From positions 1 to 43,754 of the IMG/VR virus record IMGVR_UViG_3300037465_000092: a stretch of 43,754 nucleotides of DNA; one strand, 5' to 3'. Of this stretch, positions 1 to 43,754 are shown one piece after another. Each line of letters opens with the position of its first letter. Within the stretch, counting starts at the first letter, position 1. Both the position numbers and the translations under genes were made by a program. The notes under the pieces were generated by a model. That model had not been told where the DNA came from, ran no database searches, and saw only the letters and a program-made list of their open reading frames with translations. Origin of the DNA: a virus (lineage: Duplodnaviria > Caudoviricetes).

Positions 1-160
1 TATGTTATTTATGGAATGGTTATCACTATTTAGGGCGGGAAGGAATTGGTTGCATAAGGTTAATCAAACCTTAGATGACACATTTTCGATTCGTCTTAAC
101 ATGAAAAAAGAAGATTATGAAGCAGCGGCACAATACATTAATAGTAATTTATGAAAAATA
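1..160. repeat. Terminal direct repeat, left copy (circular assembly overlap)
   Basis: Bases 1-160 match 43595-43754 except at positions 27 and 34. Confidence 0.95.
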
Positions 161-321
161 AAAAACAAGACAAAAAAAAACACGGTGGCAAAAGGAGTAA
201 TGCAGGGCGCAAACCTGTTGCCGATAAGAAGCAAAGAGTTGACGTATTTATTGAAACAAGCCGCATTGAAAAGAGAGGAGGAATGGATGCAATGAAAAAG
301 TATTTGTATGATGTTGCTTAA
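151..321 (+). CDS. Small basic putative DNA-binding protein (56 aa, GGKRxNAGRK motif)
   Basis: Translated by hand: MKNKKQDKKKHGGKRSNAGRKPVADKKQRV...KKYLYDVA*. Too short for the ORF track. Its TAA stop is the TAA of the first TAAC site. Confidence 0.7.
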   Translation: MKNKKQDKKKHGGKRSNAGRKPVADKKQRVDVFIETSRIEKRGGMDAMKKYLYDVA

Positions 322-448
322 CGTTCCGCGCATTTGCTTTGTTGCCGATTTACGAAGCACAAAATTGTCTGCCGAAACGAAAAGCAAAGATATGAAAAAC
401 GAAACTCAATATAAGCAGGATGGCGGCAATAGAGCAAATGCGCTGTTA
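319..448. mobile_element. attC-like recombination site 1 (array 1)
   Basis: TAAC-GTTCC-GCGCATTTGCTTTGTTGCCG ... CGGCAATAGAGCAAATGCGC-T-GTTA forms an imperfect hairpin bounded by TAAC and GTTA. Confidence 0.75.
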
Positions 449-668
449 GCTGGCTGTGCCCCCGCCTGTATTTGCATTTGTCTTTTGTCGAAGTTGTCCA
501 ATAACGGGAATTACATTTTTGACTACCTAAAAGTCAAATTCTGCTGTCGGGGAACATTTTCAAAAACTTATCTGTCGAGGCACACGCTCTTTTGCAGGGC
601 TTTGACTGCAAATGTGCGTGTGCTATTGGATATTAACAATGAAGTGTTTATTCTTAATAAGTAAAATT

Positions 669-3287
669 ATGAGGAGAAATTATTTTGACTTACTTTCGTG
701 GGCAGAAAACCCAATTTTCATAGCACCGCCAACTACTGTGAAGCGTCACGAAACGAATGATATTGTCCAGTGTTTGATACCTCAATTGGAGGATATTGGA
801 ATCAAAAAAGTATTTTGTAAAGTTGATGTCACCACTGAAAAGTCGGGAAATAAAAGAGGTGATATTTGGATTTCTACTTCCAAATATTCCGAGAAAGCAT
901 TTGAAAAAAATATTGTCTGTCTGATAGAGGCAAAACACCGCAAGTCAAATGTTGGAGATATGGATTGGCGGGATGCGATGAAACAAGGCGCAGAAAAAGC
1001 CAAAAAGCAAAAACTGAATTTTTATATAGTTACGAATTGTGTCTCCGAAGTAAGATATTATAATATAAATAACGATGAAGAAATTTCTCTTGATGATAAA
1101 TTGCTTAATCGTTTCGTAGGAGTTGATGTATTAAAAAAAATTGGGCAACAGGTTACTGCCGAAAATTCTAATGTCAGACACAAGACTGTCACCTTAGCAA
1201 AACCATTCTCCGAATCTAAATTTCGTCAATCATTAAAAACTCTGTCTGACATTTACCGCTCTGCTGGTATAAAAAATGGCGATGACAGGATTGAACCTAC
1301 AATTAGCTTTGTCGTCTTAAAATATATTGAGGAATATGAAAAGAATGAAAGAACATTACACAAAGTAATTAAACTGTGGAGTGATTTCAGAGATATTGTA
1401 TTGGAAAGAGAAGACGGTGATTTGAAAGTTGAATTTGAAAAAATGGTAGAATATATTTGGCATAATGACCGATATAAAGAACACGCTTATAAAGATTTTA
1501 AAGACCTAATAAAGTTTCATAAAAATTTAAAGCACGAACATTTTGTAAAAATTTATACTGAGTTTGACCAGTATAATTTTCACGGAGCAGACTTTGACCT
1601 TTTTGGTGCTATCTATGAAGAATTTGCTTCTCAAACAAAAAAGAAAGAATTTGGAGAATTTTACACAAGGAGACACATTACTGGCGTAGTGTCTCGTTTA
1701 TTATTGAGAAATGAAACTAATCCAAGAGATTTAAAAATTTGTGACCCCGCTTGCGGTGCAGGCGGATTTCTGACGGAAGGATTCAAAGCATTGGTAAATA
1801 ATTATTCTGCAAACTCAAAATTAAATGAGAAAGTAAAAAAGAAATTGAAAGAAGAATATTTTTGGGGATTTGATAATGATGATAAATCAGTTGCCCGAAC
1901 TAAATTGAATATGTTTTTAGTTGGCGATGGTCATATTCATATTTATGAAAATGATTCTATAATTGGATGGGATGAAAGTAAAGGATGGGAAGAAGAAACA
2001 TTTAATTATGTTTTAACTAATCCGCCTATGGGAAAATATGATGGCGAAGCGGATGTTGCCAACTTTGATTTTACCAATGAAAGAAGAATGGAATTATTAT
2101 TTACAGAAAGAGTTGTCAAGGCAACACAATATGGTGGAGATATAGCGATTGTCTTAAATGATGGAGCATTGGAAACTCCGTCACGGTCGGGATTCAGAAA
2201 AAAATTATTGGAACACTGCAATATATATTCAATCATCTCTCTTACAAAATTTGCTTTTGCTCCATACACAAAAGAAAAAACTTATGTTCTCTTTATGTCT
2301 AAAAAGCAAAAAGATGAAATAGGGGAAATCCAAAAATTTCCAATTTGGCATTACATTCTTGATTATGATGGATACGCTAATAGCGATAAGCGATATAAAA
2401 CTAAATATCACGATGACATTGCAGAATTAGAAAATCTTTTTCCTTTGGCTGTCACTAATGCTAAGAATCATTCTAATAAAAAAATATTTAATCAGCATAA
2501 ATCTAATTATGAAAGAAAAGTCAATAAGAGAGAGAAGGAAGAAGGATTGGTAGGATATAAATTCAAATATGTGGAAATGTCCGAAATTAAAAGTGAAAAT
2601 TATTACAACTTAATTTCAGAATTTCATTTGAGACCTTATGAACTTTCAAAATATAAACTAAAAGAGTTTGTAGAATTAGCAAGTAAAATTTTAAGAAAAA
2701 AGATTTCATTAAAGAAGCCAAAGAAAATAATTCAAGAGAAAATAGAAAATATGTTTTCATTTGAGGGTGGCAATAGTGGACTTACGGAAGAATTTGTTTA
2801 TCACCATCAACCCAATTCAATAGATGAACAGTTAAAAATTCTTTCAAGTGCTACTATTGAAGATAAAAATATGGGCTTTGTTTCAAAGTCAGCAAAGATA
2901 GATGGAAGGCAAATAAAAATATTTTCAGGAGAATCTATTTTGATTGCTCGTAATGGATATGCGGGGTCAATGACATATTTTAAAAACTTTACTTATACAA
3001 CAAATGACCACGCTTATGTGATGACCGTAAAACCAGAATGGAAGAAAAAAATAAATTTAAGATTCATCGCTTTTTATTTACAACCATTGTTTTTTAATAT
3101 TGTCACCTCAAAAAGCGATAATGCTACATTCAATAAAGAATATGCTGAATTACAAACGATAAATCTTCCCGATATTAATTATCAAAATACTGTCGGAGAA
3201 TTATTAATTAAACTTGATGAACATAAAGAAAATTTAGAATCTTATTTGTCCGCAATTGATAAATTGAAAAGTTCCGAAGTCATATAG
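669..3287 (+). CDS. Fused restriction-modification enzyme (type IIG-like: PD-(D/E)xK nuclease, N6-adenine methyltransferase, TRD/S-like C-terminus); cassette cargo
   Basis: GDIW...LIEAK nuclease motif, GEFYTR, DPACGAGGFL (motif I), NPPM (motif IV) and an HsdS-like C-terminus (ARNGYAG...TTNDHAY). ATG 669 preferred over GTG 612. Confidence 0.85.
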   Translation: MRRNYFDLLSWAENPIFIAPPTTVKRHETNDIVQCLIPQLEDIGIKKVFCKVDVTTEKSGNKRGDIWISTSKYSEKAFEKNIVCLIEAKHRKSNVGDMDWRDAMKQGAEKAKKQKLNFYIVTNCVSEVRYYNINNDEEISLDDKLLNRFVGVDVLKKIGQQVTAENSNVRHKTVTLAKPFSESKFRQSLKTLSDIYRSAGIKNGDDRIEPTISFVVLKYIEEYEKNERTLHKVIKLWSDFRDIVLEREDGDLKVEFEKMVEYIWHNDRYKEHAYKDFKDLIKFHKNLKHEHFVKIYTEFDQYNFHGADFDLFGAIYEEFASQTKKKEFGEFYTRRHITGVVSRLLLRNETNPRDLKICDPACGAGGFLTEGFKALVNNYSANSKLNEKVKKKLKEEYFWGFDNDDKSVARTKLNMFLVGDGHIHIYENDSIIGWDESKGWEEETFNYVLTNPPMGKYDGEADVANFDFTNERRMELLFTERVVKATQYGGDIAIVLNDGALETPSRSGFRKKLLEHCNIYSIISLTKFAFAPYTKEKTYVLFMSKKQKDEIGEIQKFPIWHYILDYDGYANSDKRYKTKYHDDIAELENLFPLAVTNAKNHSNKKIFNQHKSNYERKVNKREKEEGLVGYKFKYVEMSEIKSENYYNLISEFHLRPYELSKYKLKEFVELASKILRKKISLKKPKKIIQEKIENMFSFEGGNSGLTEEFVYHHQPNSIDEQLKILSSATIEDKNMGFVSKSAKIDGRQIKIFSGESILIARNGYAGSMTYFKNFTYTTNDHAYVMTVKPEWKKKINLRFIAFYLQPLFFNIVTSKSDNATFNKEYAELQTINLPDINYQNTVGELLIKLDEHKENLESYLSAIDKLKSSEVI

Positions 3288-3561
3288 TTGTATTTGATTT
3301 GGCTCTTTTGACTTTGCCCCTATAAAAGTTTCAGGGCTGTTGGGGCAAAGGCAAATGTGCCAAATGGCTGTAATAAGTTTTTGAAAATGTTCTTTTGAAT
3401 TGTCTGTCGAGCCGAGCGCAACTGTCCAACGATGCAAAGCGTGAATGAAAAAAAGTTACTGTCGAGCGTTGATAAACTGTCGTGATGAAAAGTCCACGAA
3501 GCGAGGAGTTGTCGGTTTACTGCGAAGTTGTCCACGAAGCATAGGCGGGGGGCATTGCAGC

Positions 3562-3657
3562 TAACGGTTTTGGGCTTTGCGTTCGTTTGGTGGCCACGAC
3601 ACAGCTTCCAAGTTTGCACAAAGCTCAATGCCACCTAATGACGCAAAACCCGTGTTA
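3562..3657. mobile_element. attC-like recombination site 2 (array 1)
   Basis: TAAC-GGTTTT-GGGCTTTGCGTTCGTTTGGTGGC ... GCCACCTAATGACGCAAAACCC-GT-GTTA hairpin. Confidence 0.75.
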
Positions 3658-3730
3658 TGCGTATGTGGCGGTTAATTTAGAATAAACTTTAATTGAAAAC
3701 GAAAACAGAAACAAAAAGAAAAAAGAAGCG

Positions 3731-4420
3731 ATGGCATTAAAAGATAAATATTTCATTGAAAAAATAAGCCGATATACAGCAAAAAAGCTGTTAGATGAAT
3801 ACCACTATTTGCACGAAGAAGGCAATTTCAGGAGTGGAATTAACTTTGGCTTATTTGAAAATGAAAGCCGTTTATTGATTGGTGTTTGTGTGTTTCATAC
3901 TGTATCAGCAAAAGAAATTGTAAAAGGTTGCTTTGCCATACAATCTTATAAGTTAGATGGCTTTATGGAATTAGGCAGACTTTGTATGAACCCCCATAAA
4001 CACGAAAAAAATCTTACATCATTTTTTCTTTCAGGTAGTATAAAATTGCTTCGTAAAATTGAAAAAGTAGTTGCATTGCTTACTTATGCTGATAGCGACC
4101 ACCACACAGGTTATATTTATCAGGCTTGCAATTTTAAATACTACGGACTTACTTCGCCAAAGAAAGATTTTTTTATCTTACAAGCAGATGGTTCATACAA
4201 AAAACTGCAAAGGGGAAAGTGCAGACATTTAAACGGTGAATGGAGAGATAAAAGCCAAAAGCATAGATATTTGATTATTTACGACCAAAGCCTAAAAACA
4301 ATATGGCAAGAGCAGCCATACCCAAAAGCTGAACAAAAAGCACCTTTTAACTTTGAACACACAGACAAACCAAATCAAGAATTTATGCCTTATGAAACAG
4401 CTCAACTTAAAATGTTTTAA
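3731..4420 (+). CDS. Mom-like (GNAT-fold) DNA modification protein; cassette cargo
   Basis: YHYL, ELGRLC and LLTYAD..HHTGYIYQACNFKYYG motifs resemble the phage Mu Mom family. Confidence 0.7.
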   Translation: MALKDKYFIEKISRYTAKKLLDEYHYLHEEGNFRSGINFGLFENESRLLIGVCVFHTVSAKEIVKGCFAIQSYKLDGFMELGRLCMNPHKHEKNLTSFFLSGSIKLLRKIEKVVALLTYADSDHHTGYIYQACNFKYYGLTSPKKDFFILQADGSYKKLQRGKCRHLNGEWRDKSQKHRYLIIYDQSLKTIWQEQPYPKAEQKAPFNFEHTDKPNQEFMPYETAQLKMF

Positions 4421-4495
4421 AATGTGCGATGGGCTTTTTTCTTTTTGTTTCCTACACAAAACTGTCTTTGGAAACGGTCAGATAGCCATTACGCA

Positions 4496-4530
4496 TAACT
4501 CATTTATTAGCGAACATTTTTTATTTTTAC
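4496..4530. mobile_element. Putative attI-like array terminus (array 1)
   Basis: TAACTCATTTATTAGCGAACATTTTTTATTTTTAC; near-identical to 40306-40341 and not followed by a hairpin. Confidence 0.6.
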
Positions 4531-4534
4531 TTTA

Positions 4535-4774
4535 ATGATAAACAATGAGATAAAAATAAAATGGTGGTCAGAGGAGTATAAAATAGGCTTCACATCTGAT
4601 AGACTTGCATACAGATTAAATCAAGATAAATCAGTTACCCGATTAAATCGAGAATATTCCGTTAACAGAATAGTGTACAGAGCTAAGGGTGAAACAAAAG
4701 TAATAGGCGAAAAAACACTTTTTAAAACCTTGCAAAAGAAAGAAAAAATATTAGTACAGCATTGTCCATTTTAA
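4535..4774 (+). CDS. Hypothetical protein
   Basis: 79 aa ORF in a co-oriented gene run. Confidence 0.6.
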   Translation: MINNEIKIKWWSEEYKIGFTSDRLAYRLNQDKSVTRLNREYSVNRIVYRAKGETKVIGEKTLFKTLQKKEKILVQHCPF

Positions 4775-4790
4775 CATTAAAAAAACAACT

Positions 4791-5060
4791 ATGATGCAAA
4801 ATAGAAAAAGAAAGCCGTTAATAAAAAAAAAATACGAAGAGTTAACACTTGGCGAAAAATTAAAATACTGGAAAAGATACCAAAAGGGGCTTATTGACTT
4901 TGTCGAATCAGATAAAATGAGTTATAGAGAGTTGGAATGTGTAATCAACGAGATTCAGGAAGTAGAAAGAAAAATAAAATCAATTCAGGAAGCGATGCAG
5001 ATAAATAGAGAAAAATCTATCTTTGTGGAAGATATTACAAGCATAAACCAATTATTCTGA
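4791..5060 (+). CDS. Hypothetical coiled-coil protein
   Basis: 89 aa ORF; its stop overlaps the next start. Confidence 0.6.
   Translation: MMQNRKRKPLIKKKYEELTLGEKLKYWKRYQKGLIDFVESDKMSYRELECVINEIQEVERKIKSIQEAMQINREKSIFVEDITSINQLF
5018..5025 (+). promoter_or_regulatory. Bacteroidota-type -7 promoter element (TATCTTTG)
   Basis: Matches TAnnTTTG about 35 bp upstream of the ORF at 5060. Confidence 0.4.
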
Positions 5061-5515
5061 TGAGGTTCTCTTTACAAATCGTCTTCTTTTCTGGCATAGG
5101 AATACTTTGTGTTATTATGTATGCTCTTGGCTACTCTCAAAAGAAATGCCCAGACTTAACACAGAGCCCAATAGTCTATATCGAATACCCCAATGATATG
5201 CTTACTAAAGAAAATGTGGAAGCAGAAATAAAAAGGGCTAAAATAAAATTCCCTTCAATAGTTTTTAAACAGGTCATGCTTGAAACAGGTAATCTCAAAT
5301 GCAATAATTGTTCGTTGCAAAAGAATAACCTCTTTGGCTTTCAAAGGGACTCATCAGGCTATTTATGCTTCGAAACATGGGTGGCTTCTATTTACAAATA
5401 TAAATCATGGCAGGAAAAGAATTGGGACAGCACAAAATACGACAATTATTATCAATGCCTTGAAAAGAGATGGAAAGCTGATTCCGGTTATGTAAAAAGA
5501 TTAATGCAGTTTTAA
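5060..5515 (+). CDS. Glucosaminidase/lysozyme-like peptidoglycan hydrolase with N-terminal TM segment (possible SAR-type endolysin)
   Basis: Hydrophobic N-terminus plus QVMLETG...NNLFG, typical of GH73-like glucosaminidases. Confidence 0.65.
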   Translation: MRFSLQIVFFSGIGILCVIMYALGYSQKKCPDLTQSPIVYIEYPNDMLTKENVEAEIKRAKIKFPSIVFKQVMLETGNLKCNNCSLQKNNLFGFQRDSSGYLCFETWVASIYKYKSWQEKNWDSTKYDNYYQCLEKRWKADSGYVKRLMQF

Positions 5516-5524
5516 TTATTCGCT

Positions 5525-5863
5525 GTGAAAAAAGAAGATTCGCTAACAATATCTGTTGCCACTTTTTTGCGTATGCAATATCCGGATGTATTAGCATTTC
5601 ATATAGCCAACGAAAGAAAAACATCTCCTCGTCACGGAGCAAAATTAAAACGGATGGGTGTTCTTGCGGGTGTTTCCGACTTCTTCATAGCAGAAGCAAG
5701 GCGTGGCTTTAACGGTATGTTCTTGGAGCTAAAAATAAAACCTAACAAACTTACAGAAAACCAAAAAACATTCATACAAAAAGCACAAAGAAAGGGATAT
5801 AAAGCGTATGTGGCTTACGATATAGACGAAGCTATAAAAGTTATTGAGGAATATTTAAAATGA
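5525..5863 (+). CDS. VRR-NUC domain nuclease
   Basis: FHIANE...LKRMGVLAGVSD...FLELK...LTENQKTF pattern. Confidence 0.85.
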   Translation: MKKEDSLTISVATFLRMQYPDVLAFHIANERKTSPRHGAKLKRMGVLAGVSDFFIAEARRGFNGMFLELKIKPNKLTENQKTFIQKAQRKGYKAYVAYDIDEAIKVIEEYLK

Positions 5864-6081
5864 CAGAAGCATACATAACAATTATAAAATTAAAAGCATT
5901 CGATAGGGAAATCATTGATTTCTGTATATCTGAAGCGCCAATGAACAAAGATGATGTCAAAGATTTTGTTTTCAAAAAATGCCACACCGGATTCCCAATA
6001 AGCTCCCAACATTTTGTTATTAAAAGTAAAGAAACAAAAATTTATCCACAACCCAAAAGTGAAATTGTTATAAATAAATAA
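5860..6081 (+). CDS. Hypothetical protein
   Basis: 73 aa; ATGA overlap with the upstream gene. Confidence 0.55.
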   Translation: MTEAYITIIKLKAFDREIIDFCISEAPMNKDDVKDFVFKKCHTGFPISSQHFVIKSKETKIYPQPKSEIVINK

Positions 6082-6089
6082 ATTATTTG

Positions 6090-6097
6090 TATATTTG
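6090..6097 (+). promoter_or_regulatory. Bacteroidota-type -7 promoter (TATATTTG) for the terminase genes
   Basis: Consensus TAnnTTTG in an AT-rich intergenic gap. Confidence 0.6.
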
Positions 6098-6121
6098 CAA
6101 TCTATAATAGATTGATATAGA

Positions 6122-6424
6122 ATGGCTAAACAAAAAGGCTCTCCTAAAACAGGCGGCAGACAAAAGGGTACACCAAACAAAAGTACGGAGAAAATTCGCA
6201 ATGCTTTCGGTCAGCTCGTGGAAAACAATTTAGATAATATTGCTAATTGGCTTAATCAGGTAGCAAAAAATAATCCAACAGAGGCGTTAAAGATGATGCA
6301 CCAATTCGCGCAATACTCTGTGCCGCTGCTTGCGCGGCAAGAATTAACTGGTGCTGATGGTGCTGAATTAAATCCACCTCAATTTGTAATTGAACTCAAT
6401 GAAACTAAGCCAAAAGCAAACTGA
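6122..6424 (+). CDS. Terminase small subunit
   Basis: GGRQKGTPNK N-terminal motif, ELTGADG C-terminal motif, directly upstream of the large subunit. Confidence 0.75.
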   Translation: MAKQKGSPKTGGRQKGTPNKSTEKIRNAFGQLVENNLDNIANWLNQVAKNNPTEALKMMHQFAQYSVPLLARQELTGADGAELNPPQFVIELNETKPKAN

Positions 6425-7709
6425 GGCTTACAAGTTAGCATTATCAGGAACAAAGCGGGTGATACTTTACGGAGGGGCTATTCGAGGGGGTAAGTCCTAT
6501 TGGCTTCTTTTAACATTCATATCTTTATGTTCTAAATATCCCAAAAGCAGATGGTGCGTTGTTCGTGAATCACTTCCCACGCTTAAACGGACGCTCATAG
6601 TTTCACTTCAACAGATAATTGAACAAGGGCTACAACCGCATATAAAAGAGTTTAACAGAGACACGTTTACATTAACATTTAAGAATGGTTCACAAATAAT
6701 ATTTATGGCTGAATCTTTTGACGAGGATAAGGAGCTAAATAGATTTAGAGGACTTGAAATAAACGGTGGTGGATTTGATGAGCTTAACGAATGCAATCAG
6801 GCTACTTTCTACAAAATGATTGAGCGAGCAGGAACGTGGAATCATGCTATTGGCAATGCGCCAATATTGGTGTTAAGCACTTGCAACCCGACACACGAAT
6901 GGGTGAAAGAGGTTTGGTACGACAGATGGGTTGATAACACATTACCACAAACATGGGAATATATTCCGGCCAAGATAACCGACAATCCCTATGTAAGCAG
7001 CGAATATCTTGAAAGTTTGAAAGAAAATATGCCGGAAGATGAATATCGAAAATTTGTAAATGGCGATTGGAATGTCGTTAAAATAGTTAATCCGTTTTTT
7101 TATGCTTACGATAAACAAAGGCATACATCTGCCGAAGCGGTGTTTAATCCCAACAGACAAATATTTATTTCGGTTGATTTTAATCTAAATCCTTTCTCGG
7201 TAATATTTGCGCATATATGGCGGGACAATAAAATGCACTGCCACATATTTGACGAGATGAGCATTGAAAATGGCTCTATTGGCTCTTTATGCGACCACAT
7301 ACAATCAAAATATGGCAAGTATAAGTATGCTTTTAATATTACTGGTGATGCTATGGGGAAGCGTGGCGATATAACACAAAGGGATAATGCTTCGCTTTAT
7401 TTACAAATAGAACGCCAACTTAATTTGAGTGGCAGGCAGTTTAAGTTGCCATCTAATCCTACGCATGAAAATAGCAGGGCGATGTCTAACTTCATTCTCC
7501 ACAATCTCGACGACTTTAAGATAAACCCTAATTGCAAAGAAACAGAAACGGATATGCGAATAGTTCAATGCGATGCTTACGGCACAATTATAAAAAAGAA
7601 TCGCAAAGACATATCAGAAAGAGCAGATAAAGCAGATTGCGTGCGCTATCTTTTCAATACTTTTTTATATGATTGGTACATGCAAAATAATTTTTATTTT
7701 AAAAAATAA
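6399..7709 (+). CDS. terL: Terminase large subunit (PBSX-like)
   Basis: Walker A YGGAIRGGKS, Walker B FDELNE, coupling motif TCNP, nuclease DFN...DKADCVRY. Confidence 0.92.
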   Translation: MKLSQKQTEAYKLALSGTKRVILYGGAIRGGKSYWLLLTFISLCSKYPKSRWCVVRESLPTLKRTLIVSLQQIIEQGLQPHIKEFNRDTFTLTFKNGSQIIFMAESFDEDKELNRFRGLEINGGGFDELNECNQATFYKMIERAGTWNHAIGNAPILVLSTCNPTHEWVKEVWYDRWVDNTLPQTWEYIPAKITDNPYVSSEYLESLKENMPEDEYRKFVNGDWNVVKIVNPFFYAYDKQRHTSAEAVFNPNRQIFISVDFNLNPFSVIFAHIWRDNKMHCHIFDEMSIENGSIGSLCDHIQSKYGKYKYAFNITGDAMGKRGDITQRDNASLYLQIERQLNLSGRQFKLPSNPTHENSRAMSNFILHNLDDFKINPNCKETETDMRIVQCDAYGTIIKKNRKDISERADKADCVRYLFNTFLYDWYMQNNFYFKK

Positions 7710-7712
7710 TTG

Positions 7713-7720
7713 TATATTTG
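7713..7720 (+). promoter_or_regulatory. Bacteroidota-type -7 promoter (TATATTTG)
   Basis: Consensus match in the intergenic gap after terL. Confidence 0.5.
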
Positions 7721-7770
7721 CGCATGAATAATTTATTTGGTATAATCTTGCCAGAAGACGAAATAAAAAA

Positions 7771-8151
7771 ATGAGTGTTTGTAACCCTTGCACACCAACA
7801 GAGCCTATTGCTAATTGTATAACTGATTTAGTTGTAGGTAAGATAGCATTCTTGTCAACGGCAGTCTATGTCTTTCTTCATGACATTACCCTTGATAGAA
7901 TAGTGCGCTTCAGCACAACTTCAAGCCCTACGGGAATAGTAACAATACAACGCGGCTCACAGGTATTTATGCCAGACCATTCTTACGAAATATGGATTAC
8001 ACTGACAACCGCAACCAATCCAAACGCACCCAAAGAATCTATTCAAATAGGTTCTAATTATTATGATTGTCTTTCTGTTAGGTTTCAGAAGGTTTATGAT
8101 AGTACTAACACATCCGTGAGTTATTTGTCGCAAACACTAAATCCAATATGA
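7771..8151 (+). CDS. Putative virion protein (Cys-rich N-terminus)
   Basis: 126 aa, beta-rich, in the morphogenesis region. Confidence 0.5.
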   Translation: MSVCNPCTPTEPIANCITDLVVGKIAFLSTAVYVFLHDITLDRIVRFSTTSSPTGIVTIQRGSQVFMPDHSYEIWITLTTATNPNAPKESIQIGSNYYDCLSVRFQKVYDSTNTSVSYLSQTLNPI

Positions 8152-8600
8152 GCATTGAACAATTGTTGCTGACAATAATATCCATTTCTGCTTTCTGTTT
8201 GGGATTTAGAACAATTACAGACGATGGTATGATTCTTCATTTTTTAAGGAAGCCGTTTTTATATTTTCAAAATCAATTAAAAGAAATTAATGAAAGTCTC
8301 GAAAAAGAATCTAATATTTTAAAGGCATTTAAGAGCGGAGGTGCTAATGTTATGAAAGTAGAAGAGATAAAATGGACTATTGACTGTTTGAAATATGAAT
8401 ATTTTTTTTGCAATGCCTGTGTTTATGCGCTTAAGCCGATAATTGGCTGTTGCGCTTGCTTTGCCTCTGTTTGGGGACTGTTTGTATTTTATTCACTCAA
8501 CGGATTATCTACCCACTTATGGAAAGAGATTATTATTTGTTGCACGAGCGCATCGTTTATTAATTATTTTTGTTGGACTTATTTAGAAAAGAAGCTATGA
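8148..8600 (+). CDS. Putative membrane protein
   Basis: Several hydrophobic segments and a CCAC motif. Confidence 0.55.
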   Translation: MSIEQLLLTIISISAFCLGFRTITDDGMILHFLRKPFLYFQNQLKEINESLEKESNILKAFKSGGANVMKVEEIKWTIDCLKYEYFFCNACVYALKPIIGCCACFASVWGLFVFYSLNGLSTHLWKEIIICCTSASFINYFCWTYLEKKL

Positions 8601-8923
8601 AAAAGGGACAAATTATTAACTTCCATAATGAGATAACCGACTGGATTAATAAAGGCTCTGTACTCGCCTATTTCAATCGTTCGCGCATTCAAGACTTTTA
8701 CAAGGAATATAATACAAGGATTCAAAAGATACAAAAGGAGATTAATGATTTGCGGGATAGCTATTATGTTGTTGAAGATGGCAAGATAAAAATTGCGGAA
8801 GATGGCAAGCCTATTATGTTGGAAGGTAAAACTAATGAGGAGGCAAATCAATCGTTTCAGGACTTAATGAATCAAGACGTTTCGGAAGGAATACAACTAA
8901 TAAAACCGCTTATTGCTTCGTAA
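8597..8923 (+). CDS. Hypothetical protein
   Basis: ATG 8597 overlaps the upstream stop (ATGA). Confidence 0.6.
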   Translation: MKKGQIINFHNEITDWINKGSVLAYFNRSRIQDFYKEYNTRIQKIQKEINDLRDSYYVVEDGKIKIAEDGKPIMLEGKTNEEANQSFQDLMNQDVSEGIQLIKPLIAS

Positions 8924-9554
8924 GTTAATATATAAATGGTTGTTTTCTATTCAGAAAACACCATTAACCCACAAAGAGCTAAAACGTGAGTTTGCCGATA
9001 CAGATGGCAAATGGTATTATAGCTTTGATGGTTTGGCTATGCCTATAAATAGAGTTGCTCAAGCTGAAAATTACAAAATATGGTTAAATAATGGGTTGAC
9101 AAAAAAGAATCTTCTTTATTTTCTTGACGAATCGGACAAGAGTGTAAATGCTGCTCTTGTAAGAGATAAAGAGTTTGCAAAACAAATGGCTAAAATAATT
9201 ACCATAAACAATGAGATACGAGAGCGAGCGAAAATGGTAATACCTTCTGAGCTTATCTATAATATTTTGGCTGTTCAATTCATAAGAGAAGATGAAGACC
9301 CTGTATCTTTCAATAATAATATACACCTTGAAAAGGTGGCGATGTTTAAGAATATTGATTCGAACAATAACTACTCTTTTTTTTTGCACACAAAACAGTT
9401 GAAGATGCTTTTACACTCATTGAATATGTCAGAAGGTCAATGGATGGAATATTTGAAAAGTTCCGTTCCAAAGGAGGAACAGTATCAAAGAATGATGGAA
9501 ACAATTTTATCAGGGAGTTTATTAAAGAAAAAGACAGAAACTTCAACAACCTGA
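8913..9554 (+). CDS. Tail assembly chaperone (G-like)
   Basis: Lies upstream of the tape measure gene and contains a T9 slippery run at 9377-9385. Start codon uncertain. Confidence 0.55.
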   Translation: MLRKLIYKWLFSIQKTPLTHKELKREFADTDGKWYYSFDGLAMPINRVAQAENYKIWLNNGLTKKNLLYFLDESDKSVNAALVRDKEFAKQMAKIITINNEIRERAKMVIPSELIYNILAVQFIREDEDPVSFNNNIHLEKVAMFKNIDSNNNYSFFLHTKQLKMLLHSLNMSEGQWMEYLKSSVPKEEQYQRMMETILSGSLLKKKTETSTT

Positions 9555-9670
9555 TAATGATGTTAGCCGATGGCGATGTTGTTCAATACAAGGAGATAAA
9601 AAAGTTAAGTGTAAAAGAATTTCTTTTTAAATTAGATAATTTTGTTGTAAATTTGCCTTTAGTAAAATAG
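9377..9670 (+). CDS. Tail assembly chaperone -1 frameshift extension (GT-like)
   Basis: The -1 frame is open from 9371 (after TAA at 9368) to 9670 and starts at the T9 run. Confidence 0.55.
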   Translation, partial: FFFAHKTVEDAFTLIEYVRRSMDGIFEKFRSKGGTVSKNDGNNFIREFIKEKDRNFNNLIMMLADGDVVQYKEIKKLSVKEFLFKLDNFVVNLPLVK

Positions 9671-9703
9671 TGCCTACCAGTTGCATGGCAGAAAATTAGC
9701 AAC
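9648..9703 (+). promoter_or_regulatory. -7 promoter (TAAATTTG) followed by a TAGTGCCT...GGCA pseudoknot leader
   Basis: TGCC pairs with GGCA and GTTGC pairs with GCAAC in H-type geometry. Confidence 0.55.
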
Positions 9704-9721
9704 CACACAAAGCTAACTGCT

Positions 9722-11899
9722 ATGTCAGAAATAATAACAGTATTTAAAGCGGAGATTGAAGGATTTAAGGCAGAGATAGACCAAATGAAATCTCAGCTTA
9801 ACTCCCTATCCTCTACAGCTAAATCGGAATCTGGTAAAGTAAATACATCAATGCAGCAGGTGAAAGGCACATTGCTTGAGATAGGTACTGCTATGGGAAT
9901 AGCCTTTAGTGTTGGAGCAGTAATTCAGTTTGGCAAGGAGTCCGTGAAAGCATTTCAGGAAGCCGAGTTGAACGCAAAAAAATTGGAGTTCGCGGTTAAA
10001 AATATAGCGGGAGGCAATAATTCGGCTTTTCAAAAATTGCTCGAACAGTCTAAACAACTTCAAGAGCAAAGTATATTTTCTGACGACCAAATACAGCAAG
10101 CACAGAAATTATTTCTCACCATTGGTTTAACTACTGAACAGGTAAATAAATTAATACCGGCAGTTGTTGACGCTGCAAGTGCAACGGGAGATTGGGAGGG
10201 AACAGTAGATAAAATACGGAATGGGTTAAACGGGCAGACGCGAGGATTGAAAGAACTCGGTATTTTTATTGACTCAACAAGTGATAAGACAACAAATTAT
10301 AACTCCATCCAACAGCAACTTATAAAGTTTCAAGGCGCAACAGATACAGCATTAACCACTTCGGCAGGCAGGTGGGCATATTTAAAAAATCAAATTGGCG
10401 ATGTGCAAGAGGCGATTGGTGAGTTTATTTTATCGGGTGGCGACATGGTATCGGCAATATTCGGCACAGCCACACAAACATTGATAAAGCAGTATAACGC
10501 CAATCTTGAAGAAACTGGCAAGGAGTTTTTAAATATGACAAATGCACAAAGAGATTTAGAGAAGATAAAACTTGAAGATAGTATAAAAGCATGGGATGGT
10601 ATAGATAAAACTTATGTTAAAACACTTCAGGATAAATTAAGCGTACTTAAAAAGATAACAGCGCAGGTGGGGGCAAATGATACAGCAGAGACACAATCAT
10701 TGATTACTAAGTTAAGGTTACAGGAAATGAGTTTGAAGGAGTTGGAAAAGTTGGCAGATGCGGGAGATGAGGCAGCAAAAAAGGAATTGGAAAGAAGAAA
10801 ACAATTAACCGATAACTATAAAAAAAGTATTGACGAACAAATTGAATATGCTAAGAAAAGAAAACAAGAGCTTATAGACATTGAATTAAAAAATGAACAA
10901 GAGTCAAATGAATTAGCGGAGAGAATGTTTATAGCGCATCTTGATAAGATGGTAAATGAAACAGAAGAAGGGACTGTTGAAAGACTCGAAGCGGAAAAAA
11001 TGCGTATTGAAGAATTGGCAAATTTTAAAATACAAAATGAAGATTTAACACAGGATGAAATTGATAATATTTTATACGAAGCGAATCAGGAGAAATTAAA
11101 AATTGAAGAAGAGTTTGGGAAGCAACAGGATGCTTTATATCAGCAGCGAATAAAAGATTACGAGCAATTTCTAAATACTAAGAAACAAGCAGACGAAGAA
11201 TACTTAAACGCAAAGGAGCAATTGTTGCAAGCTGAGAATGATGCGTTAATACAGGGTGCTGCTGTAGCTGCAAGTTTGTTTAAAGAAGGTTCTGGGTTTG
11301 CAAAAGCATTCTTCCTGTTCGAAAAAATAGTTGCAATAGCCAAAATAATTCAACAATTACAGGTTGAAAAAGCGGGATATTACGCTACTGCTGCTGAGTT
11401 ATCGGCAATAACACCACCTTTGGCAGCAGTTTATCAATCGGCTGCTATAGCAAAAGCACAAGCGGCAAATGTAAGAGCTGGAATAGGCATTGCAACAATA
11501 GCTGCCCAGACAATACCTGCCTTTCAATTAGCACATGGAACTAAATCTGTTAAAGGCGGTATTGAAGGGAAGGACAGTGTGCCTGCTCTTCTTATGCCGG
11601 GCGAAATGGTAATACCAACAAAGAGGGCTAAGAAGTACAGACCGATACTTGAAAGCATATTTGATGAAACGATAAGTGCGCCAGAAGCCAATAGGATAGC
11701 TATTGCAATGAAAAATGGCAACTTTGCAGATAATATTGCCAATTCATTGCAGATAAACGCAAGGGTGAACGCATACGATATAGCAAATGGATTGCGGGGA
11801 AATGATAAAAATATTGTTAGGGAATTAAAGCTTTTGAACAAGAAACTTGAGGGCGGAAATTATATTAAAATAATAAAGAGAAGGGGAGGAATATCATGA
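9722..11899 (+). CDS. Tape measure protein
   Basis: 725 aa, Ala/Gln/Lys/Glu-rich helical sequence, C-terminal GGIEGKDSVPALLMPGE motif common in TMPs. Confidence 0.85.
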   Translation: MSEIITVFKAEIEGFKAEIDQMKSQLNSLSSTAKSESGKVNTSMQQVKGTLLEIGTAMGIAFSVGAVIQFGKESVKAFQEAELNAKKLEFAVKNIAGGNNSAFQKLLEQSKQLQEQSIFSDDQIQQAQKLFLTIGLTTEQVNKLIPAVVDAASATGDWEGTVDKIRNGLNGQTRGLKELGIFIDSTSDKTTNYNSIQQQLIKFQGATDTALTTSAGRWAYLKNQIGDVQEAIGEFILSGGDMVSAIFGTATQTLIKQYNANLEETGKEFLNMTNAQRDLEKIKLEDSIKAWDGIDKTYVKTLQDKLSVLKKITAQVGANDTAETQSLITKLRLQEMSLKELEKLADAGDEAAKKELERRKQLTDNYKKSIDEQIEYAKKRKQELIDIELKNEQESNELAERMFIAHLDKMVNETEEGTVERLEAEKMRIEELANFKIQNEDLTQDEIDNILYEANQEKLKIEEEFGKQQDALYQQRIKDYEQFLNTKKQADEEYLNAKEQLLQAENDALIQGAAVAASLFKEGSGFAKAFFLFEKIVAIAKIIQQLQVEKAGYYATAAELSAITPPLAAVYQSAAIAKAQAANVRAGIGIATIAAQTIPAFQLAHGTKSVKGGIEGKDSVPALLMPGEMVIPTKRAKKYRPILESIFDETISAPEANRIAIAMKNGNFADNIANSLQINARVNAYDIANGLRGNDKNIVRELKLLNKKLEGGNYIKIIKRRGGIS

Positions 11900-13674
11900 A
11901 GACTTACAAGTTCTTTTTAGACAACATTGAAATTAATGACGACCCAAAAGGATGGGATGAGGCATCAATAAAAATATCACGCAACGATAATCTAAATGCG
12001 TTATTGTATGAATATACTTCCGACCTCGTATTTCATGGGGATGGATATACTTATATAAAAAACCAGCTCGATACTAATGGGTTTTGTGATAAGGTAGAAA
12101 TACGCATAGACAAGATTTGCGAAAGTGGCGAAAGTTATTATAATATTTTCGAAGGCATAATGAATTTACGTGAGATAAAAGTAGATGAATGGAAATGTGA
12201 AATAACATGTAATGCCGAAGATAATAACTTAGATTCACAGATACAGGCATTTGCAGACAACGAATTTGATTTGGGTGGAACAAAAGGGATGGGATGGTCT
12301 GTAACAGCACCAACACCAAGAAAATTAGGTTTATGGGATATGACAGGGACAGTACAAACGCAGCGAACCGGATATTATGTTATTGATGTTTTACAATACC
12401 TTGTTGACTGTATGACCAAAGGGGTTAATAATGTTACTGTTGTTAGTAATTATTTTCAAAATGATACCACACAAAGATATATCACCAAAATAAAGTTCCT
12501 GAACACATCCCAACTCACCAATCCACCAAACTTTAATGAATTAAAATGGACAAATTATTTAGGTGTGCAAAATACTATTAATATTCCGCATAGTGCTGTA
12601 TTGGGAACAGCATTGGGCAACGTAGCATTGTTAGTTACACAAGGAACAGTACCGGCAGATGTTAGGGATAATTATTATACTAATGATTTTAACTTGGCTG
12701 AGAACTCATACCACGATGGTGTTGATACTGTTACAATAGAAACGGATTTACCATTTGGGACAATAGATTCTTTTTTATTAAATGGCTTTAGTGGATTCCC
12801 AATAAGTTATACGCGGACGGACTTTCAGACCGGGACAGATGGAATGAAGTATCTCTCTATTATGACAGGTGGTCAGTTACGTGGCGCATCAAATCAAATC
12901 ACACCAATAATATCTTTTAAGGATATATATATTGAATTGGTGAAAGAGTTTAATTTGGGTATGTCATTAACAAATATAGGCGGTAATATAACAATGCGAA
13001 TAGAGCCTGTAGATTATTTCTTTTCTCAATCGGAATCTATTACGATAGAAAATGTTCCGAATTTGAAATATGAGATAAGTTCTCGTTTTACTAAAGACCA
13101 AATAAAGGTGGGAGATGGTTCACCGAAAGAGGGAAGAAGGGCAGACCTGATAAATCAAAATACATGGTATAGTGGCACATTCTGTCAAACACAGGCGGTT
13201 GATTGTAATAATAAATATATCGTTGACTGGAACTCGATAAACAATCAAATAACTACAACCGATAATAAATATGATGAAAAAATATATCTTATTGAATGTA
13301 CTACAGGCACTTTGGGAGCTGATGCCGATTCGATACGATATACACATGGTTATAACTCAACTATTGATGGTTATACTATGAATAATCATTTAACGAATTA
13401 TTGGAAAATACGCAGGTGGCTCTTTTCAATGAGTGGGAATGCGGTCTTTGGTAATAAGACTATTGTCAACCATAACACAGTGAAGCCGTCTAAAGAGTTT
13501 ACTTTTGAATACCCATTAACATTCGAACAGTTTAAAACAATACGCAATAATAGAGATAAATATATAATCTTTAGAAAAGACAACAATATTTTAAATAATA
13601 GATTAGGGTGGATAGAAGAAGTCAGCTACACCGAAAAAACAGGCTTGACATCATTTAAATTAATAACCATTTAA
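11896..13674 (+). CDS. Tail/baseplate protein
   Basis: 592 aa immediately after TMP; DPKGWDE...ISR N-terminus. Confidence 0.6.
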   Translation: MKTYKFFLDNIEINDDPKGWDEASIKISRNDNLNALLYEYTSDLVFHGDGYTYIKNQLDTNGFCDKVEIRIDKICESGESYYNIFEGIMNLREIKVDEWKCEITCNAEDNNLDSQIQAFADNEFDLGGTKGMGWSVTAPTPRKLGLWDMTGTVQTQRTGYYVIDVLQYLVDCMTKGVNNVTVVSNYFQNDTTQRYITKIKFLNTSQLTNPPNFNELKWTNYLGVQNTINIPHSAVLGTALGNVALLVTQGTVPADVRDNYYTNDFNLAENSYHDGVDTVTIETDLPFGTIDSFLLNGFSGFPISYTRTDFQTGTDGMKYLSIMTGGQLRGASNQITPIISFKDIYIELVKEFNLGMSLTNIGGNITMRIEPVDYFFSQSESITIENVPNLKYEISSRFTKDQIKVGDGSPKEGRRADLINQNTWYSGTFCQTQAVDCNNKYIVDWNSINNQITTTDNKYDEKIYLIECTTGTLGADADSIRYTHGYNSTIDGYTMNNHLTNYWKIRRWLFSMSGNAVFGNKTIVNHNTVKPSKEFTFEYPLTFEQFKTIRNNRDKYIIFRKDNNILNNRLGWIEEVSYTEKTGLTSFKLITI

Positions 13675-13686
13675 AAATAAAAAACA

Positions 13687-14136
13687 ATGGCATCAACACT
13701 AACATCAGTAACAGCAACGGTAACAACTACCGTATCTTACACATTAGGCAATAGTGTGTTTACACGTTCATTTGTAGAAACAGTTGCAGCTAACAAAGAC
13801 CCTATAGCACAAGTTATCCCTGTTACAACGACTACTATTAATATTCTTGAGATAGATTCTTCGTTGGATGCAGGGAATTTGCTTTCGCTTAAAAAAGCAA
13901 TTTTCTTTAATCACGATGACACCAATGTTGTAACACTTGGGTTTGTAACAACAGGTGGCGATACCTTTTATGTTGTATTACCTGCCGGAAAGCTTTTCAC
14001 TATAGAAGACGTAAGAAGTGATGTAAATACTACAGGTGCGGCAGCAGCAGCATTAGCGGCATTTACTTCATGGGATGTTGTTACTGCAAGGGCAGATTCT
14101 GCAACGGTTGATTTAGAAATGATAGCATGGGCTTAA
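13687..14136 (+). CDS. Putative virion protein
   Basis: Thr/Val/Ala-rich, 149 aa, in the tail module. Confidence 0.55.
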   Translation: MASTLTSVTATVTTTVSYTLGNSVFTRSFVETVAANKDPIAQVIPVTTTTINILEIDSSLDAGNLLSLKKAIFFNHDDTNVVTLGFVTTGGDTFYVVLPAGKLFTIEDVRSDVNTTGAAAAALAAFTSWDVVTARADSATVDLEMIAWA

Positions 14137-14137
14137 C

Positions 14138-15718
14138 ATGGCAAACACAGCAGTAACACCAATACCATTCGGTGCTGTAAATTTTGAAACATACGATTAC
14201 TCATGTATGTGTCGAGACCAGCGCGAAGTAGAATGTATAAAGGCTGAATGGTCAGACCCGTTGAGTTTTCAGTTTATAGCTGCTGAATGTACCGATGATT
14301 TGGTAGTTGGTGGCGACTTCCCCTCATCAACATCATTTGCTCAAAATTGGGATTCATCGGACACTACTGACACTGGCACTCCACCTTCCGGTTGGTCTTT
14401 TGCAGGCATAACACTTGCAAGAGCAAATCACATTGTCGGGGCTTCTAATTATTTACAGCAAAATGGTATTTTAACAATAGGCAAGACGTATAAGGTTACA
14501 TTTACAGTAAAAAGAGTAACCAATCCTGCAATAGAAATAGAAGGGTCTATTACACCTTATTGCGGAACAACGCCCGGAACAGCCGTAACAGCAGCAGGAA
14601 CATACACTCAATATATTGTTGCAACAGGCACGGAGCTAAAATTTTTGCCAACAGCAGATTTTGATGGTGCTTTAGATGACATAAGTGCTTATCAGATGCA
14701 AACTTCCTATAAAGCTATATTAACAGATATGAATGATAATATTGTTGGCGTGTCTGTGAATATGACAGAAATGATAAATAATTATGTATATTTTAACACA
14801 ACATGGTCTGCTTTTGCGGGTGGTTCATCATTGCCGGATGGTTGTTATAAAATTTGTATCGTGAATGGATATGATGTTGGTGGATGTACCGACACAGAAC
14901 CATTTGGAGATTTGGTGGTGAATGGCAGCTTCCCTTCTTCAACAAATTGGAATGTTGGAACTAACTGGTCTATTGCAGCAGGTGTGGCAACACATACAGC
15001 AGGGGCGGCAGGAGATTTAACACAAACATTAAATGGCATGACCTCTAATTTGTGTTATAGAATCACCTTTACAGTATCATCATATACAGCCGGAACTTGC
15101 AATGTAAGTTTAGCCGGAACATTTGCAGGGACAATAACCGGAGCAGGGAGCTATGTTTTTACAGATGTAATCCCAAATGCAAGTAATGGATTGATAACAT
15201 TTTCTGCAAGTTCAACATTTGCAGCAAACATTGATGATGTTACTGTTACGCTTCAGGAGTCTTGCTATCCCAAATCATTATGCTCCCAATGTTTTCAATT
15301 AAAGACAACGCATACATGCTCTAAGCTAATATCTATTACAAATGACAATGATGCTTTCGGATTTGATTATACTTCGTTTACGCCACAATTTACGCAATAT
15401 ATGCGAGTTAATGCTTATTTACACAAATGGAAATATCCCGAAGATGTAAATACATTTATTGATTCGCAAGGGGCAACAGAAGTGATTTACGCTTCAATAC
15501 AGAAAGAATGGGAGTTATATATCCCGGAGCAACCGGAGTGGGTGCATGATTTTTTTGCTATCGCAAGGCGACATACATCATTTAAAATAGATTCACAGAG
15601 TTATATATGCGTGGCAGGTGATTTAGTTCCGGAGTTAGAAGATGCGTATGTATTTGCCCCAATAAAATTTCAGGTAAGAAAAACGCCTGACTTGAATTTA
15701 AACAAGAACTGCAAATGA
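14138..15718 (+). CDS. Tail protein with two carbohydrate-binding-like beta-sandwich repeats
   Basis: Repeated units DLVVGGDFPSSTSF...YKVTFTV...LDDIS and DLVVNGSFPSSTNW...YRITFTV...IDDVT. Confidence 0.6.
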   Translation: MANTAVTPIPFGAVNFETYDYSCMCRDQREVECIKAEWSDPLSFQFIAAECTDDLVVGGDFPSSTSFAQNWDSSDTTDTGTPPSGWSFAGITLARANHIVGASNYLQQNGILTIGKTYKVTFTVKRVTNPAIEIEGSITPYCGTTPGTAVTAAGTYTQYIVATGTELKFLPTADFDGALDDISAYQMQTSYKAILTDMNDNIVGVSVNMTEMINNYVYFNTTWSAFAGGSSLPDGCYKICIVNGYDVGGCTDTEPFGDLVVNGSFPSSTNWNVGTNWSIAAGVATHTAGAAGDLTQTLNGMTSNLCYRITFTVSSYTAGTCNVSLAGTFAGTITGAGSYVFTDVIPNASNGLITFSASSTFAANIDDVTVTLQESCYPKSLCSQCFQLKTTHTCSKLISITNDNDAFGFDYTSFTPQFTQYMRVNAYLHKWKYPEDVNTFIDSQGATEVIYASIQKEWELYIPEQPEWVHDFFAIARRHTSFKIDSQSYICVAGDLVPELEDAYVFAPIKFQVRKTPDLNLNKNCK

Positions 15719-17214
15719 GCGTACAGATTTTAGATGGTGATGGGGTAGTTCAAATAGTAATTGATGGTGTGACATCATTCATAGAAAAGTCTTTATTTTT
15801 TATAGATGATGATGGAACAGACATAGTTATTTACAATACAGGTTCTGCAACCGGAAATCCATTTTACAGAAGGACATTTACGGACTTCACACAGCCAAGT
15901 GGAGCTGCCTCTGCATCAGCGTACGTTGCATTGGTTCAAGATGCAATATCAAATACGACAGACGATATTAGGCGTATAAATATATCCGCAGGCGGAAATT
16001 CAAACTATTTATCAAACATAGTATTCTCGAACAGCAACGGTGTTACCTTTGGGCTTAATGGTTCAACGGTGACGGCCTCTGTTGCAGGCGGTGGTGGATT
16101 AACGAACATTAATGTAAGCGCAGGAACGACAAGCAATAACCTTAGCAATATTGTATTTTCCAACTCCAATGGAATATCGTTTGGTTTAAATGGCTCAACC
16201 ATTACAGGCTCTTATACTGTTCCAACAGTTACCAATAGCTCATTCTCTGTCGAAGATTCGGCAACAACTATAAATCCGGTTGCAAGAATAGCATTTAGTA
16301 CAGGCAACAATATAACACTTACACTTTCCACAAATATTTCAAGTGTTACGGTTGGCGTATCGCATAACTTGGCGGGAACAAACACTGCATTAAATCTTAC
16401 TAACCTGACAGGGACATTGTCTGTTAATTCAAATGGAGTTAGCTTATCTATGAGTGCAGATGCAGGTGGCGGAGGCGGTGGTGGGATGACGGTTTCGCAG
16501 TTCCCGCAATCAGCACCACCAATGGCAACAAGCTCCAACTATTCGGGTGCAACAACAACAACAGCAGGAGGAAGCAGGACAACAGTATCGCTATACGTTA
16601 GTCCATTAGTTGTTCAAAATGTTGTTAGCTTCAACAGAGTGTTTCAATTATTATCACACGCAACAGTAGCGGGAACAGGCTCAATAACATACGGCAATGC
16701 CTATGGCTTATATACGCTTAACGGAGGTACGGCATTAAGCCTTGTTAGTTCTTTTGGTTTTGGTTTTCGCCTTTCACAGAACAGCGTAACAGCAAGAAGC
16801 CATTATTGGTACTGGGGAACAAACTCCACCAGTAATAGTTCATCGGTTGGCGGTAATATATCCGCATCCGTTGCGAGATTAAACATGGTGCTATACAGCA
16901 CAGGTGCTAATAGTTTACAAACAGGCAATTATTGGATTGTTTACGGACAAACACAATCAAGCGCAGGAGCTGCTGTTGGCTCATTCAGCAATATGAATGT
17001 GTCTTTTTCTCAAAGTACAATGGGTTCAATGTTTGGTACAAATGTTAGCTCAAGACCATTATTAATGGGTATTGTTTCAACAACGACAACGAACACGGTA
17101 GCAAATAATGTAAGTCATATACTGCCATCATCAATAGCAACAACGGCAATAACTGGAACAGGCGGTAGTTCGCAGAATCGTTCTCAAATAATATTTATGG
17201 TATCACAAATATGA
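15715..17214 (+). CDS. Tail fibre-like Ser/Thr/Asn/Gly-rich protein with an internal repeat
   Basis: Duplicated NI(N)xSAG..SNxLSNIVFSNSNGxxFGLNGSTxT unit and poly-Gly hinges. Confidence 0.65.
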   Translation: MSVQILDGDGVVQIVIDGVTSFIEKSLFFIDDDGTDIVIYNTGSATGNPFYRRTFTDFTQPSGAASASAYVALVQDAISNTTDDIRRINISAGGNSNYLSNIVFSNSNGVTFGLNGSTVTASVAGGGGLTNINVSAGTTSNNLSNIVFSNSNGISFGLNGSTITGSYTVPTVTNSSFSVEDSATTINPVARIAFSTGNNITLTLSTNISSVTVGVSHNLAGTNTALNLTNLTGTLSVNSNGVSLSMSADAGGGGGGGMTVSQFPQSAPPMATSSNYSGATTTTAGGSRTTVSLYVSPLVVQNVVSFNRVFQLLSHATVAGTGSITYGNAYGLYTLNGGTALSLVSSFGFGFRLSQNSVTARSHYWYWGTNSTSNSSSVGGNISASVARLNMVLYSTGANSLQTGNYWIVYGQTQSSAGAAVGSFSNMNVSFSQSTMGSMFGTNVSSRPLLMGIVSTTTTNTVANNVSHILPSSIATTAITGTGGSSQNRSQIIFMVSQI

Positions 17215-17921
17215 TAGTAGGATTAGAAACAGGCATACACAATAGCAATTTAGAAAAGTCAGGCAACAGAATTATTGAGGGTGGTTCATGGAAACATCAA
17301 AGAGTTGTTGTTATTATTCCCGCAGGTAAATCAATACCAACGAAAGTGTATTTGTCTCACTTAGGATTAATTTTCCCACCCAACAATGCCTCTTATAGAA
17401 TGGCTGCCATAGGACTTGAAGTGGGTGAAGCATTTAGTACAGCCATAAATGAAGTCTTATCTCATCCCGAATTATCGCAATGGGAATATATACTAACAAT
17501 AGAACATGATAATATCCCTCCGCAAGATGGATTATTGCGATTGATACAGGCAATGGAACAAAACCCGCAATACTCATGTATTGGAGGTTTATATTGGACG
17601 AAAGGCGAAGATGGCGTTCCCCAAATTTGGGGCAACCCTAAAGACTCTTTAAACTTCAGACCTCAACCGCCAGACCCAAATGGCGGGATAGTAGAATGCT
17701 GTGGAACAGGAATGGGATTTAATCTTTGGCGAATATCAATGTTTAAAGACGAAAAATTGAGAAAGCCTTTTTTTAAAACGCTCACAGGAATAGAAGGGCA
17801 GGGAGTGGGAACACAGGACTTATATTTTTGGGGAGATGCGAGAAAACACGGCTATCGGTGTGCTATACATTGCGGAGTTAAAGTGGGGCATTATGATATT
17901 AATACAGATATAACATGGTAG
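17211..17921 (+). CDS. Glycosyltransferase (GT-A/GT2-like)
   Basis: YILTIEHD (DxD-like), IGGLY, GTGMGFNL, TQDLYF and VKVGH pattern. Confidence 0.75.
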   Translation: MIVGLETGIHNSNLEKSGNRIIEGGSWKHQRVVVIIPAGKSIPTKVYLSHLGLIFPPNNASYRMAAIGLEVGEAFSTAINEVLSHPELSQWEYILTIEHDNIPPQDGLLRLIQAMEQNPQYSCIGGLYWTKGEDGVPQIWGNPKDSLNFRPQPPDPNGGIVECCGTGMGFNLWRISMFKDEKLRKPFFKTLTGIEGQGVGTQDLYFWGDARKHGYRCAIHCGVKVGHYDINTDITW

Positions 17922-18454
17922 AAGAAAAAAAGATTAAAATAGATTTAGCTTGTGGACAGAACAAACAGCCCGGCCACATAGGCGTTGACATTGCGGGAGA
18001 TTGCGATATTAAGCATGACCTTTTAAATAACTTCCCGTATCCGTTTGAAGATAATTATGCAGATGAAATATTTTGCTCACACTTCATCGAACACATCCCA
18101 ATGGAATATATAAACGGCAAGGATAAGTTATTTTCATTTGTAGATGAGTGTTGGCGTATATTAAAAATGGGCGGTAAGTTGACCTTGATATTTCCCAACT
18201 GTACGTCTATTCGTGCATTTCAAGACCCAACACACAGACGTTTTATTCCTGCTGCAACAGTTTATTATTTTAACAGACAATGGCGTGAATTGAATAAGTT
18301 AGACCATTATAACGTAGCTTGTGACTTTGATTTTGTAGTTGGAGAGGCAGTCAATGGCAACTGGCAATTAAGGAGTAACGAAGCGAAACAATTTGCAGGA
18401 CAACATTATTGGAATGTTGTTGATGACTTACATTTTATATTGACAAAAAAATGA
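17915..18454 (+). CDS. Class I SAM-dependent methyltransferase
   Basis: IDLACG, SHFIEHI, ECWRILKMGG and DPTH motifs. Confidence 0.85.
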   Translation: MVEEKKIKIDLACGQNKQPGHIGVDIAGDCDIKHDLLNNFPYPFEDNYADEIFCSHFIEHIPMEYINGKDKLFSFVDECWRILKMGGKLTLIFPNCTSIRAFQDPTHRRFIPAATVYYFNRQWRELNKLDHYNVACDFDFVVGEAVNGNWQLRSNEAKQFAGQHYWNVVDDLHFILTKK

Positions 18455-19089
18455 TAAATCTTTTCATAAATCCATATATCCATAATAATTCAGAGCGGCA
18501 AAAAGAGTTGGATTTTTGTATGAAGCAGAATAGAGAAAATAGATTTATTGATAGAATTTATGAGATTTATGGCAGACCATCATATCGGGATTATTTTAAA
18601 AAGATTAATGAGGTGACAACCGAAGATGATATAAATATCATAGCTAATGCAGATATTTTTTTTGATGAAACTATTATCTTCGCTGAAAATATGCGACACA
18701 ATAACTGCTATTTGTTAAGCCGTTGGGACATAAAATCTATTAAGCCATTTGAAGCACATGTATATAATCAACCGGGCAGTCAAGATGTATGGATGTTTAG
18801 AGGGAAAGTACGGGATATAAAGTATTGCGACTTTCCGTTAGGCAAAATGGGTTGTGACAATAGAATAGCAAGAGAGCTTCATGTGGCGGGATATGCTTTG
18901 GTAAATTGTGCATATACTATTCGCTCTTATCATTATCATTTAACAGAGATAAGGACTTATGACCAATCAATAAGAAATGCACAAACAGTGGTGCCTCCGC
19001 CCTATCAATATGTTTCATTAAGTGCATTAAAAGAAATTCATATTCAACACATAAGGGAAAAATACAAGTTACATGAGAATTTTGCATAG
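18451..19089 (+). CDS. Putative glycosyltransferase (GT-A fold)
   Basis: IIANADIFFD, SQDVW, GCDNRIA and YHYH motifs. Confidence 0.6.
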   Translation: MINLFINPYIHNNSERQKELDFCMKQNRENRFIDRIYEIYGRPSYRDYFKKINEVTTEDDINIIANADIFFDETIIFAENMRHNNCYLLSRWDIKSIKPFEAHVYNQPGSQDVWMFRGKVRDIKYCDFPLGKMGCDNRIARELHVAGYALVNCAYTIRSYHYHLTEIRTYDQSIRNAQTVVPPPYQYVSLSALKEIHIQHIREKYKLHENFA

Positions 19090-20005
19090 CGGATTAATGT
19101 GTAGTGCCGATACAAATAATCCTAACGGGTTTACTAAGGCATTGCTTGATAATTTTGAATATGTTTATGAGCTACCATTAAATACTCCCGATTGGAATAA
19201 TGCTATTGTGCAATCGGCAGAAGCATGTAGCCCTGACATCATCTTTTTTCAAATACAACAAGCAGAACCATTAACAGAAGCAACAGCAAAAAGGCTATCA
19301 AAATGGTTTACCATTAACTGGACGGGAGATGTGCGTCAACCCATCCCGCAATTTTATTATAACTTAGGGAAGTATATTGACTTAACTTGTTTCTCAAACG
19401 AACACGATGTTAATGTTTTCAATACAAAGTTAGCAGGTAAATCGGCATATCTGCAAATAGGAATAGACCCGAATATTTACAAGATAGGATATAATAAAAT
19501 AAATTGTCCGGAGATAGTTTTTATGGGCAATAATTACGGTAACTCATTTCCGCTATCAGAAAGCAGACGGCAGTTAGTAGAGATGATGAAGAAACATTTC
19601 GGTAATAAATTTGCCGTTTATGGTAATGGGTGGAGAAATGCAAAAAGTTTAATGCACTCACAACCATTGGAGGCGCAATATTATAACTCATGTAAGATTG
19701 CCATTAATTACAATCATTTTGATTTGGACAGATTTTCTTCCGATAGAATATTCAGGATAATGGGCAGTGGGGCGTTTTGTTTATCTCAACATTATGTAGG
19801 GATAGAGAAGGATTTTGAAATAGGGAAACACTTAGATACATTTAAAGACTTTAATGAGTTAATACAAAAGACATCTTATTATTTACGGAATGAAGACGAG
19901 CGAAATAAGATAGCCGATGAGGGACACATGCTTTGTCATTCCAATTTTACTTTTGACAACATGGCTAAGAATATAAAAATGTTACACGACAAACATAATA
20001 AATGA
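19073..20005 (+). CDS. Glycosyltransferase (CgeB / Glyco_trans_1_2-like, GT-B)
   Basis: IVFMGN...R, VYGNGW, KIAINY...SDRIFRIMGSGAFCLS and YYLRNEDERNKIA. Confidence 0.8.
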   Translation: MRILHSGLMCSADTNNPNGFTKALLDNFEYVYELPLNTPDWNNAIVQSAEACSPDIIFFQIQQAEPLTEATAKRLSKWFTINWTGDVRQPIPQFYYNLGKYIDLTCFSNEHDVNVFNTKLAGKSAYLQIGIDPNIYKIGYNKINCPEIVFMGNNYGNSFPLSESRRQLVEMMKKHFGNKFAVYGNGWRNAKSLMHSQPLEAQYYNSCKIAINYNHFDLDRFSSDRIFRIMGSGAFCLSQHYVGIEKDFEIGKHLDTFKDFNELIQKTSYYLRNEDERNKIADEGHMLCHSNFTFDNMAKNIKMLHDKHNK

Positions 20006-20733
20006 GAATAGTTGCTTATTATCCGTTACACTATGGCGCGGAATATTTAAACGCCTCTATAAAATCTATCGAGCCATTTGTAGATAAGATTCATATTCTT
20101 TACACAGAAAATCCGAGTTACGGATTTCATTCGGATATTAAATGCCCCGAAACAGAACAGCAGTTAAAGGATATTGTTTTTACTTCAACAAATAAAGCAA
20201 ATTGGCATAAGATAAAAGCAGGACATGAAGGGCAGCATAGAGATATAGCGTTTCAGTTTACAGATGGTTATGATTTGTTGTTAGCCTGTGATGCCGATGA
20301 GGTTTGGGAAGCACAATCCCTTGACTGGTGCTTGCAAAGTGCCATGAAAGGAGAAGCGTGGCGTTATAATATTCGAGGGTTTATTAATTTTTGGAAATCA
20401 TTCAACCATCATTGTATTGATTATTTTGCGCCCGCAAGAATATTTAATCTTCATCGTAATAATAAAAATGAAGATGTGTTGAATGGTATTGTTTATCATT
20501 TCAGTTGTGCGCAATCTAAAGCAATAATGGATTATAAATGGACAATACACGGACATAAAAATGAAATACACTCTGATTGGTTGAACAAAACATACTACCA
20601 ATGGAAAGAAGGCGACAAGTGGCTTCACCCTGCGAGTAAGACTGTTTGGGAAGAGGCATTACCATTTGATAAAAACACATTGCCGGAAATATTAAAACAA
20701 CATTCTAACTTTAACAAAAAAATAATTTCATGA
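20002..20733 (+). CDS. Glycosyltransferase (GT2-like)
   Basis: YLNASIKSI...VDKIHI, CDADEVW (DxD) and YHFS. Confidence 0.7.
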   Translation: MRIVAYYPLHYGAEYLNASIKSIEPFVDKIHILYTENPSYGFHSDIKCPETEQQLKDIVFTSTNKANWHKIKAGHEGQHRDIAFQFTDGYDLLLACDADEVWEAQSLDWCLQSAMKGEAWRYNIRGFINFWKSFNHHCIDYFAPARIFNLHRNNKNEDVLNGIVYHFSCAQSKAIMDYKWTIHGHKNEIHSDWLNKTYYQWKEGDKWLHPASKTVWEEALPFDKNTLPEILKQHSNFNKKIIS

Positions 20734-21287
20734 ACGCAGCAGTAATTGTAGAGACGAGAAATTTTGATATGCACCCAATAATATTAAGACATGGGAGGTA
20801 TTTGCCATCGGATTGGCAAATCATACATAAAAAACCTACTAAGATAAATAATTTATCTGATTATAACACTATAATGACATCTGTTGACTTCTGGAAGTCT
20901 CTTTTGCATTATAAAAGGGTACTTATATTTCAACACGATAGCGGCCTTTTGAGAAATGGGATTGAGGAGTTTATGGATTATGATTATGTTGGCGCACCGT
21001 GGACATTTCAATTAAGGGGTGGGAATGGGGGATTAAGTTTGCGTAATCCTTCCATAATGCTAAAAACGATAGAAACAATACAATATAATGAAGCAATACA
21101 TGGTAACGAAGATGTGTATTTTTCAAATCACATAGAACGTGTAGGGGGAAAGCTTGCCCCAAGACATGTTTGCTTCAGATTTTCATGTGAAACAATTTAC
21201 AGAGAAGGCACGCTTGGCTATCATGCTATTGACAAACATTTGCCTGCCGAACTTGTTAATAAAATTCTCACACAATATGAACGCTAA
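20730..21287 (+). CDS. DUF5672-like putative glycosyltransferase
   Basis: LIFQHD, YDYVGAPW, GNGGLSLR, NEDVYF and LGYH motifs. Confidence 0.75.
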   Translation: MNAAVIVETRNFDMHPIILRHGRYLPSDWQIIHKKPTKINNLSDYNTIMTSVDFWKSLLHYKRVLIFQHDSGLLRNGIEEFMDYDYVGAPWTFQLRGGNGGLSLRNPSIMLKTIETIQYNEAIHGNEDVYFSNHIERVGGKLAPRHVCFRFSCETIYREGTLGYHAIDKHLPAELVNKILTQYER

Positions 21288-21852
21288 CGATAAATATGAA
21301 TATTGGTGTCGAAGAACGACAGATATAAGTGAACATTTGCCTATTCTAAAAAGATATGCGGAAAAATGTTCGCATGTTACCGAGTTTGGTGTTCGCAATG
21401 TTGTATCTACATGGGCGTTTCTTGCAGCACAGCCAAAAACATTGAGAAGCTATGATATAGAATGGAATGATAATATTAATGAGGCGTATTATTTGAAAGG
21501 ACAAACTGATTTTAAATTTCAAACTGCTGACGTTTTAAAAATAGAAATAGAGCCGACAGAATTACTATTTGTAGATACATTACACATTTATTCACAATTA
21601 AAAAAAGAATTACAATTGCACGCTAATAAGGTCACTAAATATTTAATTTTCCACGATACCGTTACTTATGCGTTAAAGCCGGAGCCGCGAGAGTATATAA
21701 CGGGTGAAGCATTGTGTAATTATATAAATGGCGATAAGGGTATTTGGGCGGCTATTGATGAGTTTATGCAGCAGAATAACCAATGGAGACTGCACGAACA
21801 TTTATCTAATAATAACGGATTAACTATATTACGAAATATAAATAACACATGA
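21277..21852 (+). CDS. Class I SAM-dependent methyltransferase (Methyltransf_24-like)
   Basis: TEFGVR, LLFVDTLH and IFHDT motifs; ATG at 21277. Confidence 0.75.
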   Translation: MNANDKYEYWCRRTTDISEHLPILKRYAEKCSHVTEFGVRNVVSTWAFLAAQPKTLRSYDIEWNDNINEAYYLKGQTDFKFQTADVLKIEIEPTELLFVDTLHIYSQLKKELQLHANKVTKYLIFHDTVTYALKPEPREYITGEALCNYINGDKGIWAAIDEFMQQNNQWRLHEHLSNNNGLTILRNINNT

Positions 21853-22418
21853 CAGAATTAAGAGGAACGCCAGACAAGCATGAACAGGATTGTAACTGGG
21901 AATGGTTCACCGACTTTGCAGGAGTCGGCATGTGTCATAATTATTATGTTCACCATTTGATTTCAAAAGCTATTGATGCGATTGATGGAATAGAAATGAT
22001 TATAGAGCTTGGTACATATTGGGGTAGCATGAGTACCGTTCTTGCATTAGAGGGAATACGCAAACAAGTACCATTTCACACATTCGATATTGAAGAACAA
22101 AGGACACAAGAAACAATAGAGTTCCATAAAAGATTGGGTGTTAACTATCATCAATTAGATGTATTGAAAGAAAGAAAATTTATTATTGATTTGGTAAAGG
22201 ACAAAAAATGTCTTTTTATTTGTGATGCAGGTAATAAGCGGGATGAGTTTTCAGCTTTTGCACCATTCTTAAAATCCGGAAGTATTATCTGCGCTCATGA
22301 TTACACAACCGAATTTTTAGATGAGCATATAGACCCTGTTCGTTCTCTTTTAGAGCCATTTCTGCATAAAGATTGGAATAAACATAATTGTCAATTTGTA
22401 CTATGTCAAATCAAATAA
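21849..22418 (+). CDS. Class I SAM-dependent methyltransferase
   Basis: [13 protein letters not shown] and [11 protein letters not shown] motifs. Confidence 0.75.
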
Positions 22419-22876
22419 TACACGGCAGATATAGTTATGGCAACCCTCAATTAAGGGGTGATACTACAAAAGTATATACCGGCAACTTTACATCGGTATC
22501 TGATTTTGCTATTTTTGATTGCGGCTTTCAACACGATTATAAATGTGTATCTATGTTTGACTGGCGCAAATGGGGATGGACAGATTCAAAGCATTCAATA
22601 AGCAAAGGAGATATACATATAGGTTCTGATTGTTGGATAGGGGAACGCACAATTATAATGAGTGGGGTTACTATTGGTGATGGTGCTGTGGTGGGAGCAG
22701 GGGCGGTAGTCACAAAAGATGTACCACCGTTTGCTATTGTTGGAGGTGTTCCGGCAAAGATTATAAAATATAGATTCTCTGCCGAGAAAATTGCATTTTT
22801 ACTAAAAGAAAAATGGTGGGATTGGGATGATGAAAAAATTAAACAAAACAAAGATTTTATTTTGAGTTACTTATAA
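22403..22876 (+). CDS. Hexapeptide-repeat O-acetyltransferase (CatB/Vat-like fold)
   Basis: IGSDCWIG...[38 protein letters not shown]...WWDW. Confidence 0.85.
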
Positions 22877-22886
22877 AAAAAATTTG

Positions 22887-22939
22887 TATTTTTGTATCAT
22901 CTCTCCTTAGTGCCTTTAGGACGGCAGTAAAATCCAAAG
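22887..22939 (+). promoter_or_regulatory. -7 promoter (TATTTTTG) plus TAGTGCCT...GGCA pseudoknot leader
   Basis: TGCC pairs with GGCA; TTT(A)GGA pairs with TCCAAA. Confidence 0.5.
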
Positions 22940-22996
22940 TGCTTATTGTTCAAAGCAAGGTGTAGAACAATATTTTTTATTTTAAAAAAAACAACT

Positions 22997-23554
22997 ATGT
23001 CACAAGTCTGTATAAATTACAATTGCCAAGACGAACTTGGAGCGCATTTGCTTAACAATTGTGGTTATGAAAGACAGGGTGGTGCATCGCAGGTAATATT
23101 TATAGAATGCGGTTCTACTCTTTCCACCATTTCTGCTTCAGCAATTAACTCTCTCGTAACGGCAGGTAATGCAACAATTGTCAAGAATATCAACATTTCT
23201 TACGATTATGCCTCGCCTGTTGAAGTAGAGGCTAATGTTCCATGTCAGCCATCACGAGTTGTAAACTATAATCGGGAAGGTACATTTATTGACAGAAACG
23301 TAAACTCATCAAACGTAAATTTTTATAATGATATTTTCAAGGGACGCAAGTTCGCAGGAATGTTAATATTTGAATGCGGAAACGAAGATGAGCCGAAAGT
23401 AAAATTTATTGATGCCGTTATTACAATAACAGGCTCTGACCGCCTTCCGAATAACAACAACGAATTTCAGGATTTCAAAGGCACGTTTAAATGGCAATCG
23501 CTCAATATGCCATCTATTCATGATAAACCTGTTGGCATTAATGGTATTGATTAA
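22997..23554 (+). CDS. Putative major tail (tube) protein
   Basis: 185 aa from ATG 22997, beta-rich, with its own promoter, leader and terminator. Function inferred from size and context only. Confidence 0.5.
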   Translation: MSQVCINYNCQDELGAHLLNNCGYERQGGASQVIFIECGSTLSTISASAINSLVTAGNATIVKNINISYDYASPVEVEANVPCQPSRVVNYNREGTFIDRNVNSSNVNFYNDIFKGRKFAGMLIFECGNEDEPKVKFIDAVITITGSDRLPNNNNEFQDFKGTFKWQSLNMPSIHDKPVGINGID

Positions 23555-23556
23555 AG

Positions 23557-23592
23557 ATAGGGAAGGGATAATCCTTCCCTATTATTTTTTTT
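23557..23592 (+). terminator. Rho-independent terminator
   Basis: ATAGGGAAGG-GATAAT-CCTTCCCTAT followed by a T-run. Confidence 0.85.
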
Positions 23593-23594
23593 GA

Positions 23595-24482
23595 ATGAAA
23601 ACAAGGGGAATAGTCATTTTAGCTTTCGGACGTATAGGCTATGCTTATGCAGCCTTTAATCTTTTTAGGAGTATAAGATTTCATAATACCAATGTCCCTA
23701 TTACAGTAATCCATGATGGCATGGTTCAATATAATCTTGCTGAATTTTCTGATTTTGAAAATACGATATTATTGCCTAATGATTTAATAATGCACAATGG
23801 TCGCATAGACCCTGCCAAAGTAAAGTTTGAGGTTTATGATTATCTGCCGTATTATGAAAATTTGATACTTGACGCAGACAATATATGTTTAAAAGACTTA
23901 GAGCCATTGTTATTAAAATTATCCGAGCGCAAAGAAGATTATCTGGTGCAATATGTGCATTGCGGGGGCAAGAATGACTCCATAGATTACACATGGGCGG
24001 ATAACGAAACCGTTTGGAATTTTTTTAATCTTAAAGATGACGCAAAAATATGTTCATTGCAAAGCTCCGTTCAATTTGTACGCAAATCTACAGCGAGCAA
24101 AAAGTTGTTTAAGGAATTTAAAAAATATTTCTATAAGGGATTTCCGCAAGATAAAATAAAACAATGGGGTGGCACAATGGCGGATGAGTTATTTATTTCA
24201 GGCGTTTTGGCAAAAACAGGTGGCAATTACAATATTGGGTTTAAGATAGATTTCTTAGGGCATAAATTTTGGGATATGACACTTGAAGAAATAGAACAAA
24301 AACATTACCTTCTGGCATTGTATGGAAACGGAATAGGCAAGAAGCTGACCAAAGATGTTTACATAGAGTGGGCAGATAGAATAATGCACTCCATACAAAG
24401 GTCATTTAATGCAGAACACCGATATAAAATGTTTTCGATAATGCGCGATAAACACGTTAACTTCACACCAAACAAACATTAA
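23595..24482 (+). CDS. Putative glycosyltransferase (GT8-like)
   Basis: GIVILAFG...Y, LFRSIR, LILDADNICL (DxD) and DELF. Confidence 0.65.
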   Translation: MKTRGIVILAFGRIGYAYAAFNLFRSIRFHNTNVPITVIHDGMVQYNLAEFSDFENTILLPNDLIMHNGRIDPAKVKFEVYDYLPYYENLILDADNICLKDLEPLLLKLSERKEDYLVQYVHCGGKNDSIDYTWADNETVWNFFNLKDDAKICSLQSSVQFVRKSTASKKLFKEFKKYFYKGFPQDKIKQWGGTMADELFISGVLAKTGGNYNIGFKIDFLGHKFWDMTLEEIEQKHYLLALYGNGIGKKLTKDVYIEWADRIMHSIQRSFNAEHRYKMFSIMRDKHVNFTPNKH

Positions 24483-24483
24483 T

Positions 24484-24609
24484 ATGAAAAAAGACAAAAA
24501 GAAAAAAACAAAACACGCAACAAATTGCGGAGGCAAAAAATGCGGAAGTGCGTTTGAATGGAAGATAATTGATTTAATTGAACATCCACAAATGAAGCTT
24601 GCTGCATAA
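24484..24609 (+). CDS. Small basic peptide (41 aa)
   Basis: MKKDKKKKTKHATNCGGKKCG...AA*; fills the gap and its stop overlaps the portal start. Confidence 0.4.
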   Translation: MKKDKKKKTKHATNCGGKKCGSAFEWKIIDLIEHPQMKLAA

Positions 24610-26513
24610 TGATGACACAAGAAGAAATACTGGCAATCACAGATTCCATTATACAGAAATGGAAACCTTTTGACCCAATAAACAAAAAGCCAAAAGCGTT
24701 TACTGATACCGGACAACTTAATATACCCGAATATTTCCCGAACTATCGGGAAATGGTAGAACAGTATGAAGCAATAAAAGTGCATTCTACAAACAATGTA
24801 TTCCCAGATAGATTATTTTTAAATGCAGCTCCCAATCAAACGGAAAAAGAGTTTGCTTATATGAAATCAATATATAAACAAACTACTCTTCCCGTATTTC
24901 TTGATTTAATGTCCACCCTTCAGCGTCCTTTAAACGATAAGAATTGGAGTATTAAATACAAAGAAGATTCGAGTAGTTATGTACAGGCAGAAAAAACACT
25001 TGAAAAATATGTTGAAACAGAAATAAAATATTATGGCGGGTTGGAGAATTATTTTAAAAATGTAGTTCCCGCTATTCAGACTATTGATGCCAATGGTGTT
25101 ATTGCTGTTAAGCCATGTCACATTCCCGTCATACAAAATGAAGAAGGTGAGGTTACAATGGACTCTCAGGAATTGATTGAACCCATACCATATTATTATC
25201 CTATCACAAAGTTAAGAGCATGGGAGGAGGGGCGATATTGTTTTGTAGAGCTTGATGAGAAGTCAGAGGTGGATTACGGAGGCTCAAAAAAGAAAATCGG
25301 CAAAATTTACGAGGCTTATGATGACACGAATATTTATCATATAAAGCAAAAGGGCAAGTATATTGACTTTGAATTTGAAATAATAATTTATTACTCTCAC
25401 GAATGGGGCAAAGTTCCTGTCATTAAAAATGGAGGCATACCTATAATAAAAGATTGTCATTTACTTTATCAAAGTCCATTTTTATTCGCAGTGCCATTAT
25501 TAGATAATGTAGCAATAAACAATACTTATTTACAAGTAAGTATAAATTCTTGCGTATATCCACACAAGGTAATGATTGGCTCTGTATGTTCGTTTGAAGA
25601 TAATAACGGGTCAAAATGTACCGATGGGCAGATATGGAATAAAGATTTAAAAGGTGGGGCTGGTGCTTTTTATACGTGTCCATCTTGCAATGGTGTTGGT
25701 CTGAAAGACCGCACTTCACGATTAGGTGTTTTGCTTCTTAACCCTGCAACACGTACCGATGACGGGGATTCAACATTTAAGCATAGTCCTTTGGAGTTTA
25801 TTTCGCCAGAAATAGATTCCTTACGATTTCTTGAAGAGAAGTGCGAAAAAGACTTACAAAAGGCAAGGCAAATATTACATTTACAAACCTCAAATAGTGA
25901 AGTAAAGGGTAGCGAAGATATGACAGCAACAGGAATGGTATTGGACTTAAAAAGTTTATATGCTTTTATACAGCCGCAAATTTATAATCTGTTCCGCAAG
26001 TGGGAGTTTGTTTTGGAGGCTATAGGTTATATGCGTTATGGCGATGACTTTCAGAAGCCTGTATTTAATTATCCACAGAACTTTGATTTTGTTACAGAAG
26101 AAGAAGTAATGGTACAATTGAGCAACGCTATAAAAGCTGGGTTACCGCCATTGTTGCTTCGTATATATATGGAAAGATTCTTAAGAGCAATGTATTTCAA
26201 CGAGCAGGAAACAGGCAAGATACTCGACTTAATTATTGCCACAGATAGATTGTTGCCGTTTAATAATGAAGATATATTGCTTAAACAAGCTAAAGGCACT
26301 ATCGAACAATGGGAGGTTATAATTCACGATTCAGCAATAGATTTTATTAGAGAGTTAATTGCAGAAGACTCAACATTTATGAGTTTAACGCTTGAAGAGC
26401 AGAAGAAAAAACTTGTAGATAAGTCAAAAGCCAAACTATTGTTGATGGAATCTGAGAGAAGAGCTAAGACAGAGGCGGTAATTGAAGATGTTGCAGGCGA
26501 AAAAGTGACATGA
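24609..26513 (+). CDS. Portal protein with a Cys-rich zinc-finger-like insertion
   Basis: 634 aa upstream of minor capsid, scaffold and capsid genes; C..CTDG...CPSCNGVG insertion. Confidence 0.7.
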   Translation: MMTQEEILAITDSIIQKWKPFDPINKKPKAFTDTGQLNIPEYFPNYREMVEQYEAIKVHSTNNVFPDRLFLNAAPNQTEKEFAYMKSIYKQTTLPVFLDLMSTLQRPLNDKNWSIKYKEDSSSYVQAEKTLEKYVETEIKYYGGLENYFKNVVPAIQTIDANGVIAVKPCHIPVIQNEEGEVTMDSQELIEPIPYYYPITKLRAWEEGRYCFVELDEKSEVDYGGSKKKIGKIYEAYDDTNIYHIKQKGKYIDFEFEIIIYYSHEWGKVPVIKNGGIPIIKDCHLLYQSPFLFAVPLLDNVAINNTYLQVSINSCVYPHKVMIGSVCSFEDNNGSKCTDGQIWNKDLKGGAGAFYTCPSCNGVGLKDRTSRLGVLLLNPATRTDDGDSTFKHSPLEFISPEIDSLRFLEEKCEKDLQKARQILHLQTSNSEVKGSEDMTATGMVLDLKSLYAFIQPQIYNLFRKWEFVLEAIGYMRYGDDFQKPVFNYPQNFDFVTEEEVMVQLSNAIKAGLPPLLLRIYMERFLRAMYFNEQETGKILDLIIATDRLLPFNNEDILLKQAKGTIEQWEVIIHDSAIDFIRELIAEDSTFMSLTLEEQKKKLVDKSKAKLLLMESERRAKTEAVIEDVAGEKVT

Positions 26514-27481
26514 CACTAAAAGAACTCATAGAAGAAAAGAACAAGCGTTTGGAAAGTGTGCCTGACGCTTTTTTTTCATCTGTTAAAAAAGCTGAACGGG
26601 ATATTTATTTGGATATATTAGAGAAGATAAATAAGCTCGAAACAAAAGACGGCAAGTTTATATTGAGCAAAAAAAATCTTCTCATAGTTGAGGAGATTAA
26701 TGATGAGTTAAAAGAGGTTGTTTTGGGTTCAGACTATTTGAAGGCTGTTAAACAATTCGCCTCTGAGTTTGACACACAGATGAAGGTTAACAACAAATAT
26801 TTTGTTAAGGCTTTTAAAGATTCATTTACACCAAGCGAGTTAGCAGAACAGATGATAAAGACATCAAAACGCAATGCAGTAGCATCATTAATAGGCGATG
26901 ATTTAAACTCCTTTCTTTCACCTTTAAAAGATATACTTGCCGAATCTATTAATGCAGGAAACTCATTTAAAGATACAGTAAAAGCAATACGGGAATTTGT
27001 AGAGGGGAATGAAGATGTTGATGGGCGGCTGTCTAATTATGCTAAACAAATAGCGGTAGATACATTCGCAATAAGTGACCGTGAATATACCGGAGTAATA
27101 TCCGATGAATTAGAATCGGAGTGGTTTGTTTGGAGTGGTGGCATTATAGAGCCTGTTTATTCTAAGTCCGGCAAACAGATTGGAGGTACACGCTGTTTCT
27201 GTTACGAGCGAAACGCAAAATATTATCACTACAAAGAAATAGAAGCATGGGGTGGGGGCGATGCAGGTGTTGGCGTGGAGAAAGATTGCGGATTCCCGTG
27301 GAGTGGGATGAATGAAAATACTAACGCACAAACTATTTGGAGTTATGCAGGAGGATATAATTGTCAACATTCAATCATGCCTGTATCTGTATTTAATGTG
27401 CCTAAAGATGTAATAGAAAGAAATCTGTCGAATGGCAATTTTAATCCCGATGATGCGTTAAGGGAGGCGTTGGGCTTTTAA
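26510..27481 (+). CDS. Minor capsid / head morphogenesis protein
   Basis: Follows the portal; TRCFC...GGYNCQH motif. Confidence 0.7.
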   Translation: MTLKELIEEKNKRLESVPDAFFSSVKKAERDIYLDILEKINKLETKDGKFILSKKNLLIVEEINDELKEVVLGSDYLKAVKQFASEFDTQMKVNNKYFVKAFKDSFTPSELAEQMIKTSKRNAVASLIGDDLNSFLSPLKDILAESINAGNSFKDTVKAIREFVEGNEDVDGRLSNYAKQIAVDTFAISDREYTGVISDELESEWFVWSGGIIEPVYSKSGKQIGGTRCFCYERNAKYYHYKEIEAWGGGDAGVGVEKDCGFPWSGMNENTNAQTIWSYAGGYNCQHSIMPVSVFNVPKDVIERNLSNGNFNPDDALREALGF

Positions 27482-27625
27482 TTCCCTTAATTCAGCGAGC
27501 AACTTATTAATTGCCCAAGATACATCTGTTTGGTGGGAAACTTCCGCCTGTTTCAATTTAACCATTTTTTTGTTTTCCGGACAAAGTATTATTTGATGTT
27601 TGGTGCATTCTTCTTTTTTCGCCAT
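27458..27625 (-). CDS. Small putative ribbon-helix-helix-type regulator (55 aa)
   Basis: MAKKEECTKHQIILCPENKKMVKLKQAEVSHQTDVSWAINKLLAELRELKAQRLP*, with its own minus-strand TAATTTTG element at 27651-27658. Confidence 0.55.
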   Translation of the reverse strand: MAKKEECTKHQIILCPENKKMVKLKQAEVSHQTDVSWAINKLLAELRELKAQRLP

Positions 27626-27650
27626 TGTTATAGATTATAATTGATTGTTA

Positions 27651-27698
27651 CAAAATTAGTAAACAATATTGAGATACAAAAATTTTTTTTTATATTTG
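27651..27698. promoter_or_regulatory. Divergent Bacteroidota -7 promoters
   Basis: TAATTTTG on the minus strand (27651-27658) and TATATTTG on the plus strand (27691-27698). Confidence 0.55.
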
Positions 27699-27702
27699 CA
27701 AT

Positions 27703-28029
27703 ATGGAAATAACGAATGGCAAAGTAACTCATATACGTTGCGTAAGATTATCAGACGGTCAACATCGCGACCTTGCGGTGGCGTTAGCCGAAAACGATGC
27801 TTTTTTAGAATATAACAACTGGAAAAGAGAAGACCCCGAATATGACGAATGGCTTCTTAAGAATAAGAATAAAAAAGTAACTATTGCCCCGCAGGTAATT
27901 AAAAAGGAAAATGTAAATAGCCCAATAGTAACAGAGCTAACTGATAAAGTAATACAGGTTGAACAACCGGAGGCGAAAGGTGACGAGCCTAAAAAACGTC
28001 AAAGAAAACAAAAAAAACAAAATGTCTGA
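27703..28029 (+). CDS. Hypothetical protein
   Basis: 108 aa with a basic C-terminus. Confidence 0.6.
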   Translation: MEITNGKVTHIRCVRLSDGQHRDLAVALAENDAFLEYNNWKREDPEYDEWLLKNKNKKVTIAPQVIKKENVNSPIVTELTDKVIQVEQPEAKGDEPKKRQRKQKKQNV

Positions 28030-28873
28030 CTTTAAAACATTGGTAGAGTATTTAGGCATGGATTCTGACAAGATTAAAACATTGGAAGACTTCAAGAAAG
28101 ACTTTGAGCCTAACTTTGTTCGTATAAACGCCATTCATGAAAGGAAAGATTTAATCGAACCTTTGATTAATGCTGCTTATGGGAAAAGATTAGGATTAAC
28201 CGAAGTAGCTTTAAAGAGGTTGGCAAAAGAATACTCTTTGGATTGGACGGCCGATGAGTTAAAAGACAAAAAGATTGAAGAAATGGCTGAGATATTTGTT
28301 ACCAAAGCTATCACTAATAGAAATAATTATGTAGAAGAGCTCGAAAAAAAGGTTAAGACAATGGGTGGTGATGCTATAAAAGAATGGGAGAATAAGCTTT
28401 TAAAAGCAGAACAAAAGTTGAAAGATGAAAGGGAGTTACTTAAAAAGACAGCCGATGACTTTGAAGCCTATAAAACAGAGGCTAATAATAAGATGAAAGC
28501 ATTTCAAATTGACTATTTGTCTAAAGATTATCAAAGCAAACTGAAACTTAAAAAAGATATTACCCCTATTGAAAGGGAGGGATTTAATGCTATTCTTAAT
28601 CAAAAATACATCAAAGACCTTGACGAAAACGGGGAACTGATTGTAAGAACAAAAGATGGCAAAAGAATACCAAATGAAAAGGTAGCCGGAACTTATAAAT
28701 CGTATGCTCAAATTTTAGAGGAGGAAGCAGTGGCGGCTAAACTTTATGAACTCAACCCTAATGCCAACAAGAGGTTTGAGTTTAATAATAATAACCAAAA
28801 TCAAAATAATAATAATAATAATAACAATAACCAAAGACCGATGAGAAGGCTTCACCCATCATTGGCAAAATAA
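28022..28873 (+). CDS. Capsid scaffolding protein
   Basis: Charged coiled-coil protein directly upstream of the capsid gene, with a poly-Asn C-terminal linker; ATG 28022. Confidence 0.7.
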   Translation: MSDFKTLVEYLGMDSDKIKTLEDFKKDFEPNFVRINAIHERKDLIEPLINAAYGKRLGLTEVALKRLAKEYSLDWTADELKDKKIEEMAEIFVTKAITNRNNYVEELEKKVKTMGGDAIKEWENKLLKAEQKLKDERELLKKTADDFEAYKTEANNKMKAFQIDYLSKDYQSKLKLKKDITPIEREGFNAILNQKYIKDLDENGELIVRTKDGKRIPNEKVAGTYKSYAQILEEEAVAAKLYELNPNANKRFEFNNNNQNQNNNNNNNNNQRPMRRLHPSLAK

Positions 28874-28916
28874 GAGAGATACCACCGTGTCACCGATGAC
28901 AATAATATCGGGTAAT

Positions 28917-28948
28917 TAGTGCCTCTATCGCTCAGGCAAGATTTGAGC
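28917..28948 (+). promoter_or_regulatory. TAGTGCCT...GGCA pseudoknot leader of the capsid gene
   Basis: TGCC pairs with GGCA and GCTCA pairs with TGAGC. Confidence 0.55.
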
Positions 28949-28979
28949 AAATACATCTAACACTAAAAACCTTTTTATT

Positions 28980-30041
28980 ATGTCATATTGTAATTTAAGT
29001 TCATTTAATCCGTGCGAGAATCTACAAGGGTATCTTGAGGATTATTTTCAAACTTGCGGAGCAGCAGAGCTTCGTGAGCCAACCCCATTTTTTGATTTTC
29101 TTACATCAGCAGAAAACAACATGGGGCTTCAGCAAATTGTTTCACCCGGTGGTGGCAAGGTGCGTAATGTAGTTCTTAAATATCAAAAAAGATATTTGGA
29201 GAGCGAAGTTGCCACTAACCAACCCAACCCCAACTGTACGAATACCAACGAGCCATTTGATTGTACACAGACATACACAATAGACACATATCGCACATTC
29301 CAGCACGGGTTTAAATGGAATATAAACGAAATGCGTGATGTTTGTCAGAACGACCGTATGCAATTTGCCAAAGAGATTCAGCGTAGTATTGATGTTGTAA
29401 TGCGTAAAATAGCAACACAAATAACTAACGATGCCGCTTTGTTAATCGGCAAATGGAATGACAATGTGCAAAATGTTACAGGACAAGACCGCTTAGATTT
29501 AGCAACGCTTAAATCAGTTGCATCTGGCGATATTAACCCTGTGCTTTATCAAACGCTTGACCTTGCTCTTATGCAAACAGGTTATTGCGCTCAAAGGGTT
29601 ATCTTTTCGGGTACAGATTTGTACTCTTATTTTAGGCAGAGTTCAGTAGCGGGTTGCTGCGCTAACGAAGGGATTGATATTAATGCTATCTGGAATAATT
29701 ACGGAATTGCTGTTTATTACGATAAGCGTGTTGCATCGGCAGCAGGCGGCAACAGCTTTGCTTGGGTAACGCAGCCCGGAGCACTTGCTCTTTTAACATA
29801 TAACCAATTTGATGGCGAATATGTTTATGGCGGCAACGGCACTAACTACGAACACATGCTGATTCGAGACCCAAAGACCGCATTCCCTCTTGACTTGACT
29901 ATTTCTGATAATTGCGGGGTAATTTCTGTAAACATCACAGGAACGCCTAAAGTTGTTGGATTGCCTAATGACCTTTACGCTGTAGGCGATGAGCAAGAAG
30001 GAGTTAATTACTTTAACAAGATAAAAGTAGTTAATTCATAA
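28980..30041 (+). CDS. Major capsid protein
   Basis: 353 aa after the scaffold gene and followed by a terminator. Confidence 0.75.
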   Translation: MSYCNLSSFNPCENLQGYLEDYFQTCGAAELREPTPFFDFLTSAENNMGLQQIVSPGGGKVRNVVLKYQKRYLESEVATNQPNPNCTNTNEPFDCTQTYTIDTYRTFQHGFKWNINEMRDVCQNDRMQFAKEIQRSIDVVMRKIATQITNDAALLIGKWNDNVQNVTGQDRLDLATLKSVASGDINPVLYQTLDLALMQTGYCAQRVIFSGTDLYSYFRQSSVAGCCANEGIDINAIWNNYGIAVYYDKRVASAAGGNSFAWVTQPGALALLTYNQFDGEYVYGGNGTNYEHMLIRDPKTAFPLDLTISDNCGVISVNITGTPKVVGLPNDLYAVGDEQEGVNYFNKIKVVNS

Positions 30042-30050
30042 TATAAAATC

Positions 30051-30078
30051 GCAAGGGGTTTAAACGCCCCTTGCTTTT
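30051..30078 (+). terminator. Rho-independent terminator
   Basis: GCAAGGGG-TTTAAACG-CCCCTTGC-TTTT. Confidence 0.85.
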
Positions 30079-30081
30079 ATT

Positions 30082-31095
30082 ATGTCTTGCTTCGATAGCC
30101 TAATATCCTATAAAGGTTCGTGTTCAGGCACAACCCCAATATCTGGATTATATCTTGATATGTTAGGGTTTACATTAAATCAAGCAAATGATATTGTTCA
30201 AAATGATTATGATTCCGGTGAAGCATTGATAGCAGATAAAATTCTCTTTGCGAAAGAGATTATAGTTAATCAAATTACAACACATTTATCGGACAAGTTT
30301 AGAAGTAACTCAATTATTGAAGGACAGCGAGTAGGATATTATTACGACAACCAAATAACAGTAGCAGGCGAAGCGGGTTATTTAAAGGGAATACGTTTAG
30401 AGTTATGTAATAACTCCAACTTTGTAGATGTTTTCATCAGTGAAATTTCATTGCAGGTTAATTTTACCGGTAACGTATCTGTTTATGTTTACGACTTAAT
30501 ACAAAACAAGCTATTGGACACATTAACTGTATCAACAGTAGCAGGGGAAGTGTCGAGTAGTTATGTGAATAAAACATATAAGAGCAAACGTAAAAAGTTG
30601 CATTTATTTATCGGCTATGATTCATCTACTATTGACTCATATCAGGCTTCTGTAAGTAAAAATGGATGTGCAACTTGCGGTGGAGGAAACGGGCTAATAT
30701 ACCTTAATCAATATTTGATTGCGGCAGCAGGCAAGATGCCAACAGCAGCAAACAAAATATATTCCAATTTTTCTTCTATTGGAGATACGGGTGGGATAAG
30801 TTTAAACTATTCAATCGAATGTAATCATGAAGAATGGCTGTGTACTATTTCAAACAAAATGGCATTGCCTCTACTTTACAAAACAGCAGCAGAGTTGTAC
30901 GATTACGGTATAATAAGCCAGAGAAATAACGATACTACATTAATAGATTTGGATAAATGGCAAAAGAGAAGGGAAGAGATGGAGTTTAAATATCGAGAAG
31001 AGTTGGACAATGTTCTTAAACATATTAAGTTGCCGAGTGACAATGTTTGTTTTCAATGCAAAGACAAATCAAAGAATGCTATCATATTGCCCTGA
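30082..31095 (+). CDS. Putative head-tail adaptor / virion protein
   Basis: Position after the capsid gene; Cys-rich. Confidence 0.5.
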   Translation: MSCFDSLISYKGSCSGTTPISGLYLDMLGFTLNQANDIVQNDYDSGEALIADKILFAKEIIVNQITTHLSDKFRSNSIIEGQRVGYYYDNQITVAGEAGYLKGIRLELCNNSNFVDVFISEISLQVNFTGNVSVYVYDLIQNKLLDTLTVSTVAGEVSSSYVNKTYKSKRKKLHLFIGYDSSTIDSYQASVSKNGCATCGGGNGLIYLNQYLIAAAGKMPTAANKIYSNFSSIGDTGGISLNYSIECNHEEWLCTISNKMALPLLYKTAAELYDYGIISQRNNDTTLIDLDKWQKRREEMEFKYREELDNVLKHIKLPSDNVCFQCKDKSKNAIILP

Positions 31096-31221
31096 AATAT
31101 TAGATACATTAATTAGTAATTATCATATTGGGGGTTATTGTGATTCTGTGATAATTGAAAAGTTTAAATATCGTGATTCAATATTTGTTTATGAAACGAT
31201 ACATTTTAAAATCTTTAAAAA

Positions 31222-31803
31222 TTGACAATACAGGAATTTAAAAAAAAGTTAGAGCAAATGGTTAATATTTTAGAGACAAAAGGGAATCCATTTGAAATAG
31301 CTGTTCGTGATACCGTACAAAAACAAGCCAAGCGCATATTTCAGGATGGTTTGGCATCTGACGGGAATAAGATAGGTACTTATGAAAGTACAAAGCCCAT
31401 TTATGTATCCGATAATGCAGCACCTAAAAGGGTGAATCATAAAGGGAAAAAAGGAAAGACTATTAAGTCTGGATATTACGAAAGTTACAAGGCTTTTCGT
31501 GCAGCAATGAATAGAGAATCTTCTTTTGTAAACATTCGATTGACAAATGATTTGCAAAGTGATTTTAGTAATGTTGAGTTAAGCAAAACGTCAAATACAA
31601 TAGCCAAAGCAAAGCCGATACAATTAACGAGTCGTCATTATATTACAATGTTAAAACGAGAGGAAAACGTAAGGAAGAAAGAAGGGCTTGAGATAAAATA
31701 CGGGAAAATATTTGATTTGACGAAAGAAGAAAAAAACAATTTAAGAGAAGTAGCAATATTTGAATTGAAGTTAGCACATAAACGACTATTCCCAAATGCT
31801 TGA
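31222..31803 (+). CDS. Putative neck / tail-completion protein
   Basis: KRIFQDG.ASDG..IG.Y and VNIRLTNDL motifs; basic; TTG start. Confidence 0.55.
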   Translation: MTIQEFKKKLEQMVNILETKGNPFEIAVRDTVQKQAKRIFQDGLASDGNKIGTYESTKPIYVSDNAAPKRVNHKGKKGKTIKSGYYESYKAFRAAMNRESSFVNIRLTNDLQSDFSNVELSKTSNTIAKAKPIQLTSRHYITMLKREENVRKKEGLEIKYGKIFDLTKEEKNNLREVAIFELKLAHKRLFPNA

Positions 31804-32365
31804 AAAGATAATAACATATCTTAATACAAAATTAGAAGCTACAAATTACTTTGAGAAGGTGTTTGAACTTGCCGAACTTGTTGCTAATTCATCAGGTAAA
31901 ACAACGCCCAAAGCATATTGCACAAAATCGAATTGGGAAGAAGTTACCAAGCCGGATAAATATAACGGACTTGCTTATTGGAGAAAAGCCGGAAATGTTT
32001 CAATAGATAATTCTGTTGAGTCATTTCCCGCTTGCGGATTCGAGATGACAGTAAGTTATCCAATGAAGTTTGTGGCATTTGTACCTAAAGAAAAGTTACA
32101 GAAAGACGATTGCTATTCAGATGACAGAATAGCAGAAACAATTATAAAGACATTAACAATTTCTGATTCAACACTTAAAAAACAAATAGGTGCGAAACTT
32201 TGCGAAATAACAGCGACAAACTATATCACAGATAATAAAGTAATTCTTAATGAAGAGTATGAGGGTGTAGATTTCAAAAATATAAAATATAAGTATTCTT
32301 ATTTATCTGTGAGCTTTAATTTCAAATTAATAATTAATAAATCATGTCTAACAACTAACTGCTAA
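31796..32365 (+). CDS. Putative tail terminator-like virion protein
   Basis: Position and size (189 aa). Confidence 0.4.
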   Translation: MLEKIITYLNTKLEATNYFEKVFELAELVANSSGKTTPKAYCTKSNWEEVTKPDKYNGLAYWRKAGNVSIDNSVESFPACGFEMTVSYPMKFVAFVPKEKLQKDDCYSDDRIAETIIKTLTISDSTLKKQIGAKLCEITATNYITDNKVILNEEYEGVDFKNIKYKYSYLSVSFNFKLIINKSCLTTNC

Positions 32366-32368
32366 AAA

Positions 32369-32692
32369 ATGAGTAAAACAGACGCTTTAACAAGAATGAT
32401 AGAATCCGATTGTGTACATATATCAGGAACAACGGAATACAACTACAAGTTTCATTCTATAGTCATTCAGGAGGATACCGTATTCTCGAAATTAGAATGG
32501 AAAGAAAATGATAATGATACTGCCGAAGATGCTTTGGAAGAGCGTCTTTTAAATTCCAAAACATTGAAGCAAGGGGCGTTAATAACTATATCTCCAAATA
32601 AAAGCAATGATAATGAAAGAGATAGGTATTTTTCAAAAATAAAGCTTGCTTCCGGCTCTGCAATTATTTATTTAACCGAACAACTTGCATAA
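32369..32692 (+). CDS. Hypothetical protein
   Basis: 107 aa ORF. Confidence 0.6.
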   Translation: MSKTDALTRMIESDCVHISGTTEYNYKFHSIVIQEDTVFSKLEWKENDNDTAEDALEERLLNSKTLKQGALITISPNKSNDNERDRYFSKIKLASGSAIIYLTEQLA

Positions 32693-33486
32693 TGTTTGGA
32701 AATGCTATAGGAGTACCTTTTATACGTTCTGGCGTATCTTATGATGCGGATGCGGAGTCTTTTTTCACTCGTGCAGGGATAACAGACACTACCGAAAAGG
32801 GTGCGTGGAACACTTTTGTTTTGGCTTTAAAAAACAATTCTCTTTGGACTCCGTGTATTGCTTTTTGGGGTTGTTCGCCAACATCGTATGGCGCATCTTT
32901 ACATAATCTAAAGTCAAGCTCTTATTTATTAAGTGCAACGGCAGCACCTTCATTCAGCACCAACGGATGGCAGTTTAACGGAACGACTCAATTTTTACAG
33001 ACAGGACTTATACCGAGTGCTGTTTTAACTATTGACGACATCACATTAGGCGTAAGGAGTCGTACAAATGTTGAAAACACAGGATGTGATATTGGCGTAT
33101 CGTCCTCCACTTCTTCACAGATATTCCTTCAATTAAGGAAGGCAACCAATATTATACAACACAATGCGTACACAAACGCTTCATCTTATACGGGGACGAA
33201 TACTGATTCATCGGGAAATTATTTTTTTGGTGCTATCTCTTCGAGCAGCAGATATATCAGAAGGAATACAAGCTCATTGGCTACAAGTGCAGCAGCACAT
33301 GGCAGCACCAACCCAACACATGAGCTATACATAGGTGCGAGAAACAACGCGGGCGTGGCAGACCTCTTTTCATCGAGGCAGTTGTCGGGCGCATGGGTCT
33401 TTGAAGGGTTGACAACAGGAGATTGCGATGTGTTGAGCGGACTTATAGATACATTAAATGCAAACATTATAAGCGGAGGAAGATAG
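32692..33486 (+). CDS. Putative virion protein with a ConA/LamG-like lectin fold
   Basis: FNGTTQFL, LYIGARNN and Ser/Thr-rich composition. Confidence 0.55.
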   Translation: MFGNAIGVPFIRSGVSYDADAESFFTRAGITDTTEKGAWNTFVLALKNNSLWTPCIAFWGCSPTSYGASLHNLKSSSYLLSATAAPSFSTNGWQFNGTTQFLQTGLIPSAVLTIDDITLGVRSRTNVENTGCDIGVSSSTSSQIFLQLRKATNIIQHNAYTNASSYTGTNTDSSGNYFFGAISSSSRYIRRNTSSLATSAAAHGSTNPTHELYIGARNNAGVADLFSSRQLSGAWVFEGLTTGDCDVLSGLIDTLNANIISGGR

Positions 33487-34245
33487 ATGGCAAAATTTTA
33501 TATTTTCATTGGACAATCCAACAGCAGAGGCGCAGCACCAAATGCAGACTGTCATCCTTCACTTTCGGGGGAAATGCAGAATGTAAAGATTTGGGATGGA
33601 ACAACATTTTCTAATTTTGATGTTGGCGTAAACCAAAGCTACCCCAACAATGATGCCTTTCATGGAGCAGCACCCGCACTTGTGTATAACGAACAGATAC
33701 GCAATGGGGGAACGATATATGCTATGATGTATTCTATTGGCGACTCACGTTTGGCGAGTGAGACGGGAGGTGCAGAAGATTGGTTTCCTTCCAATAGCGG
33801 GGAGAGTTGTGACAAGGCTATCAGCACCTTCAACAATGCGTTAGCTTATGCTTGGAATACACTTGGCATAAGGAGTTATGAGTTAATTTTCATTTGGAAG
33901 CAAGGTGAGGCAGACACATCCGATGATGCCTATGCGAATGCTTATGAAACCAATTTGACAAATTTTGTCAACAAGATAAACGCTAACTTTTCTGGCACAG
34001 CGTTAACATCAGCAACGAAAAGATGGATGTTTATTAAATTGGGAACAGACACATCATATAATGCAACACGATTAGCTACTATTAATACGGCAATGAATAC
34101 AGTAGCGTCTAATTTAGGTACAAATTATAGAACATTAGACCCAACAGGATATACGTTACAGGTTGACTTACATCATTATGAAGCATCGGGATATAAAGAG
34201 ATGGGGGAAGATTTATCAACAGCCTTTGGCACTTATGGATGGTGA
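33487..34245 (+). CDS. SGNH-family carbohydrate O-acetylesterase (SASA-like)
   Basis: GQSN catalytic Ser motif, WKQGEAD and DLHH (DxxH). Confidence 0.8.
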   Translation: MAKFYIFIGQSNSRGAAPNADCHPSLSGEMQNVKIWDGTTFSNFDVGVNQSYPNNDAFHGAAPALVYNEQIRNGGTIYAMMYSIGDSRLASETGGAEDWFPSNSGESCDKAISTFNNALAYAWNTLGIRSYELIFIWKQGEADTSDDAYANAYETNLTNFVNKINANFSGTALTSATKRWMFIKLGTDTSYNATRLATINTAMNTVASNLGTNYRTLDPTGYTLQVDLHHYEASGYKEMGEDLSTAFGTYGW

Positions 34246-34246
34246 G

Positions 34247-34465
34247 ATGACAGTAGTTGATATGAAAATTTTAATTTGGAGTTGTGGCACTCTTTTGGGT
34301 GTTTTGGGATTTTTATCTGTATTTTTATTGAATAGATTAACAAGAACGCTCGACAGATTGCAGAAGGATGTAGGGGAGATAAAGACAGCATTACAAGTTC
34401 ATGGCACAAAGCATGAGGAGTTGGAAAAAAGAGTTGATAAAATAGAAACGGCTATAGCAGCATGA
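34247..34465 (+). CDS. Small membrane protein with coiled coil (holin-like)
   Basis: One TM segment followed by a coiled coil. Confidence 0.5.
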   Translation: MTVVDMKILIWSCGTLLGVLGFLSVFLLNRLTRTLDRLQKDVGEIKTALQVHGTKHEELEKRVDKIETAIAA

Positions 34466-34746
34466 TTAATAAATATAAACCAAAAACAAATAAAATGAAA
34501 AAAGTAATTCCATTAGGTGTGAACCTTTTAAAATCTATTGGCAAATCATTGCCACTTGTTAACTCTGCTCGGAAGATAGTAGAGGAAGTAAAAGAAAAAA
34601 AAACAATAAACATAGAAAGGCTATTGTGGTTTGCCGTTGAATTTGCAGCCGTGTTAGGAGTGTTATGGGTTGCAAAGCATTTTAATGTAAGCATTGACGA
34701 CATTCTTGATTTACTTACTAAGATAGGCACTTTAGGTCTTGCGTAA
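34462..34746 (+). CDS. Small membrane protein (holin-like)
   Basis: Hydrophobic segment LLWFAVEFAAVLGVLWV. Confidence 0.45.
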   Translation: MINKYKPKTNKMKKVIPLGVNLLKSIGKSLPLVNSARKIVEEVKEKKTINIERLLWFAVEFAAVLGVLWVAKHFNVSIDDILDLLTKIGTLGLA

Positions 34747-35765
34747 TGCCGAGAAGTATATCTGGGGAAAAGGTATATGAATACGCCAAAAAGTACCCTA
34801 ACACAAGCAACAGGGCATTAGGTGCATTATTGTTTAGGGATTATCCCATGCTATTTACTTCAGCAGAATCCGCCAGAAAGAGAGTGTGTGATTACAGGGG
34901 CGGATTAAAAAGAAAGGGAGATAGCAATAGGAATGCTTATATAAAAGAGGAGTATATGTTGCCCAAAAGCATTTTCACAAAAAATAATCCGTATGGGTTG
35001 CCGGAAAGCTATTCTGAAAAAAGAAAGCCTTTTTTATTGCCCAAAGTTTGCGACAACATTTTAATACTTTCAGATTTACATATTCCCTATCAGGAAAATG
35101 CTGCGATACAAGCAGCGTTAGATTACGGTAAAAAGAATAGGATTAATACAATATTTATTAATGGCGACCTCTTCGATTTTCATGCTATCAGTAAATACGA
35201 CAAAGACCCGCGCAAACGCTCCTTTGTTCAGGAGATAGAAACAGGATTAATCTTTCTTACTAACCTTAGGAAGTCATTTAGCAAAGCAAGCATATATGTA
35301 CATTGGGGCAACCATGATATTCGTTACGAATCCTTTCTAAAGATAAAATGCCCTGAATTATTTGGCGATGAGTATTACGAATTATCAAACAGGCTTGGCT
35401 TTGCAAGGTTGCGCATAACAGAAATTGGCGATAAGCAAATTACCAAAGCGGGTAAGTTAAATATCTTTCACGGACATACCATCTTTAGAGGCAGCTATTC
35501 TCCTGAAAGCCCGTCTCGGAAAATCTATATGAAAACAAAGATGAGTTCCGTTTGCGGACATACCCATAAAATTAGCGAAACGACAGAGACGAATCTTGAC
35601 GGAAGCATTGTGACTTGTTGGAGTACAGGGTGTCTGTGTGAGCTTAGTCCAGATTACTTCCCGCATTGCAATAATTATGGTCACGGATTTGCACATGCTA
35701 TTATAGATAATTCAGGAAACTTCAGCCTGAAAAATTATCGGATATATAATGGAAAAATATTATGA
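34746..35765 (+). CDS. Calcineurin-like metallophosphoesterase
   Basis: SDLH, GDLFD, GNHD, FHGH and GHTH motifs. Confidence 0.9.
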   Translation: MPRSISGEKVYEYAKKYPNTSNRALGALLFRDYPMLFTSAESARKRVCDYRGGLKRKGDSNRNAYIKEEYMLPKSIFTKNNPYGLPESYSEKRKPFLLPKVCDNILILSDLHIPYQENAAIQAALDYGKKNRINTIFINGDLFDFHAISKYDKDPRKRSFVQEIETGLIFLTNLRKSFSKASIYVHWGNHDIRYESFLKIKCPELFGDEYYELSNRLGFARLRITEIGDKQITKAGKLNIFHGHTIFRGSYSPESPSRKIYMKTKMSSVCGHTHKISETTETNLDGSIVTCWSTGCLCELSPDYFPHCNNYGHGFAHAIIDNSGNFSLKNYRIYNGKIL

Positions 35766-36022
35766 TTGACCCTGAATTTGAAATAGACATCTTAATAGAA
35801 GGCGAGAGTGGAGATACGCCAGAGCCAGTAAATGCAACATTGCGTTTTAATGAAATAGATTACTATTATGCCTCTACCTATCTTGGAAGAGATGTTACCG
35901 TGATGGCTATGATGAATGGAGAAGCAATAATGGCTAATTTTAAATATGAAACATTCAAAAAGAAATACAATGAAAGAAAAGGCGAAATACTTGCAAGTGC
36001 TGCACATCGCCCTGAACATTAG
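35762..36022 (+). CDS. Hypothetical protein
   Basis: 86 aa; ATGA overlap. Confidence 0.6.
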   Translation: MIDPEFEIDILIEGESGDTPEPVNATLRFNEIDYYYASTYLGRDVTVMAMMNGEAIMANFKYETFKKKYNERKGEILASAAHRPEH

Positions 36023-36113
36023 CGAGGTGGATGTTTGCGATCAATGTGGCTTACCATTGGAAGATTGCGAATGCGATTGTGATTATCTGGATTACGATAT
36101 TATTATGATATGA
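35970..36113 (+). CDS. Possible small Cys-rich peptide (47 aa)
   Basis: MKEK...VCDQCGLPLEDCECDCDY...; overlaps the previous ORF. Confidence 0.3.
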   Translation: MKEKAKYLQVLHIALNISEVDVCDQCGLPLEDCECDCDYLDYDIIMI

Positions 36114-36120
36114 ACTTATT

Positions 36121-36178
36121 TTTTTTAAAAAAAATTAATTTAATTAGTTGTAAATTAAAAAAAAATATTTACATTTGC
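36121..36178 (+). promoter_or_regulatory. Duplicated promoter/operator, copy 1
   Basis: 58 bp near-identical to 36443-36500, ending in TACATTTG. Confidence 0.75.
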
Positions 36179-36197
36179 TGAAAATTTTTAAAGAACA

Positions 36198-36398
36198 ATG
36201 GCAAGAAGAGCGATAAAGTACAAGATAAAGAGGTCTGTTATTCCTATGTTTATAATAGACTATTGCGATAGTGGTTTATATCTTGGTAAAAAGATTACCA
36301 GACAAAGAGTGTCGCAGTTGATTAGGCGTAATATTCTGCGAATTTGTCGTGTGAACCCAAAGATGATATATTCTGACGAGATTACTGAAAAAAAATAA
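36198..36398 (+). CDS. Small basic putative DNA-binding protein
   Basis: ITRQRVSQLI resembles an HTH recognition helix; lies between the duplicated promoters. Confidence 0.55.
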   Translation: MARRAIKYKIKRSVIPMFIIDYCDSGLYLGKKITRQRVSQLIRRNILRICRVNPKMIYSDEITEKK

Positions 36399-36442
36399 TG
36401 GGAATAAGATGAAGTAACGGTGAATCAGTTTGTAAAAAAATA

Positions 36443-36500
36443 TTTTTTAAAAAAAATTAATTTAATTAGTTGTAAATTAAAAAATAATATTTATATTTGC
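36443..36500 (+). promoter_or_regulatory. Duplicated promoter/operator, copy 2
   Basis: TTTTTTAAAAAAAATTAATTTAATTAGTTGTAAATTAAAAAA...TATATTTGC. Confidence 0.75.
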
Positions 36501-36574
36501 GCCATGATAAAATTACTTCTCTATTTATTAAGAGTGAAAAGAAGAACAAACAGACCATTTAAAAACCAAAAAGT

Positions 36575-36772
36575 ATGACAGGCAAATTCAAAATATTGAT
36601 TAATTCCTTGTACGACCATTTAATGCTTCTGGAAGCCGGCTTGCCGGATGAACAGGCTTTACGCATAGCATTTGATGACAAGGCGTATGTAGCTATTGAT
36701 ATTATCACAGAGCTCCTTCTCGAAGAAGATGAGGAAAAGCAACGAAAAATTTTGGAGGACTTTTGGAAATGA
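36575..36772 (+). CDS. Hypothetical acidic protein
   Basis: 65 aa ORF. Confidence 0.55.
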   Translation: MTGKFKILINSLYDHLMLLEAGLPDEQALRIAFDDKAYVAIDIITELLLEEDEEKQRKILEDFWK

Positions 36773-36960
36773 GTTACGGATTAACAGATGAAGAGGATGA
36801 TATTGAGTTGTTAACAGGAGAATGTTTATTTTGCGGGAACATAGGAACATTTGGATATGATTTGCAACGAGTAACAAACACAACATTCGGAATAAAAGGC
36901 GAAGATATTTTGCACACCGATTGTATTGAATCTTTTAAATTAGAACTAACCAAACTATAA
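36769..36960 (+). CDS. Hypothetical protein (CxxC...HxxC)
   Basis: ATG 36769 overlaps the upstream stop. Confidence 0.55.
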   Translation: MSYGLTDEEDDIELLTGECLFCGNIGTFGYDLQRVTNTTFGIKGEDILHTDCIESFKLELTKL

Positions 36961-36966
36961 AAACAA

Positions 36967-37239
36967 ATGGCGAAAATTATAAGTGCAAGCATTGATTTGA
37001 AAAAAATCGACAAAACAAAAATCGTTATCGGGAAAAACAACGCAGAGTATTACAACATTATAATTATATGTAATGATACAAAGGACAAGTTCAATCAAGA
37101 TGTTGCGATTATAGAAGGGCAAACCAAAGAACAACGAGAGACAAAAGAAAAGAAAAAATACATCGGCAACGGAAAGACTATTTGGGAGGGACAATATAAA
37201 CAACAAAACAACGATAGTGGCGATGATATGCCATTTTAA
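36967..37239 (+). CDS. Putative single-stranded DNA-binding protein
   Basis: Acidic DDMPF C-terminus, YIGNGK motif, adjacent to RecT. Confidence 0.65.
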   Translation: MAKIISASIDLKKIDKTKIVIGKNNAEYYNIIIICNDTKDKFNQDVAIIEGQTKEQRETKEKKKYIGNGKTIWEGQYKQQNNDSGDDMPF

Positions 37240-37242
37240 ACT

Positions 37243-38169
37243 ATGGATAAAAAAGAATTAACATCAGATTTATTTAAACCGATAAAAGAAAAATTCATTT
37301 CAGTTGTTGATGAAGTTACTTTTAATAAAGAGGCTTCATTTGCGCTTCAACATTTGAGTCGAAATTCGTATTTAGCAAGTGCGGACAAATCATCAATACT
37401 TGAGGCGGTTTTGAATGTAGCACAAACAGGATTAACCCTTAATCCGGTCTCTAAGCTTGCTTATTTAGTTCCTCGTTTTGTGCGAGATAAGGGAGTTGTT
37501 TGTTGTTTAGAACCATCATATATGGGCTTGGTTAAACTTGCAACCGATACAGGCAGTGTAAAATCCATTTATTCACACATTATTTACCATAACGATGAGT
37601 TTAATTACGAGTTGGGAACTAATCCCGACATCATTCATAAGCCTTTATTAGGTAAAGACAGGGGAAATATGAAGGGTGTTTATGCAGTAGCCGTTTTGCA
37701 GAACGGAACAAAACAGATTGAAGTAATGACAATGGATGAAATTTTTGAGATACGAGATAAGTCTGAAAGTTACAAGGCATATCTTTTGGGCAAAGCAAAA
37801 TCTTGTATTTGGGTTTCCGATGAATCTGAAATGAGCAGAAAGACTGTTATCAAAAGGCTTTGCAAATATTTGCCGAAAACTGAAATGTGGGATAAGCTTT
37901 ATAATGCTATTGAGCTTGATAATTCCGATTATAAAATTTCGGATAATCAAATCAATTTAATTGAACAACTTTTAATGAGTTGTACCTATTCGCCAGAAAA
38001 AATACAATTTATATCTAACAATCTCACAACTTATTCACGTGAACAAGCAACTAATTTAATTGAAGATTTAAAGTTGAATCAATTAGACCCTATTTCATCG
38101 GGTAATAATTACAATCAAACCGACATTAAAAATAAGTTGTTGCAAATAGAAAAAGATAATAGAAAATGA
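37243..38169 (+). CDS. recT: RecT-family single-strand annealing recombinase
   Basis: GLTLNP...AYLVP, SYMGLV, GVYAVA and EMSRKTVIKRLCKYLP motifs. Confidence 0.9.
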   Translation: MDKKELTSDLFKPIKEKFISVVDEVTFNKEASFALQHLSRNSYLASADKSSILEAVLNVAQTGLTLNPVSKLAYLVPRFVRDKGVVCCLEPSYMGLVKLATDTGSVKSIYSHIIYHNDEFNYELGTNPDIIHKPLLGKDRGNMKGVYAVAVLQNGTKQIEVMTMDEIFEIRDKSESYKAYLLGKAKSCIWVSDESEMSRKTVIKRLCKYLPKTEMWDKLYNAIELDNSDYKISDNQINLIEQLLMSCTYSPEKIQFISNNLTTYSREQATNLIEDLKLNQLDPISSGNNYNQTDIKNKLLQIEKDNRK

Positions 38170-38501
38170 CAGAATCCCTCGAAGCGATACGAAGAGCCGT
38201 GAAAGAATACAGGGAAATGAAAGACCCAACAGGTGATGACATGGTTAGATGGTTGCAGATAATAACCACACATCAATTCACACTTGCAGAAGTTAAAGCG
38301 GAATATTACAAAAAATGGCAGAGCATTGTTTTTGAAAAAGTTGGCGAGTTTAACGGTAAAAATATAAGTAGAGCATCGAATATAGCTGATATAAAAGTGC
38401 CAGAATTAGTTTTTCTTCGTCATGTGTTAAAAGCAAGCGAAGATGTTGTAGATGCCTTGCGTAGTCATTTGAGTCATCTTAAATCATTAAAAGAAGTTTG
38501 A
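38166..38501 (+). CDS. Hypothetical protein
   Basis: 111 aa helical ORF. Confidence 0.6.
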   Translation: MTESLEAIRRAVKEYREMKDPTGDDMVRWLQIITTHQFTLAEVKAEYYKKWQSIVFEKVGEFNGKNISRASNIADIKVPELVFLRHVLKASEDVVDALRSHLSHLKSLKEV

Positions 38502-38552
38502 AGTGTATAGTGCAATAATATTTCTATAATTGATAATTTAAAAGACAATCAA

Positions 38553-38897
38553 ATGAGCAATCAACTTGAGCTATTTAAAGAGTGTTCTGTTTATGCTTTA
38601 AAGCAGGAGACAAACTTTTTCAACACGACAAATGAGCGTGGTAAGAAATTAGTAAAAAATGTTTTAAAAGCACAGGCGCAAGACGAAATTATACTTTCTT
38701 ACTTTAAAAAGAAAAAAGCACTTCCTTTAAGTCCCACCCAAGTCTGGAATGCTTTATTTACAATTAATACCCCGATTACATCCGTAAGAAGAGCTATTAA
38801 TACTTTGACGAAAAGAAATCTTCTTGTTAAAACAAATATAAAACGTATCGGTAATTATGGTCGCGAGGAGTATTGTTGGAAGCTATTAATAAAATAA
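38553..38897 (+). CDS. Winged helix-turn-helix protein
   Basis: PITSVRRAINTLTKRNLLVKT...GNYGREE..W. Confidence 0.65.
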   Translation: MSNQLELFKECSVYALKQETNFFNTTNERGKKLVKNVLKAQAQDEIILSYFKKKKALPLSPTQVWNALFTINTPITSVRRAINTLTKRNLLVKTNIKRIGNYGREEYCWKLLIK

Positions 38898-38898
38898 A

Positions 38899-38997
38899 AT
38901 GAGTTTACGATTTACAGAAACAAACAAATGGAAGGACGACTGGTTTTTATCATTAAGCAATGATTACCGAATCGTTCATTTTTACGAAGCAGGATGA
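38899..38997 (+). pseudogene. Truncated 5' duplicate of the replication initiator gene
   Basis: 38899-38976 matches 40530-40607 (78 bp, 3 synonymous differences), then stops after 32 codons. Confidence 0.85.
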
Positions 38998-39039
38998 AGT
39001 GGAGGAAGGCGGCAGTATTTTATTTCGCCAACCCCCTGT

Positions 39040-39158
39040 TAGCGATTCGGGGGTTTGCGATGGCGAGCTTCCACTAAAATAAAAACGAAGATATGAACTC
39101 AAAAATTAAAAATGAAACTGTCAACGAAGCACAGCCCGCTATTGCAAACCCATTGTTA
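39040..39158. mobile_element. attC-like site A (array 2; left box degenerate, TAGC)
   Basis: GGGTTTGCGATGGCGAGCT ... AGCCCGCTATTGCAAACCC-ATT-GTTA hairpin. Confidence 0.65.
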
Positions 39159-39488
39159 TCGGTAGTGCCTGAACGCATACTTTGTTCAGCTATTTGGTAC
39201 AAGAAAATCAAAGCTGTTCCATCTGAATTTAGCATACATGAAAAAACGATAGTAAGTAATATAAGCGAAGGTGTTGTTATTTGCGGACATAGACACTATA
39301 ACTGCATACTTACTTTAATTTATTTGTCAGGATATTCTACTAAAACAAAAGATTGCGGAGAATATGAGCAAGGTTTCCTTACATCTAATAACAGGTTTAT
39401 TGGAAGAAAAGAAGCTGCACAAATTGCATTTGCTGCTGGCCAAACGAAAGAATTAAAAGAAACATTGTTCAGCGAAGACGTCTGGTAG
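39093..39488 (+). CDS. Hypothetical cassette protein; starts inside the attC-like loop
   Basis: CSAIW...CGHRH..C...QGFLTS..RF..RKEA...LFSEDVW. Confidence 0.75.
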   Translation: MNSKIKNETVNEAQPAIANPLLSVVPERILCSAIWYKKIKAVPSEFSIHEKTIVSNISEGVVICGHRHYNCILTLIYLSGYSTKTKDCGEYEQGFLTSNNRFIGRKEAAQIAFAAGQTKELKETLFSEDVW

Positions 39489-39498
39489 GCATTACCGC

Positions 39499-39591
39499 TA
39501 ACGTATCGGGGGTTTGTGATAGTTTGCCCTACTCCAAACTTTCAATGTTAGCAGTAAGCTCAAAGGGGCAAATTTCACAAACCCCTTGTTA
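39499..39591. mobile_element. attC-like site B (array 2)
   Basis: TAAC-GTATC-GGGGGTTTGTGATAGTTTGCCC ... GGGCAAATTTCACAAACCCC-TT-GTTA. Confidence 0.75.
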
Positions 39592-39636
39592 GCGGTTCGT
39601 GGCGATTTAGAAGTAAAAACTTAAATACATATACAA

Positions 39637-39873
39637 ATGAAAAAAATGGCAAAGAAAGACCTGAAAAGGTTAGAGATTACCGAAAGTGCAGATGGTTTTA
39701 CAATTTGGATTTCTGAAACCACTGGTAAAAAAAGAAAGCACTGGTTAGTTGATGCATCATGCTTAAAAGATGATGGTGAAATCCGAATTGGGAAAATTAT
39801 AGATGGCGATAGGTTTCATGCCATTTTTGATAAAAAAACGGAAAGTATCAAGTTAGTAGTCAGCAAGCCATGA
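39637..39873 (+). CDS. Hypothetical cassette protein
   Basis: 78 aa ORF filling the cassette; stop lies within the end repeat. Confidence 0.65.
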   Translation: MKKMAKKDLKRLEITESADGFTIWISETTGKKRKHWLVDASCLKDDGEIRIGKIIDGDRFHAIFDKKTESIKLVVSKP

Positions 39874-39877
39874 CCGC

Positions 39878-40116
39878 TAACGCATCGGGGCTTTCTGTCA
39901 GATTTTTTGCGGATTGAAAACTAAAACTTAATTATATGACACAAAAGGAAATAAAACAATTAGCCGAAAAGATATACGAGGAGTATATTTTTGGGGGCAT
40001 AGGCAGACCAAAATACGGAGTTGATTTTGATAAACGGCATATCATACAGGCACTTGAAATGATGGTGCATAAAACGAGGGAATGGCATGCAAAAAACTTG
40101 CAGAAAGCCCGTGTTA
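39878..40116. mobile_element. attC-like site C with a long coding loop (array 2)
   Basis: TAAC-GCATC-GGGGCTTTCTG..TTTTTTGC ... GCAAAAAA..CAGAAAGCCC-GT-GTTA. Confidence 0.7.
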
Positions 40117-40301
40117 GCGGTTCGTTGCTTGCGGATATAAGACAAGCCGTAGCCGACTATATGAGAAAAGAAGGGTGTTCATGTTGCAGAGATTACGAAG
40201 GACACAAGATAAATGAAGCACGGCTTGGCAAGTTGCTTAAAGTGAAAAAGTATAATGATGGTAGTGGCTATGATTTTAGCAAATACCGTAGCAAGCAATG
40301 A
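39936..40301 (+). CDS. Hypothetical cassette protein; N-terminal half encoded within the attC-like hairpin
   Basis: 121 aa; LQKARVSGSL is encoded by the right arm and GTTA box; EGCSCC motif. Confidence 0.65.
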   Translation: MTQKEIKQLAEKIYEEYIFGGIGRPKYGVDFDKRHIIQALEMMVHKTREWHAKNLQKARVSGSLLADIRQAVADYMRKEGCSCCRDYEGHKINEARLGKLLKVKKYNDGSGYDFSKYRSKQ

Positions 40302-40305
40302 CCGC

Positions 40306-40341
40306 TAACTCATTTATTAGCGCCATTTTTTTATTTTTAAC
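40306..40341. mobile_element. Putative attI-like array terminus (array 2)
   Basis: TAACTCATTTATTAGCGCCATTTTTTTATTTTTAAC; its first 17 bp are identical to 4496-4512. Confidence 0.6.
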
Positions 40342-40414
40342 ATTTTGAAAATTAATAAAGTAAAAATAAAATTAAGATAATTTAGTTAACTTGTTATAAG
40401 AATATAAAAATTTA

Positions 40415-40500
40415 TACTTTTGCAAAGTCGAGATATTATGAAATTTAAAGCCCTGAAAATTTAAAGAACCTGCGCACCGCAGCGCACATCTCGACCTTTG
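40415..40500 (+). promoter_or_regulatory. -7 promoter (TACTTTTG) and structured region upstream of the replication gene
   Basis: CAAAGTCGAGAT ... ATCTCGACCTTTG inverted repeat with an inner TGCGC/GCGCA hairpin. Confidence 0.55.
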
Positions 40501-40529
40501 AATGAGTAGGGGTATCTTTTTTTAAAAAA

Positions 40530-41246
40530 ATGAGTTTACGATTTACAGAAACAAACAAATGGAAGGATGACTGGTTTCTATCATTAAGCAATGATTATCG
40601 AATCGTTTGGTTATATATAATAGATAATTGTTCTATCGCTGGTTTATGGGAAAAGGGATTCCGGCATTTGAATTATTTTTGCAACACGGAACTTGATGAA
40701 AAAAAATTTAAAGAAATTTTTGGCGCAAAAATAATTGATTTGGGCAAGCATTATTTCATTCCTAATTTTTTGAGGATACAATACCCAAGTGGCTTATTAT
40801 CAAACAAGCCCATGATTGTAGCAGTAAGAAGAGAGTTACAAAAATACAATCTTAACAATATGATAGACCAATCATTATTTAATGATAAACCAATCATTAA
40901 GGTAAATGGTAATGGTAATGGTAAAAGGAAAAAGGTAAAGGAAAAGATATTATTTAAGAGCAGCGTATTTTTTGATTTTAAACAGTTCGACATTGCATTG
41001 CAACAGGATGAGAAATACAAATGCTTCGACACAGCATACTACTACGAAGTCATAAAGAACTGGTCGGCACAAGGTCACATGAAAAAAGACTGGATAGCAA
41101 CAGTAAAGAATTGGATGCTTCGCGACCTTAAAGAAGGCAATCCAAAACTAAAACAAGAATATGAACAAGAATTAAAACAACAAAAAAATGGACTTACATT
41201 GCAGCAGCGAATCGAGAAAAAATACAAAGAGTTTGCACAATCCTGA
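40530..41246 (+). CDS. Replication initiator-like protein
   Basis: RFTETNKWKDDWF..L N-terminus, low-complexity linker, KDWIATVKNW C-terminal motif. Confidence 0.7.
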   Translation: MSLRFTETNKWKDDWFLSLSNDYRIVWLYIIDNCSIAGLWEKGFRHLNYFCNTELDEKKFKEIFGAKIIDLGKHYFIPNFLRIQYPSGLLSNKPMIVAVRRELQKYNLNNMIDQSLFNDKPIIKVNGNGNGKRKKVKEKILFKSSVFFDFKQFDIALQQDEKYKCFDTAYYYEVIKNWSAQGHMKKDWIATVKNWMLRDLKEGNPKLKQEYEQELKQQKNGLTLQQRIEKKYKEFAQS

Positions 41247-41844
41247 ACTTACAGCAACGCTTATGTATGTGTTCACGTTGATAGGTTTACCCGAAAGCAA
41301 AATACCAACAGGCTTTGCAAAAGAGGTGTTGTTTGATTTTATCAATAACTATCATTCTAAACTTAAATACGAAGAAATGAAAGAAGCCTTTTCTATGGCG
41401 GTGGCAGGTCAACTTGATGTTAAAACAGACCTTTACAATCAGGTGTTCAATGCTGAATTATTCGGGCGTGTAATATCAGCATACAAGAAGCACAAACATG
41501 AAAAAGCAGCAGAGATAAAGCCGTTTGTGGCACTCGAAGAAAAGAAAAATGATAGTATAAGTCCCGAAGAATCGTACAAGCTATTTATTAATCAACTTGA
41601 AACATTAAAATCAATTCCCCACATCTGGGACTGGGACAAGCTGTTTAAACATTTAGAAGCAATAGGCGAGATAAAAGATACCAACGAAGAAAAGGAAATG
41701 TTTGTGGAATGTTTTAAACTAAAATTACAAAGTGAAATACAGAATAAAAATAAATACAATAAACTTATTTCAGATAAAACATATTTTAAAACGCTATGCC
41801 GAAAAGAGAGGATTAAGAATTATTTGAATACAAAGTATTTTTAA
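41188..41844 (+). CDS. Hypothetical replication-associated protein (possible helicase loader)
   Basis: Overlaps the initiator gene; EEMKEAFSMAVAGQL motif. Confidence 0.45.
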   Translation: MDLHCSSESRKNTKSLHNPELTATLMYVFTLIGLPESKIPTGFAKEVLFDFINNYHSKLKYEEMKEAFSMAVAGQLDVKTDLYNQVFNAELFGRVISAYKKHKHEKAAEIKPFVALEEKKNDSISPEESYKLFINQLETLKSIPHIWDWDKLFKHLEAIGEIKDTNEEKEMFVECFKLKLQSEIQNKNKYNKLISDKTYFKTLCRKERIKNYLNTKYF

Positions 41845-41868
41845 AAAATAATTAATTAAATTCGTTCC

Positions 41869-42147
41869 ATGAAAAATATTAATCTAAAAGAAAGTGAAAT
41901 ATCAGACATTGTTTCAGACGGTATGAATACCGAATCATTAATTAAAAAACACGAGCGTTGCATTGAAATACTTTATGCGATAAAATATTTTGAAGAACGC
42001 AAAAAAAACAGAATTGAAAGCATTGATGGCTTTGCAGGTTTATTCCCTGAATTGAAACAAAAATATATCAACAATATTGATATTATTAATCGCTGCATAA
42101 AAAGATTGATTGAAAGATATAATCGTATTGCAAAAATAAGGACATAG
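41869..42147 (+). CDS. Hypothetical protein
   Basis: 92 aa ORF. Confidence 0.6.
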   Translation: MKNINLKESEISDIVSDGMNTESLIKKHERCIEILYAIKYFEERKKNRIESIDGFAGLFPELKQKYINNIDIINRCIKRLIERYNRIAKIRT

Positions 42148-42201
42148 AAATGTGGCGAGTAAAAGACCTTTTCGTTAACGTGTTAGTTTTAGTTTTCAAA
42201 T

Positions 42202-42834
42202 ATGAAGGAGATAAAAGAAACAACCTATAAAGGCACGAGGATTCTAATAGGAAATGAAAAGCGAGCCATTACAAATCTGATGGTTAAATACCTTATTGAA
42301 AAAGGTTATCAGGAAATATCAATTCCGATAATTCAATACCAAGAAACATTTAGCGGAAAGGTTGGTGAAGAAAACAATAATTTGATGTTCAATTTTACCG
42401 ATAGAGGAAGCAGAAGCATTTGCCTTGCTCCAGAATATACTGCGGTCATTCAAAAATTGGCAAATACAATATTCAAATACCAAAAAGACATTAAATTATT
42501 TTATGTGCAGGAATGTTTTAGAGGTGAAAGACCACAAGCTGGTAGGTATCGTCAGTTCACACAATTAGGCGTTGAAATAATTAATCCTTCAAAAAATTAT
42601 TTAGAAGAACTTATTACCGATGCAAGTGAATTGATTAAATGTTTCGGGATTGAAGGGTTTGAAATAAACAGGAGTGCTGCTCGAGGATTAGATTATTACG
42701 AAGAAGGCAGGGGATTTGAAATTTATTATTATAAGCTTGGAAGTAGTAAACAGATTTGTGGTGGTGGGAAATACGAAGGTGGTATTGGATTTGCAATAGG
42801 CGTAGATAGATTGCTGAATGTTCTTGTAAGTTAA
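42202..42834 (+). CDS. Minimal histidyl-tRNA synthetase-like protein (class II catalytic core only)
   Basis: Motif 1 GYQEISIP, LAPEYT, motif 2 FRGERPQAGRYRQFTQLGVE, HisA RGLDYY, HisB-like GGGKYE, motif 3 GFAIGVDRL; ends with no anticodon-binding domain. Confidence 0.85.
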   Translation: MKEIKETTYKGTRILIGNEKRAITNLMVKYLIEKGYQEISIPIIQYQETFSGKVGEENNNLMFNFTDRGSRSICLAPEYTAVIQKLANTIFKYQKDIKLFYVQECFRGERPQAGRYRQFTQLGVEIINPSKNYLEELITDASELIKCFGIEGFEINRSAARGLDYYEEGRGFEIYYYKLGSSKQICGGGKYEGGIGFAIGVDRLLNVLVS

Positions 42835-42880
42835 AGTCAAAAAGAGCAATAAACGAGTGAACTAAATAATTCTTTTATAT

Positions 42881-42968
42881 GCAGTAGCTCTAAATAGAAT
42901 GTTCAGGCGGTTGCAAACGCATAGGGTAACTGAACTTAGGCAAAATTCCCGATTTGCTCGGCTACTGC
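42881..42968 (+). ncRNA. Candidate structured (tRNA-like) RNA
   Basis: GCAGTAGC/GCTACTGC closing stem with inner GTTCAG/CTGAAC, GCG/CGC and GGCAAA/TTTGCT stems. Confidence 0.35.
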
Positions 42969-43143
42969 TACTTTTTACGATGGCCTTTGAAAATTATTTG
43001 CCTTGATAATCAACAAGTTACGTTAATTGTTAATAAAATGTGTAATTAAATGTAATCTAATTCAAATAATATTCGTAATATTGCAGTGTGAATGATTCAC
43101 AAACGGGCAAAGCAGCCGACCTGCTGAACTAAAACTTAGCACA

Positions 43144-43425
43144 ATGAAAAAAACAAATCTCCCAATTACAAAGCAAATCCACAGTCATTTAGATTTATAC
43201 AATCTAATAATTGGCGAAGTGGTTGAAATAAAAAACGGAAGCGCATTTATCAAAGAAGATGATGGTGACATTTACTGGGTATCAAAGCAGATAATGAGTT
43301 GCAATCCCAATGTTAAAAAAGGATATAGAGTGGATATTGAATGTGTTTCCGACTCGGTAGGGCACATGGTTTATGTAAATTCGGAAGACGGAGAAGAAAG
43401 ATATTGTTCTTTCTTTGAAAGATAA
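43144..43425 (+). CDS. Hypothetical protein (possible OB-fold)
   Basis: IGEVVEIKNGSAFIKEDDGDIYWV...KKGYRVDI pattern. Confidence 0.6.
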   Translation: MKKTNLPITKQIHSHLDLYNLIIGEVVEIKNGSAFIKEDDGDIYWVSKQIMSCNPNVKKGYRVDIECVSDSVGHMVYVNSEDGEERYCSFFER

Positions 43426-43529
43426 TCCTGCTGTTCTGCTAAGTCAGCAGGACAGGTTTCCTATCGGTTCAGCCGTGAGATTCGATTCTAAATAGGAACT
43501 ATGAAAAATAAAAAACAACTAAAGAAAAA

Positions 43530-43748
43530 ATGAAAGCAGAAGTAAAATACTCAAACGGCTGGTGTTTAGTATTGCCCAAATACGGCAATGCCCCTATGTT
43601 ATTTATGGAATGGTTATCACGATTTAGTGCGGGAAGGAATTGGTTGCATAAGGTTAATCAAACCTTAGATGACACATTTTCGATTCGTCTTAACATGAAA
43701 AAAGAAGATTATGAAGCAGCGGCACAATACATTAATAGTAATTTATGA
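43530..43748 (+). CDS. Hypothetical protein
   Basis: 72 aa; its 3' part is repeated at 1-154. Confidence 0.6.
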   Translation: MKAEVKYSNGWCLVLPKYGNAPMLFMEWLSRFSAGRNWLHKVNQTLDDTFSIRLNMKKEDYEAAAQYINSNL

Positions 43749-43754
43749 AAAATA
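43595..43754. repeat. Terminal direct repeat, right copy
   Basis: Matches 1-160 with 2 mismatches. Confidence 0.95.

Follow-up and report, generated by a model that had tools for sequence, protein, structure and literature searches.

Five accessory genes of a freshwater phage lie in hairpin-bounded cassettes at two matching landing sites and are likely swapped by a borrowed, integron-like Bacteroidota recombinase

The capture of integron cassettes is generally regarded as requiring the IntI insertion and the attC geometry. The classical attC has a 5/6-nt central spacer and extrahelical bases, and the sedentary chromosomal integrons have ~125-nt repeats. CALINs are described in virulent phages including the Polaribacter phage P12002L, whose arrays, like those reported here, belong to a Bacteroidota phage and carry DNA methyltransferases (PMC9892861). 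The available part of that paper reads the sites as classical attC and mentions neither a separate family with a recombinase of its own nor a landing site or an inversion of the genes.

An 'integron-like subgroup' of simple tyrosine recombinases, in which the insertion is not fully conserved, is also described (Smyshlyaev et al. 2021, PMC8138268), with no cassette role given for the insertion-less members in the available part of the article. The paper on the Polaribacter phage isolate Leef_1 takes integrases as a sign of temperate lifestyle (Bartlau et al., PMC8776804), and the words 'integron' and 'cassette' occur nowhere in its main text. Our literature search, with most subscription journals outside it, found no description of the system below, nor did the available parts of PMC8618304, 10.1101/030866, PMC13616975, PMC11054128 and PMC11602168; the MITE lists of the last may hold these hairpins.

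The phage studied here, IMGVR_UViG_3300037465_000092, was analyzed as one window, the whole stretch of 43,754 nt. Its five accessory genes, all on the plus strand, are arranged as cassettes bounded by hairpins, in two arrays with matching landing sites. A sequence-only reading had called the genome apparently complete, and the 160-nt terminal repeat and the completeness rating of 100% agree. Most of its genes have no family in Pfam or PHROGs. The replication protein, terminase, cassette 3 and cassette 1 queries found no close relatives in viral contigs, the RecT query found two distant loci and no close relative in metagenomes, and blastn against phage records gave short matches only. The cassette 1 gene is in 0/401 Bacteroidota genomes at E 1e-60. 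The promoter motif TAnnTTTGC occurs 10 times per strand of the window and, being equally frequent on both, its count gives no evidence on the host.

The 56-aa gene upstream of array 1 (151..321) ends in a TAA stop codon that is part of the first TAAC core. Hairpin H1 (319..448) is an intact, full-length member of a ~125-nt host family (61 bits and E 7e-11 by a host-only model). The cassette 1 gene behind it (669..3287, in a frame whose first ATG is at 612) encodes an 872-aa N6-adenine methyltransferase with a C-terminal specificity domain (PF02384; PADLOC MTase_I and Specificity_I) and the motifs DPACGAG and NPPM. Its N-terminal part is likely a nuclease domain, and its best other relative is 84% identical. 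The intact hairpin H2 (3562..3657; 35.7 bits, E 1e-5) precedes the cassette 2 gene for a Mom-family DNA modification protein (3731..4420; PF25680 at E 7e-27, phrog_1384). The two DNA-modification genes likely shield the phage DNA from restriction. The array closes in an attI-like simple site, the landing site (4492..4512), composed of the cassette end, the TAAC core, 7 nt and TTAGCG.

Array 2 starts where a copied start of the putative replication gene breaks off (38899..38976; an 84-nt repeat, 95% identical, with the original at 40530). Next comes a probable broken hairpin, judged by its likeness to intact right arms, of which only the right arm is left (38977..39041) with its GTTA at 39038-39041. 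Hairpin H3 (39040..39158; 33.8 bits) keeps its stem and has lost its TAAC core, likely by microhomology deletion. The TAGC at 39040 had been taken as a variant box, a reading we reject: it overlaps the GTTA of the broken hairpin that precedes it, and in a sample contig the undamaged form, TAACGTA, follows a different cassette (loose end at 39047). This damage and the array start at a cut gene copy indicate that non-specific recombination also shaped array 2.

The cassette 3 gene (39093..39488; 131 aa, phrog_839) has a second, diverged version in the same sample. It is followed by the intact hairpin H4 (39499..39591; 30.3 bits), the cassette 4 gene (39637..39873; 78 aa, no family), which stops 4 nt ahead of the next TAAC, and the 239-nt hairpin H5 with intact ends (39878..40116), whose loop holds ~60 codons of the cassette 5 gene (39936..40301; 121 aa, no family in Pfam or PHROGs). 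The cassette 3 and 5 genes start within the hairpin loops, 65 and 180 nt ahead of the GTTA end. The array 2 landing site reads CGCTAA-8 nt-TTAGCG (40303..40322). The five hairpins, the single same-strand gene behind each and the end sequences first reported all stand, while four hairpins and not five are intact.

The cassette ends match as proposed, since all five starts score best against their own ends in a 5x5 gapped comparison; among the 3858 other GTTA/TAAC pairs of the window, 0.03-0.7% score as high. Both arrays do close in one 17-mer, TAACTCATTTATTAGCG, at 4496-4512 and 40306-40322. This core is identical at the two sites, whereas the surrounding 79-nt repeat is 75% identical overall. 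The folding energy z of H1-H5 (-1.45, -1.78, -0.91, -5.25 and -2.09) is weak evidence alone, and scans for hairpins and matching ends without an anchor performed no better than Markov controls, so anchored and model-based tests were used in their place. With a model built from 42 host hairpins only, the top four window matches are H1-H4 (E 7e-11 to 2e-4) and the next has E 1.6; the model misses the long-looped H5. The evidence against chance rests on this host-only model, not on the folding energy.

The hairpin family has dominant spacer pairs of 6/3, 5/1, 5/3 and 6/2, a conserved asymmetric bulge of 3-4 nt and a G.T pair kept in 41/42 host hairpins. The strand reading TAAC...GTTA folds better in 33/42, and the stem covariation is partly circular because the hairpins were picked for having stems. 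RNA helices would accommodate G.T pairs, the loops contain the starts of some genes and 40303-40322 scores weakly as a terminator with a T tract, as would befit hairpins and terminal sites that are mainly terminators, attenuators or translational controls with a secondary cassette look. Such RNA roles seem very improbable as the main explanation: they leave the complementarity of distant ends within a cassette and the polarity toward a recombinase unexplained, the host genes are on the other strand, and most other phage terminal sites have no T tract. Moreover, Rfam has no match at E<=1 in the window and no family at the array hairpins of the four host loci scanned, where Flavo-1 matches fall outside the arrays.

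The host-only model finds the same hairpins in 61/121 sampled Bacteroidota genomes; carriage is thus limited to about half of them. On host chromosomes, the hairpin arrays end at a similar simple site adjoining a tyrosine recombinase. Around 80 host loci of this recombinase family, 86/94 hairpins point toward the recombinase gene, as do 15/15 hairpin matches in 81 loci outside the model building. Consecutive host cassettes have complementary ends in 41/48 cases (mean 4.2 and maximum 12 under permutation). Within YAAC, the Y tracks the upstream cassette in 14/15 informative pairs and G follows YAAC in 72/72 hairpins, a covariation that places the crossover of host arrays within AAC, as judged from sequence.

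A terminal-site matrix was made from 18 host sites, each no more than 200 nt away from the gene, leaving out 11/29 host rows (ten farther than 200 nt and one hairpin start). It ranks the landing sites of arrays 1 and 2 first and fourth among the 812 YAAC sites of the window, although 18/18 host sites have an A at a position where the window landing site differs. The exact site as a 21-mer has no match in GTDB, and its flanked pattern none in metagenomes. With one mismatch it occurs in 18/401 genomes, no more than the reversed control, and never within 1.5 kb of a recombinase. One such match, ~650 nt behind a hairpin in genome G052, was rejected: its cassette ends match at 2/5 only and the recombinase is on another contig. 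The exact 17-mer has four IMG/VR matches, none with arrays and two inside genes that we take to be thymidylate synthases. The proposed search of Bacteroidota was thus fruitful for the hairpins, which do adjoin a tyrosine recombinase, whereas this enzyme is not IntI and the exact site was not found beside it.

The linked enzyme is predicted to be a Xer-like tyrosine recombinase without the IntI insertion. It has 32 residues where IntI4 has 75, being 43 shorter there, and scores 94-118 bits in two stretches against TIGR02249 (cut-off 265), both measured on the phage-type clade A1 and not on each host enzyme. It stays under every curated cut-off, including XerA (up to 165 against 220) and XerD (122 against 330), and its best family and structure-sequence matches are archaeal XerA, XerD and IntI4. 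The catalytic pattern of tyrosine recombinases is R-K-H-R-H-Y, and R138, K163, H227, R230, H253 and Y263 are invariant in 14/14 linked enzymes. In the five genomes checked the best match is the linked enzyme, and the four bacterial ones have further, more distant paralogues.

The host arrays and the integrons share the AAC/GTT cores and the layout of a recombinase, a simple site at the recombinase end and gene-plus-hairpin cassettes with complementary ends and an AAC/GTT crossover. Since CALINs are published in lytic phages, one of them infecting Bacteroidota, the window might be an ordinary CALIN, in which a classical IntI integrase acts on classical attC sites. We hold this hardly credible. 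The RYYYAAC/GTTRRRY boxes that had been invoked do not hold, as GTTRRRY fits 0/5 right and 1/6 left boxes here and 8/72 host hairpins. The spacers, mostly 5-6 nt against 1-3 nt, and the G.T pair replace the 5/6-nt central spacer and extrahelical bases, no intI adjoins the arrays, and the enzyme's TIGR02249 scores and missing insertion do not bear out the 'integron-type' wording.

The tested P12002L member points the same way. P12002L_attC1, which belongs to the hairpin family, was the sole one of six tested sites not recombining with IntI1, and HattCI called one family member in that phage, according to the available part of the paper (Qi et al. 2023, PMC9892861). In our search 8 of 12 listed sites in this phage fall in the family at E<0.05, one directly ahead of a Mom-like gene that shares 35% identity with cassette 2, and no relative of the array-linked recombinase was found in it. 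Given the enzyme without the IntI insertion, the system works like an integron and falls outside IntI/attC membership.

The window was said to have no recognisable tyrosine recombinase, and our searches concur: Pfam on 65 ORFs, PHROGs on 58, the six-frame PF00589 search (positive controls 14/14) and the six-frame search with the array-linked enzyme all found none. An unrecognised phage gene, of which the many family-less ones offer candidates, is extremely unlikely to be the recombinase, given these empty six-frame searches and the tie elsewhere of the site family to a recognisable enzyme. Hence the cassette genes are likely swapped by a borrowed recombinase.

Other phages have the enzyme in cis. 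In L005 (where it is truncated), L021 and Leef_1, arrays end in like sites directly ahead of the recombinase gene. Leef_1 thereby differs from the window phage; it has the same hairpins and matched cassette ends, and its 'integrase' is 35% identical to the linked recombinase. At distinct viral loci with YAAC-N7-TTRGC, the next base is G in 7/8 array-linked cases against 3/26 others (p 1.6e-4), with a 16/17 match in L159 included. The window landing site fits the phage-type pattern YAAC-N7-TTRGCG best, and the phages that hold its closest matches in part encode a recombinase themselves. Either the host or a co-infecting phage could therefore be the source of the recombinase.

Possible traces of movement come from the run X1, which may be the source sample. 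There, the cassette 3 end runs on at 39502 into 26 letters that equal the array 1 landing site and are unlike that of array 2. A foreign cassette end is joined to H5 at 39878, and both joints lie exactly at TAAC. The joined contigs have a depth of 9-15 against 7.5 and may belong to another phage in the sample. Variation bounded at TAAC, set beforehand as a test, is thus seen in the sample contigs, which show no excised circle or empty site at array 2.

These joints bear on whether the arrays are frozen relics, assembled long ago with a recombinase in the phage and since then shifted solely when similar hairpins and short repeats anneal in the RecT manner. The window does encode a RecT-like single-strand annealing protein (37243..38169; PF03837, phrog_148), annealing could be seeded by the similarity of the cassette ends, a remnant arm is joined to H3, the beginning of array 2 coincides with the copied gene start, and the L005 enzyme is truncated. 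A relative in run X2 also seems to be without the gene located between two 19-nt direct repeats. We nevertheless regard relics as unlikely, because two joints lie exactly at TAAC, the identical core stands out from its 75% identical surroundings, the cores and matched ends are kept in 4/5 hairpins, and recombinase-free arrays with intact landing sites recur (PF00589 in 0/5 records, one 100% complete).

The gene orientation also sets the phages apart from the integrons. Relative to the site, the genes are inverted in 5/5 window and 9/12 other phage cassettes, and the host genes read the other way, from the attI-like site toward their hairpin, in 50/66. By this opposite direction, the phages likely form a largely separate pool.

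We therefore consider it probable that both arrays are rows of cassettes, moved at TAAC by a Xer-like Bacteroidota recombinase that the phage would borrow, either from its host or from a phage infecting the same cell. The site-specific cassette part of the first interpretation is retained, with host arrays and TAAC joints behind it, and its IntI-type enzyme is given up. Each cassette combines a DNA hairpin with a single gene and has ends that complement each other; it would be excised and inserted at the TAAC core, in rows closed by the two-box landing site, by the enzyme supplied in trans. The TAAC...GTTA strand would fold as single-stranded DNA, equivalent to the attC bottom strand, with the bulge and the G.T pair marking the strand in place of the extrahelical bases. 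Circles would be the intermediate, new cassettes would enter next to the landing site, and the phage cassettes would be read from phage promoters upstream.

In summary, new here are the TAAC joints in the sample contigs, the inverted phage gene orientation and the phage-type landing-site pattern. The wider proposal, on which we are evenly balanced, is a second integron lineage in Bacteroidota, in which an insertion-less Xer-like enzyme acts on bulged, G.T-marked single-strand hairpins and phages keep recombinase-free pads and an inverted pool of anti-restriction genes reloaded in trans during infection. It is testable, as the isolate Leef_1 has the whole system and P12002L is cultured, with the enzyme not found in it. 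A system without the IntI insertion or the attC geometry would widen the known modes of single-strand site-specific recombination. If it is true, most of the gene capture in a major phylum would escape the standard integron surveys, and phages would have a site-specific route to mosaicism in their counter-defence genes.

The two cassette arrays are a real feature of this phage. The sequence-only reading had located hairpins H1 and H2 in array 1 (319–448 and 3562–3657), H3 to H5 in array 2 (39040–39158, 39499–39591 and 39878–40116) and a common 17-mer in the landing sites closing the arrays (4492–4512 and 40303–40322), and all these coordinates held. Its complementary cassette ends held too, as the best match of each cassette start is its own end (5/5), with scores within the top 0.03–0.7% of 3858 control pairs. 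Folding energy is strong for H4 alone (z −5.25; −0.91 to −2.09 for the other four), and an unanchored hairpin scan of the window was no better than controls. A covariance model trained on 42 host (Bacteroidota) hairpins and no phage hairpins returned H1–H4 as its top four window matches (E 7e-11 to 2e-4; next match 1.6) and missed H5.

H3 has suffered damage: its TAGC shares bases with the GTTA of a leftover right arm (38977–39041). Before that remnant stands a truncated copy of the beginning of a putative replication gene; this 84-nt duplicate (38893–38976 and 40524–40607) flanks array 2 and leaves a 32-codon stub. An intact TAACGTA form of H3 stands behind a different cassette end in a contig of sequencing run X1. 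This leaves array 2 with two intact hairpins and a left edge that probably stems from non-specific recombination.

The genome, from a freshwater metagenome, is that of a 43.6-kb phage with a 160-nt terminal repeat and a completeness rating of 100%, and encodes terminase, portal, tape measure and RecT (Pfam, PHROGs). It had been said to have no recognisable tyrosine recombinase, and the searches agree. None was found in the window by Pfam on 65 ORFs or PHROGs on 58, a six-frame PF00589 search was empty with its controls positive (14/14), and the array-linked enzyme described below found no relative there as a query. Judging from the hairpin family, the host is probably a member of the Bacteroidota.

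Other features of this genome deserve mention. A 210-aa gene (42202–42834), an unusual cargo in a small phage, is similar to histidyl-tRNA synthetase/HisZ in the catalytic part only (PF13393; TIGR00442 in two stretches, scoring far under the cut-off). A block of glycosyltransferase, methyltransferase, DUF5672 and hexapeptide-transferase genes (17211–24482) lies between the tail and portal genes and, with a SASA-family esterase gene (33487–34245), possibly serves virion or DNA glycosylation. Two 61-nt AT-rich intergenic repeats (36118–36178 and 36440–36500; 95% identical) end in TTTGC and resemble Bacteroidota promoter elements. A 19-nt direct repeat (43500–43518 and 150–168) brackets a 72-aa gene (43530–43748); a contig of run X2 joins both copies, so a relative seems to exist without this gene.

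A hairpin-pattern search led to a partner enzyme: in viral locus L005 the array closes with TAAC-7 nt-TTGGCG, and a gene for a truncated recombinase follows immediately. Its 14 full-length relatives (278–299 aa) keep all catalytic residues and score under every curated cut-off. Against 75 residues in IntI4, this linked enzyme has 32 at the corresponding place and so lacks the IntI insertion. It is not the integron-type integrase proposed earlier, as it is without the insertion and below the cut-offs.

Host arrays were examined around the best 80 of 593 genome loci of this recombinase (32–47% identity, mostly Bacteroidota; 12 of 64 parts of the scan covered). Around these loci, many with short flanks, 86 of 94 hairpins are polarized toward the recombinase gene, 40 upstream on the same strand and 46 downstream on the opposite strand. 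Independently, at 81 loci outside the training set, all 15 model matches have this polarity. Matches occur in 61 of 121 sampled Bacteroidota genomes, with up to 29 reported in one.

The Flavobacterium difficile chromosome (G001:C8, about 12600–45400; L119, L151, L152) bears an array that converges on the 3′ end of a recombinase gene and looks like superintegron scale, with >20 almost identical hairpins of 126 nt. Among host loci L050–L128, most converging-class recombinases have 341–403 aa, with an extra N-terminal part, and most of the array-upstream class have 274–295 aa, some about 355 aa. Two Flavobacterium loci (L120, 5120–5195 and 7542–7618; L119, 7626–7678) have Flavo-1 RNA motif matches, one exceeding the gathering score, a short way 5′ of the recombinase gene.

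Of 48 consecutive host cassettes, 41 have ends that complement each other (permutation mean 4.2, maximum 12). In 14/15 informative pairs the Y of YAAC tracks the upstream cassette, and the next base is G in 72/72 hairpins and mostly T or A at terminal sites. The crossover therefore falls within AAC, as it does in integrons, where it lies between G and TT on the other strand. GTTRRRY occurs in only 8 of the 72 hairpins, spacers are mostly 5–6 versus 1–3 nt, and one G.T pair is conserved in 41/42. The TAAC...GTTA strand, more stable than the other in 33/42, would be the folded substrate.

The landing sites are related to host terminal sites. Under a matrix built on 18 host sites, after 11 of the 29 host rows were dropped, they rank 1st and 4th of 812; when the 11 converging-class sites are used, they come 1st and 2nd. 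However, a position that is A in 18/18 host terminal sites differs in the window, and no host recombinase in the Bacteroidota genome searches had the exact site next to it. In viral contigs, the base after YAAC-N7-TTRGC is G in 7/8 array-linked versus 3/26 other distinct loci (p 1.6e-4), under labels assigned by the analyst. The landing pad is therefore of a phage type, akin to yet distinct from the host-type consensus.

The site at locus L159 is identical to the window's at 16/17 positions, and a similar one at L021 precedes a full 291-aa enzyme. Among the array-linked viral sites, L005 alone has a recombinase in the fetched flank; PF00589 was found in 0/5 array-bearing viral records with such sites, one of the five being complete. 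A host chromosomal locus (L150; G052:C26, about 321870–322660) has a lone hairpin, an antisense gene, weak end complementarity and a 16-of-17 match to the window landing site, possibly an insertion at a secondary site and possibly chance.

Related arrays exist in cultured phages. Polaribacter phage Leef_1 (3846–6861) has a complete system: hairpins, a terminal site, cassettes whose ends match, and gene 38, a recombinase annotated 'integrase'; the available parts of its paper (PMC8776804) do not mention the cassettes. Qi et al. 2023 (PMC9892861) described 17 CALINs in phages; of six sites in that study, P12002L_attC1 alone failed with IntI1. It belongs to the window's hairpin family (20.8 bits, E 0.018). 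Phage P12002L has 8 such sites at E<0.05, one of the hairpins being followed by a Mom-like gene, and no relative of the linked enzyme was found in it. P12002L_attC2 (29240, minus strand) overlaps, on the opposite strand, the apparent terminal YAAC of a methyltransferase array, whose cassette end match lies 772 nt upstream.

The IntI insertion is incompletely conserved in the 'integron-like subgroup', according to the sections available of Smyshlyaev et al. (PMC8138268), and the literature searched gave no description of the present system. The window system works like an integron, yet the IntI and attC tests place it outside that class.

Evidence of movement comes from X1, possibly the sample from which the window derives, whose contigs were compared with 36500–43754 only; the comparison listed no joints internal to this region. 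One contig runs along cassette 3 as far as the C of TAAC (39502), where it passes into 26 letters identical to the array 1 landing site and unlike array 2's. TAAC plus 26 makes 30 letters, as would be expected for the overlap of merging paths in a 31-mer graph. Misplacement is unlikely, since the native array 1 end is only 20/31 identical to the junction place and 85% is needed for placement. In a second contig, a foreign cassette end is attached at 39878, the T of H5's TAAC. X1 also contains a diverged cassette 3 at depth 12–15 and a sequence that continues differently beyond H5. Both show that the cassette pool is shared with another genome of the sample, to which the joints may belong rather than to the window phage. 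X2 comes from an independent study, and two short contigs of it are identical to the window across the array 2 entry and the cassette 4/H5 joint.

The arrays might instead be a frozen relic moved by the phage's RecT; we consider this unlikely and rank it behind site-specific loading of cassettes in trans, which is the best reading and fairly probable. For such loading, the recombinase would be supplied by the host or a helper phage.

Simple capture of host cassettes has the gene directions against it. By the longest ORF of each cassette, host genes run against the TAAC...GTTA strand in 50/66 (4 along, 12 unclear), the classical integron direction, whereas phage genes run along it (5/5 in the window, 9/12 elsewhere), some beginning in the loop and running through the right arm. 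Therefore, the hosts keep the integron layout and the phage genes are inverted, which argues for a largely separate phage cassette pool. The cassette 1 product is a methyltransferase with a specificity domain, its gene not found in the 401 host genomes searched, and that of cassette 2 is Mom-like. Their protein families suggest that both cassettes may serve the phage in anti-restriction.
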